This document shows positions 1 through 64,000 of a stretch of 64,000 nucleotides of DNA, piece by piece. Position 1 is the first letter of the stretch, and the number at the start of each line of letters is the position of its first letter. The notes under the pieces are model-generated. The model saw only the letters and a program-made list of their open reading frames with translations. It ran no database searches and was not told the origin of the DNA. A program made the position numbers and the translations under genes. Source of the stretch: a virus (Duplodnaviria > Heunggongvirae > Uroviricota > Caudoviricetes); IMG/VR virus record IMGVR_UViG_3300032280_000594; one strand, given 5' to 3'.

Positions 1-119
1 TCTTGATATGCACTATCTAGTGTATTTTTAAGTTCAACTAAATCCCAGAAAGTTAATGTTTCTATTAGAGAAACTCTTTCAACTGGTGATAAACTAGAAA
101 AGTGTAATATATTCTTCAT
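1..119 (-). CDS. hypothetical protein, first 39 codons only (gene runs off the window start)
   Basis: RC of 1-119 opens with ATG at 119 (MKNILHFSSLSPVERVS...) and has no stop before the window edge; divergent from the + gene at 185. Confidence 0.3.
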   Translation of the reverse strand, partial: MKNILHFSSLSPVERVSLIETLTFWDLVELKNTLDSAYQ

Positions 120-184
120 AATTATTATATGCAAATATATGTAAAAATATTTAAAGATTAAAATTATTTTATTATATTTGCTAT

Positions 185-520
185 ATGAAAACATTTACTC
201 ACACATTTGAAATTTCTGATGAAGCTTATGCGCTTTTACTTTCTATTCAAAAAGAAGGTTACGCAGAGTATAGAGATACTCGTTGGGAATCATTAGAAGA
301 TTTTCGTGCAGATGATGAAACAGGGTTTCGTTCAGAAGATAGTTTTTTAAAACGCAATCACGGTGGTACTTACTACCTAACTTCAGAACTATTAAAATAT
401 AATCTAATAGATCATGTTGAAGATTCTTGGCACATAACTTATGAGCTAACTGATTTTGCCAAAGAAATGTTATCTTTACAAAATATTAGAAATGAGAAAC
501 TTATAGAAATATTAAAATAA
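185..520 (+). CDS. hypothetical acidic protein with FamB-like tail (IRNEKLIEILK)
   Basis: ORF track 111 aa; C-terminus resembles FamB tail. Confidence 0.5.
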   Translation: MKTFTHTFEISDEAYALLLSIQKEGYAEYRDTRWESLEDFRADDETGFRSEDSFLKRNHGGTYYLTSELLKYNLIDHVEDSWHITYELTDFAKEMLSLQNIRNEKLIEILK

Positions 521-525
521 TATAT

Positions 526-726
526 ATGAAACTAAACATTGGTGACTTAGTTATCTTGAAATCAAATCCATTTGAAGTAGGAGAATTTCTTATGTGTGGT
601 GAGAAGTTGATTGTAGATATAAAAGATACTTCTGATCTAACTGGAGCAACTTCGAGCTTATGGGTTATGATAGAAGGTTATAATGATTGGATAGATAGTA
701 CTTGGTTTACAAAAAAAAATAATTAA
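526..726 (+). CDS. hypothetical small protein
   Basis: ORF track 66 aa, tightly packed after previous gene. Confidence 0.4.
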   Translation: MKLNIGDLVILKSNPFEVGEFLMCGEKLIVDIKDTSDLTGATSSLWVMIEGYNDWIDSTWFTKKNN

Positions 727-727
727 T

Positions 728-1069
728 ATGGGATTAACAAAGGCATTAAATAATAGAATACTTTATCATTTACATTTAGAACCAGATGGTAACACCAACT
801 TTAAACATTGTTACGAAGGCTTCATAAGTAAAACACAACCTTGTTATGAAGAAATAATACGTTATCATAAAGAACAAACTGGTAATGATCGATTAGATGC
901 AGTCGTTAGATTGGCAACACCACTTTATATTAAAATACATACGGATAACAATATTATGTTTACTTTATCATTAAATGATAGAGAATTATGTTTCTTAGGT
1001 GAATTAGACTTGAATGCAATATTCAGAACAGAAATTAGAGAATATAATATCGATTATATTTTTGGATAA
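728..1069 (+). CDS. hypothetical protein
   Basis: ORF track 113 aa, 1-nt spacing from upstream gene. Confidence 0.45.
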   Translation: MGLTKALNNRILYHLHLEPDGNTNFKHCYEGFISKTQPCYEEIIRYHKEQTGNDRLDAVVRLATPLYIKIHTDNNIMFTLSLNDRELCFLGELDLNAIFRTEIREYNIDYIFG

Positions 1070-1116
1070 TTTTTAAATAAGTCGTAAATTTGTATTAGAA
1101 ATTTAATATATAATTT

Positions 1117-1419
1117 ATGATGATTGATTTTACTGATTATAAGTATGGAACTAAGTTAAATATGACTTTATCTGATAATATTTCAGATGTTCAAGTTGCG
1201 GCAATTGTTGAAGAAATAGAGTTCGCACCTAATAGAACTCCCTTCTTAGTACATCTTATGTTAGATGAAAGTGAAGATCCTACTAAATGGCCTAATAAAT
1301 CTAAAATTACTTTAGAGGTGAAGTGTGATGAAGAAAAAGAACAAATGTTTATTTTAGATTGTCCCTCAACATTAGGAAGAAAAACACTTCGTTGTAAAGC
1401 AAAAATACATTTAAACTAA
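1117..1419 (+). CDS. hypothetical protein
   Basis: ORF track 100 aa. Confidence 0.45.
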   Translation: MMIDFTDYKYGTKLNMTLSDNISDVQVAAIVEEIEFAPNRTPFLVHLMLDESEDPTKWPNKSKITLEVKCDEEKEQMFILDCPSTLGRKTLRCKAKIHLN

Positions 1420-1489
1420 AATAAGTTCTAAATAGGATAACAACTCTGAGAGGTCGAAAGACAGGAGATATATCTGGTACAGTTTAGAC

Positions 1490-1520
1490 AAAAAAAGAGA
1501 GCTATAGCTCTCTTTTTTTA
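1490..1520. terminator. bidirectional intrinsic terminator between convergent genes
   Basis: A-run, perfect hairpin gagagc-tata-gctctc, then T-run; lies between + gene ending 1419 and - gene ending 1518. Confidence 0.6.
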
Positions 1521-1883
1521 TTTATTTAATCCTTCTGATAATGCTTCATCTACCTTACTCGATAAGTAAACGTGTCCTAAAATACCAAAACCAATTGTTT
1601 TACTTTTTCCTTCAATTGTAATCTCAGTTGTTGAGAATAATATCCAGTTGTTTCTCGTAACAGTTTTATCAACCATGTTAGCAATAATAGCTGTTGCTAT
1701 TGTTATACCAAATGTTTCTCCAATTTCAGATGTAGTTTCTGGTTGGCTTGCTAATTTTTCTTGAATACTTTCAATAAATTTACCTTTTAATACTTGTCTA
1801 TGATCTTCTTGTGAAGGATTACTTAAAAATAATAATAAAGATACTATTGCAGATATAGTAATAATCCAATGTTTTCTTGTCAT
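1518..1883 (-). CDS. membrane-anchored hypothetical protein (N-terminal TM helix)
   Basis: ORF track 121 aa; hydrophobic segment ITISAIVSLLLFL near N-terminus. Confidence 0.5.
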   Translation of the reverse strand: MTRKHWIITISAIVSLLLFLSNPSQEDHRQVLKGKFIESIQEKLASQPETTSEIGETFGITIATAIIANMVDKTVTRNNWILFSTTEITIEGKSKTIGFGILGHVYLSSKVDEALSEGLNK

Positions 1884-1945
1884 AATTTATGTTTTCTTTT
1901 TATATTAAAAAATCATTTTTTGTTTATAAAACTTAATATATACAA

Positions 1946-3242
1946 TATGAAATTAAATGAAGCTAAATTTAGAAGCCCTAAGTGGCTAAGAAACTATGTT
2001 GACTTTGAAGTCAATACTGGTGACGACATTAGTGGTGAACCGTCGAAAAGAAAAGTCGATAAACTTGAAAAAGAAAGACAAGACAAACTTAGAGCAGAAG
2101 CAGCAGCTAAGGCAGCAGCTAAGGCAGCCGCCGATAGAAAAGCTAGAAAAGCTAGAGAAGATCAAGCTAGATATGAAGAGTGGAAGAAACAAGCTAAAAA
2201 ACAGAATGAACAACAGCAGATTGAAAGAGAACTTAATACTCTTTATCAATCAATTATTTCAGACTTTAGTGCTAATCGCTACTCAGATAAAATCAGTACA
2301 CCACAAAGAAATGGAAAAACTGCTTTTTACTATACATTTGAAAATGGTAAGATACTAAAGATTTATAAAAATGCAACAGATAATAGATATTGTTTAGAAT
2401 GGGAGACTACTATTTATACATTAGGAGTTGAATGGTCTTCAAAATTCATATCTTTGGCAAATGAAATTGTTAAAAAAGGTGGTCCTAGACCTCAAAGATC
2501 TGGTTATGATAGATATGATAGCTATGGTAAAGGTTCTTCATCAGGTAGTTCAGGATATAAACAAAGTTCAGGCTCTTCTTCTGGACAAAGAAAAGCAGAT
2601 AATACACCACCGAAATGGAAAGACCATCCGAAAGGAGGAATGTATCAAACTTTAAAAGATACAGTTAAGTTAAGAGAGGAACAATTGAAAAAAGCAACTG
2701 GATCTGACAAAGAAGCTTTAAAGAATGAGTTAGATGCTGCTAAAAGAATGTTAGACAATCTTAATAAAAAATATAACTTTGAAAGTAATATACAAAACTT
2801 TATTCAATTCCATCAAATCTTTGAGAAAAGTAAATTTGTTGAAGTTGATGAGTTTAATGAACTCTTAGACAAGATAAATGACGGTGGTATAACATCTTTA
2901 ACTGATGTAGAAAAGAAAAGATTAGACCTATTCTCAATGGATGATGAACCTATTTTAGATGTAATAGATAGAATGGGAGATTTAACAGCTCAATTTAAAA
3001 TTGTAAATAAAAAGCTAAAAGACTTACAAAGTCAAGGTAAAATAGTAGATGCAAAAAACTTATTTAGAGATGAATGGGGACCTTTAAATGATGAGATGAT
3101 GAAACTTGAGAAAATAATTCTAGAGTATGGAATTGATTTAGGTGATGAAACATTTATGTCAATGATGAATAAACACAGAGCTGATGTTTATGGATATGAT
3201 CCTGATAATGAAGGTAATGACGAATTAGAAATGGATATATAA
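1946..3242 (+). CDS. coiled-coil / low-complexity protein (KAAAKAAA and SSGSSG runs)
   Basis: ORF track 1869..3242; first ATG with plausible N-terminus MKLNEAKF at 1946; Lys/Ala/Glu-rich heptad-like segment and Ser/Gly-rich linker. Confidence 0.5.
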
Positions 3243-3243
3243 T

Positions 3244-3726
3244 ATGAGATACTTAAAAACACTTGAATCATTAAAAGAAGATAAAGAAGAACTTGATCAA
3301 TTTAGAGAAACAATTAAAATGATTTTTGTTGATTTGATTGATGAAGGTTTTTCACCACAAATTCTATTACAACAAAGAGTTAAGTCACGTATAAATGATT
3401 ATACAACTGCTATGGCAAGTAGTTATAATAAATGTAATGTTGTTTATATTAGACTTGTAAGACATAAAGACCAAGATGAAGATGTAGTAGATTTCCAGAG
3501 AACAGTACAGAACAATAAATCAGAAGAGTTTAAACATAAAATAACTGATTGTTTTGAAACACTTCTAGCTTTGTTAGACAGAAGATGGAATGGTGCAAAA
3601 ATTGAAAAGATTGTTAGACAAGACGCAGTTACTGCAAATGATACTTACTTTCATGTGTTAGATGAAAGAGTATGGAGTAGAGACTTTATATCAGTGGCAA
3701 TTACAATTGTTAAAAGCGAAATATAA
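3244..3726 (+). CDS. FamA protein
   Basis: starts MRYLKTLESL; DLIDEGF core variant; TAATATG junction with upstream gene. Confidence 0.6.
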   Translation: MRYLKTLESLKEDKEELDQFRETIKMIFVDLIDEGFSPQILLQQRVKSRINDYTTAMASSYNKCNVVYIRLVRHKDQDEDVVDFQRTVQNNKSEEFKHKITDCFETLLALLDRRWNGAKIEKIVRQDAVTANDTYFHVLDERVWSRDFISVAITIVKSEI

Positions 3727-3727
3727 T

Positions 3728-4120
3728 ATGAGATACTTAAAATTATTTGAAAATAACGAAGATATAAATATTGACAAAGATTACATTGAAATGTGTTTTG
3801 TTGATTTTATTGATGAGAATAACTTTAAACTAATGTTTCATGGGCGACAAAGTAGTCTAACTTGTGAGATCACTATCGATATGTCAGATAGTTCTTTACC
3901 TTCTCCTAGTTCAATAAAGGAATTTACTAAGAGAACCGAAATGAGAAATTATCTATTTAATAGAATTGAAGAGAGTTTATCTAAAGTAAAAATTGAATAC
4001 CCTACAATAAAACATAAAGTAATGGATATGACTGGTGCTGATCAAACAGAAGTTAAAATTATACTATCAGTATCAGAATCATATATATCATATAATCCAT
4101 CAGGATGGTTTCCCATTTAA
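3728..4120 (+). CDS. FamA protein
   Basis: track ORF 3662..4120 trimmed to the internal ATG encoding MRYLKLFENN; same TATAATATGAGATAC junction as 3244. Confidence 0.55.
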   Translation: MRYLKLFENNEDINIDKDYIEMCFVDFIDENNFKLMFHGRQSSLTCEITIDMSDSSLPSPSSIKEFTKRTEMRNYLFNRIEESLSKVKIEYPTIKHKVMDMTGADQTEVKIILSVSESYISYNPSGWFPI

Positions 4121-4166
4121 TTTGTATTTTATTAAACTTTTATCTATTTTTGTATAAAATTCATAT

Positions 4167-4631
4167 ATGAGAGTAGCATTTTTCCACGGCTTAGAGTCGA
4201 AACCCCACAGTGAGAAGAACATAGAATTAGTAAAACATTTTGGTGAATCAAATGTTTATGCACCCGCTATGGACTATCGAGACTCAACTTTATTTGAGAA
4301 AGTCTTAAAAGAAATTAAAGAAAGAGATATACAATTACTTATTGGTTCTTCAATGGGTGGATATTTCGCTTATTTTTTATCCACAATGACTGGTATACCC
4401 ACTTTATTATTCAATCCAGCTATAATAGGTCGATCTTTTGATCCTTATCCTTTACAGAGATTAGGTAATCTACCAGCAAAACACACGGTTGTATTAGGTA
4501 TAAATGATGATGTAATCGATCCAATTGAATCAACTGCTTATTTCATGAATAAAGGTATAGGTGAGTTTGAGTACAATAAGGAAGATATAGGACATAGAAT
4601 TCCTATTGAAATATTTACTAAATACTTATAA
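4167..4631 (+). CDS. alpha/beta hydrolase, YqiA-like esterase
   Basis: N-terminal FFHGLESKP and nucleophile elbow GSSMGG typical of small alpha/beta-fold esterases. Confidence 0.55.
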   Translation: MRVAFFHGLESKPHSEKNIELVKHFGESNVYAPAMDYRDSTLFEKVLKEIKERDIQLLIGSSMGGYFAYFLSTMTGIPTLLFNPAIIGRSFDPYPLQRLGNLPAKHTVVLGINDDVIDPIESTAYFMNKGIGEFEYNKEDIGHRIPIEIFTKYL

Positions 4632-4683
4632 TCGTTTTTATTTCTGAAAAGTATTCCTTATCTTTGTAAAACAAATAAGAGAT

Positions 4684-5397
4684 ATGACAAAAGAGACAAA
4701 AACTGTAGCGACAACCAATTTTACAATCAATCAAAAATTTAATTTTTTAGATAGTTTAACTACAATGGTAGTTGAAAATGTCACTCCATCTATCTTGGTT
4801 TTAGGATCTGGTGGCCTAGGAAAAACTCACTCTGTTACTACAACAATACAAGACAACAACTTAGAAGAGAAAGATTATATATTCATCAAAGGTTATTCAA
4901 CCGCGAGAGGACTTTATAATACTTTATACGATAATAATGGTAAACTAATCATCTTTGACGACTGTGACTCAGTTTTAGATGATAGAGTAGCAATAAACAT
5001 CTTAAAGTCAGCACTTGACTCATACGAAACAAGAACAATCACTTGGTCTGCACGTATGAATAAAGCAGATGTTTATCCACAATCTTTTAACTTTACTGGC
5101 AGAATAATCTTTATCTCTAACAAAGATAAGGCAAAAATTGACGGAGCAATCTTATCAAGAAGTTTAACTGTTGATTTAAGTATGACACCAGACGAGAAAA
5201 TACAAAGAATGGAATACATCTTACCTAACATCTTACCTGACTACGAGTTAGAAGTAAAGAAAGATGCACTTGGTTTCTTGGCAAAGAATAAAGAAAGTGA
5301 TAACTTGAACCTTAGAACATTAATAATGATTTCTAAAATCAGACATTCTTACGAAGATAGTTGGGAAAACTTGGCAACTTATATGATTAATTCATAA
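4684..5397 (+). CDS. P-loop NTPase (AAA-like ATPase)
   Basis: Walker A VLGSGGLGKTHS and Walker B LIIFDDCD. Confidence 0.6.
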   Translation: MTKETKTVATTNFTINQKFNFLDSLTTMVVENVTPSILVLGSGGLGKTHSVTTTIQDNNLEEKDYIFIKGYSTARGLYNTLYDNNGKLIIFDDCDSVLDDRVAINILKSALDSYETRTITWSARMNKADVYPQSFNFTGRIIFISNKDKAKIDGAILSRSLTVDLSMTPDEKIQRMEYILPNILPDYELEVKKDALGFLAKNKESDNLNLRTLIMISKIRHSYEDSWENLATYMINS

Positions 5398-5401
5398 TAA
5401 T

Positions 5402-5647
5402 ATGACAAAACGAGAGGCATATAAAACCTTTACCGTTGAATGTATCGACAACTTTTATGATACGCTTACCGTAGGTAAGTTGTATCAAGTCGGTATTTAT
5501 AATATAATCGAACAAGGTTCTCTAGAAGAAAGTTATCTAATTGAAAATGATTTAGGTTACACAGAATGTTTTTATAGTGATAGCTTTAAAATTATAAACA
5601 AAGCAGAAGAACGTGATATAAAGTTAAAGGAATTATTCAATGAATAG
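5402..5647 (+). CDS. FamB-like small protein
   Basis: 81 aa, C-terminus ERDIKLKELFNE. Confidence 0.5.
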   Translation: MTKREAYKTFTVECIDNFYDTLTVGKLYQVGIYNIIEQGSLEESYLIENDLGYTECFYSDSFKIINKAEERDIKLKELFNE

Positions 5648-5652
5648 AAACT

Positions 5653-6027
5653 ATGATAAATTTTAAATGGAAAACTAAAAAGTCAGACTCTAGAGCAACA
5701 TTCCCTTTAGATGTAATCTATACTCGTAATATAAAATTACTGTTTGGTATTCAAATCGCGGAATATATTCGTGTAGTTACTTATCCTGGTTGTACCAATA
5801 AAAGATTTACATACTCACGAAGAGTACTAACTGATGAAAATCCGTGGAGTCACTTAAAAGATCCAAAGTGGAAAACTGAAATAGCTAGGTCTTTACATTT
5901 ACTTCTTCATAAAGATATAGAAGCAAATGAGATTTTAGAAACAAAATATATTAAAAAGTATTCTTTTTTACAGAAAAACTTCATAGAATTAGAAAGAGAA
6001 AGAAAACTTAAACAATTAGGTATATGA
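5653..6027 (+). CDS. FamB protein
   Basis: ends ERERKLKQLGI; ATGA overlap with next gene. Confidence 0.6.
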   Translation: MINFKWKTKKSDSRATFPLDVIYTRNIKLLFGIQIAEYIRVVTYPGCTNKRFTYSRRVLTDENPWSHLKDPKWKTEIARSLHLLLHKDIEANEILETKYIKKYSFLQKNFIELERERKLKQLGI

Positions 6028-6548
6028 TTTTAACTAAAGAGCAAATATCTGAGAAGAGATTAATTAGTAAAATAATTACTCTTAATAAGGATAATGCAAA
6101 AAAACACCAAAAGTATGACTTTCTAAAAGCTAAGGTAAATACCGGTAAATTCTTTTTATATGAAATTACCGAATCAATAAAAACGGTTGAAGAAGGTTAT
6201 ATAGAACGACTTTACTATCCTAAACTTGGATTACATATTGATGATTATATAGTCGATATGGCAGTTGAAGTTGAATGGGTTGATGTAAGAAGAACTTGGG
6301 AAAACAATACTCAGTATGAGTATATAAGTGAATATGATGGTAAAACATATAAAAGTTGGGCAGATGATGAAAGAACTGAACTAAGAAGCTGTATTTGTTG
6401 GGACGATTCAATGTATGTTTATGGAGTTTGGGATGTTAAACCTACTTGGAAAGAACTAAAACTAGCTTATCAACAAACTCTTTGGTTTGGAAGAACAGAA
6501 CAAGAAATAAGAGATATAAAGTTAAGTAGTATTCTAGGGAAAGTATGA
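6024..6548 (+). CDS. hypothetical protein
   Basis: ORF track 174 aa; ATGA overlaps on both sides. Confidence 0.5.
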   Translation: MILTKEQISEKRLISKIITLNKDNAKKHQKYDFLKAKVNTGKFFLYEITESIKTVEEGYIERLYYPKLGLHIDDYIVDMAVEVEWVDVRRTWENNTQYEYISEYDGKTYKSWADDERTELRSCICWDDSMYVYGVWDVKPTWKELKLAYQQTLWFGRTEQEIRDIKLSSILGKV

Positions 6549-6769
6549 GAGTAAAATGTATAAAAGATTATGATACCGTTGATAAATTAAAAGGATTAAC
6601 CTTAGATACTTATTATCAACTAACTGATATAGATAATATTGGTTATCGAATAATTGACGACTTAGGCAGAAATTTCTGGTATACTAAAGAATGTTTTTAA
6701 CCAATCGAAGAAGCAAGAGATAACATATTAAATAAATTACTAAATGAATTACTAAATGATATTTTTTAA
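6545..6769 (+). pseudogene. FamB member interrupted by an in-frame TAA (6698-6700)
   Basis: ATG at 6545 gives MRVKCIKDYD...GRNFWYTKECF then TAA; same frame continues PIEEARDNILNKLLNELLNDIF, i.e. the FamB tail downstream of the stop. Confidence 0.45.
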
Positions 6770-6782
6770 TAATACCGGAGAA

Positions 6783-7100
6783 ATGATTGACGTTCTTATA
6801 GAGGAAACGGCTTTTAAACCATCAATCTATACTAAAGTTGGTGAGTTCTTAGCTCAAGATATATTTGATGTACTTATAGAAGAAAAACCGGGTTTGAATG
6901 ATTATGATACCGTAAAGATAACAAGAATTATTGAAAAGGTATCATCTATGACTTGGAACTCTTCAGTTTATGAAGAGAAATATCATCAGGTACATATATC
7001 TTGTACTCATGATGGCTTTATGGTAGGTGGATCAGAATATATTGAAGATTTACCTCAAAAGATTAGACAAAGAAAATTAGAAAAGATTTTAAACAATTAA
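6783..7100 (+). CDS. hypothetical protein with FamB-like tail (IRQRKLEKILNN)
   Basis: track ORF 6756..7100; internal ATG at 6783 avoids overlap with the upstream pseudogene. Confidence 0.45.
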   Translation: MIDVLIEETAFKPSIYTKVGEFLAQDIFDVLIEEKPGLNDYDTVKITRIIEKVSSMTWNSSVYEEKYHQVHISCTHDGFMVGGSEYIEDLPQKIRQRKLEKILNN

Positions 7101-7170
7101 AATTATTAAACAACAACTGATAAACCATTGATTTTACCGATACTACCAGAATCGAAACAACAATAAAATC

Positions 7171-7200
7171 AAAATGTCGATGGCCGACATTTATATATTT
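7171..7200 (+). terminator. putative intrinsic terminator
   Basis: hairpin atgtcg-atggc-cgacat followed by T-rich run, 70 nt after stop of 6783..7100. Confidence 0.35.
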
Positions 7201-7318
7201 ATTAGTTATATATCATGATGTTACATGTTTTTGAAATTACTAAACTTATTTAAAATATTAAATTATTACTTTGATAAATCTATTTTTATTGATACATTTG
7301 TATTTTAATATATAAATT

Positions 7319-7735
7319 ATGCGTGTCCTATTCACAGACATAGACGGAGTTCTAAATCCACATTGGAAAACAAAGTGGAGTAAGATAGCTATCAATCAAT
7401 ATAACAAGGTTTGTAAAGACTTTAACCTAACTCCTGTAATAACTTCTACCTGGCGATTAAATCACACCTTAGAAGAGCTACAAGAGATTTTTACTAAACA
7501 AGGTATAACAACTCCAATCTATGATTTTACACCTCATATCGACCAAGCTGATAGAGGAATAGAAATAAAAGAATGGTTGAATAATAATGTTGTTGATAAC
7601 TTTGTTATAATAGATGATAAAACTTCCGATATAGAACGACATATAAATAATGTGGTGAAGTGTCGAAGCTGGATAGGTTTATCACCAGACGAATATAATG
7701 AAATTAAAAATATATTAGATGAAAGTAATTTGTAA
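7319..7735 (+). CDS. HAD-superfamily hydrolase
   Basis: N-terminal motif I FTDIDGVL, motif III-like IIDDK. Confidence 0.55.
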   Translation: MRVLFTDIDGVLNPHWKTKWSKIAINQYNKVCKDFNLTPVITSTWRLNHTLEELQEIFTKQGITTPIYDFTPHIDQADRGIEIKEWLNNNVVDNFVIIDDKTSDIERHINNVVKCRSWIGLSPDEYNEIKNILDESNL

Positions 7736-7946
7736 CATAGGATATGAAGCTACTCACAAATGTGAGACTGGACCCGTTAGAATTATCTTTGAGAAAGGTA
7801 AAGTTTATAATACCTTATCAGAGTATGATAATTGTTATCTATTCTTAATAAATCACGACATTTATATTATAAAGAAACTTTACTTTTTGACATTAGAAGA
7901 AACTTTTAAGAGAAAGAAGTTCTCATTTAATAAACAGTTTAGATAG
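7719..7946 (+). CDS. hypothetical small protein, FamB-like N-terminus (MKVICNIGYE)
   Basis: ORF track 75 aa; lacks canonical tail. Confidence 0.3.
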   Translation: MKVICNIGYEATHKCETGPVRIIFEKGKVYNTLSEYDNCYLFLINHDIYIIKKLYFLTLEETFKRKKFSFNKQFR

Positions 7947-8838
7947 ACTTTTGTCCAGATAAAAATATATCTATATAAGATACTCTACGAATTGGTTGAC
8001 TATCTAATTCCTGTTCAAAGTCATCCTTGATATAGTGAAAAGTATCTTCACCTAGAAATCTAATCTTTTCAATGTCATATTTTCTTTCTAATCTAATAAC
8101 AAAAGGAATGATTTGATCTTTAACTTCACTCCAAAAGAAATCTTCTCTTTCCTTTTTAGTCATACATATATTTATATTATGAAATGATGGGTTAGGTACT
8201 AAAGTCTTACCACCCTTACCAACCGTATTTTCTCCAAGATTTTGACCAATTCTTATTTTGAAACCTTCATCCATAAGATAAGCTAAGTTAGTCTCACAAT
8301 ACTCTTTGAGCTCATTCTTTTGATCTCTCGACCATCTATCAAAACCTTCTTCTACCTTTGAAATAGGTAATCTCATTATCTTTATACGTATTTCCTCAAA
8401 AATCTGGCTACGTGGATTATTATAAGAATTCCAATTATAATAATGAGGATCTCTTTTCTCATCTAATAAATCCTTTATTCTTGCAGCACCTTCTCTAGTG
8501 TATGACAAACTACTGCCTAAACGTTCAGTAAAAAATGTAACCACCGCAATAGTATACCTTCTATCTAACATAATCAAATAAGGTAACATATAATCTTTTA
8601 TTTGATTCCAAGTAAACTGTTCTTTATCTAAATTAGGATCACGACCAGTATAAAAAGGTGTATCACCTTTTCTAATTCTAATTACTTCATAAACATCAGA
8701 TGTAAAATCACCGGAGTTGACCTGGAATTTAAAACCATCATCCGTAAGATAAGCCAAATAATCATTAGTAAAATCCAATAACTCTTCAGTCCTATCTGGT
8801 TGTTCCCACTTCTCTTCAAATAACTTTATATACTTCAT
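7939..8838 (-). CDS. FamA protein, tandem two-domain member
   Basis: MKYIKLFEE leader; two copies of the core (NDYLAYLTDDGF...WNQIKDYMLPYL and YCETNLAYLMDEGF...WSEVKDQIIPFV). Confidence 0.65.
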   Translation of the reverse strand: MKYIKLFEEKWEQPDRTEELLDFTNDYLAYLTDDGFKFQVNSGDFTSDVYEVIRIRKGDTPFYTGRDPNLDKEQFTWNQIKDYMLPYLIMLDRRYTIAVVTFFTERLGSSLSYTREGAARIKDLLDEKRDPHYYNWNSYNNPRSQIFEEIRIKIMRLPISKVEEGFDRWSRDQKNELKEYCETNLAYLMDEGFKIRIGQNLGENTVGKGGKTLVPNPSFHNINICMTKKEREDFFWSEVKDQIIPFVIRLERKYDIEKIRFLGEDTFHYIKDDFEQELDSQPIRRVSYIDIFLSGQKSI

Positions 8839-9254
8839 TTCTTCTTATCATTTATTGTTATAGAGATTTTATCGATCATCAAATATTTCAAATCTTCTTC
8901 ATCAAATAAATCTTGTAATGAATAACAAATACCACTCATACTTTCATCATATATTACATACGGTTTATTTGACCTATTACGTGATGAATCCTCTAATTCA
9001 TAACGTCTTTCCAATAGTTGTAAAAATGGTAAAACCTTATCCTTTATTAAATCCCAAGAAACATTCTCATCATTTTCGATACTTATGTTTATACATTTAC
9101 TATATCCTTTGTGCCAAATTTTAAAATCTATTTCCCAACCTTCATCAACTAAATAAGCTAACGATTGTTCAGTAAAATCTTTTACTTCATCTAAAAGATT
9201 ATCGTAATACAATTCAACATCTTTCCAACCTTCAAATAAATTTATATATCTCAT
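8835..9254 (-). CDS. FamA protein
   Basis: MRYINLFEG; QSLAYLVDEGW; WDLIKDKVLPFL; ATGA overlaps. Confidence 0.65.
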   Translation of the reverse strand: MRYINLFEGWKDVELYYDNLLDEVKDFTEQSLAYLVDEGWEIDFKIWHKGYSKCINISIENDENVSWDLIKDKVLPFLQLLERRYELEDSSRNRSNKPYVIYDESMSGICYSLQDLFDEEDLKYLMIDKISITINDKKK

Positions 9255-9643
9255 TCTTTAACTATTATTGTTATCATAAGGATCATATTATTGGTAAGAT
9301 ACTGATCTGCTTCACCACTTAAAAGTTCTTCTATATCTTTTCTAGTATCATATTGGTATTGTCTTCCACCATTTTGATGAAATACTATTTCTAAAATTCT
9401 ATACTGTTTATTCAACATATAAATAAATGGTGAGAACTTATCCTCAATCTCTTCCCAAGTGAAATTCCATTGAGACATCCTACCCGAACGCTTAACTATT
9501 GCAATCTTTGTACAACCACCACCGTAATTATGTGAATCATATGTACTAATCTCAAACCCATCATCCATAAGATAAGCTAAGTGGTCCTCAGTAAATTCAA
9601 GTACATTGTCTTTAAATGCTTCAAATAACTTTATATATCTCAT
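9251..9643 (-). CDS. FamA protein
   Basis: MRYIKLFEAF; DHLAYLMDDGF; WEEIEDKFSPFI. Confidence 0.65.
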   Translation of the reverse strand: MRYIKLFEAFKDNVLEFTEDHLAYLMDDGFEISTYDSHNYGGGCTKIAIVKRSGRMSQWNFTWEEIEDKFSPFIYMLNKQYRILEIVFHQNGGRQYQYDTRKDIEELLSGEADQYLTNNMILMITIIVKE

Positions 9644-10104
9644 AAATAAAATAATATATTTATTTGTGTTATGTATCTCTCATATTGAAAGTTATATGGA
9701 TTCTGTAATCCTCTATTTACTATGGTAATAACAACACGATCAACACTACCCTTAGTACTACTATAATGGCTCAATAGATTAGCAGCATCACTAACCTGAC
9801 TTATAAGTTTATTCTCTTTATCAGTAAAAGGTAAATTCCTATCTCTTTCTGTCGTAATAACATGATCAAAATTCCTACCTGATATAGTTATCGTACCCTG
9901 TCTATAATTCTTTGAATGTTCATCAAATACTGCTATATATTGATCGTCTGATAATGAAGAAGTAATATCTTTCACTAACTGAATTATTGTCTTACCAGTC
10001 TCATTGTAACCTCTCAATTCAAATCCATCATCAAATAAATCAACACAACATAATTCAATGTTGTCTTGTGTTATTGATTCGTTAAATGGTTTTAGGTATT
10101 TCAT
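9640..10104 (-). CDS. FamA protein
   Basis: track ORF 9640..10170 trimmed to internal start MKYLKPFNES (ATG at 10104). Confidence 0.55.
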   Translation of the reverse strand: MKYLKPFNESITQDNIELCCVDLFDDGFELRGYNETGKTIIQLVKDITSSLSDDQYIAVFDEHSKNYRQGTITISGRNFDHVITTERDRNLPFTDKENKLISQVSDAANLLSHYSSTKGSVDRVVITIVNRGLQNPYNFQYERYITQINILFYL

Positions 10105-10120
10105 AAAACTATATATTATT

Positions 10121-10609
10121 TTAGTAAAATTGTATTTGTAATTGATAGAATTGCTCAGGAACTTCCTCATCCTTTATCACATTTCTTATATCCATATAAT
10201 AAAAATCCGATCTATAATCCTCTGGTAAATACCTATTAAACTTAATCGTTCTGTTTCTAGGATTATCATCTATATAAACATGTTTTTGTGTTTGTAAATT
10301 CTTGTTGTATGTCAAAACTGATTCTTCTACAAGTGCAGCTGGCTCAATACTATACTCTCTTATCAACATATGTAAAAATGGTATAACCTGATCCTTAATG
10401 TTATCCCACTTAATTATATCATAAGCACCATTACCTACTTTATATAAACTAAAATAATACGATGGTGATACTCTATAACCAGACATTTGCGATGTTACAT
10501 TAAACTGATAAGAATAATCATCTAAAAGATTTGCTAAGTAACCCACACAGAATTCCTCAACATCTTCTAAACCACCAAGTGCTTCATTATATTTTTTTAA
10601 GTATCTCAT
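10121..10609 (-). CDS. FamA protein
   Basis: MRYLKKYNEA; FCVGYLANLLDD; WDNIKDQVIPFL. Confidence 0.65.
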   Translation of the reverse strand: MRYLKKYNEALGGLEDVEEFCVGYLANLLDDYSYQFNVTSQMSGYRVSPSYYFSLYKVGNGAYDIIKWDNIKDQVIPFLHMLIREYSIEPAALVEESVLTYNKNLQTQKHVYIDDNPRNRTIKFNRYLPEDYRSDFYYMDIRNVIKDEEVPEQFYQLQIQFY

Positions 10610-11473
10610 CTATTCAATCAATATAATTTGTAGTCTAATCGAAATATCTCCGAAGTTATATTGCTGAACATGACCCGGCCCAACCTTAAAAGACATTATA
10701 ATCTTTGTACTAGAAAACTGATCCGATAAACTTAGTAAAAGTTTATCCGCACAATCCTGTGCCAAAGACTCAATCTGATCCAACATCTCACACTTATAAT
10801 TAGATAAAGTAACAGCCGGTTTAAACCTATCTGAATAATAAACTCTCATCGGTGCCGATTTAACACCAATTATTACACTCTTAGTAGTTAAACCCGTCAT
10901 TAATATATCTCTCCACTCTTCTTGAGTAAGCTTTCTCTCCATAGAAATTGATTGTTGTGGTTGAACACCTGAAAAACCACCACCTTTTATTATTGACTTA
11001 ACTTCAAAATCCTCATCAATCAAATAAGCTAAATAATGTTCTATATCATCTGTTTTCAATTCAACAGACTCTTTAATAGGTTTATCAAAAGTGACCCAAA
11101 CTAAAATCTCTATTAAACTTTCATTATCAAATGGTAAAGGATTACCAGATAAAATTGTTTCAATACCAAACTCAGTATCATCATTATAATCATAAATCAT
11201 TATAGACTGATCTACTATATTGTAGTCTCTATTTAACATATGTAAAAATGGAATATATGACTCTTTAACATCTAACCAAGTAAAATCAATGTCATTACTC
11301 AATTTTATCAAAAATGCATTTGGTGGCAAACCACCACCTCCTGAATGATCACTTGCTTGTGTAATATTTACCGTATAACCATCATCTAACAAATATGCTA
11401 GATAAGACTCACTAAAATCACGTAGTTGTGACTCTAAATCAACTGACTCATTAAATCTTTTTAAATATCTCAT
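10610..11473 (-). CDS. FamA protein, tandem two-domain member
   Basis: MRYLKRFNES; SESYLAYLLDDGY...WLDVKESYIPFL then a second HYLAYLIDEDF core. Confidence 0.65.
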   Translation of the reverse strand: MRYLKRFNESVDLESQLRDFSESYLAYLLDDGYTVNITQASDHSGGGGLPPNAFLIKLSNDIDFTWLDVKESYIPFLHMLNRDYNIVDQSIMIYDYNDDTEFGIETILSGNPLPFDNESLIEILVWVTFDKPIKESVELKTDDIEHYLAYLIDEDFEVKSIIKGGGFSGVQPQQSISMERKLTQEEWRDILMTGLTTKSVIIGVKSAPMRVYYSDRFKPAVTLSNYKCEMLDQIESLAQDCADKLLLSLSDQFSSTKIIMSFKVGPGHVQQYNFGDISIRLQIILIE

Positions 11474-11913
11474 TGCTTAACCGTGTTTTTTACTACAATA
11501 CCAATCTCTTTGATACCATTACCGTTAAAACCATCTCTTTTTATTTTACCACCCCAATCTTCAATCTCTGAATCTTTCACAAATAATTGATTTCCTGAAA
11601 CAAAATTGATAATAATACTAGAACTTCTCTGATCTAAGTCTTTATCATTCAAATCATATTCTCTGGATAACATCGTAACAAATGGAATATAATAATCTTT
11701 AATCTCATCCCAACGAAAAGGTTGAATACGAGGATTTAAAGTTTTTCCTAACCATATAATATATGAATCCCACTTTTCAGTATCAACAACTTCTATCTTA
11801 AAACTAGTATCATCCAATAAATAAGCCAAATAAGTCTCACAGAAATCTTTTAACTCTGCTTCATCAACCTGACTATATAAATCATTCTCAAAAATCCTTT
11901 TCAAATACCTCAT
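11470..11913 (-). CDS. FamA protein
   Basis: MRYLKRIFEN; FCETYLAYLLDD; WDEIKDYYIPFV. Confidence 0.65.
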   Translation of the reverse strand: MRYLKRIFENDLYSQVDEAELKDFCETYLAYLLDDTSFKIEVVDTEKWDSYIIWLGKTLNPRIQPFRWDEIKDYYIPFVTMLSREYDLNDKDLDQRSSSIIINFVSGNQLFVKDSEIEDWGGKIKRDGFNGNGIKEIGIVVKNTVKQ

Positions 11914-11927
11914 TATCTATATATTAT

Positions 11928-12365
11928 TTAAAAATTTCTAAACCAAGCTTTCTTGACTTCTTTATCCTCTTTTTTAACAACCCTAATAAATAAAGTAGCA
12001 ATCTCCTTATTATCCGGTAAATCATCTAACTGATTTAGTTTTAACTCTTCCTGTTTATTCCATGTTTCCCCATATAGGTTTTTACCATGATAAATAATAC
12101 CCATCGCTGGCTCTGAACCATTATCATAATACAATTCGTAATCCTTTAATAAAAAATGTAAGAAAGGTAAAATCTGATCCTTCATCTGTGACCATAAACT
12201 ATTACTCGACTCAGGAGTTCCTATCATTATTTGATGATAGTAATCTCCTTCAAACTTTGAAATCCTTACCTTAAAACCCTCATCAATCAAATAAGCTAAG
12301 TGAGTATCACAGAAATCCTGCAACTCATCCTTTAAACTCTCATTAAACCTTCTCAAATGTTTCAT
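11928..12365 (-). CDS. FamA protein
   Basis: MKHLRRFNES; FCDTHLAYLIDEGF; WSQMKDQILPFL. Confidence 0.65.
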   Translation of the reverse strand: MKHLRRFNESLKDELQDFCDTHLAYLIDEGFKVRISKFEGDYYHQIMIGTPESSNSLWSQMKDQILPFLHFLLKDYELYYDNGSEPAMGIIYHGKNLYGETWNKQEELKLNQLDDLPDNKEIATLFIRVVKKEDKEVKKAWFRNF

Positions 12366-12584
12366 ACCTCTTTCTTATTTTTAACATTAAATGAAATACG
12401 GTCATTTACTACCTCATCCCAACTACTATTGGTAACCCTGCGTAAAGATAAAATCACAGGAAAGTAATGTTTATCCTGTTGATAATCATCAATAATAACA
12501 TTCAACCCCTCATCCAAAATCTTTTATCTCTTGCTCATCTAAAACCTCTGAATTACTTTCGTTATACTTCTTTATGTATCTCAT
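12362..12584 (-). pseudogene. FamA pseudogene with two frameshifts
   Basis: frame 1 MRYIKKYNESNSEVLDEQEIKDFG-stop; frame 2 DEGLNVIIDDYQQDKHYFPVILSLRRVTNSSGMR-stop; frame 3 WDEVVNDRISFNVKNKKEV-stop ending in the ATGA of the 12365 gene; the three pieces match leader, DEGF core and W-D-KD-IPF motif. Confidence 0.5.
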
Positions 12585-12700
12585 CACTGCAATTTATTTT
12601 AAAACCCCACGTGCGTCAGCACGTTTACGACTCCGACGACCCCCAAACTCCTTGCCGTAGGCAACGGCTCCCCGAACCCCTGATTGGTCCCACCACAATC

Positions 12701-13120
12701 CTAATCCTTCTTAAAACCCTTAACCATCAACTTAACCGTAGTAACCAAAAAATCCGGCGACTCATCATTCATTATCTGATCCACAGTAAATAACTTCTTT
12801 GAAGCATCCCACTGCTCTGTACTATAAAAATAAACCAATTGAGCCAACTCAAACCTCCTCGACAAAACACGAACCAACGGAATAAACCTATCCATCACCA
12901 AAGAATAATCATATAAATTATTTACCATAGAACCATCAGTGAAAGATAACCTTATATCAAACTCACCACCCCAAGCCGGTCTTACCTCATAAGTAAACCC
13001 ATCATCCTCCAATGGTGCCAAAAATGGCTCACAAATATCATCCAACTGATCCTGTAAATCATCACCTTTTAACCTAACATAGAAATCAGACTCCATAAAA
13101 CTTTTTAAATACCTCATCAT
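12701..13120 (-). CDS. FamA protein inside the compositionally atypical island
   Basis: MMRYLKSFMES; ICEPFLAPLEDDGF; GC-richer codons (R,P,A,G,V rich) than other members. Confidence 0.6.
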   Translation of the reverse strand: MMRYLKSFMESDFYVRLKGDDLQDQLDDICEPFLAPLEDDGFTYEVRPAWGGEFDIRLSFTDGSMVNNLYDYSLVMDRFIPLVRVLSRRFELAQLVYFYSTEQWDASKKLFTVDQIMNDESPDFLVTTVKLMVKGFKKD

Positions 13121-13144
13121 ATACTTATATATAAAATCACCACA

Positions 13145-13432
13145 ATGAAATTACCAAAATCAAAGTATTATATCAAAAATATAATCGAAACAATACAACT
13201 AGACCCCTACACAACCATCGAAATCGATGCCTTCTACGATACCACACACAAAGGTAACCGATACTCCTGCACCGTAACACACCAACTAGGAACAGCCATA
13301 TGCGGCGGCTACGGCACAAATAACGAAATAACACTCAAAACATACGAAAGCGCACTACTATACGCACTAGAACTAGCCAACGCAGATAAACAAACAATAA
13401 GAAACTTTAGACTAAAACTACTACTATCATGA
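13145..13432 (+). CDS. hypothetical protein
   Basis: ORF track 95 aa; A+C-rich coding strand like the adjacent ung. Confidence 0.45.
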   Translation: MKLPKSKYYIKNIIETIQLDPYTTIEIDAFYDTTHKGNRYSCTVTHQLGTAICGGYGTNNEITLKTYESALLYALELANADKQTIRNFRLKLLLS

Positions 13433-14067
13433 TACAATTACCCCAAGAACTACTGCCTTGCAGAGTGTCAGAGACACTACAACAATTCATAGATAAAGAA
13501 TACTCGCAACACCAATGCTTTCCACCAAAACACCTTATACTACACGCACTAACCAACCTTAATAACACCAAAGTTGTTATAATAGGTCAAGACCCATACC
13601 ACGGTGAAAACCAAGCACACGGTCTAGCTTTCTCCACCCTAGACAAAACTATCCCACCATCACTGAAAAATATCTTTAAAGAGCTTAAAAATGATTTAAA
13701 CATCGAAACACCTAACCACGGTAACCTAACCAATTGGCATAACCAAGGTGTACTTCTTCTTAATACAATACTAACAGTAAGAAAAAATCAACCACTATCT
13801 CATAAGAATAAAGGTTGGGAACAATTTACCAATAACATCATATCAGAACTAAATAATAATAAGAATAATCTCGTATTCATTCTATGGGGTGCCCAAGCAC
13901 ATAAAACAGAGAAACTAATCGATAACACAAAACACCTTATACTAAAGTCTGGCCATCCATCACCACTATCTGCGAACCAAGGGAAATGGTTCAACAATAA
14001 ACACTTTAGTAAAACTAATCAATACCTTATAGATAATATGATAACTCCTATAGATTGGACATTATAA
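13429..14067 (+). CDS. ung: uracil-DNA glycosylase, family 1
   Basis: water-activating motif VVIIGQDPYHGENQAHGLAFS, LLLNTILTV, C-terminal HPSPLSANQG; ATGA overlap with upstream ORF. Confidence 0.85.
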   Translation: MIQLPQELLPCRVSETLQQFIDKEYSQHQCFPPKHLILHALTNLNNTKVVIIGQDPYHGENQAHGLAFSTLDKTIPPSLKNIFKELKNDLNIETPNHGNLTNWHNQGVLLLNTILTVRKNQPLSHKNKGWEQFTNNIISELNNNKNNLVFILWGAQAHKTEKLIDNTKHLILKSGHPSPLSANQGKWFNNKHFSKTNQYLIDNMITPIDWTL

Positions 14068-14070
14068 AAG

Positions 14071-14241
14071 ATGGAAGAAATAACAATACAATGCCAATCA
14101 TGTTATGAACCATTCGACACTTTATATGTGGTGAACGATGGTCGACCTTACGACTTTTGCTGTTCGATGAGATGCTATAACGAGTATCATACAATAGAGA
14201 ATATAAGAGATAGAAAACTTAAAAATCTATTAGACCAGTAA
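14071..14241 (+). CDS. small Cys-rich (zinc-ribbon-like) protein with FamB tail
   Basis: 56 aa MEEITIQCQSCYEPF...DFCCSMRCYNEYHTIENIRDRKLKNLLDQ; not in ORF track (<60 aa); starts 3 nt after ung stop. Confidence 0.4.
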   Translation: MEEITIQCQSCYEPFDTLYVVNDGRPYDFCCSMRCYNEYHTIENIRDRKLKNLLDQ

Positions 14242-14277
14242 ATATACAATAAAAAGTGTGAACTACCAAGTATGTAG

Positions 14278-14297
14278 AAAAAACGACCGTTTTTTAC
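14278..14297. promoter_or_regulatory. A/T-stem palindrome, variant copy A (gaaaaaacgaccgttttttac)
   Basis: palindromic AAAACG-AC-CGTTTT; related to motif copies B-I. Confidence 0.3.
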
Positions 14298-14431
14298 TCA
14301 AATTTTAAGTTGATCCTATACGCACTTGTAAGGTTGTCACCAAAACCCTTTCCAAGGTTATTACATTTATTTGCAGACGCACGTAACTTTTCGCATTATT
14401 TTGAATATATATAGAAAGAAAAAGTTTGACT

Positions 14432-14620
14432 ATGTTTGATAGAGCGAAGAGGGGTTACAAGCCACCTAAACCACAGAGAAGCAGAATAAATTTCTTTATG
14501 GACAAAACCATTTATGACCGGTTAGAAGAGTTCTGTGAGAAGAATGATTATAAGAGAAACGAATTGATCGAATGTATCTTAGAGGAGTTTTTGAATAAGT
14601 ATGGAACCAAGAAGAAGTAA
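14432..14620 (+). CDS. ribbon-helix-helix (CopG/Arc-like) DNA-binding protein
   Basis: track ORF starts at TTG 14426; first ATG 14432; RINFFMDKTIYDRL (beta strand) followed by EEFCEKNDYKRNELIECILEEFL (two helices) is the RHH layout. Confidence 0.55.
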   Translation: MFDRAKRGYKPPKPQRSRINFFMDKTIYDRLEEFCEKNDYKRNELIECILEEFLNKYGTKKK

Positions 14621-15160
14621 ATGATGAAAAAGATAGATGTCTAAGAAGTATAGTTAGTTGTCGTTACCAATAGTTCTTTATGGAATGGGTTATAATGAAT
14701 GGTCTAGTGCGAAGCACTCTCTGCATTCGCAGAGTAAACGAGTTCATAGACCGACGAATTTGAGGTGGATAAGAAAGAACTCACGTATGAAAAAGATTAA
14801 AAGGATATATGGATAATAAGTGGTATGAAGATTATATGAGATCACACTCTCATCTACCTGGTTGGGAACAGAGAAGGTGTATAATAAGAAAGATGAAGAT
14901 AATACATATCTTTTCAGGATCGATATATTCCAGATACATTGGTTTGGAGAAATTAGTACGAAGCATATTTTAGAAAATGAAAAGAGAAAATTTGAACACA
15001 CCAATCAATTACTTGCATTCGCAAAGTAGACCTAATAGAACACCTAGACAGCATAGGATTTTAATGAATCGTATGGGAAAGATTTTCAGGTTATTTAGAC
15101 CTGGTGGGATGACTAATGCTGATTGGTATTATAAACTAACAAATAATAGGAATTTATTAA

Positions 15161-15192
15161 GGTGTGTAAAATCCGTTCGTTTTTTACACACC
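15161..15192. promoter_or_regulatory. perfect 11-bp A/T-stem palindrome with CCGTTCG loop (motif copy B)
   Basis: ggtgtgtaaaa-tccgttcgtt-ttttacacacc. Confidence 0.4.
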
Positions 15193-15396
15193 TTTATAAT
15201 TAAAATGCATTACCGACATAACGAACTTCGTTTGTATTAGGATCTGATAAGGTATAAATGTAGTGTATCATAAATTATATTTATATTTTATAGTATATAT
15301 TAAAATATAAGTACGTGAAAGTCTACTCTTCTGATCTTATCAGCCCGTCATCCAGAACAAATATAAGGAGGTTATTTGGTATAACCAAGGATAAAT

Positions 15397-15424
15397 GCAA
15401 AAATCCGTGCGTTTTTTACACACT
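15397..15424. promoter_or_regulatory. motif copy C (gcaaaaatccgtgcgttttttacacac)
   Basis: near-identical to copy B, 230 bp downstream. Confidence 0.4.
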
Positions 15425-15708
15425 TTATAATAAAACTTATCATTAGTGGTTCTATATAATTATATGGGTTGGGTAAATAAGAATGTTTGGTTGGATGAAC
15501 CAGAGGATGATGGGATAACTCATTTCAAGTTTTTGAGAAGGATTAGAAGGAAGACTAGGATAAAGAGAATTTTTGGGATTGGATATGGATTTAAAAAGAA
15601 GGATAGTTGAATCTATACTCTGCAAGATTGAATTAAAGAATGAGGGTTTATTGGAACCTTATTCTTTATTTAATACTATACGTAGGATGAAGATAATAGA
15701 AAGGTTGT

Positions 15709-15975
15709 TTGGTGGTGGAGAAAGGTGATATATTGGTTTGTACGAAGACTTATTGTAGGTATGTTTTATACAATCGTAGTTGGTCCAGAAATATAAAGGA
15801 TAGTAGTTATATTATAATGGCGATAAAGGAAGGTGTAAATGTTTATGTTTCTAATGAAGAGGGAGGTTTGATGTTATTTTCTTTATATGATGATGGTAAG
15901 TTACCGTATTTAGTGGATTATTTTGTTTCGTTGGTGGATTTTCGTGAGGAAAAATTAGAACAATTGGGTTTATGA
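15709..15975 (+). CDS. FamB protein
   Basis: 88 aa, N-term MVVEKGDILVCTKTY, ends FREEKLEQLGL; sits within the repeat-rich low-coding region. Confidence 0.4.
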   Translation: MVVEKGDILVCTKTYCRYVLYNRSWSRNIKDSSYIIMAIKEGVNVYVSNEEGGLMLFSLYDDGKLPYLVDYFVSLVDFREEKLEQLGL

Positions 15976-16216
15976 GAGAGGATAGTGGTTTGACACGGGT
16001 TGATACACCGTTGGATTGGTTAGAAGCAAGGAGAATGCTGATGTCATTTTTTATTGTTCCTAATCGTTTGGTTAAGATAAAACGTTTGGTTGACACATTG
16101 TATAGTAAAGGTGGAAATAATGTCTAAGGTAGAGGATATGAGTGTTTGGGAATTTAATTGGCGTGTACCTATGGGTGTTCGTAGGTTATTAAGGATTACA
16201 AAGATAAAAAAGTTAT

Positions 16217-16247
16217 TTGCAAAAAAATGAACGGATTTTTGACAAAA
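16217..16247. promoter_or_regulatory. motif copy D (ttgcaaaaaaatgaacggatttttgacaa)
   Basis: A/T stem with ATGAACGG loop; shares ATGAACGGATTTTTGACA with copy E. Confidence 0.35.
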
Positions 16248-16504
16248 TGAAAAGGAAGGTGGTTATAAAGGGGGTCTTTAATGATTACTTTACGGGTTAT
16301 AAGGATAAGGAAAGTTCTGTAGTTGTTATAGGATGGTTATAAAGTTATTGAGCAAAGAATGTTAAAGATAAAAAGATTGTTTAGTAATGACGAGTACTAA
16401 CCGTGGTGATATGGCTAAGATCTTTCGTAGGTATGGTAGGATGCGAAAGATAGCTAGTTTATTTGGTTTTGAAAAGGTATGGTTCTTTAAAGGTGTAAAC
16501 AAGT

Positions 16505-16532
16505 AAAACACACTATTAAGTGTGTTTTTATT
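16505..16532 (+). terminator. putative intrinsic terminator
   Basis: aaacacac-tattaa-gtgtgttt followed by TTTTTA. Confidence 0.45.
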
Positions 16533-16648
16533 TGACTGTTATTATTTATTAAATATGAATATAAAAAAATCTAGAGAGTAAAAAAAATGTGAGTTTCACA
16601 AAAAATGGCTTTTTTAAATAAATATATAATAAAAAATAAAATAATAAA

Positions 16649-17374
16649 ATGACAAAATTTAAACACATAAAATTATTTGAATCGTTTGTGAACGAGGAAT
16701 TAAACCAAGGTACTAAACTTTCTCAGGCGTTAATTCTACATATGATGAAACAACCATCAGAAAAAGGACCTGAGATGGATAGTTGGGAAAAAGATAAAAA
16801 GGTTTATGAAAAAGCTCTAAAAGATTATCTTAAACAATATGATGTTGATGTGAAATTCATTTACGCTTACGGATCTGAATTAACAAAACATTTGTCTCTT
16901 TCTTTAAATTTACCGGAATCATTCATGTCTGGTGTAAAAAGATTTTTTGGTTTTGGAAAATCTAAAGTCTCTCTGAACTATAGGGTGGAAAATCTAACTG
17001 ATTTAAAAGACAATGATTATAGAACGGAAAATTTGAAAGAGGAAGTTTCAGTATCAATTGGATTGGATAGAACAAATACACCTTCAACTCGCTTCAAATC
17101 TAATGAACCTGGTAATTTTGATAAAGAAATTGATATAAGTGGTGTTGATCCTAATAAAGAAGGAAAAGAATATATTGATTTAGATAAAGAAGATGCACAG
17201 ATGATGTGTAAACTATTACAAGATATTAATCCTTACACTAAATTCAAGACTCCAGAGATTTTGGTTGATGCTTTAAATGAGTACTTAGAGGGAGATTTTA
17301 AATTAGATGTGAAGAGATCTCAAACAGAACCTGGTTACAAATTCGTAGTTCTAAATAGAATCATACTAAAATAA
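16649..17374 (+). CDS. hypothetical protein with FamA-like leader (MTKFKHIKLFESF) on an unrelated body
   Basis: ORF track 241 aa; no LAYL-DEGF core. Confidence 0.55.
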   Translation: MTKFKHIKLFESFVNEELNQGTKLSQALILHMMKQPSEKGPEMDSWEKDKKVYEKALKDYLKQYDVDVKFIYAYGSELTKHLSLSLNLPESFMSGVKRFFGFGKSKVSLNYRVENLTDLKDNDYRTENLKEEVSVSIGLDRTNTPSTRFKSNEPGNFDKEIDISGVDPNKEGKEYIDLDKEDAQMMCKLLQDINPYTKFKTPEILVDALNEYLEGDFKLDVKRSQTEPGYKFVVLNRIILK

Positions 17375-17393
17375 TAAATTATACAAACAAAAT

Positions 17394-17425
17394 AAAAAAA
17401 CCAGTTATTAAGACTGGTTTTTTTA
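17394..17425. terminator. bidirectional intrinsic terminator
   Basis: aaaaaaa-ccagt-tattaag-actgg-ttttttt between convergent genes ending 17374 and 17614. Confidence 0.55.
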
Positions 17426-17546
17426 TTTTACCTTCTTTTCTATTCTATTTTAACCAATTTTTTATTTTTTGTTTATATTGTATATAAACCGTACTCACTT
17501 GTGAGAGTCATATAAAATGACTATCTTTGTTATAAATTATATTTAT

Positions 17547-17625
17547 ATGGCAAAGGTGGTTAGAAAAGTTACTCCGAGAGTTTTCTGTGAGGATGGTTCT
17601 TCTTTACTTAAAACTACTTTAAGAA
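17547..17625 (+). repeat. about 75-bp duplicated element, copy 1 (encodes MAKVVRKVTPRVFCEDGSSLLKT...)
   Basis: near-identical to 18752..18830 (3-4 mismatches); opens a 39-codon ORF 17547..17666 that overlaps the convergent gene 17614..17823. Confidence 0.4.
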
Positions 17626-17823
17626 GTATGGTGCTAAAACTAGTTCCATTGCATTATGTATATTAGATTCTAGTAGTTTAGCTTCTTCTTCTGTTAAATC
17701 TAACTCCATAGGTAATTCAACCTCAACTGATACTTTATCATCACTTATCTCAATATTATAGTTTGCCTCAGGTGTCTGACACTCTGTTTTAACTGCTTCG
17801 TTGAACTTTCTTATATGTCTCAT
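17614..17823 (-). CDS. small acidic protein with FamA-like leader (MRHIRKFNEA)
   Basis: ORF track 69 aa. Confidence 0.5.
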   Translation of the reverse strand: MRHIRKFNEAVKTECQTPEANYNIEISDDKVSVEVELPMELDLTEEEAKLLESNIHNAMELVLAPYFLK

Positions 17824-17873
17824 ACTTGTATATATTAATTTTTTTTGTATATTTGTTTATTATTAAACATAAT

Positions 17874-18752
17874 ATGAAACAAGATATGACTGATTGGATG
17901 AAAGATTATGCAGCTAAGCAAGATAAAGAAAAACAAACCATAGATGAAGCCACTAAAACAATCCTTGCTGCCATTAAAGGTGTCGATAGAGTTGGTTGTT
18001 TACCTTCAATCCTAGCTAACTTATTTGAAGCTATTGAGTATGAAGATGCCGACATGGATATGAATAACCAAATGGTTAAATGGGGTAATGAAACTTATGT
18101 AGGTAGAAAACTAAATAAACTAATACCTAATCTTGAAATCCTTTATAACTTCTGTAAAGAAAAAGAATATACAGAAGATAATACTTGGGAGTGGGGTTCT
18201 GGTGATAGAACTATTTGTTATATTCCTAATGAAACCAAACAAATCCTACTATTTGAAAATCAGAACATTCAATTTGTTGTAGTGTTTGATGGTTTTCAAA
18301 TACATGTAAGAGAAGTATTCAGATCTCTTATCAATGATAATGACCAATACTTCTATGGATATGATGGAACTTTTTATAGTTCTGTAGATGAACTAAGACA
18401 AGCTCTTAAACAAGATAATGGTTTAGAAATCGCTATATGCAATCTAACGGGTAACTGGTCTAGATTTTCTAATTCAATTGAAGGTAATAAGTATCCGGAT
18501 AAAATTGATTTAGATAATATGAAACAGAATAACTTTGGTGAGAAGTGTATGGCTTTTAGATATGGTGATAATAGAGATTGTGGTTATGTTTTCTCAACCT
18601 ATAAGCTTATGTTATCAGAAAAGTGTGAAATAAATGATATGAATAAAGCTTCTTATGTATTTTGGGATATGGTGGGAGCTACTAAGGAAATACCTAAGAA
18701 ATATATCAAATCTTTTAAAAGAGATGCTAAACTTACTAATCTTGGTGTATAA
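17874..18752 (+). CDS. hypothetical protein
   Basis: track ORF 17826..18752; first ATG after the hydrophobic false N-terminus is 17874 (MKQDMTDWMKDY). Confidence 0.5.
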   Translation: MKQDMTDWMKDYAAKQDKEKQTIDEATKTILAAIKGVDRVGCLPSILANLFEAIEYEDADMDMNNQMVKWGNETYVGRKLNKLIPNLEILYNFCKEKEYTEDNTWEWGSGDRTICYIPNETKQILLFENQNIQFVVVFDGFQIHVREVFRSLINDNDQYFYGYDGTFYSSVDELRQALKQDNGLEIAICNLTGNWSRFSNSIEGNKYPDKIDLDNMKQNNFGEKCMAFRYGDNRDCGYVFSTYKLMLSEKCEINDMNKASYVFWDMVGATKEIPKKYIKSFKRDAKLTNLGV

Positions 18753-18847
18753 TGTCAAAGGTGGTTAGAAAAGTTCCTCCGAGAGTTTTCTGTGAGGATG
18801 GCACTACCTTACTTAAAACTATACGTTCTCATAAGGATCAAAGGTAA
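18752..18847 (+). CDS. micro-ORF / gene remnant (copy 2 of the 75-bp element)
   Basis: TAATG overlap with stop of 17874..18752; MSKVVRKVPPRVFCEDGTTLLKTIRSHKDQR; probably the N-terminal remnant of a decayed FamB-like gene. Confidence 0.25.
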   Translation: MSKVVRKVPPRVFCEDGTTLLKTIRSHKDQR

Positions 18848-18855
18848 AGGTTATA

Positions 18856-18912
18856 GATAGTAATTTTATGACCTTACAGAAATGGAGAGATAACCAAATA
18901 GAAAGTGTATTA
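18856..18912 (+). repeat. 57-bp duplicate of the 3' end of FamB gene 21360..21632 (1 mismatch to 21568..21624)
   Basis: gatagtaattttatgaccttacagaaatggagaGataaccaaatagaaagtgtattac versus the same with A; encodes NFMTLQKWRDNQIESVL without an N-terminal part. Confidence 0.6.
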
Positions 18913-18921
18913 CTACAAATT

Positions 18922-18950
18922 GGTAAAAATATGAACGGATTTTTGACATT
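18922..18950. promoter_or_regulatory. motif copy E (ggtaaaaatatgaacggatttttgacatt)
   Basis: A/T stem gtaaaaat/atttttgac with loop ATGAACGG. Confidence 0.35.
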
Positions 18951-19258
18951 TAATCTTTAAATAGACTGTCTAATTTCTTATCTCTAATTATAGCTAATAT
19001 TTCAGGACAATCAGAAAAGTTCAAACTATTTTTCAATTCAATATCATCAAATATATTACCTATTAATTTAACTTCATCAAAATCATCTTCTAACACAGTT
19101 TTAGTTAGTTCATTTTGATCATAATTGTATGCAAATACAATTAACCTTGTATAATTGGCCACCAATCGATAAAGAGAATACCATTTATTGTTTATATAAA
19201 GAAATCTAGAAACACCATTTATCGTTTGACCTATATCATAAATGTTACCTTCTTTCAT
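18950..19258 (-). CDS. hypothetical protein
   Basis: ORF track 102 aa. Confidence 0.5.
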   Translation of the reverse strand: MKEGNIYDIGQTINGVSRFLYINNKWYSLYRLVANYTRLIVFAYNYDQNELTKTVLEDDFDEVKLIGNIFDDIELKNSLNFSDCPEILAIIRDKKLDSLFKD

Positions 19259-19437
19259 TATCTTTCCTCAGGCATTAAAATCCATAATATAATATAAGTC
19301 CAGAATATTGGGAATGGTGTAAATAATAAAAAAAAGAATACTATTTTCATTAAATCTTCATCTAGATCAAAATAATTGGCTAGACCACTACAAACTCCGG
19401 CAATACTACCGTTTTTCTTTCTTTCTAATTTTTTCAT
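19258..19437 (-). CDS. PspC-domain small membrane protein
   Basis: 59 aa, not in track; MKKLERKKNGSIAGVCSGLANYFDLDEDLMKIVFFFLLFTPFPIFWTYIILWILMPEER matches the PspC N-terminal domain signature (R-x-x-x-G-V-C-G-G-L-A-x-Y-F then a TM helix); stop overlaps the ATG of the downstream gene. Confidence 0.5.
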   Translation of the reverse strand: MKKLERKKNGSIAGVCSGLANYFDLDEDLMKIVFFFLLFTPFPIFWTYIILWILMPEER

Positions 19438-19521
19438 ATTTGGTCAGGATCAAGTTTAGTTTATCATATTGTTAAATAATTTATACAAAGATAGTGAATA
19501 TATTAAATATAAACCGTATTT

Positions 19522-19980
19522 TTGTATAAAATAAATATTGGTGGTTTGAAATATAACTCAGTAATTTCTAAAGAAGTTGAATGCTGGGTTGATGAAGATG
19601 CTACAAAATATATGTTTGAAGATCATACACAGACGAAAACATTAAATAATGGAATATGCAATCATAATATGCTTTCTGATAGTACCTATTCTATCAGATG
19701 TACTGGCCAAAATTATAAAAAAATAATGAAGAAAGGTGATTGGTTAGTATTTGTAGGTAGTGGTTCCAAATTTAGTCCTTATAAAACTGGTCAAAAGTAC
19801 CAATTATTTGAGGATTATGATGGAAGCAATTCTCTATGTCTAAGTAATATACCTATTAAACAATGGGAAAGACATACTTATTACAGAAATAAAAATAATA
19901 AGAAATATGGTAAAAGACAATACTTCTTTGTAACATTACAAGAGTATAGAGAAAAACAATTAGATAAAATTTTAATATAA
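19522..19980 (+). CDS. hypothetical protein
   Basis: ORF track 152 aa. Confidence 0.45.
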   Translation: MYKINIGGLKYNSVISKEVECWVDEDATKYMFEDHTQTKTLNNGICNHNMLSDSTYSIRCTGQNYKKIMKKGDWLVFVGSGSKFSPYKTGQKYQLFEDYDGSNSLCLSNIPIKQWERHTYYRNKNNKKYGKRQYFFVTLQEYREKQLDKILI

Positions 19981-20108
19981 AATATATGGGAGTAGATAGA
20001 AGCAGAGGACTTAATAGACGATTTAAAAATGGTTGGAGAAGTTAGTAAAATCCCCACACAAGAAGAAATATTAAAAGTATATAAAAGATTTAAAAATAAA
20101 TAAAAATT

Positions 20109-20933
20109 ATGAAAAACATACACATATTACCAACAGATAAATCAAGTAGGTTATATTTAGGAAATAATGGAAACTTTGTATTTGGAATGATGCAAACTTC
20201 AATTCAAAGTAGAAATGATGATTTTACAAACCAAAACATCTACATCACTTCTGATGAAGAAATTAAAGAGGGCGATTGGTTACTCAATCTAAATGGCATA
20301 TTTAAGGTAAAACCTAATTATATAAATTGTAACCCCACTTACAAAAAAATCATTCTCACAACAGATACAGACTTAATCAAAGATGGTGTACAAGCTATTG
20401 ATATTGAGTTTTTAGAATGGTTTGTTAAGAATCCAAGTTGTGAAGTGGTTGAGGTAACACAATTATGTAAAATAGGTTGTGAAAAATTAATTCTTAATGG
20501 AATTAATTCAATATGTTGTGGAGATAAAGAATACAAAATAATCATTCCAAAAGAAGAACCTAAAAAAAATTGGTATTGTGCTAAATGTGAAAGTTATGTA
20601 AGTTCAAAAAACGTAACATTTGAAGAAACACATCAAATATGTAATACAGGAGTTATTATTGAAAAAACTAAACAAGAAACCCTTGAAGAAGTTGCTGATA
20701 GATTAACAAAAGATTTTCCGCATTATTCAGTTAGAGATAGTATGGATGATACCGATATAAAAGGATGGCTTTTAGAATCTTTACAAAAAGGTGCTGAATG
20801 GCAACAAGAACAAATATTAGATTTTCTATATTCAGAAATAACAGAACGTAGAGATTACTCCGCATCTAAAATGAGTCTTGAATTACTTCAACGTTTGCAA
20901 TTGTTTCTTTATCAGGATTTTTGGAAAAAGTAA
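20109..20933 (+). CDS. hypothetical protein with Cys cluster (CCGDK...CAKCESY)
   Basis: ORF track 274 aa. Confidence 0.5.
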   Translation: MKNIHILPTDKSSRLYLGNNGNFVFGMMQTSIQSRNDDFTNQNIYITSDEEIKEGDWLLNLNGIFKVKPNYINCNPTYKKIILTTDTDLIKDGVQAIDIEFLEWFVKNPSCEVVEVTQLCKIGCEKLILNGINSICCGDKEYKIIIPKEEPKKNWYCAKCESYVSSKNVTFEETHQICNTGVIIEKTKQETLEEVADRLTKDFPHYSVRDSMDDTDIKGWLLESLQKGAEWQQEQILDFLYSEITERRDYSASKMSLELLQRLQLFLYQDFWKK

Positions 20934-21085
20934 TAGAATTTATTGAAAAATTGGAAATTACCATACAAACTAAAAGATAACCAAGGTAATGAAATTGAGT
21001 AATTCCTATTGGTTTCTGATGGAATGTGGTGACATTGTAAATCACCATTTTGATTAAAATTACTGAATAGAATAGAAAAGTTATT

Positions 21086-21367
21086 ATGATAGTTAAGTGT
21101 ATAAAGAAAATGAGATGGAATTTTTTATTAGATGGATTATGTTCAACTGATTCAGTATTCACTAGTATTAAAGTAGGTGATTGGATTGAAGTATATGAGA
21201 AATCTATATATGATATGACTAATAAGGATCCCAATAGTTCATCAAGTTACTTTTATAACCCACCACACTCTGCTAAACATATTGAGTATGCTTTTAATAA
21301 GAGTAACTTCATTACACTAGACCAGTGGAGGGATAAACAACTTAATACTCTTTTAGATAATGAATAA
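21086..21367 (+). CDS. FamB protein
   Basis: MIVKCIKK...FITLDQWRDKQLNTLLDNE. Confidence 0.55.
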   Translation: MIVKCIKKMRWNFLLDGLCSTDSVFTSIKVGDWIEVYEKSIYDMTNKDPNSSSSYFYNPPHSAKHIEYAFNKSNFITLDQWRDKQLNTLLDNE

Positions 21368-21632
21368 GATAGTTTATACGGGACCAACCTGTTACTTAGG
21401 TCAATGCCATTTCACCAGCGGTAAAACATATGATATTCATTCAAATAAGGCATTGAGGTATGAAGGAAGTGTGTATTACATTATAGCAGATAATGATATA
21501 TGGTATTATATAAATATGGGTAATTCACGTTCTCCATATAACTCTTTGGAAATTGTAGATAGTTTAGATAGTAATTTTATGACCTTACAGAAATGGAGAA
21601 ATAACCAAATAGAAAGTGTATTACAATGTTAG
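21360..21632 (+). CDS. FamB protein
   Basis: ends FMTLQKWRNNQIESVLQC; source of the 57-bp duplicate at 18856. Confidence 0.55.
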   Translation: MNKIVYTGPTCYLGQCHFTSGKTYDIHSNKALRYEGSVYYIIADNDIWYYINMGNSRSPYNSLEIVDSLDSNFMTLQKWRNNQIESVLQC

Positions 21633-21943
21633 TTAAGTGTATATCAACTAGTTCATCTGCGGATAGACCAGAAGCTCTTCATTTTAGGTGGTTGACATTG
21701 GATAAGATTTACAATGTGGAGGAGATACGTATCTTAAATTCGAATTCGGATAAGGTGTATTATTATATAATAGATGATTGTGGTGAGATTTCACCACACC
21801 CTAAACATTGTTTTATGGATTTAATGCTATGGAGACAACAACAGATAGAAAAAGTGCTAAATGATTCAGTAGTAAATCCGTTACCTCCGGTTTTAGAAGG
21901 TAAAAAAAATGTTAAGTGGGATGATGAAACATATTTAGAGTAA
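21626..21943 (+). CDS. FamB protein
   Basis: MLVKCIS...LMLWRQQQIEKVLND. Confidence 0.55.
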   Translation: MLVKCISTSSSADRPEALHFRWLTLDKIYNVEEIRILNSNSDKVYYYIIDDCGEISPHPKHCFMDLMLWRQQQIEKVLNDSVVNPLPPVLEGKKNVKWDDETYLE

Positions 21944-21965
21944 AATCCGTGTAGATTTTTACAAA
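21939..21965. promoter_or_regulatory. motif copy F (gtaaaatccgtgtagatttttacaaat)
   Basis: palindrome 20 nt upstream of the 21987 ATG. Confidence 0.4.
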
Positions 21966-21986
21966 TAATTTTTTTATATATACTTT

Positions 21987-22367
21987 ATGAGATATATAAA
22001 ATTATTTAAAGAATCAGCACAGAGTGGTGATAAAATCAATTGGAACACTTGGAATAACCAATTAAAACGTGATTGTGTTGACTTTACAGAGGATGAATTA
22101 AAGTTCTTGGAAAAGTTCAAACAGCATTGTACGAAGCATAACTATGAGGTAACTATAAGGGATTCTCATATAGTTATTATGCCTATTAAGTATAATGAAA
22201 CTATGGAACCTAAGAGTGAGATATGGAAACATGAGGGTTTCTTTGTAATTCAAAGGTCTAGAATGTGGAGAAGGTATGGTAATTCATATGAAGAAGGTAG
22301 TAGAGAAGCTTTTAGATGTGATGAGCAAAAGATTTATGATATAATAGGGAAATACGACTTATTTTAA
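21987..22367 (+). CDS. FamA-like protein (MRYIKLFKES), flanked by motif copies F and G
   Basis: ORF track 126 aa. Confidence 0.55.
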   Translation: MRYIKLFKESAQSGDKINWNTWNNQLKRDCVDFTEDELKFLEKFKQHCTKHNYEVTIRDSHIVIMPIKYNETMEPKSEIWKHEGFFVIQRSRMWRRYGNSYEEGSREAFRCDEQKIYDIIGKYDLF

Positions 22368-22372
22368 TAAAT

Positions 22373-22400
22373 GAGTAAAATACGTACGGATTTTTACAAA
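22373..22400. promoter_or_regulatory. motif copy G (gagtaaaatacgtacggatttttacaaa)
   Basis: palindrome between convergent genes. Confidence 0.4.
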
Positions 22401-22421
22401 TAATTATATTTTATCTACTTT

Positions 22422-22702
22422 CTATTTCTCATCAACTATTCGTATAAAAATACGTCTAATTAAATTTTCTGAAGGCAATACCGTACCAATATCATTATTG
22501 ATTAATGATTCAACTCGGGTTTCGTTTATCCCAGTTCCTTGAAAAGAAATCATAATTCTATCAATAATCACATATTTATTAGATAACCTTTGTAAAAATG
22601 GTATGAAATGATCTTTAATCTCATCCCAAGTAAATCCTGATTCTCTTTTAAGATTAAATGATACATTACCTGTTGTACAAAACCCTAGAATCAATATTTC
22701 AT
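22422..22702 (-). pseudogene. FamA pseudogene with internal deletion: MKY leader fused out of frame to the C-terminal half
   Basis: ATG AAA TAT TGA at 22702-22691 (ATGA overlap with upstream stop) then +1 frame encodes ...GFTWDEIKDHFIPFLQRLSNKY...; track ORF 22422..22694 starts at TTG. Confidence 0.45.
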
Positions 22703-23136
22703 ATCTTATCTACTATCTTTATATTTATTCCCCAAATAGGATAATCTAAACCGGTTTTATCATTTATCACTTGGTCTAATGATAAATATCTTAATCCACT
22801 TGTAGTATTAAAACAAACGTAAATGTGAGCAGTATCATCTAAATAAGGTATCAACTCATATCTTCTTTGTAACATCTGTAAAAATGGTATGTAGTAATCT
22901 TTTACATCATTCCAATTGAATTTTTGATAACCTATTGCATCATAGTTTTCATTGGGTAAACCTAAACTTACGATTATATGATTCTTTCCTGGATATTTCA
23001 CTTGATCTCTTACAGATAAACTAACATTATAACCTTCATCGTATAGGTAAGCAAATGAGGTATCACAGAACTCTTGTAGTTCTTCTTCAAAATTAAAAGA
23101 GGTTATATCTTCGTTGAATGGTTTAAGGTGTTTCAT
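22699..23136 (-). CDS. FamA protein
   Basis: MKHLKPFNED; FCDTSFAYLYDEGY; WNDVKDYYIPFL. Confidence 0.65.
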   Translation of the reverse strand: MKHLKPFNEDITSFNFEEELQEFCDTSFAYLYDEGYNVSLSVRDQVKYPGKNHIIVSLGLPNENYDAIGYQKFNWNDVKDYYIPFLQMLQRRYELIPYLDDTAHIYVCFNTTSGLRYLSLDQVINDKTGLDYPIWGINIKIVDKI

Positions 23137-23137
23137 A

Positions 23138-23602
23138 TTATCTTTTTATTTTGATCCAATTTACGTCTGTCATAACGTTTCTTCCTATTTTTAACATAGT
23201 ATCATTTAATACATCATCTAGTTTAAATGTTCTAGGTGTAACTGTACGATTGCCAAATCCATCATAACTCAATCCCATTTCGACTTCTATATTAGATAAT
23301 AAACCAAATTGATTTACAAATCTTGTTAAAAATGGTATAAAGTAATCCTTTATTTCAGACCAAGGTTTTGGTATAGATCTATTCGTACCTTCTACATTGA
23401 TAATTCTAATATACGATCTATCACTTAACAAGTCGTTATCATCGTGAGGACCATTTGATGGTCTTCTAACATCGATTGTATATCCTTCGTCTAGTAGGTA
23501 AGCTAAATGAGAGTTATTAGCGAAATCTAATACGTCACCTGCTTTTATATTGAACCAATTATCTCTGGCTTCATTGAATGGTTTAATATGTTTCATTATC
23601 AT
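23138..23602 (-). CDS. FamA protein
   Basis: MIMKHIKPFNEA; NSHLAYLLDEGY; WSEIKDYFIPFL. Confidence 0.65.
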   Translation of the reverse strand: MIMKHIKPFNEARDNWFNIKAGDVLDFANNSHLAYLLDEGYTIDVRRPSNGPHDDNDLLSDRSYIRIINVEGTNRSIPKPWSEIKDYFIPFLTRFVNQFGLLSNIEVEMGLSYDGFGNRTVTPRTFKLDDVLNDTMLKIGRNVMTDVNWIKIKR

Positions 23603-24002
23603 CTTTTAATTCTATATGTATTTTACACCAATAATCATTTCTGGTTAGTTTATCATTTACTAGTTCGTCAAAACTAACTTTCTCCCAAAGTCTTTTGTCT
23701 GAGGGTCCTTTTACTTGTATGAATACTAATTTTTCATCACCTATTTTAATTTGATGACCTCTTATTTTATTAAGTTGTATTAAGAATGGAATGAAATAAT
23801 CTTTTATATCATTCCATTTAAACCATTGATTACTTTCAAGTCTTATTTGACCACGGTATGTTCCACCTTGAGTATGATCATGAAAGGATTCTACATTAAG
23901 TTCAAAGTTATAATCATCTAGTAGATAAGCTAGATGTGTTTCACAGAAGTCTTTTAAATCTTCTTCGTTATTATCTTCGTTGAATCGTTTAATATATCTC
24001 AT
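23583..24002 (-). CDS. FamA protein
   Basis: MRYIKRFNED; FCETHLAYLLDD; WNDIKDYFIPFL. Confidence 0.65.
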   Translation of the reverse strand: MRYIKRFNEDNNEEDLKDFCETHLAYLLDDYNFELNVESFHDHTQGGTYRGQIRLESNQWFKWNDIKDYFIPFLIQLNKIRGHQIKIGDEKLVFIQVKGPSDKRLWEKVSFDELVNDKLTRNDYWCKIHIELKDDNETY

Positions 24003-24511
24003 TATTTAAAGTAATTTTTTATTTTGGTTAGAATAGATTTCTTTGGTTGTTTATAACCATCAATTAGAAACTCCATCTCTGTTATATAGGATTCTAAAAC
24101 ATCATCAGTATCATTATCAAATAAAAGACCTGACTTTGTATCATCATTGATTAGTTTATCTACTTCATAGTATAACTCTGTTTTACGATGAGGAAATCTG
24201 TTTCTAGCTGCTTCTAAGTCACGTGTTACTTCTATTTTGACATCACCATGGTTACGAACTTTAAGTTCATATTGATTAGATAATCTAGTTAAGAAAGGAA
24301 TCATATGATCTTTTATATCATTCCATAATCTAGGATTGTCATCTAATACTAATGTAAGTTTGAAACTTAAGCCTAAACCACCTCTAACTAACATTATAGA
24401 AATATCTAACTCTTCATCGATTAGATAAGCTAGATTCATTTCACAGAAATCTTTTAAGTCTTGAGCGAAGGTGTCACCTACTGCTTCATTGAATGGTTTT
24501 AAATGTTTCAT
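24002..24511 (-). CDS. FamA protein
   Basis: MKHLKPFNEA; FCEMNLAYLIDE; WNDIKDHMIPFL. Confidence 0.65.
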   Translation of the reverse strand: MKHLKPFNEAVGDTFAQDLKDFCEMNLAYLIDEELDISIMLVRGGLGLSFKLTLVLDDNPRLWNDIKDHMIPFLTRLSNQYELKVRNHGDVKIEVTRDLEAARNRFPHRKTELYYEVDKLINDDTKSGLLFDNDTDDVLESYITEMEFLIDGYKQPKKSILTKIKNYFK

Positions 24512-24513
24512 AT

Positions 24514-25746
24514 TTAGAGAATGAATTTATTTACAATACCAGATATTTGACTGGCACCATTTTGACATATATCATGGTGTTCTACTCCTGGTATAACTTC
24601 TAAAGATGTTTTATCATTTGGAAAATTACCTTTGTCGTCTTTTTCAGCTTGTTCCTTAGTAAGTTTACCTGAGTCGGTTTTACCCGCCCTAATAATTAAA
24701 CACTCAACACTATTATCTAACTTTTCTATTTCTTTTGGATCTCTCTGTAATGATCCAACCATACCAATCGCTTGACTGTGTAAGAAATCAATATTTGATT
24801 TTCTATCACCATTTTTTAAATCACAGTAGTAGTTCTTTTTATCTGGTGAATCATATTTATCTTGTACTATCCAAACATTATTAGGATTTTTAATACCTGA
24901 TAAAGTAATAATTGATTTGATGTATTCAATAGTTGTTTTACCATCATTTGGTATTTCTTCTTGCTTCACACCTTTTTTCCAAACAGAGGATGGATTATTT
25001 TTACTAGGATAGTGTTCACCTACTCCTTCTGTGAATGGTTCATCTATGAATTCAATTACAAGTTCTTTTGTTGCTCTCCATGTTTCATAATCTGATTGAT
25101 TGAAATCAAAATCTGATAGTTGGGCTTTACCAAAATCAAAATCAGATGGATTTTTTTTATGAACTTCTGGTTTATATGTATATTTGAATTGAATAATTTC
25201 GTCTTTTGTTGGATTAGTTGATTCTTGAGAATCTTTTTCATAAAAAGTAAAGGTAACACAATTATACCTTCTCATTGTGTTATTTTTCATTGTTGTACTT
25301 ACATATTTATCAGGTGCTATTGCATTAGGAGCAGCGGCATCTATACATATAAATTTACCTTTGAAATCTGATCCTAATTCTTTAATTATCCAAAATCCAA
25401 AAGTTGTACCCATTGAAAATCCTAGAATAGATAAATTAGGATATGATTTTAATTGTTCCGCGATTTCCTTACATTTATCTTTACCATTATCTTTAACGTT
25501 CTCATCATATGAAAATGTTATTAGGTTAAATGTTTTTTTTAACAGAGGAGCAAGTGCAGAATAGTCAGAAATAGGATTACCGCCACCACCTGGAATTAAA
25601 AGAAGTGTTGGTTTATTTTTATCATCATCTGATTTATCATCTATTGGATAAGGTTGAATAATAAATTTCTCAGGTGATAATTTTTCTTTATTATCTTCTA
25701 ATATAAGTCTAAATTGTTTATATAACTTTAAGTGTTTCATAATCAT
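24514..25746 (-). CDS. alpha/beta hydrolase (lipase/esterase-like) carrying a FamA-type leader
   Basis: MIMKHLKLYKQF leader; LLLIPGGGGNP oxyanion-region and nucleophile elbow GFSMG; 410 aa. Confidence 0.6.
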   Translation of the reverse strand: MIMKHLKLYKQFRLILEDNKEKLSPEKFIIQPYPIDDKSDDDKNKPTLLLIPGGGGNPISDYSALAPLLKKTFNLITFSYDENVKDNGKDKCKEIAEQLKSYPNLSILGFSMGTTFGFWIIKELGSDFKGKFICIDAAAPNAIAPDKYVSTTMKNNTMRRYNCVTFTFYEKDSQESTNPTKDEIIQFKYTYKPEVHKKNPSDFDFGKAQLSDFDFNQSDYETWRATKELVIEFIDEPFTEGVGEHYPSKNNPSSVWKKGVKQEEIPNDGKTTIEYIKSIITLSGIKNPNNVWIVQDKYDSPDKKNYYCDLKNGDRKSNIDFLHSQAIGMVGSLQRDPKEIEKLDNSVECLIIRAGKTDSGKLTKEQAEKDDKGNFPNDKTSLEVIPGVEHHDICQNGASQISGIVNKFIL

Positions 25747-25807
25747 TAAATTTTTTATTCATCTTCGACGTTGATTAACAATATTGCGGAATGGCTACAA
25801 AGTTTCA

Positions 25808-26353
25808 TTATTTAAAGTAATTTTTTATTTTGGTTAGAATAGATTTCTTCTCTTGTTTATATCCTTTAACATATAAACGTATATCACTTATTCTAGCATT
25901 CGGCCATGTGCTCTTATCTTCTATTAAATCTTTTATTTGACATTTCATATAAGATGATGGAGATATTGATGCAGTGTCTGGACGATGATTACCATCAAAA
26001 GATATATGAAGTCTTATATCTTCCACTTTTGATTTTATAGTTTTACCAGGAAATGCCTGACTAGTTATGTAACTAGAGTAAGATGCTTCTTTAAAAGGTT
26101 TATTATTTATTTCATATTTATTATCTAATCTAGTTAGGAATGGTATCATATGATCTTTTATTTCATTCCAACGTTTAGGTTCGTTTAGAAGTATTCTAAT
26201 CAGATGTAGTTCAGACCAACCACCAGGACTTTCTATAACTTGTAATTCGGCTTCATCTAATAGATAAGCTAGATTCATTTCACAGAAGTCTTGTAGTTCA
26301 TCTTCAAAACTAAAAGAGGTTATATCTTCGTTAAATGATTTTAAATGTTTCAT
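25808..26353 (-). CDS. FamA protein
   Basis: MKHLKSFNED; FCEMNLAYLLDE; WNEIKDHMIPFL. Confidence 0.6.
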   Translation of the reverse strand: MKHLKSFNEDITSFSFEDELQDFCEMNLAYLLDEAELQVIESPGGWSELHLIRILLNEPKRWNEIKDHMIPFLTRLDNKYEINNKPFKEASYSSYITSQAFPGKTIKSKVEDIRLHISFDGNHRPDTASISPSSYMKCQIKDLIEDKSTWPNARISDIRLYVKGYKQEKKSILTKIKNYFK

Positions 26354-26408
26354 AGTGTATATATAAAAATGAAAATATATAAAAGAAGATTATGTAATAG
26401 GTATCAAT

Positions 26409-26441
26409 AAAAAAGTCTTAGATTTCTCTAAGACTTTTTTT
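26409..26441. terminator. bidirectional intrinsic terminator
   Basis: aaaaaa-gtcttaga-tttc-tctaagac-ttttttt (perfect 8-bp stem). Confidence 0.6.
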
Positions 26442-26480
26442 ATGGTTCAATTTACGCTATGGCAAGAAAGATGAATAGAA

Positions 26481-26510
26481 AAAAGGAGACGTTAGAAGTC
26501 TCCTTTTTTA
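26481..26510. terminator. intrinsic terminator
   Basis: aa-ggagac-gttagaa-gtctcc-ttttttatt just downstream of the - gene ending 26530. Confidence 0.6.
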
Positions 26511-26529
26511 TTTCTCATTTTTATAAAAA

Positions 26530-26724
26530 TTACCTTTGATAAATGTATTTATTTTGATTGTGGTCATATTTAATACTACCAATATCACCACCATCATCTG
26601 TCATAAACATATCATCAGTTGTTTCTATAATAATATCATATTTTTTTGATATTATAGTAAGTTCATCAAGAAATTTATCTATTTTAGATTTATTTCTTTC
26701 ATTAAATTTCATTAAGTGTTCCAT
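26530..26724 (-). CDS. small acidic protein with FamA-like leader (MEHLMKFNERN)
   Basis: ORF track 64 aa. Confidence 0.45.
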   Translation of the reverse strand: MEHLMKFNERNKSKIDKFLDELTIISKKYDIIIETTDDMFMTDDGGDIGSIKYDHNQNKYIYQR

Positions 26725-26812
26725 ATTAAATTTTATTTTTATATATTATTTTTTCTGATTGTCCGTATTTTTTATATATTATTTTATATCCTATACAAAA
26801 AAAACATAATTT

Positions 26813-27100
26813 CTATTCTTTTACTGAAAGTAATAGTTTTAATTTAATTTCTCTTAATTCCTCTGTTGAGAAAAAGTAATCATTCCATGTATAAAGTCCT
26901 TTACCTTTATTATCAATAATATTTATAAAGAATTCCGGTTCTTTAGGAATAAATGAACCATCAATAGGTCCAGTATATGTTTCTCGTGTCCATCCAATTG
27001 AAAGAATCTCATATGCTTTACCTATAGTTAAATCGACATCTCCTAAACATTTTAAACTCGGGTATTTTTTAGCAATAACAAACCTTTTCATAGTTTGCAT
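26813..27100 (-). CDS. hypothetical protein
   Basis: ORF track 95 aa. Confidence 0.45.
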   Translation of the reverse strand: MQTMKRFVIAKKYPSLKCLGDVDLTIGKAYEILSIGWTRETYTGPIDGSFIPKEPEFFINIIDNKGKGLYTWNDYFFSTEELREIKLKLLLSVKE

Positions 27101-27244
27101 TTAGGTAATAGTAAACTCAATTCCACTTCCACCTTTAATAAAATTTCTAAACTTCTCAAGTTCAGTATTTCCTTTCTCTCTAGAAAAGTCTGCAATGTTT
27201 TGACCATGTTTATTCTCTATTTCATCAAATCTGTATATATTCAT
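27101..27244 (-). CDS. small hypothetical protein (47 aa)
   Basis: MNIYRFDEIENKHGQNIADFSREKGNTELEKFRNFIKGGSGIEFTIT; start overlaps upstream stop (TAATG) and its stop abuts the next ATG; not in track. Confidence 0.3.
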   Translation of the reverse strand: MNIYRFDEIENKHGQNIADFSREKGNTELEKFRNFIKGGSGIEFTIT

Positions 27245-27483
27245 TAATCTGCTAGTTGTTTAAGTTCGTTAGCTAATTTAGTAAGTGATTGTTCATCACC
27301 TTTAAGATCAAGATAAACAGTTTCTCTATTGATACCACATAGTTTATCAACCCAGTCTTTATTTAAAGGTTCTGATTTGACTTCACCATCAATACCATAA
27401 GAAATACATCTTTGTTTGATAAAGGTTACAAGGTTAACACTCATAGGTGCTTCGATAAATGTTTTAAGTGTTGCTTGTGCCAT
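27244..27483 (-). CDS. hypothetical protein
   Basis: ORF track 79 aa. Confidence 0.45.
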   Translation of the reverse strand: MAQATLKTFIEAPMSVNLVTFIKQRCISYGIDGEVKSEPLNKDWVDKLCGINRETVYLDLKGDEQSLTKLANELKQLAD

Positions 27484-27636
27484 ATATGTATATTTTAGGT
27501 GTTTGTGATTAACATTTAGGTAATAGTATATTATGAAAATTATAGTTATACAATATCTTTTCTCATGTTATTTACTTATTTTATACAAAGATATATAATA
27601 AAAAAAGACTAAACAAATTATTTAGTCTTTCTTTTA

Positions 27637-27915
27637 TTATTTATTTTCTTGAATATGGTGTTTCCAAATTAGAAAATCTTGCCACATTCCATCTACTACA
27701 TCAGTTATTTCATCATTGTAATCTTCACTATCTAATTTTTGTTTATAGTCTTGTAGAAATTCTATAAGTTGATCTATCCTAAAGTATAAATGTTTATTTG
27801 GATTCGAAGAATCTGAATTTTTTTCCCAACCTGCTAATGATCCAGGATGATCCATCCCAGATAAAGTACCCATTCCATGACTATCAAAATTTTCAAACTT
27901 TTTAATTTGTATCAT
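27637..27915 (-). CDS. hypothetical protein
   Basis: ORF track 92 aa. Confidence 0.45.
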   Translation of the reverse strand: MIQIKKFENFDSHGMGTLSGMDHPGSLAGWEKNSDSSNPNKHLYFRIDQLIEFLQDYKQKLDSEDYNDEITDVVDGMWQDFLIWKHHIQENK

Positions 27916-28048
27916 AATATTATTTTTTATTTTTATATATTAAATGAAAAAAATCATTTTTTAACATTTTTAATTAAATATATTATCTAGTATTGAAATT
28001 AGTTCATTTTTAGTCAATAAACCATTGTAGGTAAAAAATCCATCAATT

Positions 28049-28444
28049 TTATAATGTTTCTCCTTCAATTAATCTTGATGCTGTTGCATAGTTTGTTGCT
28101 AGAGGTATATCATATACATTACATAACCTCATCAACATATGTATATCTACTGAGTGTGGGTGTGAAAACATAGGGTCTATAAAGAAAATGACCATATCAA
28201 TCTTTCCTTCTACTATCAGTGAAGCGATTTGAGCGTCTCCACCTAATGGTCCAGACTTTAGACATTCTACTTCTAAACCTCCGGCATGTATGATATGAGT
28301 GCCGGTTGTACCAGTGGCATAAAGTTTCACTGATTTATCTTTAAAGTAGTTTAAACGTTTCATAACGAAAGCGACCATATCGGCTTTCTTGTTGTCGTGG
28401 GCAATGAGTGCTATGTTCATAGGTAAATTATTTTTACAGTACAA
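28049..28444 (-). CDS. mgsA: methylglyoxal synthase
   Basis: NIALIAHDNKK, ATGTTG, SGPLGGDAQI, VIFFIDP motifs of the MGS family. Confidence 0.8.
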   Translation of the reverse strand: MYCKNNLPMNIALIAHDNKKADMVAFVMKRLNYFKDKSVKLYATGTTGTHIIHAGGLEVECLKSGPLGGDAQIASLIVEGKIDMVIFFIDPMFSHPHSVDIHMLMRLCNVYDIPLATNYATASRLIEGETL

Positions 28445-28464
28445 AGGTAAGGATAATAACTGAT

Positions 28465-28497
28465 TTTGTCAAAAATCCGTGCAGATTTTTGCTTTTT
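28465..28497. promoter_or_regulatory. motif copy H (gtcaaaaatccgtgcagatttttgc), about 55 nt upstream of the mgsA start
   Basis: A/T stem caaaaat/atttttg with loop CCGTGCAG. Confidence 0.4.
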
Positions 28498-28518
28498 CTA
28501 CTCTACGGTGTAATACTA

Positions 28519-28692
28519 TCAGTCTGCTGCGCAGTAATAACCTTTGAAACTATGTTCTTTTATCAAGTTCTCACTTATCAATCGGTCTATCTGAGCTTTC
28601 GTAGTTTGTATATCTTCTTTGGTTATATACTGACATATATAATTGATATGGGTTGGTAGATTCAATTTCTTTAATAATTCGGTATCTTTCAT
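28519..28692 (-). CDS. hypothetical small protein
   Basis: track ORF 28519..28758 trimmed to the internal start MKDTELLKK, which gives an ATGA overlap with the upstream gene. Confidence 0.35.
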   Translation of the reverse strand: MKDTELLKKLNLPTHINYICQYITKEDIQTTKAQIDRLISENLIKEHSFKGYYCAAD

Positions 28693-29021
28693 TTTATTGA
28701 TTCGATAAATATATAAAAATTTAATAACATATAGAATATGGCAGGTAAACTTACCCATAATGTATCTTTTGATTTCAATCTAAATAGTATAGCTATAAAC
28801 ATAAGTAACGCTAATCCACCAGATGAGATAATGAGTATTGGATTATATAACATACCTACTAATAATCCTATAGAACCCATTAACTCTAATGTAATGGTTA
28901 GTAAACCAATCTTTTCTAAATTAAGTCTTTTAAACTCATCCTTCATGAAAGGTGAAATAAAATAAGATATGAAATAGATAAAGAATGATAAACTGGATAG
29001 GTAGATTGCTATATTATACAT
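28689..29021 (-). CDS. DoxX-like integral membrane protein
   Basis: 4 predicted TM segments; FKRLNLEKIGLLTITLELMGSIGLLVG pattern. Confidence 0.5.
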   Translation of the reverse strand: MYNIAIYLSSLSFFIYFISYFISPFMKDEFKRLNLEKIGLLTITLELMGSIGLLVGMLYNPILIISSGGLALLMFIAILFRLKSKDTLWVSLPAIFYMLLNFYIFIESIK

Positions 29022-29353
29022 TAAGTAAATAATGTTATATAAACACTTAATACCAATAGAATAAATGATGGTACTCTTTTCAATAAAGTACTGTTTACTC
29101 TAAAATGGAAGTATTGTGCCATAAACATCATTGTAGCCATACCTACTGCTGCAGGTTGAGTAAGTTCATTAAACCATATACCGGTAATTAGTAAGGTAGC
29201 TAAAACTATTTTAGTTGTACCTACTAGATTTCTGGTAGTACCGTTTAGATTGAATTTTATGAATTCAGCTACTACGTTATCATATCGGAAAATCCAAACC
29301 CAAAGGACAGATATTGTGACTATTATTTGAGAGATTGTAATGTAATTTATCAT
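29021..29353 (-). CDS. DoxX-like integral membrane protein (paralog of the previous gene)
   Basis: similar length and hydropathy; TKIVLATLLITGIWF. Confidence 0.5.
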   Translation of the reverse strand: MINYITISQIIVTISVLWVWIFRYDNVVAEFIKFNLNGTTRNLVGTTKIVLATLLITGIWFNELTQPAAVGMATMMFMAQYFHFRVNSTLLKRVPSFILLVLSVYITLFT

Positions 29354-29355
29354 TG

Positions 29356-29772
29356 TTATATTATATTTTTTATGATGGGAAAACTTCTATATCTAGTTCT
29401 TTTTTGTCTATCATTTTTTTTGTTTCTTTTTATAAAGTCTTCAATATCATTTTGGTGATAACTAAGAAGTTGTCCTATTCTTCTGGTATCATTTTCAGTG
29501 GCCCAGTATGCAAAGTACCCATTATACTTTTCGGCAATATCTTTTAGTTCTTGGGCTTGTGTTTCAGAACCAGGTCTAAAGTAGATATAAACTTCTTGTG
29601 GATTAGATGGTATTTTAAGTACTTTCAAGTTATTTGTTTTTATAATATCCCAGAAGTTACCTGTTAATGAGTTATGTATTAAACCTATGGTTCCTATGTT
29701 TCTTTTACCATTGATAACAGTTTCTATGGCATTATTATCATTGTGTGCTTCATGAGCTCTTATGTTCTTCAT
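29356..29772 (-). CDS. hypothetical protein
   Basis: ORF track 138 aa. Confidence 0.45.
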   Translation of the reverse strand: MKNIRAHEAHNDNNAIETVINGKRNIGTIGLIHNSLTGNFWDIIKTNNLKVLKIPSNPQEVYIYFRPGSETQAQELKDIAEKYNGYFAYWATENDTRRIGQLLSYHQNDIEDFIKRNKKNDRQKRTRYRSFPIIKNII

Positions 29773-29931
29773 ATATTACAATTGTTTAGGTGTTCTCTTT
29801 GATAAACTAACTAAGTTGTTAAAAAATGATGTTTTATTTCTTTTTAAATATTTTTGATAATATTGGTATTAGTATTAAACACAATATTAGTATAAATCCT
29901 TGATATTCTTCCATATTTTTAAATATTTTTA

Positions 29932-30360
29932 TTAAGATGGAAATACTTCTATTGTTCTTTCTTCTTTAACCAGATCACTCCATACACCTTCATATCTAGT
30001 TCCTTTTACTATATGGTTATCCACCCAGTGGTAGTTACCACCTCTTGGTTTATTCATAAGTAATCCGTGATACTTATAACCCCATTTATCTAACCAAGCT
30101 TCAGTTATTTCTCTATGTTCTTCTGTTCTAGAAGTAAAGAATGTTATTACGTGACCTTCATCATACCATTTGTTTAGCGTTTCAATAGAACCGGCATAAG
30201 GTTGAACCACGGCCATTCTTTGAGGTTCTTCGTTGGGTACATCATCGGTGATAGTACCGTCTATATCGATTAGATAGTTTTTGATGTCTTGTGGTAGTTG
30301 AGGACTCGCTAGGTGTCCTTCATCATCTAGTATTGAGATTAGGTTTATTTCTTTTTTCAT
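29932..30360 (-). CDS. HAD-superfamily phosphatase/nucleotidase-like
   Basis: motif I LIDIDGTIT; TFFTSR (motif II-like). Confidence 0.55.
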   Translation of the reverse strand: MKKEINLISILDDEGHLASPQLPQDIKNYLIDIDGTITDDVPNEEPQRMAVVQPYAGSIETLNKWYDEGHVITFFTSRTEEHREITEAWLDKWGYKYHGLLMNKPRGGNYHWVDNHIVKGTRYEGVWSDLVKEERTIEVFPS

Positions 30361-30401
30361 ATGTGTTATATGAATTTTATAGTGATTGGTTTACCAATCT
30401 T

Positions 30402-30794
30402 CTATAGTTCTCCCTTATTTTTTAATTCTCTATATGTTTCGTGATCTATAAACTTACCCTCAACGTCATAACCCCACTGTCTCTTTGGTTTTGAAGCAAA
30501 GAAAAGTGTATAAACAACAGGTGTCTCCATTTGTAGTATCTTATGATAGTCTTCACCGTCTCTTACATTGATTTTACCAGGTCTTTGAAATTTAATACCC
30601 CTTTGTGTTTGTTCGATATAAGAACCTTTTAAAACGACTGACGTGAAGTCCCAAGGGTGGTTATGAAGATGTTTATCTGCATCGGCTTTATAAATAGCGT
30701 GTAGCCAGATAGAACCGAAGGGTGTTTTAAGAATTTCCCATCGTTTGAAGTGGACATCACCGGCTTTCGATTTGATTTCTTTGATAAGTTTCAT
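30402..30794 (-). CDS. hypothetical protein (His-rich HLHNHPWDF segment, possibly cupin-like)
   Basis: ORF track 130 aa. Confidence 0.45.
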   Translation of the reverse strand: MKLIKEIKSKAGDVHFKRWEILKTPFGSIWLHAIYKADADKHLHNHPWDFTSVVLKGSYIEQTQRGIKFQRPGKINVRDGEDYHKILQMETPVVYTLFFASKPKRQWGYDVEGKFIDHETYRELKNKGEL

Positions 30795-30796
30795 AT

Positions 30797-30821
30797 TACA
30801 AATATACGGATTTTTTTAATG
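30797..30821. promoter_or_regulatory. partial motif copy I (tacaaatatacggatttttttaatg)
   Basis: half-site ACGGATTTTT in the 21-nt gap between two - genes. Confidence 0.25.
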
Positions 30822-31193
30822 TTTATTAGCTTTTATCTCTGCTAGGTATTCTTGGTACAAATCTTCTAATTCAGTTTCATCATCATCTACTGACTGCAAC
30901 CACATTTTAAAATCTTGTGATGTAATACTATGGTCTACGTATGGCATTGGAAAGTATTCAGTTCCTTTTTCATCAATCAACATACTATTGGGTCTACCTT
31001 TTAAATCAATTTCTTCATAGGTAAGTTTATTATCATAGTATCTAGACATATAAAGTTTTTCACCGTCTCCGTGTCGACATTCAACCATATCGGTATTATC
31101 ATCCCATAGAAGTATTCTAACTGTGTGGTGACAATTAGGAAATCTGGTAAGTAGGTCTTGTTTGACTAAATCTATTTTTTCTTGTAGGATCAT
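30816..31193 (-). CDS. hypothetical protein
   Basis: ORF track 125 aa. Confidence 0.45.
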   Translation of the reverse strand: MILQEKIDLVKQDLLTRFPNCHHTVRILLWDDNTDMVECRHGDGEKLYMSRYYDNKLTYEEIDLKGRPNSMLIDEKGTEYFPMPYVDHSITSQDFKMWLQSVDDDETELEDLYQEYLAEIKANKH

Positions 31194-31194
31194 A

Positions 31195-31518
31195 TTACTT
31201 AGATTTTTTGATAACTAAGATAGAGTCATTCTCGGATATAATTGATTCTACATTGATAGTTCTTTCAGTTTCTTTATTGACAAGGATTACTGATTGTTGG
31301 TGTTTACCTGATTTATAAGTTGTAGAAATGGCTTGGTTATTTAGAACAGCTACTTTTACATAATCACCTTCACCACAAGATACTCTATAAACTTTAAGGC
31401 CTTTTAGTTCGGCGGGTAAGGTTGATTCGTCACCGGTTAGGGTTTGACGTGTTAAACCTTTATCTTCACAAGAAGTAAGTGTTAGTAATAGAATAAGTGC
31501 TAATAGTATTTTTTTCAT
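31195..31518 (-). CDS. lipoprotein
   Basis: signal peptide plus lipobox MKKILLALILLLTLTSC. Confidence 0.55.
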   Translation of the reverse strand: MKKILLALILLLTLTSCEDKGLTRQTLTGDESTLPAELKGLKVYRVSCGEGDYVKVAVLNNQAISTTYKSGKHQQSVILVNKETERTINVESIISENDSILVIKKSK

Positions 31519-31551
31519 AATTTATAAGTTTTATAATTGTTATTTAACTAA

Positions 31552-31580
31552 AGAGAGGGTCATAAGACCCTCTTTTATTA
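31552..31580 (+). terminator. hairpin plus T-run (agagggtc-ataa-gaccctct-tttatt)
   Basis: perfect 8-bp stem; oriented for + strand although flanking genes are on -. Confidence 0.4.
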
Positions 31581-32408
31581 TTTTAATCCTTTAATCACAG
31601 TTGTTCCTGCACCAAAGACGTTGTTATTACCATATCGAGAGACACCTTTATCTGCCCACTTCTCTTCAATTTCAAGTTCTTTCAATCTCAAGATTGCTGG
31701 TTGAGACATAAGTGCTTTAGCTTTAGTATCATATTCAGCCGTTTCAAAACGTCCTCTAGCTGCTTCTACAGTAGATGCTGCAATATTTGTCTCATAAGCT
31801 TTTAATTTCTCTGCTTTCAAGTTAAGTTGTTCTTGTTCTTGTTTAGCAATAATAGCGGAAGCAATGGCAGATGGTAAATCTACATCGGTAACCTCGGCAA
31901 ATGCAACGTGAATATTTTCTTTAGCTAGTGAGGTTCTAACACTTGTTTCGATTTCACTTTCAACGTTTTCACGTTTAGCTCCATATATTTGTTCGTATCC
32001 ATATCTACCAATAGCATCTTTAATAGCACCAGATGATTGTACATCAATTACACTAGCTTCATAGCCGGGTCCGTGTTTAAGGTGTACGAATGGTGATTTG
32101 CCTCTTAGTAAAGCAGCTGACACGGTTACGGATACGGTTACTTCGGTTCCATCTTTATCGAGTACTTTGGCGGTATACTTATATGATTTATACTGCACGT
32201 TGTAGGTAATCATTTCTTTCCAAGGAAGGTATGGTGTATACCCTTCACTATAGGTCATAGTTTTATCGATACCACCACCAAAGCTATCGAAGAGGAAACC
32301 TTCTTCTCCGGGTTTGATTGTTTTACCACTAAAGGCAAAGATACCAAGTGTAATTACAAGACCGAGTCCTGCTAAAATTTTTAAAATTCCTGTAAATGTT
32401 AAGTTCAT
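31578..32408 (-). CDS. SPFH / band-7 (stomatin-prohibitin-HflK/C) domain protein
   Basis: N-terminal TM helix then SPFH core (TKDGTEVTVSVTVSA..., IDVQSSGAIKDAIG...) and C-terminal coiled coil EQEQLNLKAEKLKA. Confidence 0.75.
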   Translation of the reverse strand: MNLTFTGILKILAGLGLVITLGIFAFSGKTIKPGEEGFLFDSFGGGIDKTMTYSEGYTPYLPWKEMITYNVQYKSYKYTAKVLDKDGTEVTVSVTVSAALLRGKSPFVHLKHGPGYEASVIDVQSSGAIKDAIGRYGYEQIYGAKRENVESEIETSVRTSLAKENIHVAFAEVTDVDLPSAIASAIIAKQEQEQLNLKAEKLKAYETNIAASTVEAARGRFETAEYDTKAKALMSQPAILRLKELEIEEKWADKGVSRYGNNNVFGAGTTVIKGLK

Positions 32409-32623
32409 TATTTTTTTGTTTTATTTGTTGTTAAGTATTTTTGAAAGTCTGGATATTTGAAGATTGCCCATATTGAAGCTATTGTACCTAGAATTCCTAT
32501 AATTTTAAGGGGTCTAGCTAGTCTTAGCATTTCAATTGAGATAAATAATAAAAAAGCGATAATAGCCATATAAGCTATATAGACAAAGATGTTATCGCGA
32601 ACTGATTTAAAGTAGTTACTCAT
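32408..32623 (-). CDS. small 2-TM membrane protein, likely partner of the SPFH protein
   Basis: 71 aa, ATGA overlap with SPFH start; arrangement resembles NfeD/YbbJ-SPFH operons. Confidence 0.45.
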   Translation of the reverse strand: MSNYFKSVRDNIFVYIAYMAIIAFLLFISIEMLRLARPLKIIGILGTIASIWAIFKYPDFQKYLTTNKTKK

Positions 32624-32672
32624 ATTTTGATTTTGTTTTACAAAGATAGGTATAAAAATTGAATAACCTAAT

Positions 32673-32903
32673 TTATATTCCTAAATCGTTTAATTTATCG
32701 TTTCTTGTTTCTTGTAGGTCTAATTTGATTGATTCATTACTAATTTCAAATATATTACAAGTTCTTCCACCTGAGTTGGTTGTAGCTTCTATAAGTTCAA
32801 CTCTATAGAACTTTAATGTTTCATTTATGCCGGTGATAATAGCTTTTTGGTTATAAACCCCCGCGATGTATTTTGTTACGATTACTTTGTCACCTACTTT
32901 CAT
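32673..32903 (-). CDS. FamB protein
   Basis: ends ETRNDKLNDLGI. Confidence 0.55.
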   Translation of the reverse strand: MKVGDKVIVTKYIAGVYNQKAIITGINETLKFYRVELIEATTNSGGRTCNIFEISNESIKLDLQETRNDKLNDLGI

Positions 32904-33205
32904 TAGAAGAGGATTCTTTTATAACCTTGATTTTCTCTAGTTTCGTTATCAAGTATGGTTATCTCGGTGGTAAAGAATCCATTAGTTATCTTTACTTCTT
33001 TCTTGAGGATACTAAACTTTATATCGGATAGGTAGATAAATCCATCTGGTATATGAATAGGATAATCACTTATAAGAGACATATCTACTTCATTGTTTAA
33101 TAGAGTCAGTTTTATATCTCTGATTAGATCAGTGGGAATTTGTTTATCTAATATGAATTGTATTTTATACTTCATAATTGTTTTTAATTTTTCTTTATCA
33201 GTCAT
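32903..33205 (-). CDS. hypothetical protein
   Basis: ORF track 100 aa. Confidence 0.45.
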   Translation of the reverse strand: MTDKEKLKTIMKYKIQFILDKQIPTDLIRDIKLTLLNNEVDMSLISDYPIHIPDGFIYLSDIKFSILKKEVKITNGFFTTEITILDNETRENQGYKRILF

Positions 33206-33758
33206 TTAGTAATTCTTTTAGTTTTGTATCTCTATTATAAATAGTATAGTGATCATTTATTATTTTGTTTACATCATTGGGTTCTACCAATCTACACTCT
33301 GTTTTCTTTATTAACTTATCTAATCTATGGTATCTATACCAATAAAAAGGAGCTGGTGCATCAGTAATATTAATTATATGTTCCTTAAAATCATTATTGA
33401 TTTTTTTATATGTTGATAATGTATAACCAAATTGGTATGAACTTTTAGTTATGAGAAGTACATTATCTACATCAATTATTTTCATATAATATGAAATAGA
33501 ATTTAGTATATAACCACCATTAATTCTTGTGTGAACTTCAAATGAATCATCAAACTCTTTAATATTAATAAGTTTGATGGCCTTATAAAAATTAATAAAA
33601 CTTTGTTTAAAGTTCATATTGTTTTTGAATTTTGTAATTTCTTTACCATTTTGTTGACCAAATGTTAAAATACTAGCAAATTCTAATATAATATACATAA
33701 TTATTAGAGCTCCTATTACCATTGGTATTATAATTGATAATATTGATGTGTTTGTCAT
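33198..33758 (-). CDS. membrane-anchored hypothetical protein
   Basis: N-terminal TM SILSIIIPMVIGALIIMYIILEF. Confidence 0.45.
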   Translation of the reverse strand: MTNTSILSIIIPMVIGALIIMYIILEFASILTFGQQNGKEITKFKNNMNFKQSFINFYKAIKLINIKEFDDSFEVHTRINGGYILNSISYYMKIIDVDNVLLITKSSYQFGYTLSTYKKINNDFKEHIINITDAPAPFYWYRYHRLDKLIKKTECRLVEPNDVNKIINDHYTIYNRDTKLKELLND

Positions 33759-33896
33759 TTTTTACCTCTATTTTTTGATGAGACATATGGATATAACTTT
33801 TTATGTTTTTTTATTGGAATGATTGTTAGGATAGTATAACTTTATACCATTCTCCTTTGATTAGGAATCTGGAACTTCTAACACAAAGCACTTACA

Positions 33897-34283
33897 TTAC
33901 ATGAATTTGCTAAACATATCAAACATACTTCCCATAATTTTACCTTGACTGGCAAGTTTCTTATCATATCTTGGATGGTCTTTAGAAATCAATCTAATAT
34001 TCCATATAGGAGTATCATCTTCTCTAAATGTATATTCTCCTGCTGTGGTAGAACTAATTCCCCATTCCTTAATCATTTCACTACCGGTATCACCTAATTC
34101 ATCGGCATAATGAGCGACTCTATCTTTGAAGTACAGTTTTCTACCGGACTTTTCAGAGATAGGGTATTTATAAGTGTCTATGATTGTAGAAACAATGGCT
34201 AGGTCGTCTTTAGTCATTGGGTTATCGATAAGTACTAGGTCACCTGCTTTTAGCTCGGTGAATGATTTAATTTGTGTTTCCAT
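33897..34283 (-). CDS. hypothetical protein
   Basis: ORF track 128 aa. Confidence 0.45.
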   Translation of the reverse strand: METQIKSFTELKAGDLVLIDNPMTKDDLAIVSTIIDTYKYPISEKSGRKLYFKDRVAHYADELGDTGSEMIKEWGISSTTAGEYTFREDDTPIWNIRLISKDHPRYDKKLASQGKIMGSMFDMFSKFM

Positions 34284-34534
34284 TATAATTCTATTCTATT
34301 AATATTTTCTTTAGGTTGTTCGTTTGTTTCTTGTTCTGGTTCTACACCAGGGAATTCCCAACACTTTAATGCTGCAGCCACTGCACATGGTTGTGATAAG
34401 AACAATAGGAATAACCAACTTTCATTATTTGTGATAAGGTATGGTATAATAGGTAAAATACCGATTACGATTGGTGTAAAAGCCATAAATAGTAATAGGT
34501 AGATTGTTTTTAGTTCTTTGATAAAATTCTTCAT
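34283..34534 (-). CDS. small membrane protein
   Basis: two hydrophobic helices; ATGA overlap with 34531..34764; preferred over the antisense track ORF 34272..34502. Confidence 0.4.
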   Translation of the reverse strand: MKNFIKELKTIYLLLFMAFTPIVIGILPIIPYLITNNESWLFLLFLSQPCAVAAALKCWEFPGVEPEQETNEQPKENINRIEL

Positions 34535-34764
34535 ATAAGTTTATTTAATTGTTTATCTCTCCATTGTTCTAATAGCATAAAGTCTTTCATAAAGTAAGCA
34601 TGGTACTGGTTATTATCATCAGTAATCCATACCGCTACATCATCATCTATTCTTTCATAGCTTTCTGCTGTATAAACTTTCTGTAGAGTTAGACCATCTA
34701 TTTTCACACCATTTGGATAATGTTGGTTAATAGCTATATTATTAATACAAATAATTTGATCCAT
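34531..34764 (-). CDS. FamB protein
   Basis: ends FMLLEQWRDKQLNKLI. Confidence 0.5.
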   Translation of the reverse strand: MDQIICINNIAINQHYPNGVKIDGLTLQKVYTAESYERIDDDVAVWITDDNNQYHAYFMKDFMLLEQWRDKQLNKLI

Positions 34765-35105
34765 TATTTTGCAGAGTATCTAGTATCTACAAGTTTTTTA
34801 TTTTCATCAAATACTGATGTTTTGATTACTTGTATTGTATCACCTACTTTATGATTAGTTTGACCAATAGTAATCGTATCTTTCTCTACAACGAATTCGG
34901 TTGTATATTTTGCAGCATGATGGTTGTTACCCCAGTGCCAACAGAAGCCGCCTTTCCAAGCAGAGTATCCATAATGGTATTCATACTTATCGTAAGCTTC
35001 TACAGAGTCTTTATAGGTTATAACTCCTTTTACTTCGGTATCTTTATAGGTAAAGTTTTGACAAGCGGTTAAACTTAGTAATAGTACTAGTATTATTTTT
35101 CTCAT
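34764..35105 (-). CDS. lipoprotein
   Basis: MRKIILVLLLSLTAC lipobox. Confidence 0.55.
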   Translation of the reverse strand: MRKIILVLLLSLTACQNFTYKDTEVKGVITYKDSVEAYDKYEYHYGYSAWKGGFCWHWGNNHHAAKYTTEFVVEKDTITIGQTNHKVGDTIQVIKTSVFDENKKLVDTRYSAK

Positions 35106-35341
35106 AGTATTTTATTTAATTGTTGTTCTCTCCATTGTTCTAATGTAATAAAGTTCTCTATTAATTCCCAGCTTTTAAACCCGGCATCGTTGGTGATAAA
35201 GTAATCTTTATTTGAGAAGGATTCAACACATTCATATATTTTCCCAGGTGTTATAGGTGAAATGGAACCTTCTTCTAAGCTGAGATTATTTACACACATT
35301 AATTTCATTGTAGAATTATATTTAGTTGTTTCTGTCTCCAT
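35102..35341 (-). CDS. FamB protein
   Basis: MKLMCVNN...FITLEQWREQQLNKIL. Confidence 0.55.
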   Translation of the reverse strand: METETTKYNSTMKLMCVNNLSLEEGSISPITPGKIYECVESFSNKDYFITNDAGFKSWELIENFITLEQWREQQLNKIL

Positions 35342-35517
35342 TGTTGGACTGTAATGAATTTATATTTCTCAACAAACCATTCACTACCATTTCTCTCAAA
35401 TGTATATGAAATTATATCTGTGGTATTATCATAAACTTCTAACCAGTCACCAGGTTCAATAGTAAATCCAGACATTTTGAAATTGCATTGATCTATACAC
35501 ATCACTCTCATATTCAC
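35305..35517 (-). CDS. FamB protein
   Basis: MRVMCIDQ...FITVQQWRQKQLNIILQ. Confidence 0.5.
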   Translation of the reverse strand: MNMRVMCIDQCNFKMSGFTIEPGDWLEVYDNTTDIISYTFERNGSEWFVEKYKFITVQQWRQKQLNIILQ

Positions 35518-35750
35518 AGTTGTTCTAGTTTATCATTTCTTATTTCGGATGTGGCATCTTCAAACCATCTACCATCAGTATCTATTAGATAGTAATTTCT
35601 CAATTCATTTTTGTCAGTAATAATATCAATTGATTCGTTATTATGAGGTTTAGTATCTGAATTATGATTTACAACCTCATAAATCTTACCTACGGTTAAA
35701 TCACTACTACCTGAAAATTCACCTTTATAAATACATTTAGCATATTTCAT
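35514..35750 (-). CDS. FamB protein
   Basis: MKYAKCIY...EIRNDKLEQL. Confidence 0.5.
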   Translation of the reverse strand: MKYAKCIYKGEFSGSSDLTVGKIYEVVNHNSDTKPHNNESIDIITDKNELRNYYLIDTDGRWFEDATSEIRNDKLEQL

Positions 35751-35984
35751 ATTCCAACCTTGTTTAATTGATTATCTCTCCATTTTTCTAAGGTAATGAA
35801 GTCTTTATCATTATCAAAGTAAAGTAGTTCAGAACCATCATCTGCTATAAACCAATTTACAGTATCAACAAATGCTCTCCCGTTCCACCAAGTGTAAACG
35901 AAGCAGTATGTGAGAATATATCATATATCTTACCTATAGTTAATGTATCTTTATTGATGTCTATTTTCTTAACACATATCACTT

Positions 35985-36290
35985 TCATATACCTAATTTA
36001 TTTAGTTGATTATCTCTCCATTTATCTAATTCCACAAGTATAAAATTATTATCTGGTATATCATCTAATGATGATAAAATTGTAGGCAAAGATTTATCTA
36101 GTATCTTTACTGGTTTATAATGTTCTACAGCATAAGTATTTAGATAATATCGTTCATTATTATCAGATACTATGAAGAATACATCTTTAGAGATATATGG
36201 ATGTATATCATATAATTTATTTTTGGTGAAGTTCCATGTTCTAGCAATTCCAATCGTACAAGTTGGTCCAGTATAAAGTATTTTATTCAT
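35985..36290 (-). CDS. FamB protein
   Basis: ends LDKWRDNQLNKLGI. Confidence 0.55.
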   Translation of the reverse strand: MNKILYTGPTCTIGIARTWNFTKNKLYDIHPYISKDVFFIVSDNNERYYLNTYAVEHYKPVKILDKSLPTILSSLDDIPDNNFILVELDKWRDNQLNKLGI

Positions 36291-36507
36291 TTTCTATAAT
36301 AGTATTTATTTTTTGTTCTCTTGCTTCTTGTATAGATATAAATCTCTCTGGACTATAAAGAGCATAATTGTCTTTATCATCTAGTATATATACTGCTCCA
36401 TCATATCTTACGTCAAATACTTCATATTGTTTCCATATGGTAAGAGCGGGCATATAATTCTTATCATAATTTTTAATACAAACTATTATATCTCCTTTGT
36501 CGAACAT
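36283..36507 (-). CDS. FamB-like protein
   Basis: ends FISIQEAREQKINTIIENE. Confidence 0.45.
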   Translation of the reverse strand: MFDKGDIIVCIKNYDKNYMPALTIWKQYEVFDVRYDGAVYILDDKDNYALYSPERFISIQEAREQKINTIIENE

Positions 36508-36761
36508 TATTTTAATTGTATCATAGCGATTCCTTTGGAATCATTATAAAGAAGTATTTCTTTACCATCTTGTAGGGTTATTTTATACAAACCGATTGCA
36601 GAACCTGTTGTCTTTAAGGAACCGGTGATATATTCAATACTTTTAGCGTTATAGTTTTCTGTAGTTGGTACAGGATCTTGTTCGTTTTTTTGTGGTGTCA
36701 TATCAAGTTGACCACAAGAAACTAGTGTTGTTAATGTAAGTAATGTTATTATTTTTTTCAT
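36507..36761 (-). CDS. lipoprotein
   Basis: track ORF 36507..36824 trimmed to MKKIITLLTLTTLVSC (lipobox). Confidence 0.5.
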   Translation of the reverse strand: MKKIITLLTLTTLVSCGQLDMTPQKNEQDPVPTTENYNAKSIEYITGSLKTTGSAIGLYKITLQDGKEILLYNDSKGIAMIQLK

Positions 36762-36815
36762 ATTGTTGATTTTTATATTTACAAATATATAAATTATTTT
36801 TAATATATACAACAT

Positions 36816-37304
36816 ATGAGACATTTAAAAAGATTTAATGAGGGTTTACAACTTAAAGAGGTTGAAGAGTTAATGGATTTTGCTGAGAACTGTTTAGCTT
36901 TCCTATTGGATGAAGGTTTTCAACTTGAGTTGGTGGACAGATATTCACATGATCCAAATGATCCTTCATTTGATGAAAATACAGAATATTATTGGATTGG
37001 TCTTTATGGTCCAATTAATGATGAAGATAATACTAGAAACTTTAGTTGGGATGAAGTAAAGGATTATTATATCCCATTTATTAGTTTAATAAATAATAGA
37101 TATAGGTTAGTAGAAGGGGTCTATAAAGGAGATCTATTGACATACTTTAAGGTTCAAACAGGTCGTAGATTTGATGAACATTCATTTTTTAGCTTTACTG
37201 CTAAAGAAATTATGAATGATAAGGTTACTATAGTAAAGAACGACTTTAACTCTTATGAAGATAATATCTTTTCAATCTCAATAAAAATAAGTGGTAAGTT
37301 ATAA
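36816..37304 (+). CDS. FamA protein
   Basis: MRHLKRFNEG; FAENCLAFLLDEGF; WDEVKDYYIPFI. Confidence 0.65.
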   Translation: MRHLKRFNEGLQLKEVEELMDFAENCLAFLLDEGFQLELVDRYSHDPNDPSFDENTEYYWIGLYGPINDEDNTRNFSWDEVKDYYIPFISLINNRYRLVEGVYKGDLLTYFKVQTGRRFDEHSFFSFTAKEIMNDKVTIVKNDFNSYEDNIFSISIKISGKL

Positions 37305-37340
37305 AACAAAAAGAGAGACATAAGTCTCTCTTTTTGTTTT
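37303..37340. terminator. bidirectional intrinsic terminator, 17-bp perfect palindrome
   Basis: aaaacaaaaagagagac-ataa-gtctctctttttgtttt immediately after the stop of 36816..37304. Confidence 0.65.
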
Positions 37341-37420
37341 AGTTATGTACATATCTTTAAAAAGTTATTTCTATTAATTATATATTAAACTCTTAAATCA
37401 ATAATTAGAAAGTTATAATA

Positions 37421-37455
37421 AAAAATAAACCACCTATTGGTGGTTTATTTTTATT
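37421..37455. terminator. bidirectional intrinsic terminator
   Basis: ataaaccacc-tatt-ggtggtttat with T-runs on both sides; adjacent to the end of - gene 37454..37666. Confidence 0.6.
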
Positions 37456-37666
37456 ATTGTTTGAAGTGTTTCTCAATCATTTCTAATCTATCTTCGGCAG
37501 AAGCTAATAATTCTAATGATTCGGTTGCATCTTTTAGAAAATCATTTGCGGTATGGTCTCCGATACCTACACCATGTTTTGTTAATAATTCTAAAGACAT
37601 AAGAGCTTTCTCTTTGTCAGCGATTGCTTGTGCTTTTAAAGCAGATATTAATCTTGTTTGTTCCAT
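37454..37666 (-). CDS. small alpha-helical hypothetical protein
   Basis: 70 aa with a plausible globular helical sequence; preferred over the low-complexity antisense ORF 37437..37739. Confidence 0.5.
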   Translation of the reverse strand: MEQTRLISALKAQAIADKEKALMSLELLTKHGVGIGDHTANDFLKDATESLELLASAEDRLEMIEKHFKQ

Positions 37667-37692
37667 ATTGTTATTATTTTTGATTTATATAA

Positions 37693-37920
37693 TTATATTC
37701 CTAATTGTTTTAATTTTTCGTCTCTTATTTCTGGTTTAGTATGAAAGTTTTCATACGGGAAGGTATATAAACCACCAGAATCATCTTTAATAGTATATCC
37801 ATTTTCATTATTAATAACTTGATAATCTCTTTGGTGTGTTAAGTATTTCCACATTGCACTACCTTTATCTTGAATATACTCGGTTGTTATACAAGTAATT
37901 ATTTCTCCTTTTTGTTTCAT
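37693..37920 (-). CDS. FamB protein
   Basis: ends EIRDEKLKQLGI. Confidence 0.6.
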   Translation of the reverse strand: MKQKGEIITCITTEYIQDKGSAMWKYLTHQRDYQVINNENGYTIKDDSGGLYTFPYENFHTKPEIRDEKLKQLGI

Positions 37921-38008
37921 TGTTCGCCTACTTTAAAATACTTTTGTTCTATACCAACTGGATGTCCATTAGTGGAAACACTTTTAGTATTTTTAATACA
38001 TACTACTC

Positions 38009-38242
38009 TCATATTCCTAATTGTTCTAATCTTATTTCTCTCATAATTGCTATACTTTCTAAATAATCTATGGGTTCCATTATATCAAATAATATTTTTT
38101 TATGTTCACGTGTAACTAAGTTTTTCCAAGTAGCCTCTTTTCCAAATGGTGTTATATTATCATCTATATCTACTAGTGTATAGATTTCTTTATTGAACCA
38201 AGGTTGTCTTGAGTAAGACATTTTCATTCTATATAAAATCAT
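38009..38242 (-). CDS. FamB protein
   Basis: ends MREIRLEQLGI. Confidence 0.55.
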   Translation of the reverse strand: MILYRMKMSYSRQPWFNKEIYTLVDIDDNITPFGKEATWKNLVTREHKKILFDIMEPIDYLESIAIMREIRLEQLGI

Positions 38243-38451
38243 AGTCCCAATTGTTTTAATTTTTCTTCTCTATACTCTTCTAGGGTAATAAAGTTTTCTT
38301 TTATTTCCCAGCTTTTAAATCCATGATCATTCGTTATTAAATAGTTTAAATTAATGTAATTATTAAGTTCACTTTCATAAATCTTTCCCGGTGTTATTGG
38401 AGCAATGCTTCCTATTTCTGCTGAAGAGTTATTTATACATATTAATTTCAT
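38239..38451 (-). CDS. FamB protein
   Basis: MKLICINN...FITLEEYREEKLKQLGL. Confidence 0.6.
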   Translation of the reverse strand: MKLICINNSSAEIGSIAPITPGKIYESELNNYINLNYLITNDHGFKSWEIKENFITLEEYREEKLKQLGL

Positions 38452-38669
38452 ATACCAAGTTTTTTAAACTGTTCTTCTCGCCACATATCTATTTGAATAA
38501 AGTATTTTGTTTCATACCAATTCATTTCACTTTGTCCTTCAATATTTAACATATTTTTATTCCACGCTGCAAATCCCTCACCTTCTATAACGAAGATAAA
38601 ACTAGCACTATAAGGTTTATTTACTTCTAGTTCTGGATACTTTTGGTTATCTACACATACTACTTTCAT
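38448..38669 (-). CDS. FamB protein
   Basis: MKVVCVDN...MWREEQFKKLGI. Confidence 0.55.
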   Translation of the reverse strand: MKVVCVDNQKYPELEVNKPYSASFIFVIEGEGFAAWNKNMLNIEGQSEMNWYETKYFIQIDMWREEQFKKLGI

Positions 38670-38673
38670 ATTC

Positions 38674-38925
38674 TTATTTTATTCCTAATTGTTTTAATTT
38701 TTCTTCTCTCATATCTTGTAAGCTTTGAAATCTTTCACTAGAGAAAGAATTATTAGTTCCTTGGTCGGTTATCACTCTAATAGAAGGATTCATATGGTGA
38801 GAATAAACTTTATATCTTTTACCTTTGGTAAGCCAAGTTTCTACTTTGTAGTTATCTATGCAAAGTGTTTCTCGACCAGTATCAACTACTTGATTTATCA
38901 TCATTATGTATTCATCGTCTGTCAT
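38674..38925 (-). CDS. FamB protein
   Basis: ends LQDMREEKLKQLGIK. Confidence 0.6.
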   Translation of the reverse strand: MTDDEYIMMINQVVDTGRETLCIDNYKVETWLTKGKRYKVYSHHMNPSIRVITDQGTNNSFSSERFQSLQDMREEKLKQLGIK

Positions 38926-39158
38926 ATTCCAAGTTCTTTTAATTTATTATCTCTTTCATTTACCATCACTTCCGCGGTGGCATCTTCAAACCATATCACA
39001 TCATTTATAGTAGGTGTTACTTGACTGGTTATACCACCATCGTTTATAATACTGATATAATGATCATATTTTTGTTCAACCACTTGATAAATTTTACCTA
39101 GTGTTATATTATCATAGTAGAAATCTTGGCCATTATAAATACACTTTACCCATTTCAT
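38922..39158 (-). CDS. FamB protein
   Basis: MKWVKCIY...WFEDATAEVMVNERDNKLKELGI. Confidence 0.6.
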   Translation of the reverse strand: MKWVKCIYNGQDFYYDNITLGKIYQVVEQKYDHYISIINDGGITSQVTPTINDVIWFEDATAEVMVNERDNKLKELGI

Positions 39159-39469
39159 ATTCCTAGTTCTTTAAGTTTATTATCTCTAAACATTGATGTT
39201 ATTATACCATAATCAAAATCCATATCTGTTCTGATTGAACCAAGTTTTCTTGAGAAGAATTGTGGTATCGCTTCTTCTATTAACCACTCTTTTATTTGAT
39301 CTTTTATTGGTATAAAGGATTCTGCTGGTGCGATATAATACTTATCACCTTTTTGTTTAAGAATAAAAAATGTTGTATGTACTTTATTTTGTTCACTATA
39401 TGAAGAACGTGATTTGTTTAAACTTAGAGACCATTCAGAGTTATTTATTTTAGTTAGTGTCATTTTCAT
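39155..39469 (-). CDS. FamB protein
   Basis: ends MFRDNKLKELGI. Confidence 0.6.
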   Translation of the reverse strand: MKMTLTKINNSEWSLSLNKSRSSYSEQNKVHTTFFILKQKGDKYYIAPAESFIPIKDQIKEWLIEEAIPQFFSRKLGSIRTDMDFDYGIITSMFRDNKLKELGI

Positions 39470-39696
39470 ATTCCCAGTTCTTTAAGTTTATTATCTCTTA
39501 TATCAGCGGTGGCATCTTCAAACCATATTCTATTATTAGGATGTGATTGAAACATATCATATGTGGTTATTCTATCATCATCATCTATTAGTTCTAAGAA
39601 TTTTTGACCATTCCAATCATAGTAATTTACTACTTCGTATATTTTTCCATAGGTTACACCATGACCTAATTTATTGACACATCTAACCCACTTCAT
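39466..39696 (-). CDS. FamB protein
   Basis: MKWVRCVN...IWFEDATADIRDNKLKELGI. Confidence 0.6.
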   Translation of the reverse strand: MKWVRCVNKLGHGVTYGKIYEVVNYYDWNGQKFLELIDDDDRITTYDMFQSHPNNRIWFEDATADIRDNKLKELGI

Positions 39697-39961
39697 CTAA
39701 TAGTTGATTTAATTTATTATCTCTTATATCAGCGGTGGCATCTTCGAACCATATTCTATCATAACCGGATTCGTCTTTACCTGCAGTAATTGCATATGTC
39801 ATTATATTACCATTGTTCTGTAGTATTCGAATATACTCTTCTCCCATTTCTACAAAGTAATCTTTCACTTCATATATTTTCCCGGTGGTAATAGTTGGTT
39901 TTGCTATTTCACCTTTTTGATATAAATCATACCCGTCATATAAACATCTAACCCATTTCAT
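39683..39961 (-). CDS. FamB protein (extended tail variant)
   Basis: MKWVRCLY...IWFEDATADIRDNKLNQLLDEVG. Confidence 0.55.
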   Translation of the reverse strand: MKWVRCLYDGYDLYQKGEIAKPTITTGKIYEVKDYFVEMGEEYIRILQNNGNIMTYAITAGKDESGYDRIWFEDATADIRDNKLNQLLDEVG

Positions 39962-39966
39962 ATTTT

Positions 39967-40686
39967 TTACTTTTTAAATTCAAATTGAATCAAACCCCAA
40001 TCAACTTCAAGTCCATTTGTGGTATATTTAATTCCTAGTATATCACAAATTCCATCATAAATAATATTTTCATTAGCTTTATCTAGTCCAAAGAAATAAG
40101 AAAAGAAAGAAAGCATTTCAGGTTTATCTTTAAACACGAAAGGATACTGGTTATATTGAGTTCTTACAATTTTTTGTTGTAATAATGGAAGATCATTAAA
40201 TGAATCTTCTGTAAAGAAAATTCCATTGTGTCCTAATGAATTATATTGATTAACAAATTCATTTAAAAAAATATCAACTGTAGTACCTTTTTTAACATCT
40301 GAAAAGATAAATGAACCATTTTCTTTCAAAACTCTCAAGCATTCGTTCACAAATTTAGGAACATCATTCAAATGGTGCATTCCACTTAAAGAAAGAACTA
40401 AATCAAATGAATTATCTGAATATGGAAAGTGTGTAGGATTTGCAAGCTGTATTCTTTCATTTGTAAAACCTTCTGAAAAGTCAGCAGAGATAAGTTCAAT
40501 ATTATTGGAAAGATATTTTTTTAAATAACCTCCACCAGATGGAATATCTAAAACTTTGTTTATACTTGAGAAATCGGTACTAGAAATTAAACTTTCAAAT
40601 TCATAAGAGCGAACATCTGGATATTTCTGCATTGCCCAATGATAATCATTAGCTCTTTTTTCAAAAATTTTTTGGTAGTCGTTCAT
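39967..40686 (-). CDS. class I SAM-dependent methyltransferase
   Basis: motif I VLDIPSGGGY, post-I ELISADFSE, motif II FDLVLSL; substrate not inferable. Confidence 0.65.
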   Translation of the reverse strand: MNDYQKIFEKRANDYHWAMQKYPDVRSYEFESLISSTDFSSINKVLDIPSGGGYLKKYLSNNIELISADFSEGFTNERIQLANPTHFPYSDNSFDLVLSLSGMHHLNDVPKFVNECLRVLKENGSFIFSDVKKGTTVDIFLNEFVNQYNSLGHNGIFFTEDSFNDLPLLQQKIVRTQYNQYPFVFKDKPEMLSFFSYFFGLDKANENIIYDGICDILGIKYTTNGLEVDWGLIQFEFKK

Positions 40687-40687
40687 T

Positions 40688-41575
40688 TTAATGTATAAAG
40701 TTTTTCATCTTCCAAGCTTCAACTGTATTTAGAATCAACCCAGATATAGTCATTGGTCCAACACCTCCTGGTACAGGAGTGATTCTTGCTTTCTTTACAA
40801 TTTCATTATAGTCACAATCACCTACTAGTTTACCGTTATCTAATTTATTAATACCAACATCAATAATAACTGCACCTTCTTTAATCATATCTGCGGTTAC
40901 TAGATTAGGTTTACCAACTGCTACAATAACAATATCTGCTTTTAAACACTCTTCTTTTAGAAGTGATTTAGGTGTATTAATATCACAGGTGGTTACTGTT
41001 GATCTTCCTATATTAAAATCATTGGCAAGCATAATTGATATAGGTTTACCAACGTGATTTGATTTCCCTATAACAACAACATGTTTGCCTTTAGTTTCAA
41101 TTTGGTAGTACTCTAGAAGTTTCAGAATACCATAAGCGGTTGCGGGTCTCATTGATTTTTGACCTAACGCCATTTTACCAAAGTTAAGAGGATGGAAACC
41201 ATCAATATCTTTGTAAGCACTTATCTCATTGATAATTGGTTCAGGTCGGATATGATTAGGTAAAGGTAGTTGAACTATGAATCCATCGTGGTGAGATTTG
41301 TTTAGGTTTTTAACTTCTAGTAATAAATCATATTCGGATATAGTTTCATCAAATCTAATTAGGTTATAATTTATGTTAGCGGATTCACAAGCTTTTAGTT
41401 TAGCTTTGACATACGATTCAGATGCAGGGTTATTACCAACAAGGATGATAGCTATACTAGGTTTGGCTATGGTATATCCTAATCTTTGTTTAGATTCGTT
41501 TATATGTTCGTCAACTCTTTCTTTAACTTGGTTGATAATTTTTTCCGATACTTCTTTACCGTTTAATGTATTCAT
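40688..41575 (-). CDS. folD: bifunctional 5,10-methylene-tetrahydrofolate dehydrogenase / methenyl-THF cyclohydrolase
   Basis: ILVGNNPASESYVKAK, QLPLP, YKDIDGFHPLN, GKSNHVGKP, TPVPGGVGPMT signature segments. Confidence 0.85.
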   Translation of the reverse strand: MNTLNGKEVSEKIINQVKERVDEHINESKQRLGYTIAKPSIAIILVGNNPASESYVKAKLKACESANINYNLIRFDETISEYDLLLEVKNLNKSHHDGFIVQLPLPNHIRPEPIINEISAYKDIDGFHPLNFGKMALGQKSMRPATAYGILKLLEYYQIETKGKHVVVIGKSNHVGKPISIMLANDFNIGRSTVTTCDINTPKSLLKEECLKADIVIVAVGKPNLVTADMIKEGAVIIDVGINKLDNGKLVGDCDYNEIVKKARITPVPGGVGPMTISGLILNTVEAWKMKNFIH

Positions 41576-41584
41576 AATTTTTGT

Positions 41585-42142
41585 TTAGTATGTTCTTATT
41601 CTAGTCCAGTTATTTCTATAGTTTTTATTATTAACACAGAATGTGGCATATGAGTTTACAATTGGTCTACCAGTATTATAAGCACCACAAACAAGTTTCC
41701 AGTTTGAATACTGTTTGTGTAGTTTATGTAGTAGTTTCATACTTGTTTGTATGTTTAGTTCTACGTTATTTCTTAGGTTATTTTTAGATATTTTTTTATT
41801 TTGTATATACGTAGCAGTTGCTGGCATAACTTGCATAGGTCCTACAGCACCTGCGGATGATGATTGATTAGGTTTATACGTCCAATCAAAAGGTCCTTTA
41901 TATTTAGTTTCTAGATAAGCTACATTAAATGCGATATGTTTAGGTATGTCATATACATTAGAGTAGTGATCTATTAACTCATACATTTTCAATGGAGTTG
42001 GATAGTTTAAATCAGAGCTACCCAACTTATCTAAATTAACTTCTTTGTTTTTTTCTACTTTGGTAATAATATTAAAAGAACTGGTTAAGATTACTGCAGA
42101 TAAACAAAGTGTCATAAATAGTAATATTGATTTTATATTCAT
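41585..42142 (-). CDS. lytic transglycosylase (SLT domain) with signal peptide
   Basis: N-terminal signal MNIKSILLFMTLCLSAVIL; catalytic-region motif AGAVGPMQVMPATA. Confidence 0.7.
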   Translation of the reverse strand: MNIKSILLFMTLCLSAVILTSSFNIITKVEKNKEVNLDKLGSSDLNYPTPLKMYELIDHYSNVYDIPKHIAFNVAYLETKYKGPFDWTYKPNQSSSAGAVGPMQVMPATATYIQNKKISKNNLRNNVELNIQTSMKLLHKLHKQYSNWKLVCGAYNTGRPIVNSYATFCVNNKNYRNNWTRIRTY

Positions 42143-42148
42143 GTGTGT

Positions 42149-42475
42149 TTATTCTATTTTTGTATTATTTTGACCCCATACATTTTTTGCATAAAGTTTG
42201 AATATGGTTTTACCAATTGAATCTTGGTAGATGGTATAGTTACCGGTTTTCTTTTCAATAACAATTAGGTGATTGTTTTCATCAATTCCTAAGTTTACTT
42301 CTGATTTGTTGATAGTTTTTACTTCAATTTTAGTAGTTGGTTTACTAGTCATTCTATTATAGAAAACTCCAACAAAGAAAGAAGCTACTACTGAACAAAT
42401 TATGATGCTATAAATAGTAATATTTTTAAATATTGGCATCATTTTCTCTTTTAATTTTTTTAATCTTTCACTCAT
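42149..42475 (-). CDS. membrane-anchored hypothetical protein
   Basis: TM helix ITIYSIIICSVVASFFVGVFY. Confidence 0.45.
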   Translation of the reverse strand: MSERLKKLKEKMMPIFKNITIYSIIICSVVASFFVGVFYNRMTSKPTTKIEVKTINKSEVNLGIDENNHLIVIEKKTGNYTIYQDSIGKTIFKLYAKNVWGQNNTKIE

Positions 42476-42582
42476 AATTTCTATTTTTTAATTGTTTTTA
42501 ATTATTTATATTCAAATTTTTACATAAAGTTTATCATTGTACTATATGTCAGTTATTTATATATTTAATAACTCGTACCATT

Positions 42583-42891
42583 TCATATTCCCAATTCATT
42601 AAGTTTAGCATCTCTGATATAAGATTTATTACCTGGATATAAAATCATCAACTCTTTAAGGTTATTACCTTCTTTAGTTTGTTTATATTCGTGTGCTACT
42701 TCTGTTTGTTCATTATCGGTTAAACTATCCCACCAGAATTTATTTGGTATTTTTATTCTAAATTCTTTAAGAAAACGTTCTCTCATTCTTTGTTTTTGTC
42801 TATTAGTCATATTTTGACCATAGTAAATACTTTCAGGTTTATTTTGGTGATTAGTTACTTGTTTTATTGTAGCTTTATCTTTATATCTCAT
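42583..42891 (-). CDS. FamB protein
   Basis: ends YIRDAKLNELGI. Confidence 0.55.
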   Translation of the reverse strand: MRYKDKATIKQVTNHQNKPESIYYGQNMTNRQKQRMRERFLKEFRIKIPNKFWWDSLTDNEQTEVAHEYKQTKEGNNLKELMILYPGNKSYIRDAKLNELGI

Positions 42892-43145
42892 ATTCCTAAT
42901 TTTTTTAGATTTTGTTCTCTTTTATATATCGTTACCAAGTCAGCACATTCTTTTATTGATGATTTTTTACCATTTATCTGAAATTCCATATGGTATTTTC
43001 TACCTTTAGATATGTGAGGGAAATTTGTATAATTTGAGTTATATGGTGTTAGATGGATATCTTTTTGTATAAAATCATCGCCGAATTGAAATTGTACGTG
43101 TGTACCATAAGGTGCCATATAATCGATAAATTCTTGTTCTGTCAT
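42888..43145 (-). CDS. FamB protein
   Basis: ends YKREQNLKKLGI. Confidence 0.55.
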   Translation of the reverse strand: MTEQEFIDYMAPYGTHVQFQFGDDFIQKDIHLTPYNSNYTNFPHISKGRKYHMEFQINGKKSSIKECADLVTIYKREQNLKKLGI

Positions 43146-43177
43146 ATTCCTAATTCATTTAATTGTTCTCTGTATTA

Positions 43178-43444
43178 CTAATACATATTACTTTCATTTA
43201 ATAATCGTTCTAACTGTCTTTGTCTCCACTCTTGTAAGGTAACAAATCGTTCTGATCTATACGAAGCTTTTTGACCTTCATCATTGATAATATAAACTAT
43301 TTGTATTTCCTTGTTTTTGTATGGTTCAGGGTCGTTTAAAACTTTATAAGCTTTGTTGATGGTTAAAGCGACTGGGTTGATAGTTTCGTTTATCTTACCT
43401 TTTGACGTGTTATCTATACAGAAAACCATATCGTATTGTTTCAT
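43178..43444 (-). CDS. FamB protein
   Basis: ends FVTLQEWRQRQLERLLNESNMY. Confidence 0.5.
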   Translation of the reverse strand: MKQYDMVFCIDNTSKGKINETINPVALTINKAYKVLNDPEPYKNKEIQIVYIINDEGQKASYRSERFVTLQEWRQRQLERLLNESNMY

Positions 43445-43446
43445 AC

Positions 43447-43869
43447 TTATTCTATATCTAATTGTTTCAGTTTTAAATCTCTAGCAAACGCTTTATCTTT
43501 CGATAGTACATCTACAACACTTTCTAATTTATGAGTAGATTCTTGTTTATTCTTATTTACTTTATCTCTTTTAATTCTTCTTTTAATTCTAGCGGATATA
43601 CCAAAGTAAGGGAATAACAATCTAAACTTGGATATACCAATATCCGAAAACGAAACTGCATCTGATCTTTTACTTAGCCAACTCTTATCATTATTATGAT
43701 GTGTAAATACTAGTTTATAATCTGGTACTACATCAATGGTGATGTTTCCTATTCTACAATGATATAATGTCCAGGTACTTTCACCAGCATCTTTTTTATC
43801 CATTGTCCATTTTGCTTCTTCATTATCGATTAAAGATAAGTAGAAATCTTTTATTTGTTTATTTGTCAT
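43447..43869 (-). CDS. FamB-like protein
   Basis: ends KAFARDLKLKQLDIE. Confidence 0.45.
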   Translation of the reverse strand: MTNKQIKDFYLSLIDNEEAKWTMDKKDAGESTWTLYHCRIGNITIDVVPDYKLVFTHHNNDKSWLSKRSDAVSFSDIGISKFRLLFPYFGISARIKRRIKRDKVNKNKQESTHKLESVVDVLSKDKAFARDLKLKQLDIE

Positions 43870-44480
43870 TATGCTATATTTAGTTCGTTAAATCTTAGTT
43901 CTCTTAGTACTTGTTTATTTATTTGTAGTGGTTCACCATTACCATATCTTTTAAAGTGTTTAGTAAGGTAAGCTTCGATTGTTGTTTCTTCATCACCCAT
44001 ATCAGAAGGAGATATACCATATGGAATTACAAGTTTATCACCTAACATATAAGAACTGATATAATTCATTTTAAGTTCATAGTCTTTTATCATGGTGTAA
44101 ATCTTTTGGTAGTTGATAAAAGCATTGAATAGTATTTCCCATTTACAAACAGGTTCTTTTCTGATAATACGCTCTGCAATATCATTGGTTATAGGATAAA
44201 TTTTATAAGCGAAACAACTATCATAATTCCATCTTCTTGGTGTATTGATGATGTCGTGTTCAAAGAAGTAGTACTGACCATTTTGTTTGGTTAAACCATT
44301 TTGTATTTGGTCGGAAGATTGTTTATATTCTTCTTTATGTTTTTCAAAAGCAATTGCCGTTTCATCACTGATTACATTGATGAATGGTTCGCATTTGGTT
44401 AGGGTTTTTATGGCTTTATCTCTGAGTACTATCATGTGAGTTCTTTTTACAAAAGTAGCAAGAATAATTTTATTGTACAA
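43869..44480 (-). CDS. hypothetical protein with FamB-like tail (LRELRFNELNIA)
   Basis: ORF track 203 aa. Confidence 0.45.
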   Translation of the reverse strand: MYNKIILATFVKRTHMIVLRDKAIKTLTKCEPFINVISDETAIAFEKHKEEYKQSSDQIQNGLTKQNGQYYFFEHDIINTPRRWNYDSCFAYKIYPITNDIAERIIRKEPVCKWEILFNAFINYQKIYTMIKDYELKMNYISSYMLGDKLVIPYGISPSDMGDEETTIEAYLTKHFKRYGNGEPLQINKQVLRELRFNELNIA

Positions 44481-44498
44481 GTTTTTTATATATAGTTT

Positions 44499-44996
44499 AT
44501 GAAGTATTTAAAAAGGTTCAATGAGAGTGTAAGTGAAGAAGATTTAAGAGACTTCTGTGAAAGTTCATTAGCTTATTTAATGGATGAAGGTTTCACTATT
44601 AAGATTTTTGGAGAAAGAGCATTACCTTATTCAAGTTTACCTAAAAGACAATTCAATATATGGCTACACAAAGATAATTCAAAAGAATTTTTTAAATGGG
44701 ATGATGTAAAAGATTATTATATTCCGTTCTTACAATTATTATCTAATAGATATGAAATATATCATTTCGATAGTAATCAACCAGAAATTAGATTTAGATA
44801 CCGTAAAAAGAGTGATTACTCGTTTGTCAATGTAAATAAAGACTTCAGTTATGGTAGAGTTATCAATGATGATGTATTTGATTCAGAAGGTTATTGGAAA
44901 GATAACATATTCTATAAATGGATACCAGATCCAGATATAGCTGGGATAGGAGTTATCATAAAAGAAAAAACTAATCAAATAAAATTAGAGATATGA
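44499..44996 (+). CDS. FamA protein
   Basis: MKYLKRFNES; FCESSLAYLMDEGF; WDDVKDYYIPFL. Confidence 0.65.
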   Translation: MKYLKRFNESVSEEDLRDFCESSLAYLMDEGFTIKIFGERALPYSSLPKRQFNIWLHKDNSKEFFKWDDVKDYYIPFLQLLSNRYEIYHFDSNQPEIRFRYRKKSDYSFVNVNKDFSYGRVINDDVFDSEGYWKDNIFYKWIPDPDIAGIGVIIKEKTNQIKLEI

Positions 44997-45400
44997 AACA
45001 TTTAAGAAAGTTCAATGAGAGACTTGAACACAGTGACATAAAAGATTTCTGTGAGATCAATCTAGCTTATTTGTTAGATGAGGGTGTTGATGTTCAAGTT
45101 AGTTATTATGATAGTTCCGAAGATGAGGTGGTTATTGATTTTCATGAGAAGATTTTTTGGAATGAGTGTAAGGATCATATTATTCCATTTTTAAGTAGAG
45201 TGGGTAATAAGTATGAGTTAGGTGAGTTTGGTATTATTAAAAATAATTTTATGTTTGCAGTTAAAGGAACACACGGTATTCGAGTAGATGTTAATATAAG
45301 TTATGATAATATAGATGATGTCGAACAAAGACTTTCTAAACACTGGGAAGGTAATTTGATTATGGATAGAATAATCTTTTATGTTAAAAATGAAAAATAG
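44993..45400 (+). CDS. FamA protein
   Basis: MKHLRKFNER; FCEINLAYLLDEGV; WNECKDHIIPFL. Confidence 0.65.
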   Translation: MKHLRKFNERLEHSDIKDFCEINLAYLLDEGVDVQVSYYDSSEDEVVIDFHEKIFWNECKDHIIPFLSRVGNKYELGEFGIIKNNFMFAVKGTHGIRVDVNISYDNIDDVEQRLSKHWEGNLIMDRIIFYVKNEK

Positions 45401-45401
45401 T

Positions 45402-45947
45402 ATGAAATATTTAGTACGAAGTACTCTTTACCGAGGTAAAGTAAGAAGATTTAACGAAAGTTTAGATGAAAATGAGTTACTTGATTTCTGTGAGGCAAAT
45501 CTAGCTTATCTATTAGATGAAGGATTTGATATAATGATTAGTGGTAATAATTTCAGTGGAGATTCTTTTAAAAGTATAAAAATAACTAATCCAAGATCTT
45601 TAGATGATCGTCAGGATGGTACGGTAAATTATTTTAAATGGAATGACATTAAAGATCATTTTATACCATTTTTGACACGTTTATTAAATGAGTATTCAAT
45701 TTATGGTAACTTTGTTATAACTGATGGTATATTGTTTCACTATGTGGCACCTATGTATGCTCATGATAGAAGTACTAATTGGTATAAATTCTCTGGGTTA
45801 AGGACTACAAAGTTGTATAGACCATCGGTAAGTCAGGTATTAAATGATGAGATATATAATGAGATAAGTACTATACATAATGATAAACATTGTATGGATT
45901 ACTTATTTAGTATTGAATTATTAGTAACAGAAAAGCAAAAATCTTAA
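45402..45947 (+). CDS. FamA protein with a 10-aa insertion inside the leader (MKYL-VRSTLYRGKV-RRFNES)
   Basis: track ORF 45381..45947 trimmed to ATG 45402 (TAGTATG junction); FCEANLAYLLDEGF; WNDIKDHFIPFL. Confidence 0.6.
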   Translation: MKYLVRSTLYRGKVRRFNESLDENELLDFCEANLAYLLDEGFDIMISGNNFSGDSFKSIKITNPRSLDDRQDGTVNYFKWNDIKDHFIPFLTRLLNEYSIYGNFVITDGILFHYVAPMYAHDRSTNWYKFSGLRTTKLYRPSVSQVLNDEIYNEISTIHNDKHCMDYLFSIELLVTEKQKS

Positions 45948-45965
45948 TTGATTTTTGCTTTATTA
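45933..45965. terminator. intrinsic terminator between convergent genes
   Basis: gcaaaaatc-ttaatt-gatttttgc then TTTATTATT; overlaps stop of 45402..45947. Confidence 0.5.
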
Positions 45966-46259
45966 TTATTTTGAATAGTTAGGTTTTCTACCTTCGCCTT
46001 GTTGGCCTTTTTTCTCTACTTTTCTTTTTCTAGCAACAGAAGCTTTCTTTTCTTTTTTAGACATTCTTGCAGCAACTCTTACTTTTCTACACTTTGGATA
46101 ACCACCTTTATCAGCATCATCACGACCACAAGGTGGATGTGATCCATCAGCATTGGTCTTGGATATGTCTACCCATTTTTCTTTAAACCACTTGTCAAGA
46201 CCACCCTTGGTTTTCTTTTCTTCTAAAATAAATTGTTCAAATAGTAGTATATGTTCCAT
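45966..46259 (-). CDS. small basic protein with FamA-like leader (MEHILLFEQF)
   Basis: Lys/Arg-rich C-terminal half; conserved Cys pair PPCGRD...YPKCRK. Confidence 0.5.
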   Translation of the reverse strand: MEHILLFEQFILEEKKTKGGLDKWFKEKWVDISKTNADGSHPPCGRDDADKGGYPKCRKVRVAARMSKKEKKASVARKRKVEKKGQQGEGRKPNYSK

Positions 46260-46468
46260 TATTTCTTTTTCTTTTTAGCTTTTTCCCATTTGCCACCTTT
46301 AGATTTATATCTTTTCGCAGCAGCTCCACATGCGTAAGCAGATGGCCATACATCGTATTTCGATTTGGCCCAAGCTTTACAACTATTCCATAGTTCGGAA
46401 TTTGTTGGTACATTCTTCTCTAAGATAAGAACTTCTTTAAAGTCTTCAAAAATTAATAAGTTTTTCAT
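46259..46468 (-). CDS. small basic protein with FamA-like leader (MKNLLIFEDF)
   Basis: ATGA overlap with previous gene; poly-Lys C-terminus; likely paralog of 45966..46259. Confidence 0.5.
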   Translation of the reverse strand: MKNLLIFEDFKEVLILEKNVPTNSELWNSCKAWAKSKYDVWPSAYACGAAAKRYKSKGGKWEKAKKKKK

Positions 46469-46529
46469 AATTGTATATATTAATTTTTTTTTATCTTTTT
46501 TTTACTTATCTTTGTAAAAAAGAAATTAT

Positions 46530-46625
46530 ATGGAAAACGCAGCAGCAGGTATCGCATTAATTGTATGTTTTTTAATCGTACCAATTTTATCAGACATTTT
46601 AGCTTTAATCTTTAAACGAAAATAA
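46530..46625 (+). CDS. 31-aa single-TM peptide
   Basis: MENAAAGIALIVCFLIVPILSDILALIFKRK; its stop forms a TAATATG junction with the next gene; not in track. Confidence 0.3.
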   Translation: MENAAAGIALIVCFLIVPILSDILALIFKRK

Positions 46626-46626
46626 T

Positions 46627-46824
46627 ATGTGTAAGAAACCTTGTTCCGAATGTCCCTGGACTATTAGAAATAAGTTCAATGATATGATTATCGAACACTC
46701 TAAGAAATATGATAAGGCACACAATTGTCATATGATACCTCAACAAAAGAGAGGTCCGTTATGGGATGTAAAAGAAGAAACAAAGTGTGTAGGTAGAAAA
46801 CAATTTGAAAAAGAAAGATGTTAG
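46627..46824 (+). CDS. small Cys/His-rich protein
   Basis: MCKKPCSECPW...HNCHM...CVGRK. Confidence 0.45.
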   Translation: MCKKPCSECPWTIRNKFNDMIIEHSKKYDKAHNCHMIPQQKRGPLWDVKEETKCVGRKQFEKERC

Positions 46825-47045
46825 TAGTTTGTTCGCGTAATGATTTACGTGGTTTCACATATGGTAGAATATATATTATCGGTTATAAAGCTGATATGAC
46901 TGAAGGTGGATATATTTTTGCTACAAATGATAAGGGTATTATTGTTGGTGAACCAAAACGTTATTTTAAAACTATTGAAGATTGGAAGAAAGGTTTAAAG
47001 AATAGGAATACCATTTTATGGGCTTTAACAAGTGGAGTATTATGA
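46818..47045 (+). CDS. FamB-like protein (tail diverged)
   Basis: MLVVCSRNDLRGFTYGRIYII, ends IEDWKKGLKNRNTILWALTSGVL. Confidence 0.45.
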   Translation: MLVVCSRNDLRGFTYGRIYIIGYKADMTEGGYIFATNDKGIIVGEPKRYFKTIEDWKKGLKNRNTILWALTSGVL

Positions 47046-47296
47046 TAGTAAGAGTTGTTAAACATTTAATGGTTTGTAATAATAAAGATTTATATGGCTT
47101 TACGTATGGTCGTATTTATAAATTCATAGATGATCCTGATATATATGATACAGGTTATAATTGGGTTATCAATGATAAGGGAGTTATTAAAGCGGCACCG
47201 TTAAGTTCATTTGTAACTGTGGATCAATTTAAGAAAATAGTTCGTAATAGGAATATGGCGTTAGCTGCTTTATCGAGGTCTGAGTTTTATGATTAG
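47042..47296 (+). CDS. FamB-like protein, paralog of the previous gene
   Basis: track ORF 47018..47296 trimmed to MIVRVVKHLMVCNNKDLYGFTYGRIYKFI (ATGA overlap). Confidence 0.45.
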   Translation: MIVRVVKHLMVCNNKDLYGFTYGRIYKFIDDPDIYDTGYNWVINDKGVIKAAPLSSFVTVDQFKKIVRNRNMALAALSRSEFYD

Positions 47297-47397
47297 ATTA
47301 TTTCGTTAGTCTAAATTTTAGTAGGGGTTTATCATTTATTGTGATATCCCCTTTTTTATTTTTACCAATCATATATATTATTTTTTATATATACATT

Positions 47398-48012
47398 ATG
47401 AGATATTTAAGGTCATTCAATGAAAGTTCTACTACGACTGATGTAGATTATTATAAATCTGCAATACATTACTTCAATAACAATTTGAATAATGATAGAG
47501 CTTTAGAGTATATTAATAAAGCGATTGAGTTATCGGATAGAAAAAGTAATCCTTATTACTTAGCACTAAAGAAGATGATTGAAGAAAAAGGACCTGAACC
47601 AAAGTTCGATAGTAATGAAGAACAGATAGAAGCTTTAAAAGATTTATGTGATATTAACTTAGCTTACTTAAAAGATGAGAATTTTATTGTAAGGGTTGTT
47701 CAATCAAGACCCGATTCATTTTACATTTATATTGGATTAGAAGGATTTAATGAAAGAGGTATGAGAGATTATTTTAGTTGGGCTAGTGTAAAAGATCATT
47801 TAATACCATTTTTTCATTACTTAGTAAAAGATTTTAAAATACAAGATACTGCAAAGGGTCATAACCCAAGAGGCATCTCGTTTGTTTCTTATGATAGTAC
47901 TGGTACTGTAAATGAACATATTGATGTTGATGAAATCTTAAATGATGAAATTGCTAACGATACACAAATTGCTGGTTTATCTATTTATGTTAAGTCAGAA
48001 TACTTTATTTAG
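47398..48012 (+). CDS. FamA protein with an 80-90 aa helical insertion between leader and core
   Basis: track ORF 47341..48012 trimmed to MRYLRSFNES; LCDINLAYLKDENF; WASVKDHLIPFF. Confidence 0.6.
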   Translation: MRYLRSFNESSTTTDVDYYKSAIHYFNNNLNNDRALEYINKAIELSDRKSNPYYLALKKMIEEKGPEPKFDSNEEQIEALKDLCDINLAYLKDENFIVRVVQSRPDSFYIYIGLEGFNERGMRDYFSWASVKDHLIPFFHYLVKDFKIQDTAKGHNPRGISFVSYDSTGTVNEHIDVDEILNDEIANDTQIAGLSIYVKSEYFI

Positions 48013-48019
48013 TTTTCTC

Positions 48020-48244
48020 TTATAGTCGTCTTAGTTCAAAGATTTCACCTTCAAAGGTTCTATATAAATAATCTTGAGATTCTTGTTCAGAATCATCTTC
48101 TAATGATAATCCTATTAAAGTAAGTTGTTTTGGTTCATTATCAATGATTTCGTATATGGTAACAAGTTTGCTACCGGTACATTCTAAAACATCGTCTCCA
48201 TAATCATCGACTTCGATGTCGACTACATAGTAAAATTTTCTCAT
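48020..48244 (-). CDS. hypothetical acidic protein
   Basis: ORF track 74 aa. Confidence 0.4.
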   Translation of the reverse strand: MRKFYYVVDIEVDDYGDDVLECTGSKLVTIYEIIDNEPKQLTLIGLSLEDDSEQESQDYLYRTFEGEIFELRRL

Positions 48245-48247
48245 ATA

Positions 48248-48505
48248 TTAATTTGTTAATTGTATTAAAAGGATTGGTAAGCATCCTACCATTGTCCAGA
48301 TAAAGTCCATTATATCTGCATTGGCACCGGGTACATAGTGATCGTGCCATTCTTTTAAAGCAGCGATTAGTGCGACTATTAATAAGGATGGTATGATTGG
48401 AAAAATCAGTAATGAAAGAGCATAGATAACTGAACCATAAATGAAATGGTTTGCTTTATCTAGTTCTATAACTGGTAGTGGTAGTTTCTTCATATTTTTT
48501 ACCAT
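48248..48505 (-). CDS. small membrane protein
   Basis: two hydrophobic helices. Confidence 0.45.
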   Translation of the reverse strand: MVKNMKKLPLPVIELDKANHFIYGSVIYALSLLIFPIIPSLLIVALIAALKEWHDHYVPGANADIMDFIWTMVGCLPILLIQLTN

Positions 48506-48822
48506 CTGTATCTTACGTTTTCAATTTCAAATTTATCCCACACTTTATATACCGCTTCAACAAATGGAATTGCCCATTCATCACCTTCTTCAGTTATCCA
48601 TTCAATTTTCACATCCATTCTTTCATCACAATCATTACGGACTATTGTATCATTTGTTACATCTGATTGAAAGTACTCTAACCAAATATGCCATAGGTCT
48701 TTATATTCACCACCAACTAGTTTATGGTAGTCTCTAAAGTATTTTTCTTCGATATCCATTTCTTTACAGATTTCTTTTTGGATGTCGAACCAGTCAAAAA
48801 AATCTAATTTATGTTCTGTCAT
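48499..48822 (-). CDS. hypothetical protein
   Basis: ORF track 107 aa. Confidence 0.45.
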   Translation of the reverse strand: MTEHKLDFFDWFDIQKEICKEMDIEEKYFRDYHKLVGGEYKDLWHIWLEYFQSDVTNDTIVRNDCDERMDVKIEWITEEGDEWAIPFVEAVYKVWDKFEIENVRYRW

Positions 48823-49474
48823 TATTTATTGGTTTATAAACGGTATTCACAAATACCATTTGTTCGTTACTATTGTATATTAATTGTTTATAAGGTTCAT
48901 AATTTATGTATCTCATAAAGTTATTATAATCTACTGCTTTTGTATCAATCTCTAATACTATTAAAGGTTTATCTCTTTTGATTAGTTCTTTTGCTCCTTT
49001 TAAAGCTTCAAACTCATAACCTTCGAGGTCTAAATGTATTAAATCGATTTTTTCAACAATAAAATCATCTAATTTAATCATATCTATTCTAATACCTTCT
49101 CCGATTTCACTTCTTGGTCCCATTTCTAGTCCTGATTCGTCTATATTCTTTAAACTACTTTTACAATTACTTTCACCTAAAGCTTGTTTATATAAGCTAA
49201 CATTGGTTAAATTGTTTAGCATGATTGTTTGTAAAGTACATTTGTACATTAAAGGATTAGGCTCAAAAACAAATACTCGATTACAATCTTTTAGTGCTGG
49301 TAGAAAATCACCAAACCCTGCACCTGCATGTACAACATTTCCACCAACTGATTGTATGAACTCTATTGTAGTTGGTTCGTGTACATCACCGTTGATAATT
49401 GTTTGTGCGGTGTAGGTATAGCTTATTTCTTCGGGTATTACGTATACACCGTATTTATTATGAGCTTTTATCAT
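48809..49474 (-). CDS. FkbM-family methyltransferase
   Basis: VVHAGAGFGDF (SAM-binding), VFVFEPNP, IHLDLEGYE. Confidence 0.6.
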   Translation of the reverse strand: MIKAHNKYGVYVIPEEISYTYTAQTIINGDVHEPTTIEFIQSVGGNVVHAGAGFGDFLPALKDCNRVFVFEPNPLMYKCTLQTIMLNNLTNVSLYKQALGESNCKSSLKNIDESGLEMGPRSEIGEGIRIDMIKLDDFIVEKIDLIHLDLEGYEFEALKGAKELIKRDKPLIVLEIDTKAVDYNNFMRYINYEPYKQLIYNSNEQMVFVNTVYKPINNDRT

Positions 49475-49475
49475 A

Positions 49476-49697
49476 TTACAATTGTGGTGGATCTAAGTCT
49501 TCTAATTGTTCTACGATGGTACTGGCAACTGGATAGTATTTCCATTTATTTTTTTCATCAACAAATTGATAGTTAGTTCCACTTGAAGATGCAAGATGTG
49601 CAACAATAGTTTCTTCTAACCAACATTGTGTACCTGCTTGTAATATTATTCTAATTCTATATCTTTTCATATTTATATTGTTTCTAAATTCCAACAA
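49476..49697 (-). CDS. hypothetical protein
   Basis: ORF track 73 aa. Confidence 0.35.
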   Translation of the reverse strand: MLEFRNNINMKRYRIRIILQAGTQCWLEETIVAHLASSSGTNYQFVDEKNKWKYYPVASTIVEQLEDLDPPQL

Positions 49698-50041
49698 ACT
49701 TCTGTAAGTATGGTATCATTACCACTTACTTTCATTAGTTCATTTTTATGTTTTTGTGAGTTCTCTCCTTGTTCACCCCAAAAAGTTTCTTGGTCGAAAT
49801 GATTTAATCTGGCTGAGATAACAAATGAATTGTAATCTTTATCTTGTAGATAACCTTTTAGCGGTATTAAACCACCTACACACGTATTCCAAGTGAACTT
49901 ACGTCCATCATAAGTAATCCAGTAGTAATCTTGTTGGTCGTCACCTATTGCGACTAATCTTTCAATTTTGTGACTTTGAGTGATTACAAATTGTCCTTTA
50001 AGAGTTTCAAACTCTTGTTTTATTTTATCTATTGTTGTCAT
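49673..50041 (-). CDS. hypothetical protein
   Basis: ORF track 122 aa. Confidence 0.45.
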   Translation of the reverse strand: MTTIDKIKQEFETLKGQFVITQSHKIERLVAIGDDQQDYYWITYDGRKFTWNTCVGGLIPLKGYLQDKDYNSFVISARLNHFDQETFWGEQGENSQKHKNELMKVSGNDTILTEVCWNLETI

Positions 50042-50100
50042 ATTTCTTAATCCATCTTAACCAGATGCAGGTTGTCCAAGTTAATATAAAGGTCATTATT

Positions 50101-50556
50101 CTATTCTTCATCAATTAAGAAGTTTAATTTATTTTCTCTGTTGTATTGTAAAGATACATCATCGAACCATTGAGGTATAAATTGAGGAAGACCGTCTAGT
50201 AGTTCTGTGAAAGTATAAGGACCTCTAGTTGCACCATAAGGTACTCCTGGTGGTTGATGTGAGATTGTTATTAACATATCTACGTTATTACAATCTTCCC
50301 AAACCATTTCATGTTTAGCTTCAACGTTTTTACCTTTATATATTTCTGATATGTTTACTAATTTTTTATACTCGAACCCAGTTGTTAAATAACAATCTTT
50401 AGTTTCATATCGAGTAGGTTTATAAACTTCGGTTATGGCAATTGTTCTAACACCAATTTTTTGTAGAACGATCATATCACCTTCACGAAGAGACCAGTTG
50501 CCATCGTGTACTAATACTGAAATATTTTGTTTTATTCGTAAATATATTTTATCCAT
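50101..50556 (-). CDS. hypothetical protein with FamB-like tail (YNRENKLNFLIDEE)
   Basis: ORF track 151 aa. Confidence 0.45.
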   Translation of the reverse strand: MDKIYLRIKQNISVLVHDGNWSLREGDMIVLQKIGVRTIAITEVYKPTRYETKDCYLTTGFEYKKLVNISEIYKGKNVEAKHEMVWEDCNNVDMLITISHQPPGVPYGATRGPYTFTELLDGLPQFIPQWFDDVSLQYNRENKLNFLIDEE

Positions 50557-50570
50557 TTAGGTCATTTAGT

Positions 50571-50816
50571 TTACCAATAAAGTGAGTCCAACTTATTATA
50601 ATTGAATTTAACTTTTGAAAGTAACATTAGTTTAAGATTTTCTTTTTGTTGTTCTGTGGTAATAAACCGTTTATCTGAATAGTAGAATTTACCACCGGTT
50701 TCATCGATAATAGCAACCATATTGGTTGCTGTATCAACTACTTCATAGTGTTTACCTTTTCTAAGACCTGTGGTAACCATTACACAAACTACTTTATCTC
50801 CGTTATTAAACTTCAT
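50571..50816 (-). CDS. FamB-like protein (GLRKGKHYEVV N-terminal type)
   Basis: ORF track 81 aa. Confidence 0.45.
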   Translation of the reverse strand: MKFNNGDKVVCVMVTTGLRKGKHYEVVDTATNMVAIIDETGGKFYYSDKRFITTEQQKENLKLMLLSKVKFNYNKLDSLYW

Positions 50817-51034
50817 TAGTCAAGGATTGGGAAGCTACCATTAGCTTCAATCATTTGTGATTTTAACTTATTAAATTCTTCTACTAAATTACTTTGGATA
50901 TAAACGTCACCAATTCCAGAGAGTGATGATTCGTTTCTAAATTCTGATCCAGGAAATTGGTCAAGGAAACCTTGCTCTGAAATTTGTTCAAATGTTCCTT
51001 TCATTGTTCTACCTACTTTTACTAATTCACTCAT
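50816..51034 (-). CDS. hypothetical protein
   Basis: ORF track 72 aa. Confidence 0.4.
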   Translation of the reverse strand: MSELVKVGRTMKGTFEQISEQGFLDQFPGSEFRNESSLSGIGDVYIQSNLVEEFNKLKSQMIEANGSFPILD

Positions 51035-51046
51035 AATTTTATTTTT

Positions 51047-51307
51047 TTATTCGGAGTAACCAGCACTCCATAAATTTACTCTTTTTATTGTATTTCTTTT
51101 TAACATATTCTTTAAAGCTACTTTCCATTGTTCATAAGTAATGAAACGATTTCTGTAGTACATATATTCTGCACCAGTATCACAAACAATAGAAACTATA
51201 CTATTTTCTTCGGGGTAATCGTATATTTCATTAAGTATTTCATAGTGTTTACCTTTTGTTAAACCAAAACAAGGAGTTACACAAACCATTACTCTTCTTT
51301 TTTTCAT
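51047..51307 (-). CDS. FamB-like protein (GLTKGKHYEIL type)
   Basis: RFITYEQWKVALKNMLKRN. Confidence 0.45.
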   Translation of the reverse strand: MKKRRVMVCVTPCFGLTKGKHYEILNEIYDYPEENSIVSIVCDTGAEYMYYRNRFITYEQWKVALKNMLKRNTIKRVNLWSAGYSE

Positions 51308-51513
51308 CTTACCATATTTCTGTTAAGCATTCGTTTTAAACTTTCTTTCCATTCTTGTTCTGTGATAAATCTGTTTCGACTATAAAAGTAATTATCACCA
51401 AGATCATCTGTTACAAGTAACAAGTTATATTGGTGTGCTTCAGTTGCTTCAATTGCATTATATTTTTTTCCTTTGGTTAAACCTTCGGAAGGACGTTTGC
51501 AGATTACTATCAT
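51304..51513 (-). CDS. FamB-like protein (GLTKGKKYNAI type)
   Basis: RFITEQEWKESLKRMLNRN; ATGA overlap. Confidence 0.45.
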   Translation of the reverse strand: MIVICKRPSEGLTKGKKYNAIEATEAHQYNLLLVTDDLGDNYFYSRNRFITEQEWKESLKRMLNRNMVR

Positions 51514-51555
51514 TAGTAAGTATAGTTATTTATTTTAGTAAATTTAATTGGCTCA

Positions 51556-51786
51556 TTATTCTAATATTTGGTTTATTTTATTATCTCTTGATTTTGATTT
51601 TGTGATAAACATATTTTTTTTACTATACATTTTCATATCACCTAAATCGGTTCTAAGAAAGAAACTTTTATTACCTAATGTTTCTATCCCACATTCATAC
51701 TGTTTACCTTTGGTTAGTTCTCTTACTTTACCTTGACCAGGAATGTTTCGGTAAAAATCTCTTACGGGTATTACTATTTCTATCAT
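51556..51786 (-). CDS. FamB protein
   Basis: ends KSKSRDNKINQILE. Confidence 0.5.
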   Translation of the reverse strand: MIEIVIPVRDFYRNIPGQGKVRELTKGKQYECGIETLGNKSFFLRTDLGDMKMYSKKNMFITKSKSRDNKINQILE

Positions 51787-52007
51787 ATTAATAAATCTTT
51801 TAATCTATTATCTCTCGAAAGTACTTTGTCAAATTTTAACTCACTTTCCTTGTATTCAAGTCCATCATCTAACTTATATGTTATAGTAGTTGAATTAGTC
51901 TTAAATATTATTGTCTTTGTAATTTGAACAATTCTTCCAGTTTTAAATATGACTGTTCCTTTTTTGGAATCGAATTTGGTTATATGTACGGTGTCTCCTA
52001 GTTTCAT
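51783..52007 (-). CDS. FamB protein
   Basis: ends KVLSRDNRLKDLLI. Confidence 0.5.
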   Translation of the reverse strand: MKLGDTVHITKFDSKKGTVIFKTGRIVQITKTIIFKTNSTTITYKLDDGLEYKESELKFDKVLSRDNRLKDLLI

Positions 52008-52142
52008 TTATAAAAGTTCATTTAATTTATTACTTTTTAATATATTATCTTCTACCCATAATGGTTGAAAGTTAGTAAAATGGTTTAATTTAATAATTTC
52101 TTCTTCTGATTTTGCAATACTGACCGGAAATAATATTATTTT

Positions 52143-52499
52143 CTATAGAAGTTCATTTAATTTCTTCTCTCTTACTTTATCTATACGATTTAGAAAGTCA
52201 GGTATCTCAGGAACCTCCCGATATACCCACCATTCACTTCCATCGAACTCTTCCCTAGTTGTCCAAGTACCATCTTCATACCAAATTATTCCATCTAGTT
52301 CTTGACCACCATAACCGTTATTATAGTCCCTATCTAATATAGATAAGAACTCATTATATTCTTCTTGAGTATATCCGGTGGTTAAAAATGCCTTATCACC
52401 ATCTTCAAATTCGACGAACTCGATGTAAGCACATTTTACTATTTTTCTTCCAACATGATTTATAAATTCATCCTTTGCACTTATTCTAGCCATTATCAA
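52143..52499 (-). CDS. FamB-like protein
   Basis: ends LNRIDKVREKKLNELL. Confidence 0.5.
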   Translation of the reverse strand: MIMARISAKDEFINHVGRKIVKCAYIEFVEFEDGDKAFLTTGYTQEEYNEFLSILDRDYNNGYGGQELDGIIWYEDGTWTTREEFDGSEWWVYREVPEIPDFLNRIDKVREKKLNELL

Positions 52500-52511
52500 T
52501 CAATCATATTA

Positions 52512-52622
52512 TTATTGTTTATCAGCGATTTCTTTTAAATAAACTTCTGTATCAAAATCTTGTGGGATTTGACCATCAAATTTTTGTAAAAGTTCCATAT
52601 AAATATCTTTCATTCTAGACAT
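52512..52622 (-). CDS. small hypothetical protein (36 aa)
   Basis: MSRMKDIYMELLQKFDGQIPQDFDTEVYLKEIADKQ; not in track; coordinates approximate. Confidence 0.25.
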   Translation of the reverse strand: MSRMKDIYMELLQKFDGQIPQDFDTEVYLKEIADKQ

Positions 52623-52663
52623 AACGTTTTATTTTTAGGTTTAGACAAAGATAAGGATAAAAA

Positions 52664-52698
52664 TAAAAAAGACCTCAAAAAGGTCTTATTTTTTTTAT
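52664..52698. terminator. bidirectional intrinsic terminator
   Basis: aaaaa-aagacc-tcaaaaa-ggtctt-attttttttt at the end of - gene 52695..53321. Confidence 0.6.
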
Positions 52699-53321
52699 AC
52701 TACACCATTTATTTTAAATGGTGGTTCTATACCATTAACTTTTGCATAATTATTTATACCATTAACTTTATTTACTAGTGTATATTCTATGTAGGGGTAT
52801 AGTCCAGGTGTGTCGTAATATATATATCTACCTGATTCTTCTATTGATAAAGTTCCTGTACTATAATCATGCGTTTGCTCTATTAAGACAATATTAAGTT
52901 CACCGGTAACAGCATCATTGATTGCATCATTATTTAAAGTAATAGAACTAAAAGTTCCTGCTGGACTTATGTCAAAGTAGAATGAACCAAATGTTGTTTT
53001 GTCAAAGTGTGATGTATTTAAAGTTGTTGATAAAGATTTTGGTGATTCCAAACATGCGATTTTACCACCAGCTGGAAAAGGATCCCAATAAATATTTAAT
53101 GTTATATTGCTTACACTAGCTCCTATCAATATGCTAGTATCAAAAGAGATATAAGTCCTAAATATTTCGTATGTAGAACCATCATATGTAGCAGCTGCTT
53201 TTGCTTGAGGTGGAGAAACATCTACAAATGACGCAGTTGTTGAATTTTCTAATGTGGTCCAGTTACTTCCTGTCTTATATAAGTAACCACCTTTTGTTAA
53301 TTCTGCTGTAATTATACCCAT
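52695..53321 (-). CDS. Ser/Thr/Asn-rich beta-rich protein (possible virion or fibre-like component)
   Basis: ORF track 208 aa; composition only. Confidence 0.45.
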   Translation of the reverse strand: MGIITAELTKGGYLYKTGSNWTTLENSTTASFVDVSPPQAKAAATYDGSTYEIFRTYISFDTSILIGASVSNITLNIYWDPFPAGGKIACLESPKSLSTTLNTSHFDKTTFGSFYFDISPAGTFSSITLNNDAINDAVTGELNIVLIEQTHDYSTGTLSIEESGRYIYYDTPGLYPYIEYTLVNKVNGINNYAKVNGIEPPFKINGVV

Positions 53322-53618
53322 AGAGTATATATTAAATCTTAAAGCCAGTATTCTTTTTTGAATGTAATTTTTGATAAAGGTATTTTAAATAAACGTATTA
53401 TTTTAGATTTACGTTCTATAACTTTAAAATTAAAGAAGATTTGTTTTTCGTATTTCTTCTTTTTTGTAAATAAATTATTAAATATCATCTTGGTCCTGCA
53501 TTATAAGTACCTCGTTGACGAGGATTAAGAGCTTCTTTTCTTTCTTTTACTAACTCTTTTAAAAAACTATCAAACTTCTCTGGTTCAGTTTTTCTAAATA
53601 AACTTTTTATCCATTTAA

Positions 53619-53828
53619 TCATTTTATTATCTTTTCAATTTTCTTTTTACGTATTGCAGTTCTCCAACGAGAGGTTACTTTTCTATATTCTTCTATACTT
53701 ATTTCTGTTGATATAGAACCGCCACATATACCAGAAGTTCTATATGATGCTGGTAAAGTACAAGGTGCTTTATCATAGTTAGTTGCAAGTGAACCACCAC
53801 ATCTATTACATTGATAGTATCTATCCAT
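53619..53828 (-). CDS. zinc-ribbon small protein
   Basis: CNRCGG...C...CGG cysteine pairs. Confidence 0.45.
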   Translation of the reverse strand: MDRYYQCNRCGGSLATNYDKAPCTLPASYRTSGICGGSISTEISIEEYRKVTSRWRTAIRKKKIEKIIK

Positions 53829-54129
53829 TATGTAGTATATTTTCTAATTTATAGTCTCTCATTATTTGTACACACTTATCATGCTCAGAATCTAAAAGAT
53901 ATAATTGTTCTGTTACATTAACAGAGTAAACCAGTATGATACCATCAATTATAAGATTAGTTAAATTATTGATCATTGGTAGTTTATTTTTTACTAGATA
54001 TGGATTGATGTCACGTAGTGAATTACCTTGACAAACTTCATCAATTATCTCCCATCTATCTACTTCATTTATATCACCGGGTTGTGGGAAAGTTTTTGTG
54101 GTATCTGTATATCTAACGAGGTATGTCAT
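53821..54129 (-). CDS. hypothetical protein
   Basis: ORF track 102 aa. Confidence 0.45.
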   Translation of the reverse strand: MTYLVRYTDTTKTFPQPGDINEVDRWEIIDEVCQGNSLRDINPYLVKNKLPMINNLTNLIIDGIILVYSVNVTEQLYLLDSEHDKCVQIMRDYKLENILHNG

Positions 54130-54344
54130 ATTCCCAAATCATTTAATTTCTTATCTCTCATTTCAACAGTTGCATCTTCAAACCAATTTTTATATACTGA
54201 ATAAATAGCTTTATCACCAGTGTTATCTATAATTTCAACATAATTATCGTCACCATCAATAAAGTAATCAAGTACTTCATAGATTTTATTTAACGTTAGT
54301 CGTCTTGAATTAACTTCGGTATATAAACATTTTACATATTTCAT
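54126..54344 (-). CDS. FamB protein
   Basis: MKYVKCLY...WFEDATVEMRDKKLNDLGI. Confidence 0.6.
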   Translation of the reverse strand: MKYVKCLYTEVNSRRLTLNKIYEVLDYFIDGDDNYVEIIDNTGDKAIYSVYKNWFEDATVEMRDKKLNDLGI

Positions 54345-54721
54345 TATAGTAATCCTCTTTGTATTAGTAATTCTTCCATCTTTACCCAGTCAACATAAGG
54401 ATGTGTTGAAACACTCCTATTAAATAGAAGTGGTGTACCAAGTGCAGTATCATCAATTATAAAATCCGCATGAGACTTTGGAGAGTTAGTCCAACTACGT
54501 TGAGTTGGATTTGTATTAATTCCGTATAATGTAATGTCATTTTGTTTGAACCACTCAATAGCTTCTTTTAGATATGAGTTATCACCTCGCATAGTAAAAA
54601 GGATTAGTTGATGTCCATTTTCTACTAAACGTTTTAAAACAGGTACTGCACCAATGTCTTTCCCTACACGGGGGTATTCGTGGGTCACAACGGTCCCATC
54701 AAAATCACAATTGATTATCAT
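54344..54721 (-). CDS. HAD-superfamily phosphatase
   Basis: motif I IINCDFDGTVV; LFTMRGD; C-terminal FIIDDTALG. Confidence 0.55.
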   Translation of the reverse strand: MIINCDFDGTVVTHEYPRVGKDIGAVPVLKRLVENGHQLILFTMRGDNSYLKEAIEWFKQNDITLYGINTNPTQRSWTNSPKSHADFIIDDTALGTPLLFNRSVSTHPYVDWVKMEELLIQRGLL

Positions 54722-54736
54722 ATTATTTAATTTTTT

Positions 54737-55402
54737 TTATAGTTTATACTTCCAGATAAATCCTCCTGATGTTTTAATAATATTTTTTAAACACTGACTT
54801 ATAGAACTTCTTTTTATATTTAGAACTCTTTCAACCTCGGCACCACTTTCCCATTCTTTTATAAAAACCATATCTAAGGTATATTGTAATATTGCCTTTT
54901 TTACAGGATTTATATAACCATTTTCATATAATTTTTTTTGAGACTCGCTCATTTTATTTTTAGACTCTTGTGAGAACTTTTTCTTTTTTGTCCAGTGGTT
55001 ATCACCACCTTGTGCTTCACTTTTAATTTTATTTCTCCATTCTGGATGTTTTAATCCTAGGTTGGCAAGTCTAATTTTTTCTTTAGTTTCATCACTACGT
55101 TTTACACCTATACTTGAAGTCGCAATTAGGTTTATATTTATCTCCGGTTTGAAATAATTTATATAGTATTGTTCTCTCTCAATTAGACTTTCTTTAGTCT
55201 CAACAACTTCTATTATAGAGAAAGTAAATGATTCCTTACCATATAAATTATAAAGTTTTTGTAGTTTATAATTTTTATGTTTATTGTTTTTTAACTCACT
55301 AAAATGTCTATTTCTTCTTTTATAGACATGATATGATGATCCTATATAAGATTCATTATTTATTGTATTTTTTATACAATAAATTCCTTGTATTGATTCC
55401 AT
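54737..55402 (-). mobile_element. free-standing GIY-YIG homing endonuclease gene (I-TevI/Seg-like)
   Basis: GIYCIKN...SYIGSS...KRRNRHFSEL...N.KLQKLYN...F.FSIIE catalytic domain, NUMOD3-like repeats (TKEKIRLANLG) and C-terminal HTH-like tail; intergenic, not inside a host gene. Confidence 0.75.
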
Positions 55403-55465
55403 TTTGATTATTTATTTTTATTTATATATAAAAATATAAAATCTTCCTTTTATCAAAATCTATAT

Positions 55466-55774
55466 TTATATTCCTAAGTCGTTTAATTTATCTTCTCTAA
55501 TTCTTGCTAGAGATACTTGTTCATAAAATTTATAGAAACTTGTATTTTCAATTACTTCTACAAAATCATCTGGGATTTCTATATCGAAATCTTTTTCAAA
55601 GTCCATAATCATTTCAATGAAGTCTATGTCATCCATACCAGTAGAGTACCACTTAACATTATCAGGTGTAAGATCATCTAATTGTATACTGAACTTATCT
55701 TCTAACATATTATCGAAGTAACCAGGTCTAGACCTTAGCACCGTTATTAAGTCTTGTATATTATCTACTATCAT
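55466..55774 (-). CDS. FamB protein
   Basis: ends ARIREDKLNDLGI. Confidence 0.55.
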   Translation of the reverse strand: MIVDNIQDLITVLRSRPGYFDNMLEDKFSIQLDDLTPDNVKWYSTGMDDIDFIEMIMDFEKDFDIEIPDDFVEVIENTSFYKFYEQVSLARIREDKLNDLGI

Positions 55775-56031
55775 TATCTTATCATATTTAATAGATATGG
55801 TAAATCTTCTGGTTTGTTTATTTGACCAGAGAATTTAATGAATTTATTAGGATCATCTTTTCTCATGTTGCATTGTATCTTTTCAATAATAAGATAGTTG
55901 AGAGGTGACCAATCATTATTACTAAAATGACAAATTAGTTGAGTACGTTCATCAGTTTGTTTTGACCAACGTCCTGGTGAAATAAGTTTAAACCCTAATA
56001 ATTTGAATTGTTCTGTTAAATCTATTTTCAC
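55774..56031 (-). CDS. hypothetical protein
   Basis: ORF track 85 aa; ATGA overlaps. Confidence 0.45.
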   Translation of the reverse strand: MKIDLTEQFKLLGFKLISPGRWSKQTDERTQLICHFSNNDWSPLNYLIIEKIQCNMRKDDPNKFIKFSGQINKPEDLPYLLNMIR

Positions 56032-56252
56032 TATAGTTTATATTTTTTAATTATATGTCTAGCTGATAGGTTACCTAATATAGCTGATACACCAGCAATA
56101 GTAAGACATAACCAAGTAGGATAAACGATACCGATATATTCACCAGTATTTATATCCATAGTGAAGAAAGCTAGAAACATTGGAAATGTTAGTACAAAGT
56201 ATATTCCCATTGTAAGTAAGATTGTGAAATAAAATTTGTTTAAATTGTTCAT
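56031..56252 (-). CDS. small 2-TM membrane protein
   Basis: ORF track 73 aa, hydrophobic. Confidence 0.45.
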   Translation of the reverse strand: MNNLNKFYFTILLTMGIYFVLTFPMFLAFFTMDINTGEYIGIVYPTWLCLTIAGVSAILGNLSARHIIKKYKL

Positions 56253-56402
56253 ATTATTTTTTAGTTTTTAGAATTTCGTAATAGTGGTAAAACTTATCAT
56301 TATCTATTGCAAAGTGTGATAACTTTATTTCACCGTTAGTTATTCTTTTTGTTATTTCATTTCTTTTTTCTGCGTTTGCAGTACTTTCTAATCTTATAAA
56401 TC

Positions 56403-56657
56403 TCATTGTAATAATTTATTTATTTTTTTATCTCTAATCCAAGATTTGTAATCTTCTATTGGGTAGTCCCAATAATCGGTGTAATTATCTAGATCTAACC
56501 AAAATATTCTAACAAAGTAATCACCGTTTATATGTTGTATTTTTCTGGCCCACTTACCTTCTATCTGATACATATCTTTTATTTTAAAAGGTGTCGACCA
56601 GTATTTGTCGTGTTTTTCAGAAATCCAATCTTGTAAATCTTGTTTGTTAAACTCCAT
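56403..56657 (-). CDS. hypothetical Trp/Tyr-rich protein
   Basis: ORF track 84 aa. Confidence 0.45.
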   Translation of the reverse strand: MEFNKQDLQDWISEKHDKYWSTPFKIKDMYQIEGKWARKIQHINGDYFVRIFWLDLDNYTDYWDYPIEDYKSWIRDKKINKLLQ

Positions 56658-56727
56658 ATTTATACTTAGAACTACAAAGATAACAATAAAAATTGTAATT
56701 CCAAAATTAAGTTTTTATATATATGAT

Positions 56728-57216
56728 ATGAGATACCTAAAGAGTTTTAATGAAGGCACATCCTTTCTACCAGAAGATCTAAATGAACTACAATCTTTTT
56801 GTGAGACTTATTTAGCTTATTTACTGGATGAAGGATTTGGCATACGTGTTAGACATGGTTCTCGTAAAGACAGAGCCCGTATAGAATTTTATAAAGATGA
56901 ACATTGGCATCCAGCTCCTTTTAATTGGAATGATGTTAAAGATCATTACATTCCGTTTTATCAAATGTTATCTAAAGAATATGAAATTAGTAAAATGACG
57001 GATAGAACCTTAGTAGATTGTCAAATAAAATATGGTGCACCAGATTATAAATATGAGGTTAGAGATTGTTCTGTTAAGTTTGAATATAGAAAACCTGCTA
57101 AACAATTATGGGAGACTGAGGCAAAGTGGTTTACAGAAGAGGAGATAATAAATGATAAGGTAGGGGATTTAGGTAGATATGTCGGTGTCATTTCAATTTT
57201 CCTAGATAACAATTAA
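56728..57216 (+). CDS. FamA protein
   Basis: track ORF 56605..57216 trimmed to MRYLKSFNEG; FCETYLAYLLDEGF; WNDVKDHYIPFY. Confidence 0.6.
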   Translation: MRYLKSFNEGTSFLPEDLNELQSFCETYLAYLLDEGFGIRVRHGSRKDRARIEFYKDEHWHPAPFNWNDVKDHYIPFYQMLSKEYEISKMTDRTLVDCQIKYGAPDYKYEVRDCSVKFEYRKPAKQLWETEAKWFTEEEIINDKVGDLGRYVGVISIFLDNN

Positions 57217-57223
57217 ATGTTAA

Positions 57224-57607
57224 TTATCCTTCGTGGTTTTCTATGTTAGAGTTTCTAAAAATTAAAACACAAGCGATTACAATTAAAACTAGACTGATTA
57301 AGTCACCCCAAGTTTCACCTTTACCAAATCCACTTAAAACTTGTAGAAAAATTAGACCGATTGTATATTCGTTAGCACTTCTAGGATAAAGTGCATTAAA
57401 TCTTTTATATATGTTAGTAATTGATAGCCAACAAGCTGGTGCTAAAATTAGAAGTCCTAACATAATAATTCCTGTTGATTGTACTATTCCGTATCCGATT
57501 AAGAATCCACCAATAAAAGCTCCTACTCCTGCTATAATGTTTCTAAGTAAGTAATTTGATCCAGAAATTGTTCCAGAGAATTCAAAGTATTTTTTTAAAT
57601 CTTGCAT
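57224..57607 (-). CDS. DUF805-like inner-membrane protein
   Basis: N-terminal YFEFSGTISGSNYLLRNI then 3 TM helices. Confidence 0.5.
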   Translation of the reverse strand: MQDLKKYFEFSGTISGSNYLLRNIIAGVGAFIGGFLIGYGIVQSTGIIMLGLLILAPACWLSITNIYKRFNALYPRSANEYTIGLIFLQVLSGFGKGETWGDLISLVLIVIACVLIFRNSNIENHEG

Positions 57608-57678
57608 AATAATAATGTTTTCTTATTATATGTTATTTAATAAATAAGTTTCTATAAAAATTATTTAATATATAATTT

Positions 57679-59934
57679 ATGATTACAAAGTGGAATGATT
57701 ACCAAAGTATAAATGAAAATCTTCAAAAAGCAAGATCTATTCTTCGTAGAGCTGGTATTGCAGAGACGAATGATGATTTTCAAAAGTTAAGAAAATTATT
57801 GGCTACACATCCAGGTTACCTTGGAAAGTTTACTGAATGGTTAGTTATAAATAAAATTACTTATGACCGTTTAGAAGATTTATATGATCAGATCAAGGAT
57901 AGCCGTTTATCAAGACCTATTGATGAATTTAAGACACCCGAAGAGATTATTGATACAATCGTAAGAACTACTGCAGATACTGCGGTAAATCAAATGATAC
58001 ACGCTATTCCATCAAGAGCTAGAGAGTTTTTGAAAAATGCTGAGTATTGTGAGAATTGTGATAATGAACGAGAAGTAGATTGTGAACATTGTGATGGTGA
58101 TGGTACTATGTCTTGTGAGAAGTGTGAAGGTGAGGCAGAGGTTGAGTGTCCGGATTGCTCGGGTCATGGTGAGAAAGAATGTACCGATTGTAAAGGTGTA
58201 GGAGATAAGAACTGTAAAAAGTGTAAAGGTAAAGGAACTTATTATAGAAAAGAATGTCCTGATTGTGATGGTGAAGGAACTACTGAATGTGAAACTTGTA
58301 ATGGTGGAGGTGAAGTTGAGTGTAAGAGATGTGAAGGTGAAGCTGCAATTGAGTGTGATAAATGCAAAGGTGAAGGAGGTTTTCCTTGTACATATTGTAA
58401 GGAAAAAGGTAAGGTAAAATGTCATGAATGTTCAAAGGATTCCGATGAGTGGAAAGAATTTGTAAGATTCTTATCTCTTCAAGTACAACATAAAGATTTG
58501 ATTATAGATTTCCTTTCAAAGAAAGGTGGTCGTTATTCTAACGAAGATAATGAGTGGGACTACTCAGATCAAACTGCAGTAGAAGAACTAACTGAAACTA
58601 TAACAAGATTGATTGATTTACCATCAATTGATTCTATTATTGAAAGATTACCTAATGAGCCTAATCTTAGATTGATTCATAATGATGATAAGGTTTTAAT
58701 TGTCGCTGCAAATTACGAAGGTGTTCAGAAATATGGTTCTTCTTATTGGTGTATTCACCAAGATGAATCTACCTTTAATGATTATGTTTATGAACGTAGC
58801 GGTATCTGTGAGCAGTGGATAATGTATATTAAAGGTAAAACTCCTTTAGTTGATGAGAAATCTGTAATGGGTATTACTTATAATATAGAAGAAATGGGTA
58901 ATCCAAGTGGTGTTGAGTATGCACACTGGGAAGATGATGATGGTTGTGTAACAGAAGCTATGCAGATAATTAAGGGACTTAAAATAGATAAAACTTTAAT
59001 TACTAGAGCTTTGGATATATTTGATCACGAAGGTGATATAGTACTTAAATTCCCAGAAGCTTTTTTACCTAAGATTGAGAAAATGTTTGATGATACAAAA
59101 TTAGCCTCAGAAGAATTATCCTCTTTAAAACCATTAAGATCAAATGCTGCTTGGACTGAACGTAATAAGAGAAATTTGATAGAATCTAAAAAGTATCAAA
59201 TTATTGAAATGATTGGTAATTTCTTATTTGAAGAAGGTTATGAATGGACTCCTAAACTAACTAAGTTATTTACTAAGATATGTAAGGATAAGACAATGAA
59301 GATACCTATTAGAATTTCTGCTCAAAGTGATTTAGCGGCCTCAATAATTACTCAATTATATACTTATTTTGATTTTGATGCAAAAGATTTAAAACATGAT
59401 ATATTTGAGGTTTTATCGGATCATGACATTGAGTATAATGAAGGTAATAAAGTAATTACTTGGTTAGTTTCTAATGGTTATAACATAACACCTTATCTAA
59501 CTTCAAGTTACTTAGATGATGAATACTTATTAGCTTTATATAAGTTAAAGTTAGTATCATTTGATGATTTTATTCGTTCTGTTGACTTAAATAATGTTGT
59601 TGGATTTGAGAAGGATATTACTGTTGCAGTGTTAGATAATATAGATAATTTCATTAGTGATCGTAGATTTTCAAATTTTTTATACATAATATGTGATGTT
59701 TTATCTAAGGATATGGCTTTATTTACTAAATATAAACAAAATATGTTAGATTTAGTTTCAAAAGTAAACAAAAGAGACGATTTAGAAACGATTTTAGATA
59801 AGATTGACGATGATGATTTAGAAATGGCTTGTGCTAGAAAACTTCTACATAGAAAGATTTTAACTAAATATGATGTTGAAATGAAGAAGAAAATGTTAGA
59901 GAAAATAGTTTTATCATACAAAGATTTTAAATAG
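57679..59934 (+). CDS. large protein with about 11 tandem DnaJ-type CxxCxGxG zinc-finger repeats
   Basis: residues about 120-260: CENCDNEREVDCEHCDGDGTMSCEKCEGEAEVECPDCSGHGEKECTDCKGVGDKNCKKCKGKG...CPDCDGEGTTECETCNGGGEVECKRCEGEAAIECDKCKGEGGFPCTYCKEKGKVKCHEC; remainder (500 aa) has no recognised domain. Confidence 0.6.
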   Translation: MITKWNDYQSINENLQKARSILRRAGIAETNDDFQKLRKLLATHPGYLGKFTEWLVINKITYDRLEDLYDQIKDSRLSRPIDEFKTPEEIIDTIVRTTADTAVNQMIHAIPSRAREFLKNAEYCENCDNEREVDCEHCDGDGTMSCEKCEGEAEVECPDCSGHGEKECTDCKGVGDKNCKKCKGKGTYYRKECPDCDGEGTTECETCNGGGEVECKRCEGEAAIECDKCKGEGGFPCTYCKEKGKVKCHECSKDSDEWKEFVRFLSLQVQHKDLIIDFLSKKGGRYSNEDNEWDYSDQTAVEELTETITRLIDLPSIDSIIERLPNEPNLRLIHNDDKVLIVAANYEGVQKYGSSYWCIHQDESTFNDYVYERSGICEQWIMYIKGKTPLVDEKSVMGITYNIEEMGNPSGVEYAHWEDDDGCVTEAMQIIKGLKIDKTLITRALDIFDHEGDIVLKFPEAFLPKIEKMFDDTKLASEELSSLKPLRSNAAWTERNKRNLIESKKYQIIEMIGNFLFEEGYEWTPKLTKLFTKICKDKTMKIPIRISAQSDLAASIITQLYTYFDFDAKDLKHDIFEVLSDHDIEYNEGNKVITWLVSNGYNITPYLTSSYLDDEYLLALYKLKLVSFDDFIRSVDLNNVVGFEKDITVAVLDNIDNFISDRRFSNFLYIICDVLSKDMALFTKYKQNMLDLVSKVNKRDDLETILDKIDDDDLEMACARKLLHRKILTKYDVEMKKKMLEKIVLSYKDFK

Positions 59935-59936
59935 TC

Positions 59937-60359
59937 TTAACCTAAGATCTCATTTAGTTTTTCTTCTCTTTGTTCTATTATATTTCTATGTTTTTTTAGA
60001 AACTCTATTTTATTATTGATTTTATCAATTTTGGTTTTATAATACTTAAATGTACCTTTTAGGTGTTTATCTGTATGAAATACAAGATTGTGCATATCAG
60101 TTTCTACTTTAGCTAAAGGAGTTTCAAAGTATTTTATTGCATCAGTTATATCATAATGATAATCTTCGTCTAACTCTGCAAAATAACTAACTATGACTTT
60201 TAACTTTGAGTTTTTATCACCGTGTCCTGTTATTACTTCATATTGATCGTGTATTTCACCATTACTATCTTTAATTTCTGTAATGTTACCATAAATCATC
60301 TTTGGTGGATGATATGATGTTCTTGTTGATACTAAGTCGCCTACTTTAATTAAATCCAT
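59937..60359 (-). CDS. hypothetical protein with FamB-like tail (QREEKLNEILG)
   Basis: ORF track 140 aa. Confidence 0.45.
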   Translation of the reverse strand: MDLIKVGDLVSTRTSYHPPKMIYGNITEIKDSNGEIHDQYEVITGHGDKNSKLKVIVSYFAELDEDYHYDITDAIKYFETPLAKVETDMHNLVFHTDKHLKGTFKYYKTKIDKINNKIEFLKKHRNIIEQREEKLNEILG

Positions 60360-60416
60360 TATATTCCTAAATCGTTTAACTTTTTATTACGAAGTTCTGC
60401 TAAAGTTGTAAAATGA

Positions 60417-60797
60417 TCATTCTAATATGTCTTCTATTTTTCGGTCTCTTTTAAATTGAGTTATAAGTTCCGTAAAATCGTTATAAGTAGCCCAGATTAT
60501 ATTATACGAATAGGTAGCATAGCCTTCTTCATTTACTTCCCTTGTACATTTAGAGAATGTGTTTCTACCATCTTTGCTAAATATTGTTAGCAAAGGAATT
60601 GATTCTGTTTTATCTACCCATTCTTTAACTTTCTTGTGTTCGTAGGTAAATCGTATTTCTCTAATAATGTCTTTATTATTTTCAGTACCGGGTGCACCAG
60701 AAAACATAGAGTAACCTGTAAGTTCTCCTATGACAACATCTTCATCATCGATTTTTGTAATTAGATAAATCATAAATAATTTTTTGTAAATATACAA
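60417..60797 (-). CDS. hypothetical protein with FamB-like tail (KRDRKIEDILE)
   Basis: ORF track 126 aa. Confidence 0.45.
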   Translation of the reverse strand: MYIYKKLFMIYLITKIDDEDVVIGELTGYSMFSGAPGTENNKDIIREIRFTYEHKKVKEWVDKTESIPLLTIFSKDGRNTFSKCTREVNEEGYATYSYNIIWATYNDFTELITQFKRDRKIEDILE

Positions 60798-60839
60798 ATA
60801 GTAAATTGATTATCAAAATATAATTTTAATATATACTTA

Positions 60840-61415
60840 ATGAAGTATTTGAAAACGTTTAATGAATCATTAGATAGAAATGAACTAAGAGAATTTTGTG
60901 AGATGTATTTGGCTTATCTACTGGATCAGTCAGATTTTAATTTAGAGATTTTTTCTTCTACAAAAGACATTTCAATTATTGAGTTAAGAGATAATCCAGA
61001 AGGTACTACGTTTAGTGGTGATAAGATTTTTACTTGGTTAGATGTTAAAGATCACATAATTCCATTTTTAAAAATGTTAGATAAAAGTTATGACATTGAA
61101 ACTATTCGCATCTTTCAATATGGGAAAGATCGTGAAAGTACTGGTTTGGCATCACATTCAATAAGAAGTATGGAAAGATTATCTGATGATACAAAGATGA
61201 AATGGGTAACAATTTCAGTTTCTAATAAGAAATCTTTTATACAAAAAGTAAAGTCATTCTTTGTTAGTGAAGCTTATAATAAACCAAGAGCTGGTGGTAA
61301 GAAACGTTGGTCTGTTAAATATAAAAAGACAATAAATTGTTCTAATCCAAAAGGATTTTCACAAAAGCAGTATTGCAAAAGAAAAAGAAAAGGTGGTACT
61401 TATAAAAAAGATTAA
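60840..61415 (+). CDS. FamA protein with extra basic C-terminal extension
   Basis: MKYLKTFNES; FCEMYLAYLLDQ; WLDVKDHIIPFL; C-terminus KRWSVKYKKT...KRKRKGGTYKKD. Confidence 0.6.
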   Translation: MKYLKTFNESLDRNELREFCEMYLAYLLDQSDFNLEIFSSTKDISIIELRDNPEGTTFSGDKIFTWLDVKDHIIPFLKMLDKSYDIETIRIFQYGKDRESTGLASHSIRSMERLSDDTKMKWVTISVSNKKSFIQKVKSFFVSEAYNKPRAGGKKRWSVKYKKTINCSNPKGFSQKQYCKRKRKGGTYKKD

Positions 61416-61418
61416 TAT

Positions 61419-61868
61419 ATGAGATACTTAAAAAATTTTGAAAGTAAATGGTGGGAAAAGGTTGTTGATAAAGATGAATTAAAATCTTCAGCAGAATCTT
61501 ATTTGGCTTATTTAATGGATGAAGGTTTCCAGGTTGGAATAAATTTAGATCGTCATGAAGATGATCGTGGTGGTATTGATTTACATCTATTTAAAGAAGC
61601 TAGTTCATTTAGTGAGGTTGATACTTATGATGATGAACCGGTGTATGATTATTTTGAATGGAGTGATGTTAAAGAACATTTTATTCCATTTATTAAAATG
61701 TTTATGAGAGAATATACTTTTTCTACTTTAAAGTTGTATGCTTTTTATGGTAATAATGTAAGATTCCTTAGACTAAATACTGGAACATTTGAGGATTTAA
61801 TCGAAGGAAAATTTGAAGTTCCAGAAGAGTTAAGAGAAATAGTAATAAATGGTATAAGAAAAATATAA
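61419..61868 (+). CDS. FamA protein
   Basis: MRYLKNFESK; SAESYLAYLMDEGF; WSDVKEHFIPFI. Confidence 0.65.
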   Translation: MRYLKNFESKWWEKVVDKDELKSSAESYLAYLMDEGFQVGINLDRHEDDRGGIDLHLFKEASSFSEVDTYDDEPVYDYFEWSDVKEHFIPFIKMFMREYTFSTLKLYAFYGNNVRFLRLNTGTFEDLIEGKFEVPEELREIVINGIRKI

Positions 61869-62314
61869 TGAAATACTTAAAAAGAATTTTTGAAGAAGTA
61901 AATCGTAATGAGTATGTAGAGTTACAGGATTTCTGTGAAATGTATTTAGCATACTTATTGGATGATAGTGATTGGCAAATAGACATATCGATGATTACTC
62001 AGGTTTATCCACATACTGGTCATTATGATGTTTTGATTTGGAGAAAATATGTGATAAATCCAGATGGTTCACACACTTATCCTAATGTTGTTTGGGATGA
62101 TATATCGGATCATTTTATACCATTCTTTAAAGTTCTAACGAATAATTACGAATTAGTACCTAGTGTTGCTCGTAGTATGAAAGATGGAAGTCTTGTTGAT
62201 AATCTGGTAGAATTTTCTGGTGCAAATGTCACAAAGGAAAAGATACTTGGAGATTTGATACCGGGTAATCAACCAGTTAGAAAAATAAAGTTTAAAGTAA
62301 AACGTAAGATATGA
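61868..62314 (+). CDS. FamA protein
   Basis: MKYLKRIFEE; FCEMYLAYLLDD; WDDISDHFIPFF. Confidence 0.65.
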   Translation: MKYLKRIFEEVNRNEYVELQDFCEMYLAYLLDDSDWQIDISMITQVYPHTGHYDVLIWRKYVINPDGSHTYPNVVWDDISDHFIPFFKVLTNNYELVPSVARSMKDGSLVDNLVEFSGANVTKEKILGDLIPGNQPVRKIKFKVKRKI

Positions 62315-62727
62315 AATACTTAAAAGGAATTTTTGAAGCAGCAGGAGAAAAAGTAGAGTTACAAGATTTCTGTGAAATGTATTTAGCGTATCTTATTGAT
62401 GATGGATTTGAAGTTGAAGTTGAAAGAACTTTTGGATTTAAAGACACGTTGACAATTGTTATAAAACCAGAGAAAGGTACTACTACAAGTTGGAATGATA
62501 TAAAAGATAAACTGATTCCATTCTTTTCTATGTTAGTAAAGAATTATAACATTGGTGCAGATCGCGGAACAAACTGTCATCCAAGTTGGTTAGAAAGGAA
62601 GGTTTCATTTTATTCTACAGGTCTAAACTCAAGAACTTCTATAGATATAGATAAATTGATTGAGGATCAACCAGGACATCCAATAACAGGTATTAATTTA
62701 GTACAACTAAACGTACATAAAAAGTAA
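62311..62727 (+). CDS. FamA protein
   Basis: MKYLKGIFEA; FCEMYLAYLIDDGF; WNDIKDKLIPFF. Confidence 0.65.
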   Translation: MKYLKGIFEAAGEKVELQDFCEMYLAYLIDDGFEVEVERTFGFKDTLTIVIKPEKGTTTSWNDIKDKLIPFFSMLVKNYNIGADRGTNCHPSWLERKVSFYSTGLNSRTSIDIDKLIEDQPGHPITGINLVQLNVHKK

Positions 62728-62752
62728 GAATTGTTTAAACAATTCTTTTATT
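62727..62752 (+). terminator. intrinsic terminator closing the 4-gene FamA array
   Basis: palindrome aagaattgttt-aaacaattctt then TTTATT, starting at the stop codon. Confidence 0.55.
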
Positions 62753-62823
62753 AGAATTATATAGAAAACTAGAAGATTGGTATTTACAAGAAGTACATAT
62801 AGACTTAGGTCACATTCATATAG

Positions 62824-62872
62824 AAACCAATAATTATACGGCATATGTTTTCGTACCGACAATTATTGGTTT
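62824..62872. terminator. long hairpin (12-bp stem aaaccaataatt / aattattggttt) followed by T-run
   Basis: between convergent gene ends. Confidence 0.35.
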
Positions 62873-62893
62873 ATTATTTTTACTAACTCGTAT

Positions 62894-63247
62894 TTAATAG
62901 AAAAAGTTTTGTATCTCCTTTGATTTTTTATTATAATACTCTTTCTCTAATCTTTGTTGCTCTATCAACTGTTTTATTTTTTTCTCTTCAACTATAGCAG
63001 CAACTTTCTTACCACGAACCAATACGGTCGTCGTATAACAATCTTTACTAATGTTATGACTTCTTGATACAACTAAATAAGATTCTTCACCTAAAGTGAT
63101 TATTTCGTCTTTATTAGGTGTAGGTATTGGATAATCTGATTCAATTTCGGTAGTTATATCTTTAGAGACTAAATCTAATTTATAATCTCTAATTTCATCT
63201 TTCTCAAGACCTTCATAATCAAACTCTATTTTTAATTTATACTTCAT
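62894..63247 (-). CDS. hypothetical protein
   Basis: ORF track 117 aa. Confidence 0.45.
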   Translation of the reverse strand: MKYKLKIEFDYEGLEKDEIRDYKLDLVSKDITTEIESDYPIPTPNKDEIITLGEESYLVVSRSHNISKDCYTTTVLVRGKKVAAIVEEKKIKQLIEQQRLEKEYYNKKSKEIQNFFY

Positions 63248-63749
63248 ATAGTAGTTGTCTTAATTTTAATTCTCTTAATAGTTTTGTATCTCCTTTTCTT
63301 TTGATGTAAGAAACTATTTCTTTATTTATTCCTTGTTCAGTTTTTTCAACCTTAAGCCAGTCAGATTCTCTTTCATATTCGATACTTGTTTTAAATATAT
63401 CATCATGAAAACAATTTAGATTTACGGTAATTGATGGTAAATCCTTGCACACAAACTTATAGTCATTATGAAGAAAGTATCTTTTACTATCATAGTAGTT
63501 TTCATCGATTTCATATCCCCATCCTTGTAGAAATGAAAATACTCTTTCAAAGAATTGTGATCTTGTTCGGTTGTATTGTTTACTTACTTTTACTTCACCA
63601 TTTAAAAATTCCATACCATAGGTACGACATTTATCAAACTTAGAAAAACGGACATTTGGATCTTCTGCGGATAATGATTTATCAATCATATTTTTTATCC
63701 CCAGTTTATCATACATTTCTTTGATAGTAAGTATTCCTTTATCTTCCAT
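63237..63749 (-). CDS. hypothetical protein with FamB-like tail (LRELKLRQLLYEV)
   Basis: ORF track 170 aa. Confidence 0.45.
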   Translation of the reverse strand: MEDKGILTIKEMYDKLGIKNMIDKSLSAEDPNVRFSKFDKCRTYGMEFLNGEVKVSKQYNRTRSQFFERVFSFLQGWGYEIDENYYDSKRYFLHNDYKFVCKDLPSITVNLNCFHDDIFKTSIEYERESDWLKVEKTEQGINKEIVSYIKRKGDTKLLRELKLRQLLYEV

Positions 63750-64000
63750 TATCCTAATAGTTCTTTTAATTTTTCATTACGTTCGATCATTGTTTTAAAT
63801 TGTGGATCATTGAAAACCCATTCTCCAAAAACTTTTGAAGGTACACGTCTTACTCTACAGTTATCATTTTCTTGATAGTTGTAGGTTGCTGTAACTCTAT
63901 CCCAAGATTTACTGAATACTTTTACGGTAACTGACTTTTTATTTTTTCTAATAACTCGAATCTTATCTTTTGGATGTAGTCCACCTTGGTATCCAGTTTT
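63750..64000 (-). CDS. FamB protein, C-terminal part (gene starts beyond window end)
   Basis: RC of 63750-64000 is an open frame ending ...KTMIERNEKLKELLG-stop; TAATG junction with the 63749 start. Confidence 0.4.

What the first reader, a model, noticed from the sequence alone, without database searches (positions are those of the whole stretch)
14278..30821. Dispersed hairpin family: 8-11 bp pure A/T stem (TGTAAAAAT / ATTTTTACA) with a G/C-containing loop CCGTGYAG / ACGG (9 copies)
The copies sit at 14278, 15161, 15397, 16217, 18922, 21939, 22373, 28465 and 30797. All are intergenic. Two flank a single FamA cassette (21987..22367). One lies about 55 nt upstream of mgsA and one sits inside the 21-nt gap between two minus-strand genes. 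Stems made only of A/T with a conserved G/C loop are weak for an RNA terminator. They fit better a DNA-level signal: operator for a dimeric DNA-binding protein, cruciform, or a promoter-stem-loop of the PeSL type that mediates cassette shuffling in T4-like hyperplastic regions. Copies D/E carry a TTGACA hexamer, but no -10 follows at 16-18 nt.
Basis: seen in the sequence. Interest (0 to 1): 0.65.

Follow-up and report, generated by a model that had tools for sequence, protein, structure and literature searches.

The report
Shuffling-prone intergenic hairpins in a megaphage
A family of short palindromic DNA elements sits between genes in a highly variable stretch of a ~635-kb freshwater phage genome, and related strains show genes gained, lost or swapped exactly at these elements, much like the known 'PeSL' shuffling cassettes of T4-like phages.

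Summary
The conserved unit is the 9-10-mer (A)AAAATCCGT. It has 9 exact copies against 0.65 expected, and 8 of them are intergenic within 15.1-30.8 kb. A few bases further on comes a T-run, usually forming a quasi-palindrome. The 'master' form in relatives is GCAAAAATC-CGTGCA-GATTTTTGC.

Predicted hairpin strength ranges from -18 to 0 kcal/mol. The element is therefore not a uniform structure, and most copies are not canonical terminators.

The window belongs to a ~635-kb megaphage. Related contigs show:
- two copies plus a gene where another strain has a single copy, at two sites;
- a chimeric copy whose junction lies in the loop;
- a conversion tract confined to one hairpin core;
- a loop inverted (flip/flop) inside an otherwise homologous ~125-nt module;
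- a decayed GIY-YIG homing-endonuclease gene lying between two copies.

Copies often sit just upstream of phage-type promoter motifs.

Best reading (confidence 0.5): these are PeSL-like terminator/insulator-promoter boundary elements that provide short homology for cassette shuffling. An operator for a DNA-binding protein, a site-specific recombination site and an RNA-processing site are not excluded. Breakpoints are not statistically enriched at the copies, because nearly every gene junction here is variable.

The parts
15159..15194 (+). Family copy S1: AAGGTGTGTAAAA-TCCGTTCGTT-TTTTACACACCTT. It has a perfect 13-bp stem and is the strongest hairpin in the window. It lies 2 nt after the stop of the GIY-YIG remnant on the opposite strand.
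   Evidence: -16.2 kcal/mol, z = -6.8
15195..15266 (-). 23-codon remnant (MIHYIYTLSDPNTNEVRYVGNAF*) of a GIY-YIG homing-endonuclease gene. The gene is full length (172 aa) in relative L035 at 1430..1948(-).
   Evidence: L035 protein matches PF01541, E = 2.5e-7
15305..15396 (-). Conserved ~100-nt module attached to the hairpin. It contains a TTGGT-N-ACCAA palindrome, GGATGACGGGC, a small variable hairpin and AGTAGAC..TACT. It lies between hairpin S2 and a TAATATATA promoter-like box. The same module occurs in 5 different gene contexts in relatives.
   Evidence: no Rfam match
15397..15423 (+). Family copy S2: GCAAAAATCCGTGCGTTTTTTACACAC. It is a chimera. The left arm and left flank match L035 2075; the right arm and 25 nt of right flank match S1. 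The junction lies in the loop.
16217..16245 (-). Family copy S3: TTGTCAAAAATCCGTTCATTTTTTTGCAA on the minus strand. It is a single copy here. L035 has two co-oriented copies (1209-, 860-) enclosing a promoter plus a ~90-107-aa gene at this site.
18922..18948 (-). Family copy S4, between the convergent genes 17826..18752(+) and 18950..19258(-). No significant fold.
21872..21885 (+). Degenerate copy (GTAAATCCGTTACC) now inside the extended C-terminus of gene 21626..21943. In L035 and L143 the homologous gene stops here, in a hairpin.
21939..21963 (+). Family copy S5 (H1): AGTAAAATCCGTGTAGATTTTTACA. It overlaps the stop codon of 21626..21943 and lies 11 nt upstream of the TTTATATATAC-N4-ATG promoter-like box of the cassette gene.
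21987..22367 (+). 126-aa ORFan cassette gene flanked by H1 and H2. It is absent from L143, which has one hairpin at the site, and is replaced by an unrelated 81-aa gene in L035.
22373..22398 (-). Family copy S6 (H2), a near-perfect palindrome AAAATACGT|ACGGATTTT between convergent genes. In the 635-kb strain its core reads CCGTGCAGATTTTTGC: 4 changes within a 17-nt span, none in the ~120 nt of flanks shown.
28465..28492 (+). Family copy S7: TTTGTCAAAAATCCGTGCAGATTTTTGC. It lies between a 57-aa gene and the mgsA-like gene (both minus strand), ~20 nt upstream of a CCTTACCTTTGTA promoter-like box. L118 has a better stem (GCGG). The core is mutated (ACGT) in L133/L145/L147. The hairpin is absent in L146 (L148 has no family copy either).
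30797..30821 (-). Family copy S8: AAAAAAATCCGTATATTTGTA. The left arm is kept but there is no hairpin. It lies in the 21-nt gap between two minus-strand genes.
14278..14297 (.). Loosely related palindrome AAAAAAC-GACC-GTTTTTT, 37 nt after the stop of 14071..14241 and upstream of the RHH-like gene. It lacks the core, so membership is doubtful.
45932..45961 (.). Hairpin with the same stem as the master copy (AAAGCAAAAATC / GATTTTTGCTTT) but loop TTAATT, at a convergent gene junction. It shows that the stem type also occurs without the CCGT core.
   Evidence: -13.7 kcal/mol
14432..14620 (+). Small RHH-like protein gene at the left edge of the cluster. It is a candidate binder only; no evidence links it to the sites.
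   Evidence: RHH_1 E = 0.037 and RepB-RCR_reg E = 0.007, both below the curated cut-offs

Best explanation
The copies are a lineage-specific family of short quasi-palindromic boundary elements in a hyperplastic (gene-cassette) region of a ~635-kb megaphage.

Each one marks the end of one small transcription unit and usually the start of the next. The typical layout is: stop codon, hairpin, a phage-type promoter box (TWATATATA-N4-ATG or CCTTAYCTTTGTA-N16-ATG), then the gene. At best they act as weak or variable bidirectional terminators or insulators.

Their main evolutionary effect is at the DNA level. The shared 10-25 nt, and the hairpin or cruciform potential, offer short homology at which ectopic recombination and template switching take place. 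Cassettes are thereby inserted, deleted and replaced, the copies convert one another, and loops invert. This is the mode of action described for PeSL elements of T4-type phages.

Shown here:
- non-random enrichment and intergenic location;
- clustering within ~16 kb;
- the strain-to-strain rearrangements at the copies.

Inferred:
- terminator or insulator activity;
- that recombination is homology-driven rather than enzyme-directed;
- that the CCGT core is conserved by descent and conversion rather than by binding of a factor.
For: Enrichment and location
- AAAATCCGT occurs 9 times against 0.65 expected. Eight copies are intergenic and lie within 0-40 nt of a stop codon.
- There are none in 31-64 kb, and none in ~10 kb beyond either end of the window.
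- Relatives carry many copies in the homologous region. L143 has 6 in 12 kb.

Genome context
- The window is 100% identical by megablast to ENA and Logan contigs.
- It is 97-99% identical to two 635-kb contigs across most aligned blocks (three blocks at 89-96%), with many indels.

Cassette polymorphisms at copies
- L035 has copy-promoter-gene-copy where the window has the single copy 16231.
- L143 joins win 21754-21864 directly to win 22367-22418 through one hairpin. It lacks the gene that H1 and H2 flank in the window.
- L035 carries an unrelated 81-aa gene at the same hairpin.
- L136 replaces win 16482-17531 with two other genes bounded by copies 230- and 1817+.

Exchange inside the element
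- 15400 is a chimera with its junction in the loop.
- At the 22386 site, 4 changes fall within a 17-nt span and none in the ~120 nt of flanks shown.
- The 6-nt loop is exactly reverse-complemented (CGTGCA vs TGCACG) between copies of one homologous ~125-nt module.

Palindromy is maintained in its own right
- Stems extend into non-homologous flanks with different sequences: GGTGTGT/ACACACC, AATTAATGC/GCATTAATT, TGGC/GCCA.

The same slot holds ordinary terminators elsewhere
- Several other convergent or tandem junctions carry canonical A-run/GC-stem/T-run hairpins.
- Promoter-like boxes follow hairpins at fixed short distances.

Weak constraint
- The orthologous copy upstream of mgsA is mutated in some strains and missing in L146, while the mgsA promoter region is kept.

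Precedent
- In PeSLs, an ORF flanked by two elements in RB49 corresponds to one element in phi1, and the crossover maps to the loop (PMC2839356; PMC4122927).
Against: - Breakpoints are not specifically enriched at family copies. Almost every gene junction between 14 and 31 kb is a breakpoint in some relative, and most indels against the closest 635-kb strain lie elsewhere: 16388-16557, 17616-18748 between paralogous gene starts, 27626-27975 and 30403.
- About half of the copies do not form a meaningful hairpin, and most lack a GC-rich stem directly followed by a T-run, so terminator activity is doubtful.
- One arm plus loop (AAAAATCCGT) is invariant while the other arm is degenerate. This could equally mean recognition by a sequence-specific factor. 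Part of the asymmetry comes from ascertainment, because copies were found by that word.
- No sigma-70 promoter is part of the element.
- No transcript or recombination intermediates were observed.
Confidence: 0.5

Rival explanations
1. The copies are operator or roadblock sites for a sequence-specific dimeric DNA-binding protein, for example the RHH-like protein encoded at 14432..14620. The sites would form a local regulon. Protein binding at gene ends would attenuate read-through or control the adjacent promoters.
For: - The core is invariant while structure is not uniformly kept.
- The copies are quasi-palindromic.
- The cluster spans 16 kb and starts next to an RHH-like gene.
- There are none elsewhere in ~84 kb.
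- Several copies lie 10-25 nt upstream of promoter-like boxes.
Against: - Two copies lie between convergent genes, where there is no promoter.
- One half-site is degenerate in most copies.
- The orthologous copy mutates in the core or is lost while the neighbouring gene and its promoter stay.
- There is no copy at the RHH gene's own promoter. Only the core-less palindrome 14278 lies ~110 nt upstream.
- The RHH assignment itself is below Pfam thresholds.
Confidence: 0.18
2. The copies are core sites of a site-specific recombination or nicking system. Candidates are a lox/FRT/dif/attC-like tyrosine-recombinase site, or the target of a hairpin-specific nuclease such as the neighbouring GIY-YIG enzyme. 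The system would excise and integrate gene cassettes, giving a phage 'integron-like' arrangement.
For: - The architecture is 9-11-bp inverted arms around a 6-8-bp asymmetric spacer.
- In three of four cases, directly oriented copies flank a segment that is absent, with one copy left, in another strain.
- The chimera junction and the loop inversion map to the spacer.
- A GIY-YIG gene or its remnant adjoins copies in L035 and in the window.
Against: - No integrase, recombinase or transposase domain was found in the window proteins scanned against Pfam (about 50 of ~148 ORFs), nor among the 10 largest scanned against PHROGs.
- Spacers differ between the partners that flank a cassette (CGTGTA vs CGTACG; CGTTCG vs CGTGCG), which would block tyrosine-recombinase exchange.
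- Right arms are degenerate.
- Many indels in the same region occur at unrelated sequences, and one clearly by homologous recombination between paralogous gene starts.
- The second intact GIY-YIG gene, at 54737..55402, has no family copy nearby.
Confidence: 0.1
3. The copies work only at the RNA level, as 3'-end stabilisers, RNase III/RNase E processing sites, or protein-dependent terminators. The rearrangements around them would be incidental.
For: - The copies lie 0-40 nt after stop codons.
- Some copies in relatives have 14-16-bp stems at -14 to -17 kcal/mol (L035 2075, L118 1839).
- The outer stem shows compensatory changes.
Against: - The loop orientation flips relative to the transcribed module, and two copies are antisense to both flanking genes (16231, 28472). 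A strand-specific RNA sequence signal is therefore unlikely.
- Several copies have no stable fold.
- The family is local rather than genome-wide.
Confidence: 0.1

Closest known systems
PeSL (promoter-early stem-loop) mobile regulatory cassettes of T4-type phages (Arbiol et al. 2010, PMC2839356; Comeau et al. 2014, PMC4122927)
   Same: - Dispersed, conserved intergenic stem-loop elements concentrated in a hyperplastic region and flanking ORFans.
- A composite layout with a promoter for the next gene.
- Between close relatives, 'two elements plus gene' corresponds to 'one element'.
- Chimeric elements occur, with the crossover in the loop.
- Homing-endonuclease genes are among the variable cargo.
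   Different: - The host genome is a ~635-kb megaphage, not shown here to be T4-like. No T4-like core gene was seen in this window.
- No sigma-70 -35/-10 promoter is present. The promoter boxes are TWATATATA-N4-ATG or CCTTAYCTTTGTA-N16-ATG, and they are not always there.
- The stem is A/T-rich and often weak, rather than polyG/polyC.
- The conserved unit is only ~25 nt, or ~125 nt in the module form.
- Terminator and promoter activity and mini-circles are untested.
Bidirectional intrinsic (Rho-independent) terminators
   Same: - The layout is A-run, inverted repeat, T-run.
- The position is just after stop codons and at convergent gene junctions.
- Canonical examples occupy the same slot elsewhere in this genome (1490, 16505, 17389, 26409, 26479, 31551, 37302, 37421).
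   Different: - The GC-containing upper stem is only 2-4 bp.
- The T-run is part of the stem rather than following it.
- Half of the copies have no significant fold.
- Unlike ordinary terminators, the copies share a specific sequence.
lox/FRT/dif/attC-type recombination core sites
   Same: Inverted arms of 9-11 bp around a 6-8-bp asymmetric spacer. Directly oriented copies flank excisable segments. Hybrid sites occur.
   Different: No cognate recombinase was found. Spacers are not identical between partners. The arms are degenerate. Other indels in the region use unrelated sequences.
Stoperators of cluster A mycobacteriophages (own knowledge: Brown et al. 1997, L5 gp71 sites)
   Same: Many copies of a short conserved motif in short intergenic spaces near gene ends.
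   Different: Stoperators are asymmetric, genome-wide and oriented with transcription. Here the element is quasi-palindromic, local, and its orientation is uncoupled from transcription.

Membership tests
PeSL (T4-type phages) | Intergenic sequence able to form a stable stem-loop that acts as terminator or attenuator | tested here: inconclusive
   Predicted RNA folding: 9 of 16 distinct sites are at or below -9 kcal/mol and 7 are weaker than -7, some at ~0. Terminator activity was not measured.
PeSL (T4-type phages) | Strong sigma-70-like early promoter (-35/-10, AT-rich upstream) within the same ~100-bp unit | tested here: not met
   The sigma-70 scan gave 105 sites vs 118.6 in shuffles, with no consistent site at the copies. 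Non-sigma-70 promoter-like boxes follow some copies instead.
PeSL (T4-type phages) | Concentrated in hyperplastic regions and flanking ORFans | tested here: met
   All 8 copies lie within 15.1-30.8 kb. There are none in the rest of the window or ~10 kb beyond either end. The flanking genes examined lack Pfam hits, and the region is mosaic in all relatives.
PeSL (T4-type phages) | Indels or replacements between relatives bounded by the elements (two elements plus ORF vs one element) | tested here: met
   L143 vs window at H1/H2. L035 860/1209 vs window 16231. L136 230/1817 replacement. Caveat: there is no enrichment over other junctions.
PeSL (T4-type phages) | Chimeric elements, with crossover inside the element | tested here: met
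   The 15400 chimera has its junction in the loop. Conversion tract at the 22386 site.
PeSL (T4-type phages) | Circular excision products (mini-circles) | not testable with these tools
   This needs reads or inverse PCR.
Intrinsic bidirectional terminator | GC-rich stem of at least ~5 bp immediately followed by a U-tract | tested here: not met
   The terminator scan flags only one family site (15423-15407, minus strand) but does flag the canonical hairpins. The upper stems are 2-4 bp.
Intrinsic bidirectional terminator | Located downstream of stop codons or at convergent junctions | tested here: met
Tyrosine-recombinase core site (lox/FRT/dif/attC-like) | Inverted binding arms around a 6-8-bp asymmetric spacer | tested here: met
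   GCAAAAATC-CGTGCA-GATTTTTGC and its variants. This is a resemblance of form only.
Tyrosine-recombinase core site (lox/FRT/dif/attC-like) | Cognate recombinase encoded by the element or genome | tested here: inconclusive
   None was found in the 64-kb window among the ~50 proteins scanned (Pfam; PHROGs, 10 largest). The remaining ~570 kb of the genome were not available.
Tyrosine-recombinase core site (lox/FRT/dif/attC-like) | Identical spacer in recombining partners | tested here: not met
   H1 CGTGTA vs H2 CGTACG; S1 CGTTCG vs S2 CGTGCG. Only the L035 pair shares CGTTCA.
RHH-type operator | Repeats overlapping the regulated (often the protein's own) promoter and bound by the RHH protein | not testable with these tools
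   Binding cannot be tested. By position, there is no core-bearing copy at the RHH gene's promoter.
Stoperator (cluster A mycobacteriophages) | Asymmetric site whose orientation follows the direction of transcription | tested here: not met
   Copies 16231 and 28472 are antisense to both neighbours, and the loop flips within a homologous module.

The most novel reading that the evidence does not exclude
The elements are genuine site-specific recombination sites: short inverted arms around an asymmetric spacer that can flip. A still unidentified megaphage enzyme would use them to capture, excise and invert single-gene cassettes. This would be a phage-borne, integron-like cassette system in which each cassette carries its own promoter.
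Probability: 0.08. Interest if true: 0.8.

Novelty: new variant of a known kind. Interest (0 to 1): 0.45.

Why it matters
Huge phages carry hundreds of ORFan genes in variable regions, and how these genes are exchanged is poorly understood. Here co-occurring strains of a ~635-kb phage differ by single-gene cassettes bounded by one short repeated palindrome, with chimeras, conversion tracts and a flipped loop. This suggests that the 'mobile regulatory cassette' principle described for T4-type phages (PeSLs) has an independent counterpart in a megaphage that uses different promoters and a different hairpin. It also yields concrete sequences for testing, with metagenomic reads or reporters, whether such elements are passive homology patches, insulators or enzyme targets.

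Tried and rejected
- Phage GenBank megablast of 14-32 kb gave no match.
- Protein-based search of IMG/VR found no relatives or only distant ones (L001/L002). The motif scan of IMG/VR gave 8 single chance hits.
- The metagenome motif scan returned 120 loci. Nearly all are chance single hits; only L035, L078 and L118 are relatives.
- An exact look-up of the 751-aa protein found nothing on record.
- Rfam gave nothing at gathering thresholds, and only sub-threshold noise for the hairpin or the ~100-nt module.
- The window has no tRNA.
- Sigma-70 promoter idea: not enriched.
- Breakpoint-enrichment test: not discriminating, because almost every junction is a breakpoint.
- The distant 642-kb relative LR756502.1 (42 kb examined) has no AAAATCCGT family. 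It has its own related terminator stems, CCCAGTCA/TGACTGGG.
- A scan of bacterial and archaeal genomes with AAAAATCCGTGCRGATTTTT gave 15 unrelated single hits in diverse taxa. None has homology to the window, so there is no host clue.
- The idea that the 22386 site is a loop flip was rejected. It is a set of substitutions or a conversion. The true flip is in the module copies.
- 'FamA' membership of the 126-aa cassette gene was not confirmed.
- The IS200/IS605-type peel-and-paste model was rejected, because excision there removes both hairpins, whereas one copy stays here.

Full report
**1. Observation**

The conserved unit is AAAATCCGT. It has 9 exact copies against 0.65 expected, and no shuffle out of 100 reached 9. 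With one mismatch allowed there is no enrichment (27 vs 21).

- The ninth (5837) lies inside a CDS with no palindrome and is probably chance.
- The site at 14278 lacks the core and is only a similar-looking palindrome.

Oriented on the core, the copies read [G][T/C][C/A]AAAAATC-CGT[G/T/A][C/T][A/G]-(G)ATTTTT[G/A]C. The left arm and the start of the 'loop' are invariant, while the right arm is degenerate.

As RNA, only 15161 folds strongly (-16.2 kcal/mol). Copies 18922, 22373 and 30797 are no better than shuffles. Over 16 distinct sites, relatives included, energies range from -18 to about 0.

The family is therefore real and non-random. It is a sequence family with variable palindromy, not a uniform 'A/T stem plus G/C loop' hairpin.

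**2. What genome this is**

The window is 29% G+C, has no tRNA and no Rfam hit. It is packed with small ORFs, mostly ORFans.

- Start codons lack Shine-Dalgarno sequences.
- There are large paralog families, one with 24 members and one with 15.
- Exact-protein look-ups show the window is 100% identical by megablast to ENA scaffold_178 of ERZ28594979 and to a Logan contig.
- It is 97-99% identical across most aligned blocks (three blocks at 89-96%) to two ~635-kb contigs, Ga0480313_0000001 and ERZ28593922 scaffold_1.
- The only GenBank phage relative is distant: LR756502.1, 642 kb, 33% identity over a 751-aa protein.

It is therefore a freshwater megaphage. A Bacteroidota-type host is an inference from the missing SD sequences only.

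**3. Intergenic grammar of this genome**

Many genes carry T[T/A]ATATATA exactly 4 nt before the ATG. Another set carries (CC)TTATCTTTGT 14-22 nt before the ATG. Both look like phage promoters that give leaderless or near-leaderless mRNAs; this is inferred.

Canonical bidirectional terminators (A-run, GC-rich stem, T-run) occur at 1490, 16505, 17389, 26409, 26479, 31551, 37302 and 37421.

The family copies occupy the same slot:
- They lie 0-40 nt after a stop codon.
- Two lie at convergent junctions (18935, 22386).
- Others lie 10-25 nt before a promoter box. 21942 precedes TTTATATATAC-N4-ATG. 28472 precedes CCTTACCTTTGTA and then mgsA. L035 1209 and L143 6580 precede CCTTATCTTTGTA.

Their G/C-containing upper stem is only 2-4 bp, however, and the T-run is part of the stem. 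The terminator scan flags only one family site.

A hairpin at 45932 has the master stem with a different loop.

**4. Distribution**

All core-bearing copies lie within 15.1-30.8 kb. There are none in 31-64 kb, and none in the ~10 kb beyond either end of the window in the 635-kb strain or other contigs.

Relatives have many copies in the homologous region: L143/L144 have 6 in 12 kb, L035 has 4 in 6.9 kb, and L136 has two additional ones. Another variant (L146/L148) has none in 7.6-9.5 kb.

The 42 kb examined of LR756502.1 has none. It has its own set of similar terminator stems.

The family is thus local and lineage-specific. This argues against a general signal for the transcription machinery.

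**5. Comparative evidence for exchange at the copies**

(a) *Site 16231.* The window has one copy. L035 has two co-oriented copies with identical right arms (1209-, 860-) enclosing a promoter box and a ~90-107-aa gene. Homology with the window runs through the hairpin and stops at its end.

(b) *Sites 21942 and 22386.* These flank the 126-aa ORFan gene.
- In L143, the end of the upstream gene (win 21754-21864, 94.6%) is joined through a single hairpin directly to the right flank of H2 (win 22367-22418, 92%). This is an 'empty site'.
- L035 has a perfect palindrome AAAATCCGTACGGATTTT at that place, followed by an unrelated 81-aa gene.
- In the window, a degenerate copy (21874) has been absorbed into the upstream CDS after loss of the stop codon.

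(c) *L136.* It replaces win 16482-17531, a 241-aa gene flanked by canonical terminators, with two other genes bounded by family copies 230- and 1817+.

(d) *Sites 15168 and 15400.* These are direct repeats sharing 38 nt. They enclose a 23-codon remnant of a GIY-YIG homing-endonuclease gene that is intact in L035 (172 aa, PF01541 E = 2.5e-7). Copy 15400 is a chimera. Its left arm and flank match L035 2075, its right arm matches 15168, and the junction lies in the loop.

(e) *Site 22386 in the 635-kb strain.* The core reads CCGTGCAGATTTTTGC instead of ACGTACGGATTTTTAC. That is 4 changes within a 17-nt span and none in the ~120 nt of flanks shown, which is a conversion tract towards the master sequence.

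(f) *The ~125-nt module.* A hairpin plus ~100 nt occurs in five gene contexts: before the GIY-YIG gene, before a TylF-like methyltransferase, and elsewhere. Within it the 6-nt loop is exactly reverse-complemented between copies (CGTGCA vs TGCACG) while stems and flanks stay collinear.

(g) *Outer stems.* They extend into non-homologous flanks with different sequences, so palindromy itself is maintained or regenerated.

**6. Limits**

Nearly every gene junction between 14 and 31 kb is a breakpoint in some relative. Six of nine family sites lie within 45 nt of a breakpoint, but this is not clearly more than for other junctions.

Against the closest strain, most indels lie elsewhere. One is plainly homologous recombination between ~70-nt paralogous gene starts. 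The family is therefore one of several kinds of short homology used in this region, not the sole driver.

Orthologous copies evolve about as fast as their flanks:
- The mgsA-upstream copy gains a better stem in L118.
- It loses the core G in L133, L145 and L147.
- It is absent in L146, where the mgsA promoter region is retained; L148 has no family copy either.

This indicates weak constraint.

**7. Interpretation**

The best-supported reading (confidence 0.5) is a PeSL-like boundary element. It is a weak or variable terminator or insulator, often coupled to a downstream phage promoter. Its shared sequence and hairpin or cruciform potential make it a site of ectopic recombination, gene conversion and loop inversion, through which single-gene cassettes are shuffled.

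The parallels with PeSLs are specific. In PeSLs, two elements plus an ORF correspond to one element, the crossover lies in the loop, and homing endonucleases are among the cargo (PMC2839356; PMC4122927).

Strict membership fails on two counts: the sigma-70 promoter, and the genome, which is not shown to be T4-like. It is untested for terminator activity and mini-circles.

Rivals:
- *An operator or roadblock for a DNA-binding protein (0.18).* The invariant core and the local cluster beside an RHH-like gene favour it. Convergent-junction copies, degenerate half-sites, and loss or mutation in strains count against it.
- *A site-specific recombination or nuclease target (0.10).* The lox-like form and directly oriented flanking copies favour it. 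No recombinase was found, and spacers are unequal.
- *A purely RNA-level element (0.10).* The flipped loops and antisense copies count against it.

**8. Novelty and score**

The principle is known from T4-type phages. Here it appears in a ~635-kb megaphage, not shown to be T4-like, with a different hairpin and different promoters. A documented loop flip and a conversion tract add to it. This makes it a new variant of a known kind.

Interest is 0.45. The finding is informative about how megaphage ORFan regions evolve and is directly testable with existing metagenomic reads, but it is not a new category unless an enzyme is involved.

Noticed in passing
window, e.g. 1104, 7306, 11926(-), 13135(-), 17837(-), 21973, 26367(-), 36801, 44485, 46482(-), 47384, 53334(-), 56714, 57666, 60827: A promoter-like box T[T/A]ATATATA lies at a fixed 4 nt before the ATG of about 20 genes, members of paralog families and unrelated genes alike. 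This implies leaderless or near-leaderless mRNAs and a phage-specific promoter class.
   Followed up: partly
window 4660, 17523, 46508, 19492(-), 27592(-), 32647(-), 52652(-), 56681(-); also upstream of mgsA at ~28440(-): A second promoter-like box, (CC)TTATCTTTGT, lies 14-22 nt before the ATG. It is often preceded within ~20 nt by a hairpin, either canonical or of the family.
   Followed up: partly
window 15305-15396; L035 1975-2070; L118 1722-1825; L143 6870-6965 and 10915-11012; L149 4300-4405: A conserved ~100-nt non-coding module is attached to the hairpin. It contains a TTGGT-N-ACCAA palindrome, GGATGACGGGC and a small hairpin with an apparent compensatory replacement (CTGATaagATCAG vs TGTGTaaCACAG). 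It occurs in five gene contexts and has no Rfam match. It could be a regulatory region or a small RNA.
   Followed up: partly
window 54737-55402 (-): An intact GIY-YIG plus NUMOD3 homing-endonuclease gene (PF01541 E = 5e-12) with its own TTTATATATA box. It is absent from relatives L152 and L155 at the same place.
   Followed up: no
window 7939-13120, 22422-26353, 36816-37304, 44499-48012, 56605-57216, 60840-62727: A 24-member paralog family of ~130-300-aa ORFans starting M[KR][YH]LK.FNE, arranged in tandem arrays. A 15-member family of ~70-105-aa proteins mostly ends in ...KL..LG[IL], with the stop overlapping the next ATG.
   Followed up: partly
window 14658-16506 (+): A run of very small ORFs (40-90 aa) on a G-rich strand shares a C-terminal motif [KR]-I-x-R-[IL]-F-G. 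The composition differs from the neighbouring sequence (GC skew +0.29).
   Followed up: no
window 17547-17616 and 18752-18822: ~70-nt direct repeats, the starts of paralogous genes (MAKVVRKV.PRVFCEDG...), flank a 1.1-kb segment (genes 17614..17823 and 17826..18752). That segment is deleted in the 635-kb strain, apparently by homologous recombination.
   Followed up: yes
L118 599-690; L146 8188-8279: Relatives carry a 92-nt tRNA-Phe(GAA)-like gene in the variable region where the window has none.
   Followed up: no
L151 (LR756502.1) 6580, 18112, 18803, 30145: The distant 642-kb phage has its own family of terminator hairpins with related stems (CCCAGTCA/TGACTGGG). The window's 17389 terminator also uses CCAGT/ACTGG. 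Shared terminator stems may be a general trait of these phages.
   Followed up: no
L160-L174 (genome-contig hits): The 20-mer AAAAATCCGTGCRGATTTTT occurs once each in 15 unrelated bacterial and archaeal genomes, many of them 55-70% G+C. This is more than a rough expectation of ~1-2 (my own estimate, not computed). They are probably terminator-like palindromes, and none is related to the window.
   Followed up: partly
window 28049-28420 (-), 28689-29353 (-), 29932-30360 (-), 31578-32408 (-), 40688-41575 (-): Metabolic or auxiliary genes lie within the variable region: an MGS-like gene, two DoxX-like genes, a HAD phosphatase, an SPFH/Band 7 gene and FolD. The DoxX pair and neighbouring genes are present or absent depending on the strain.
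   Followed up: partly
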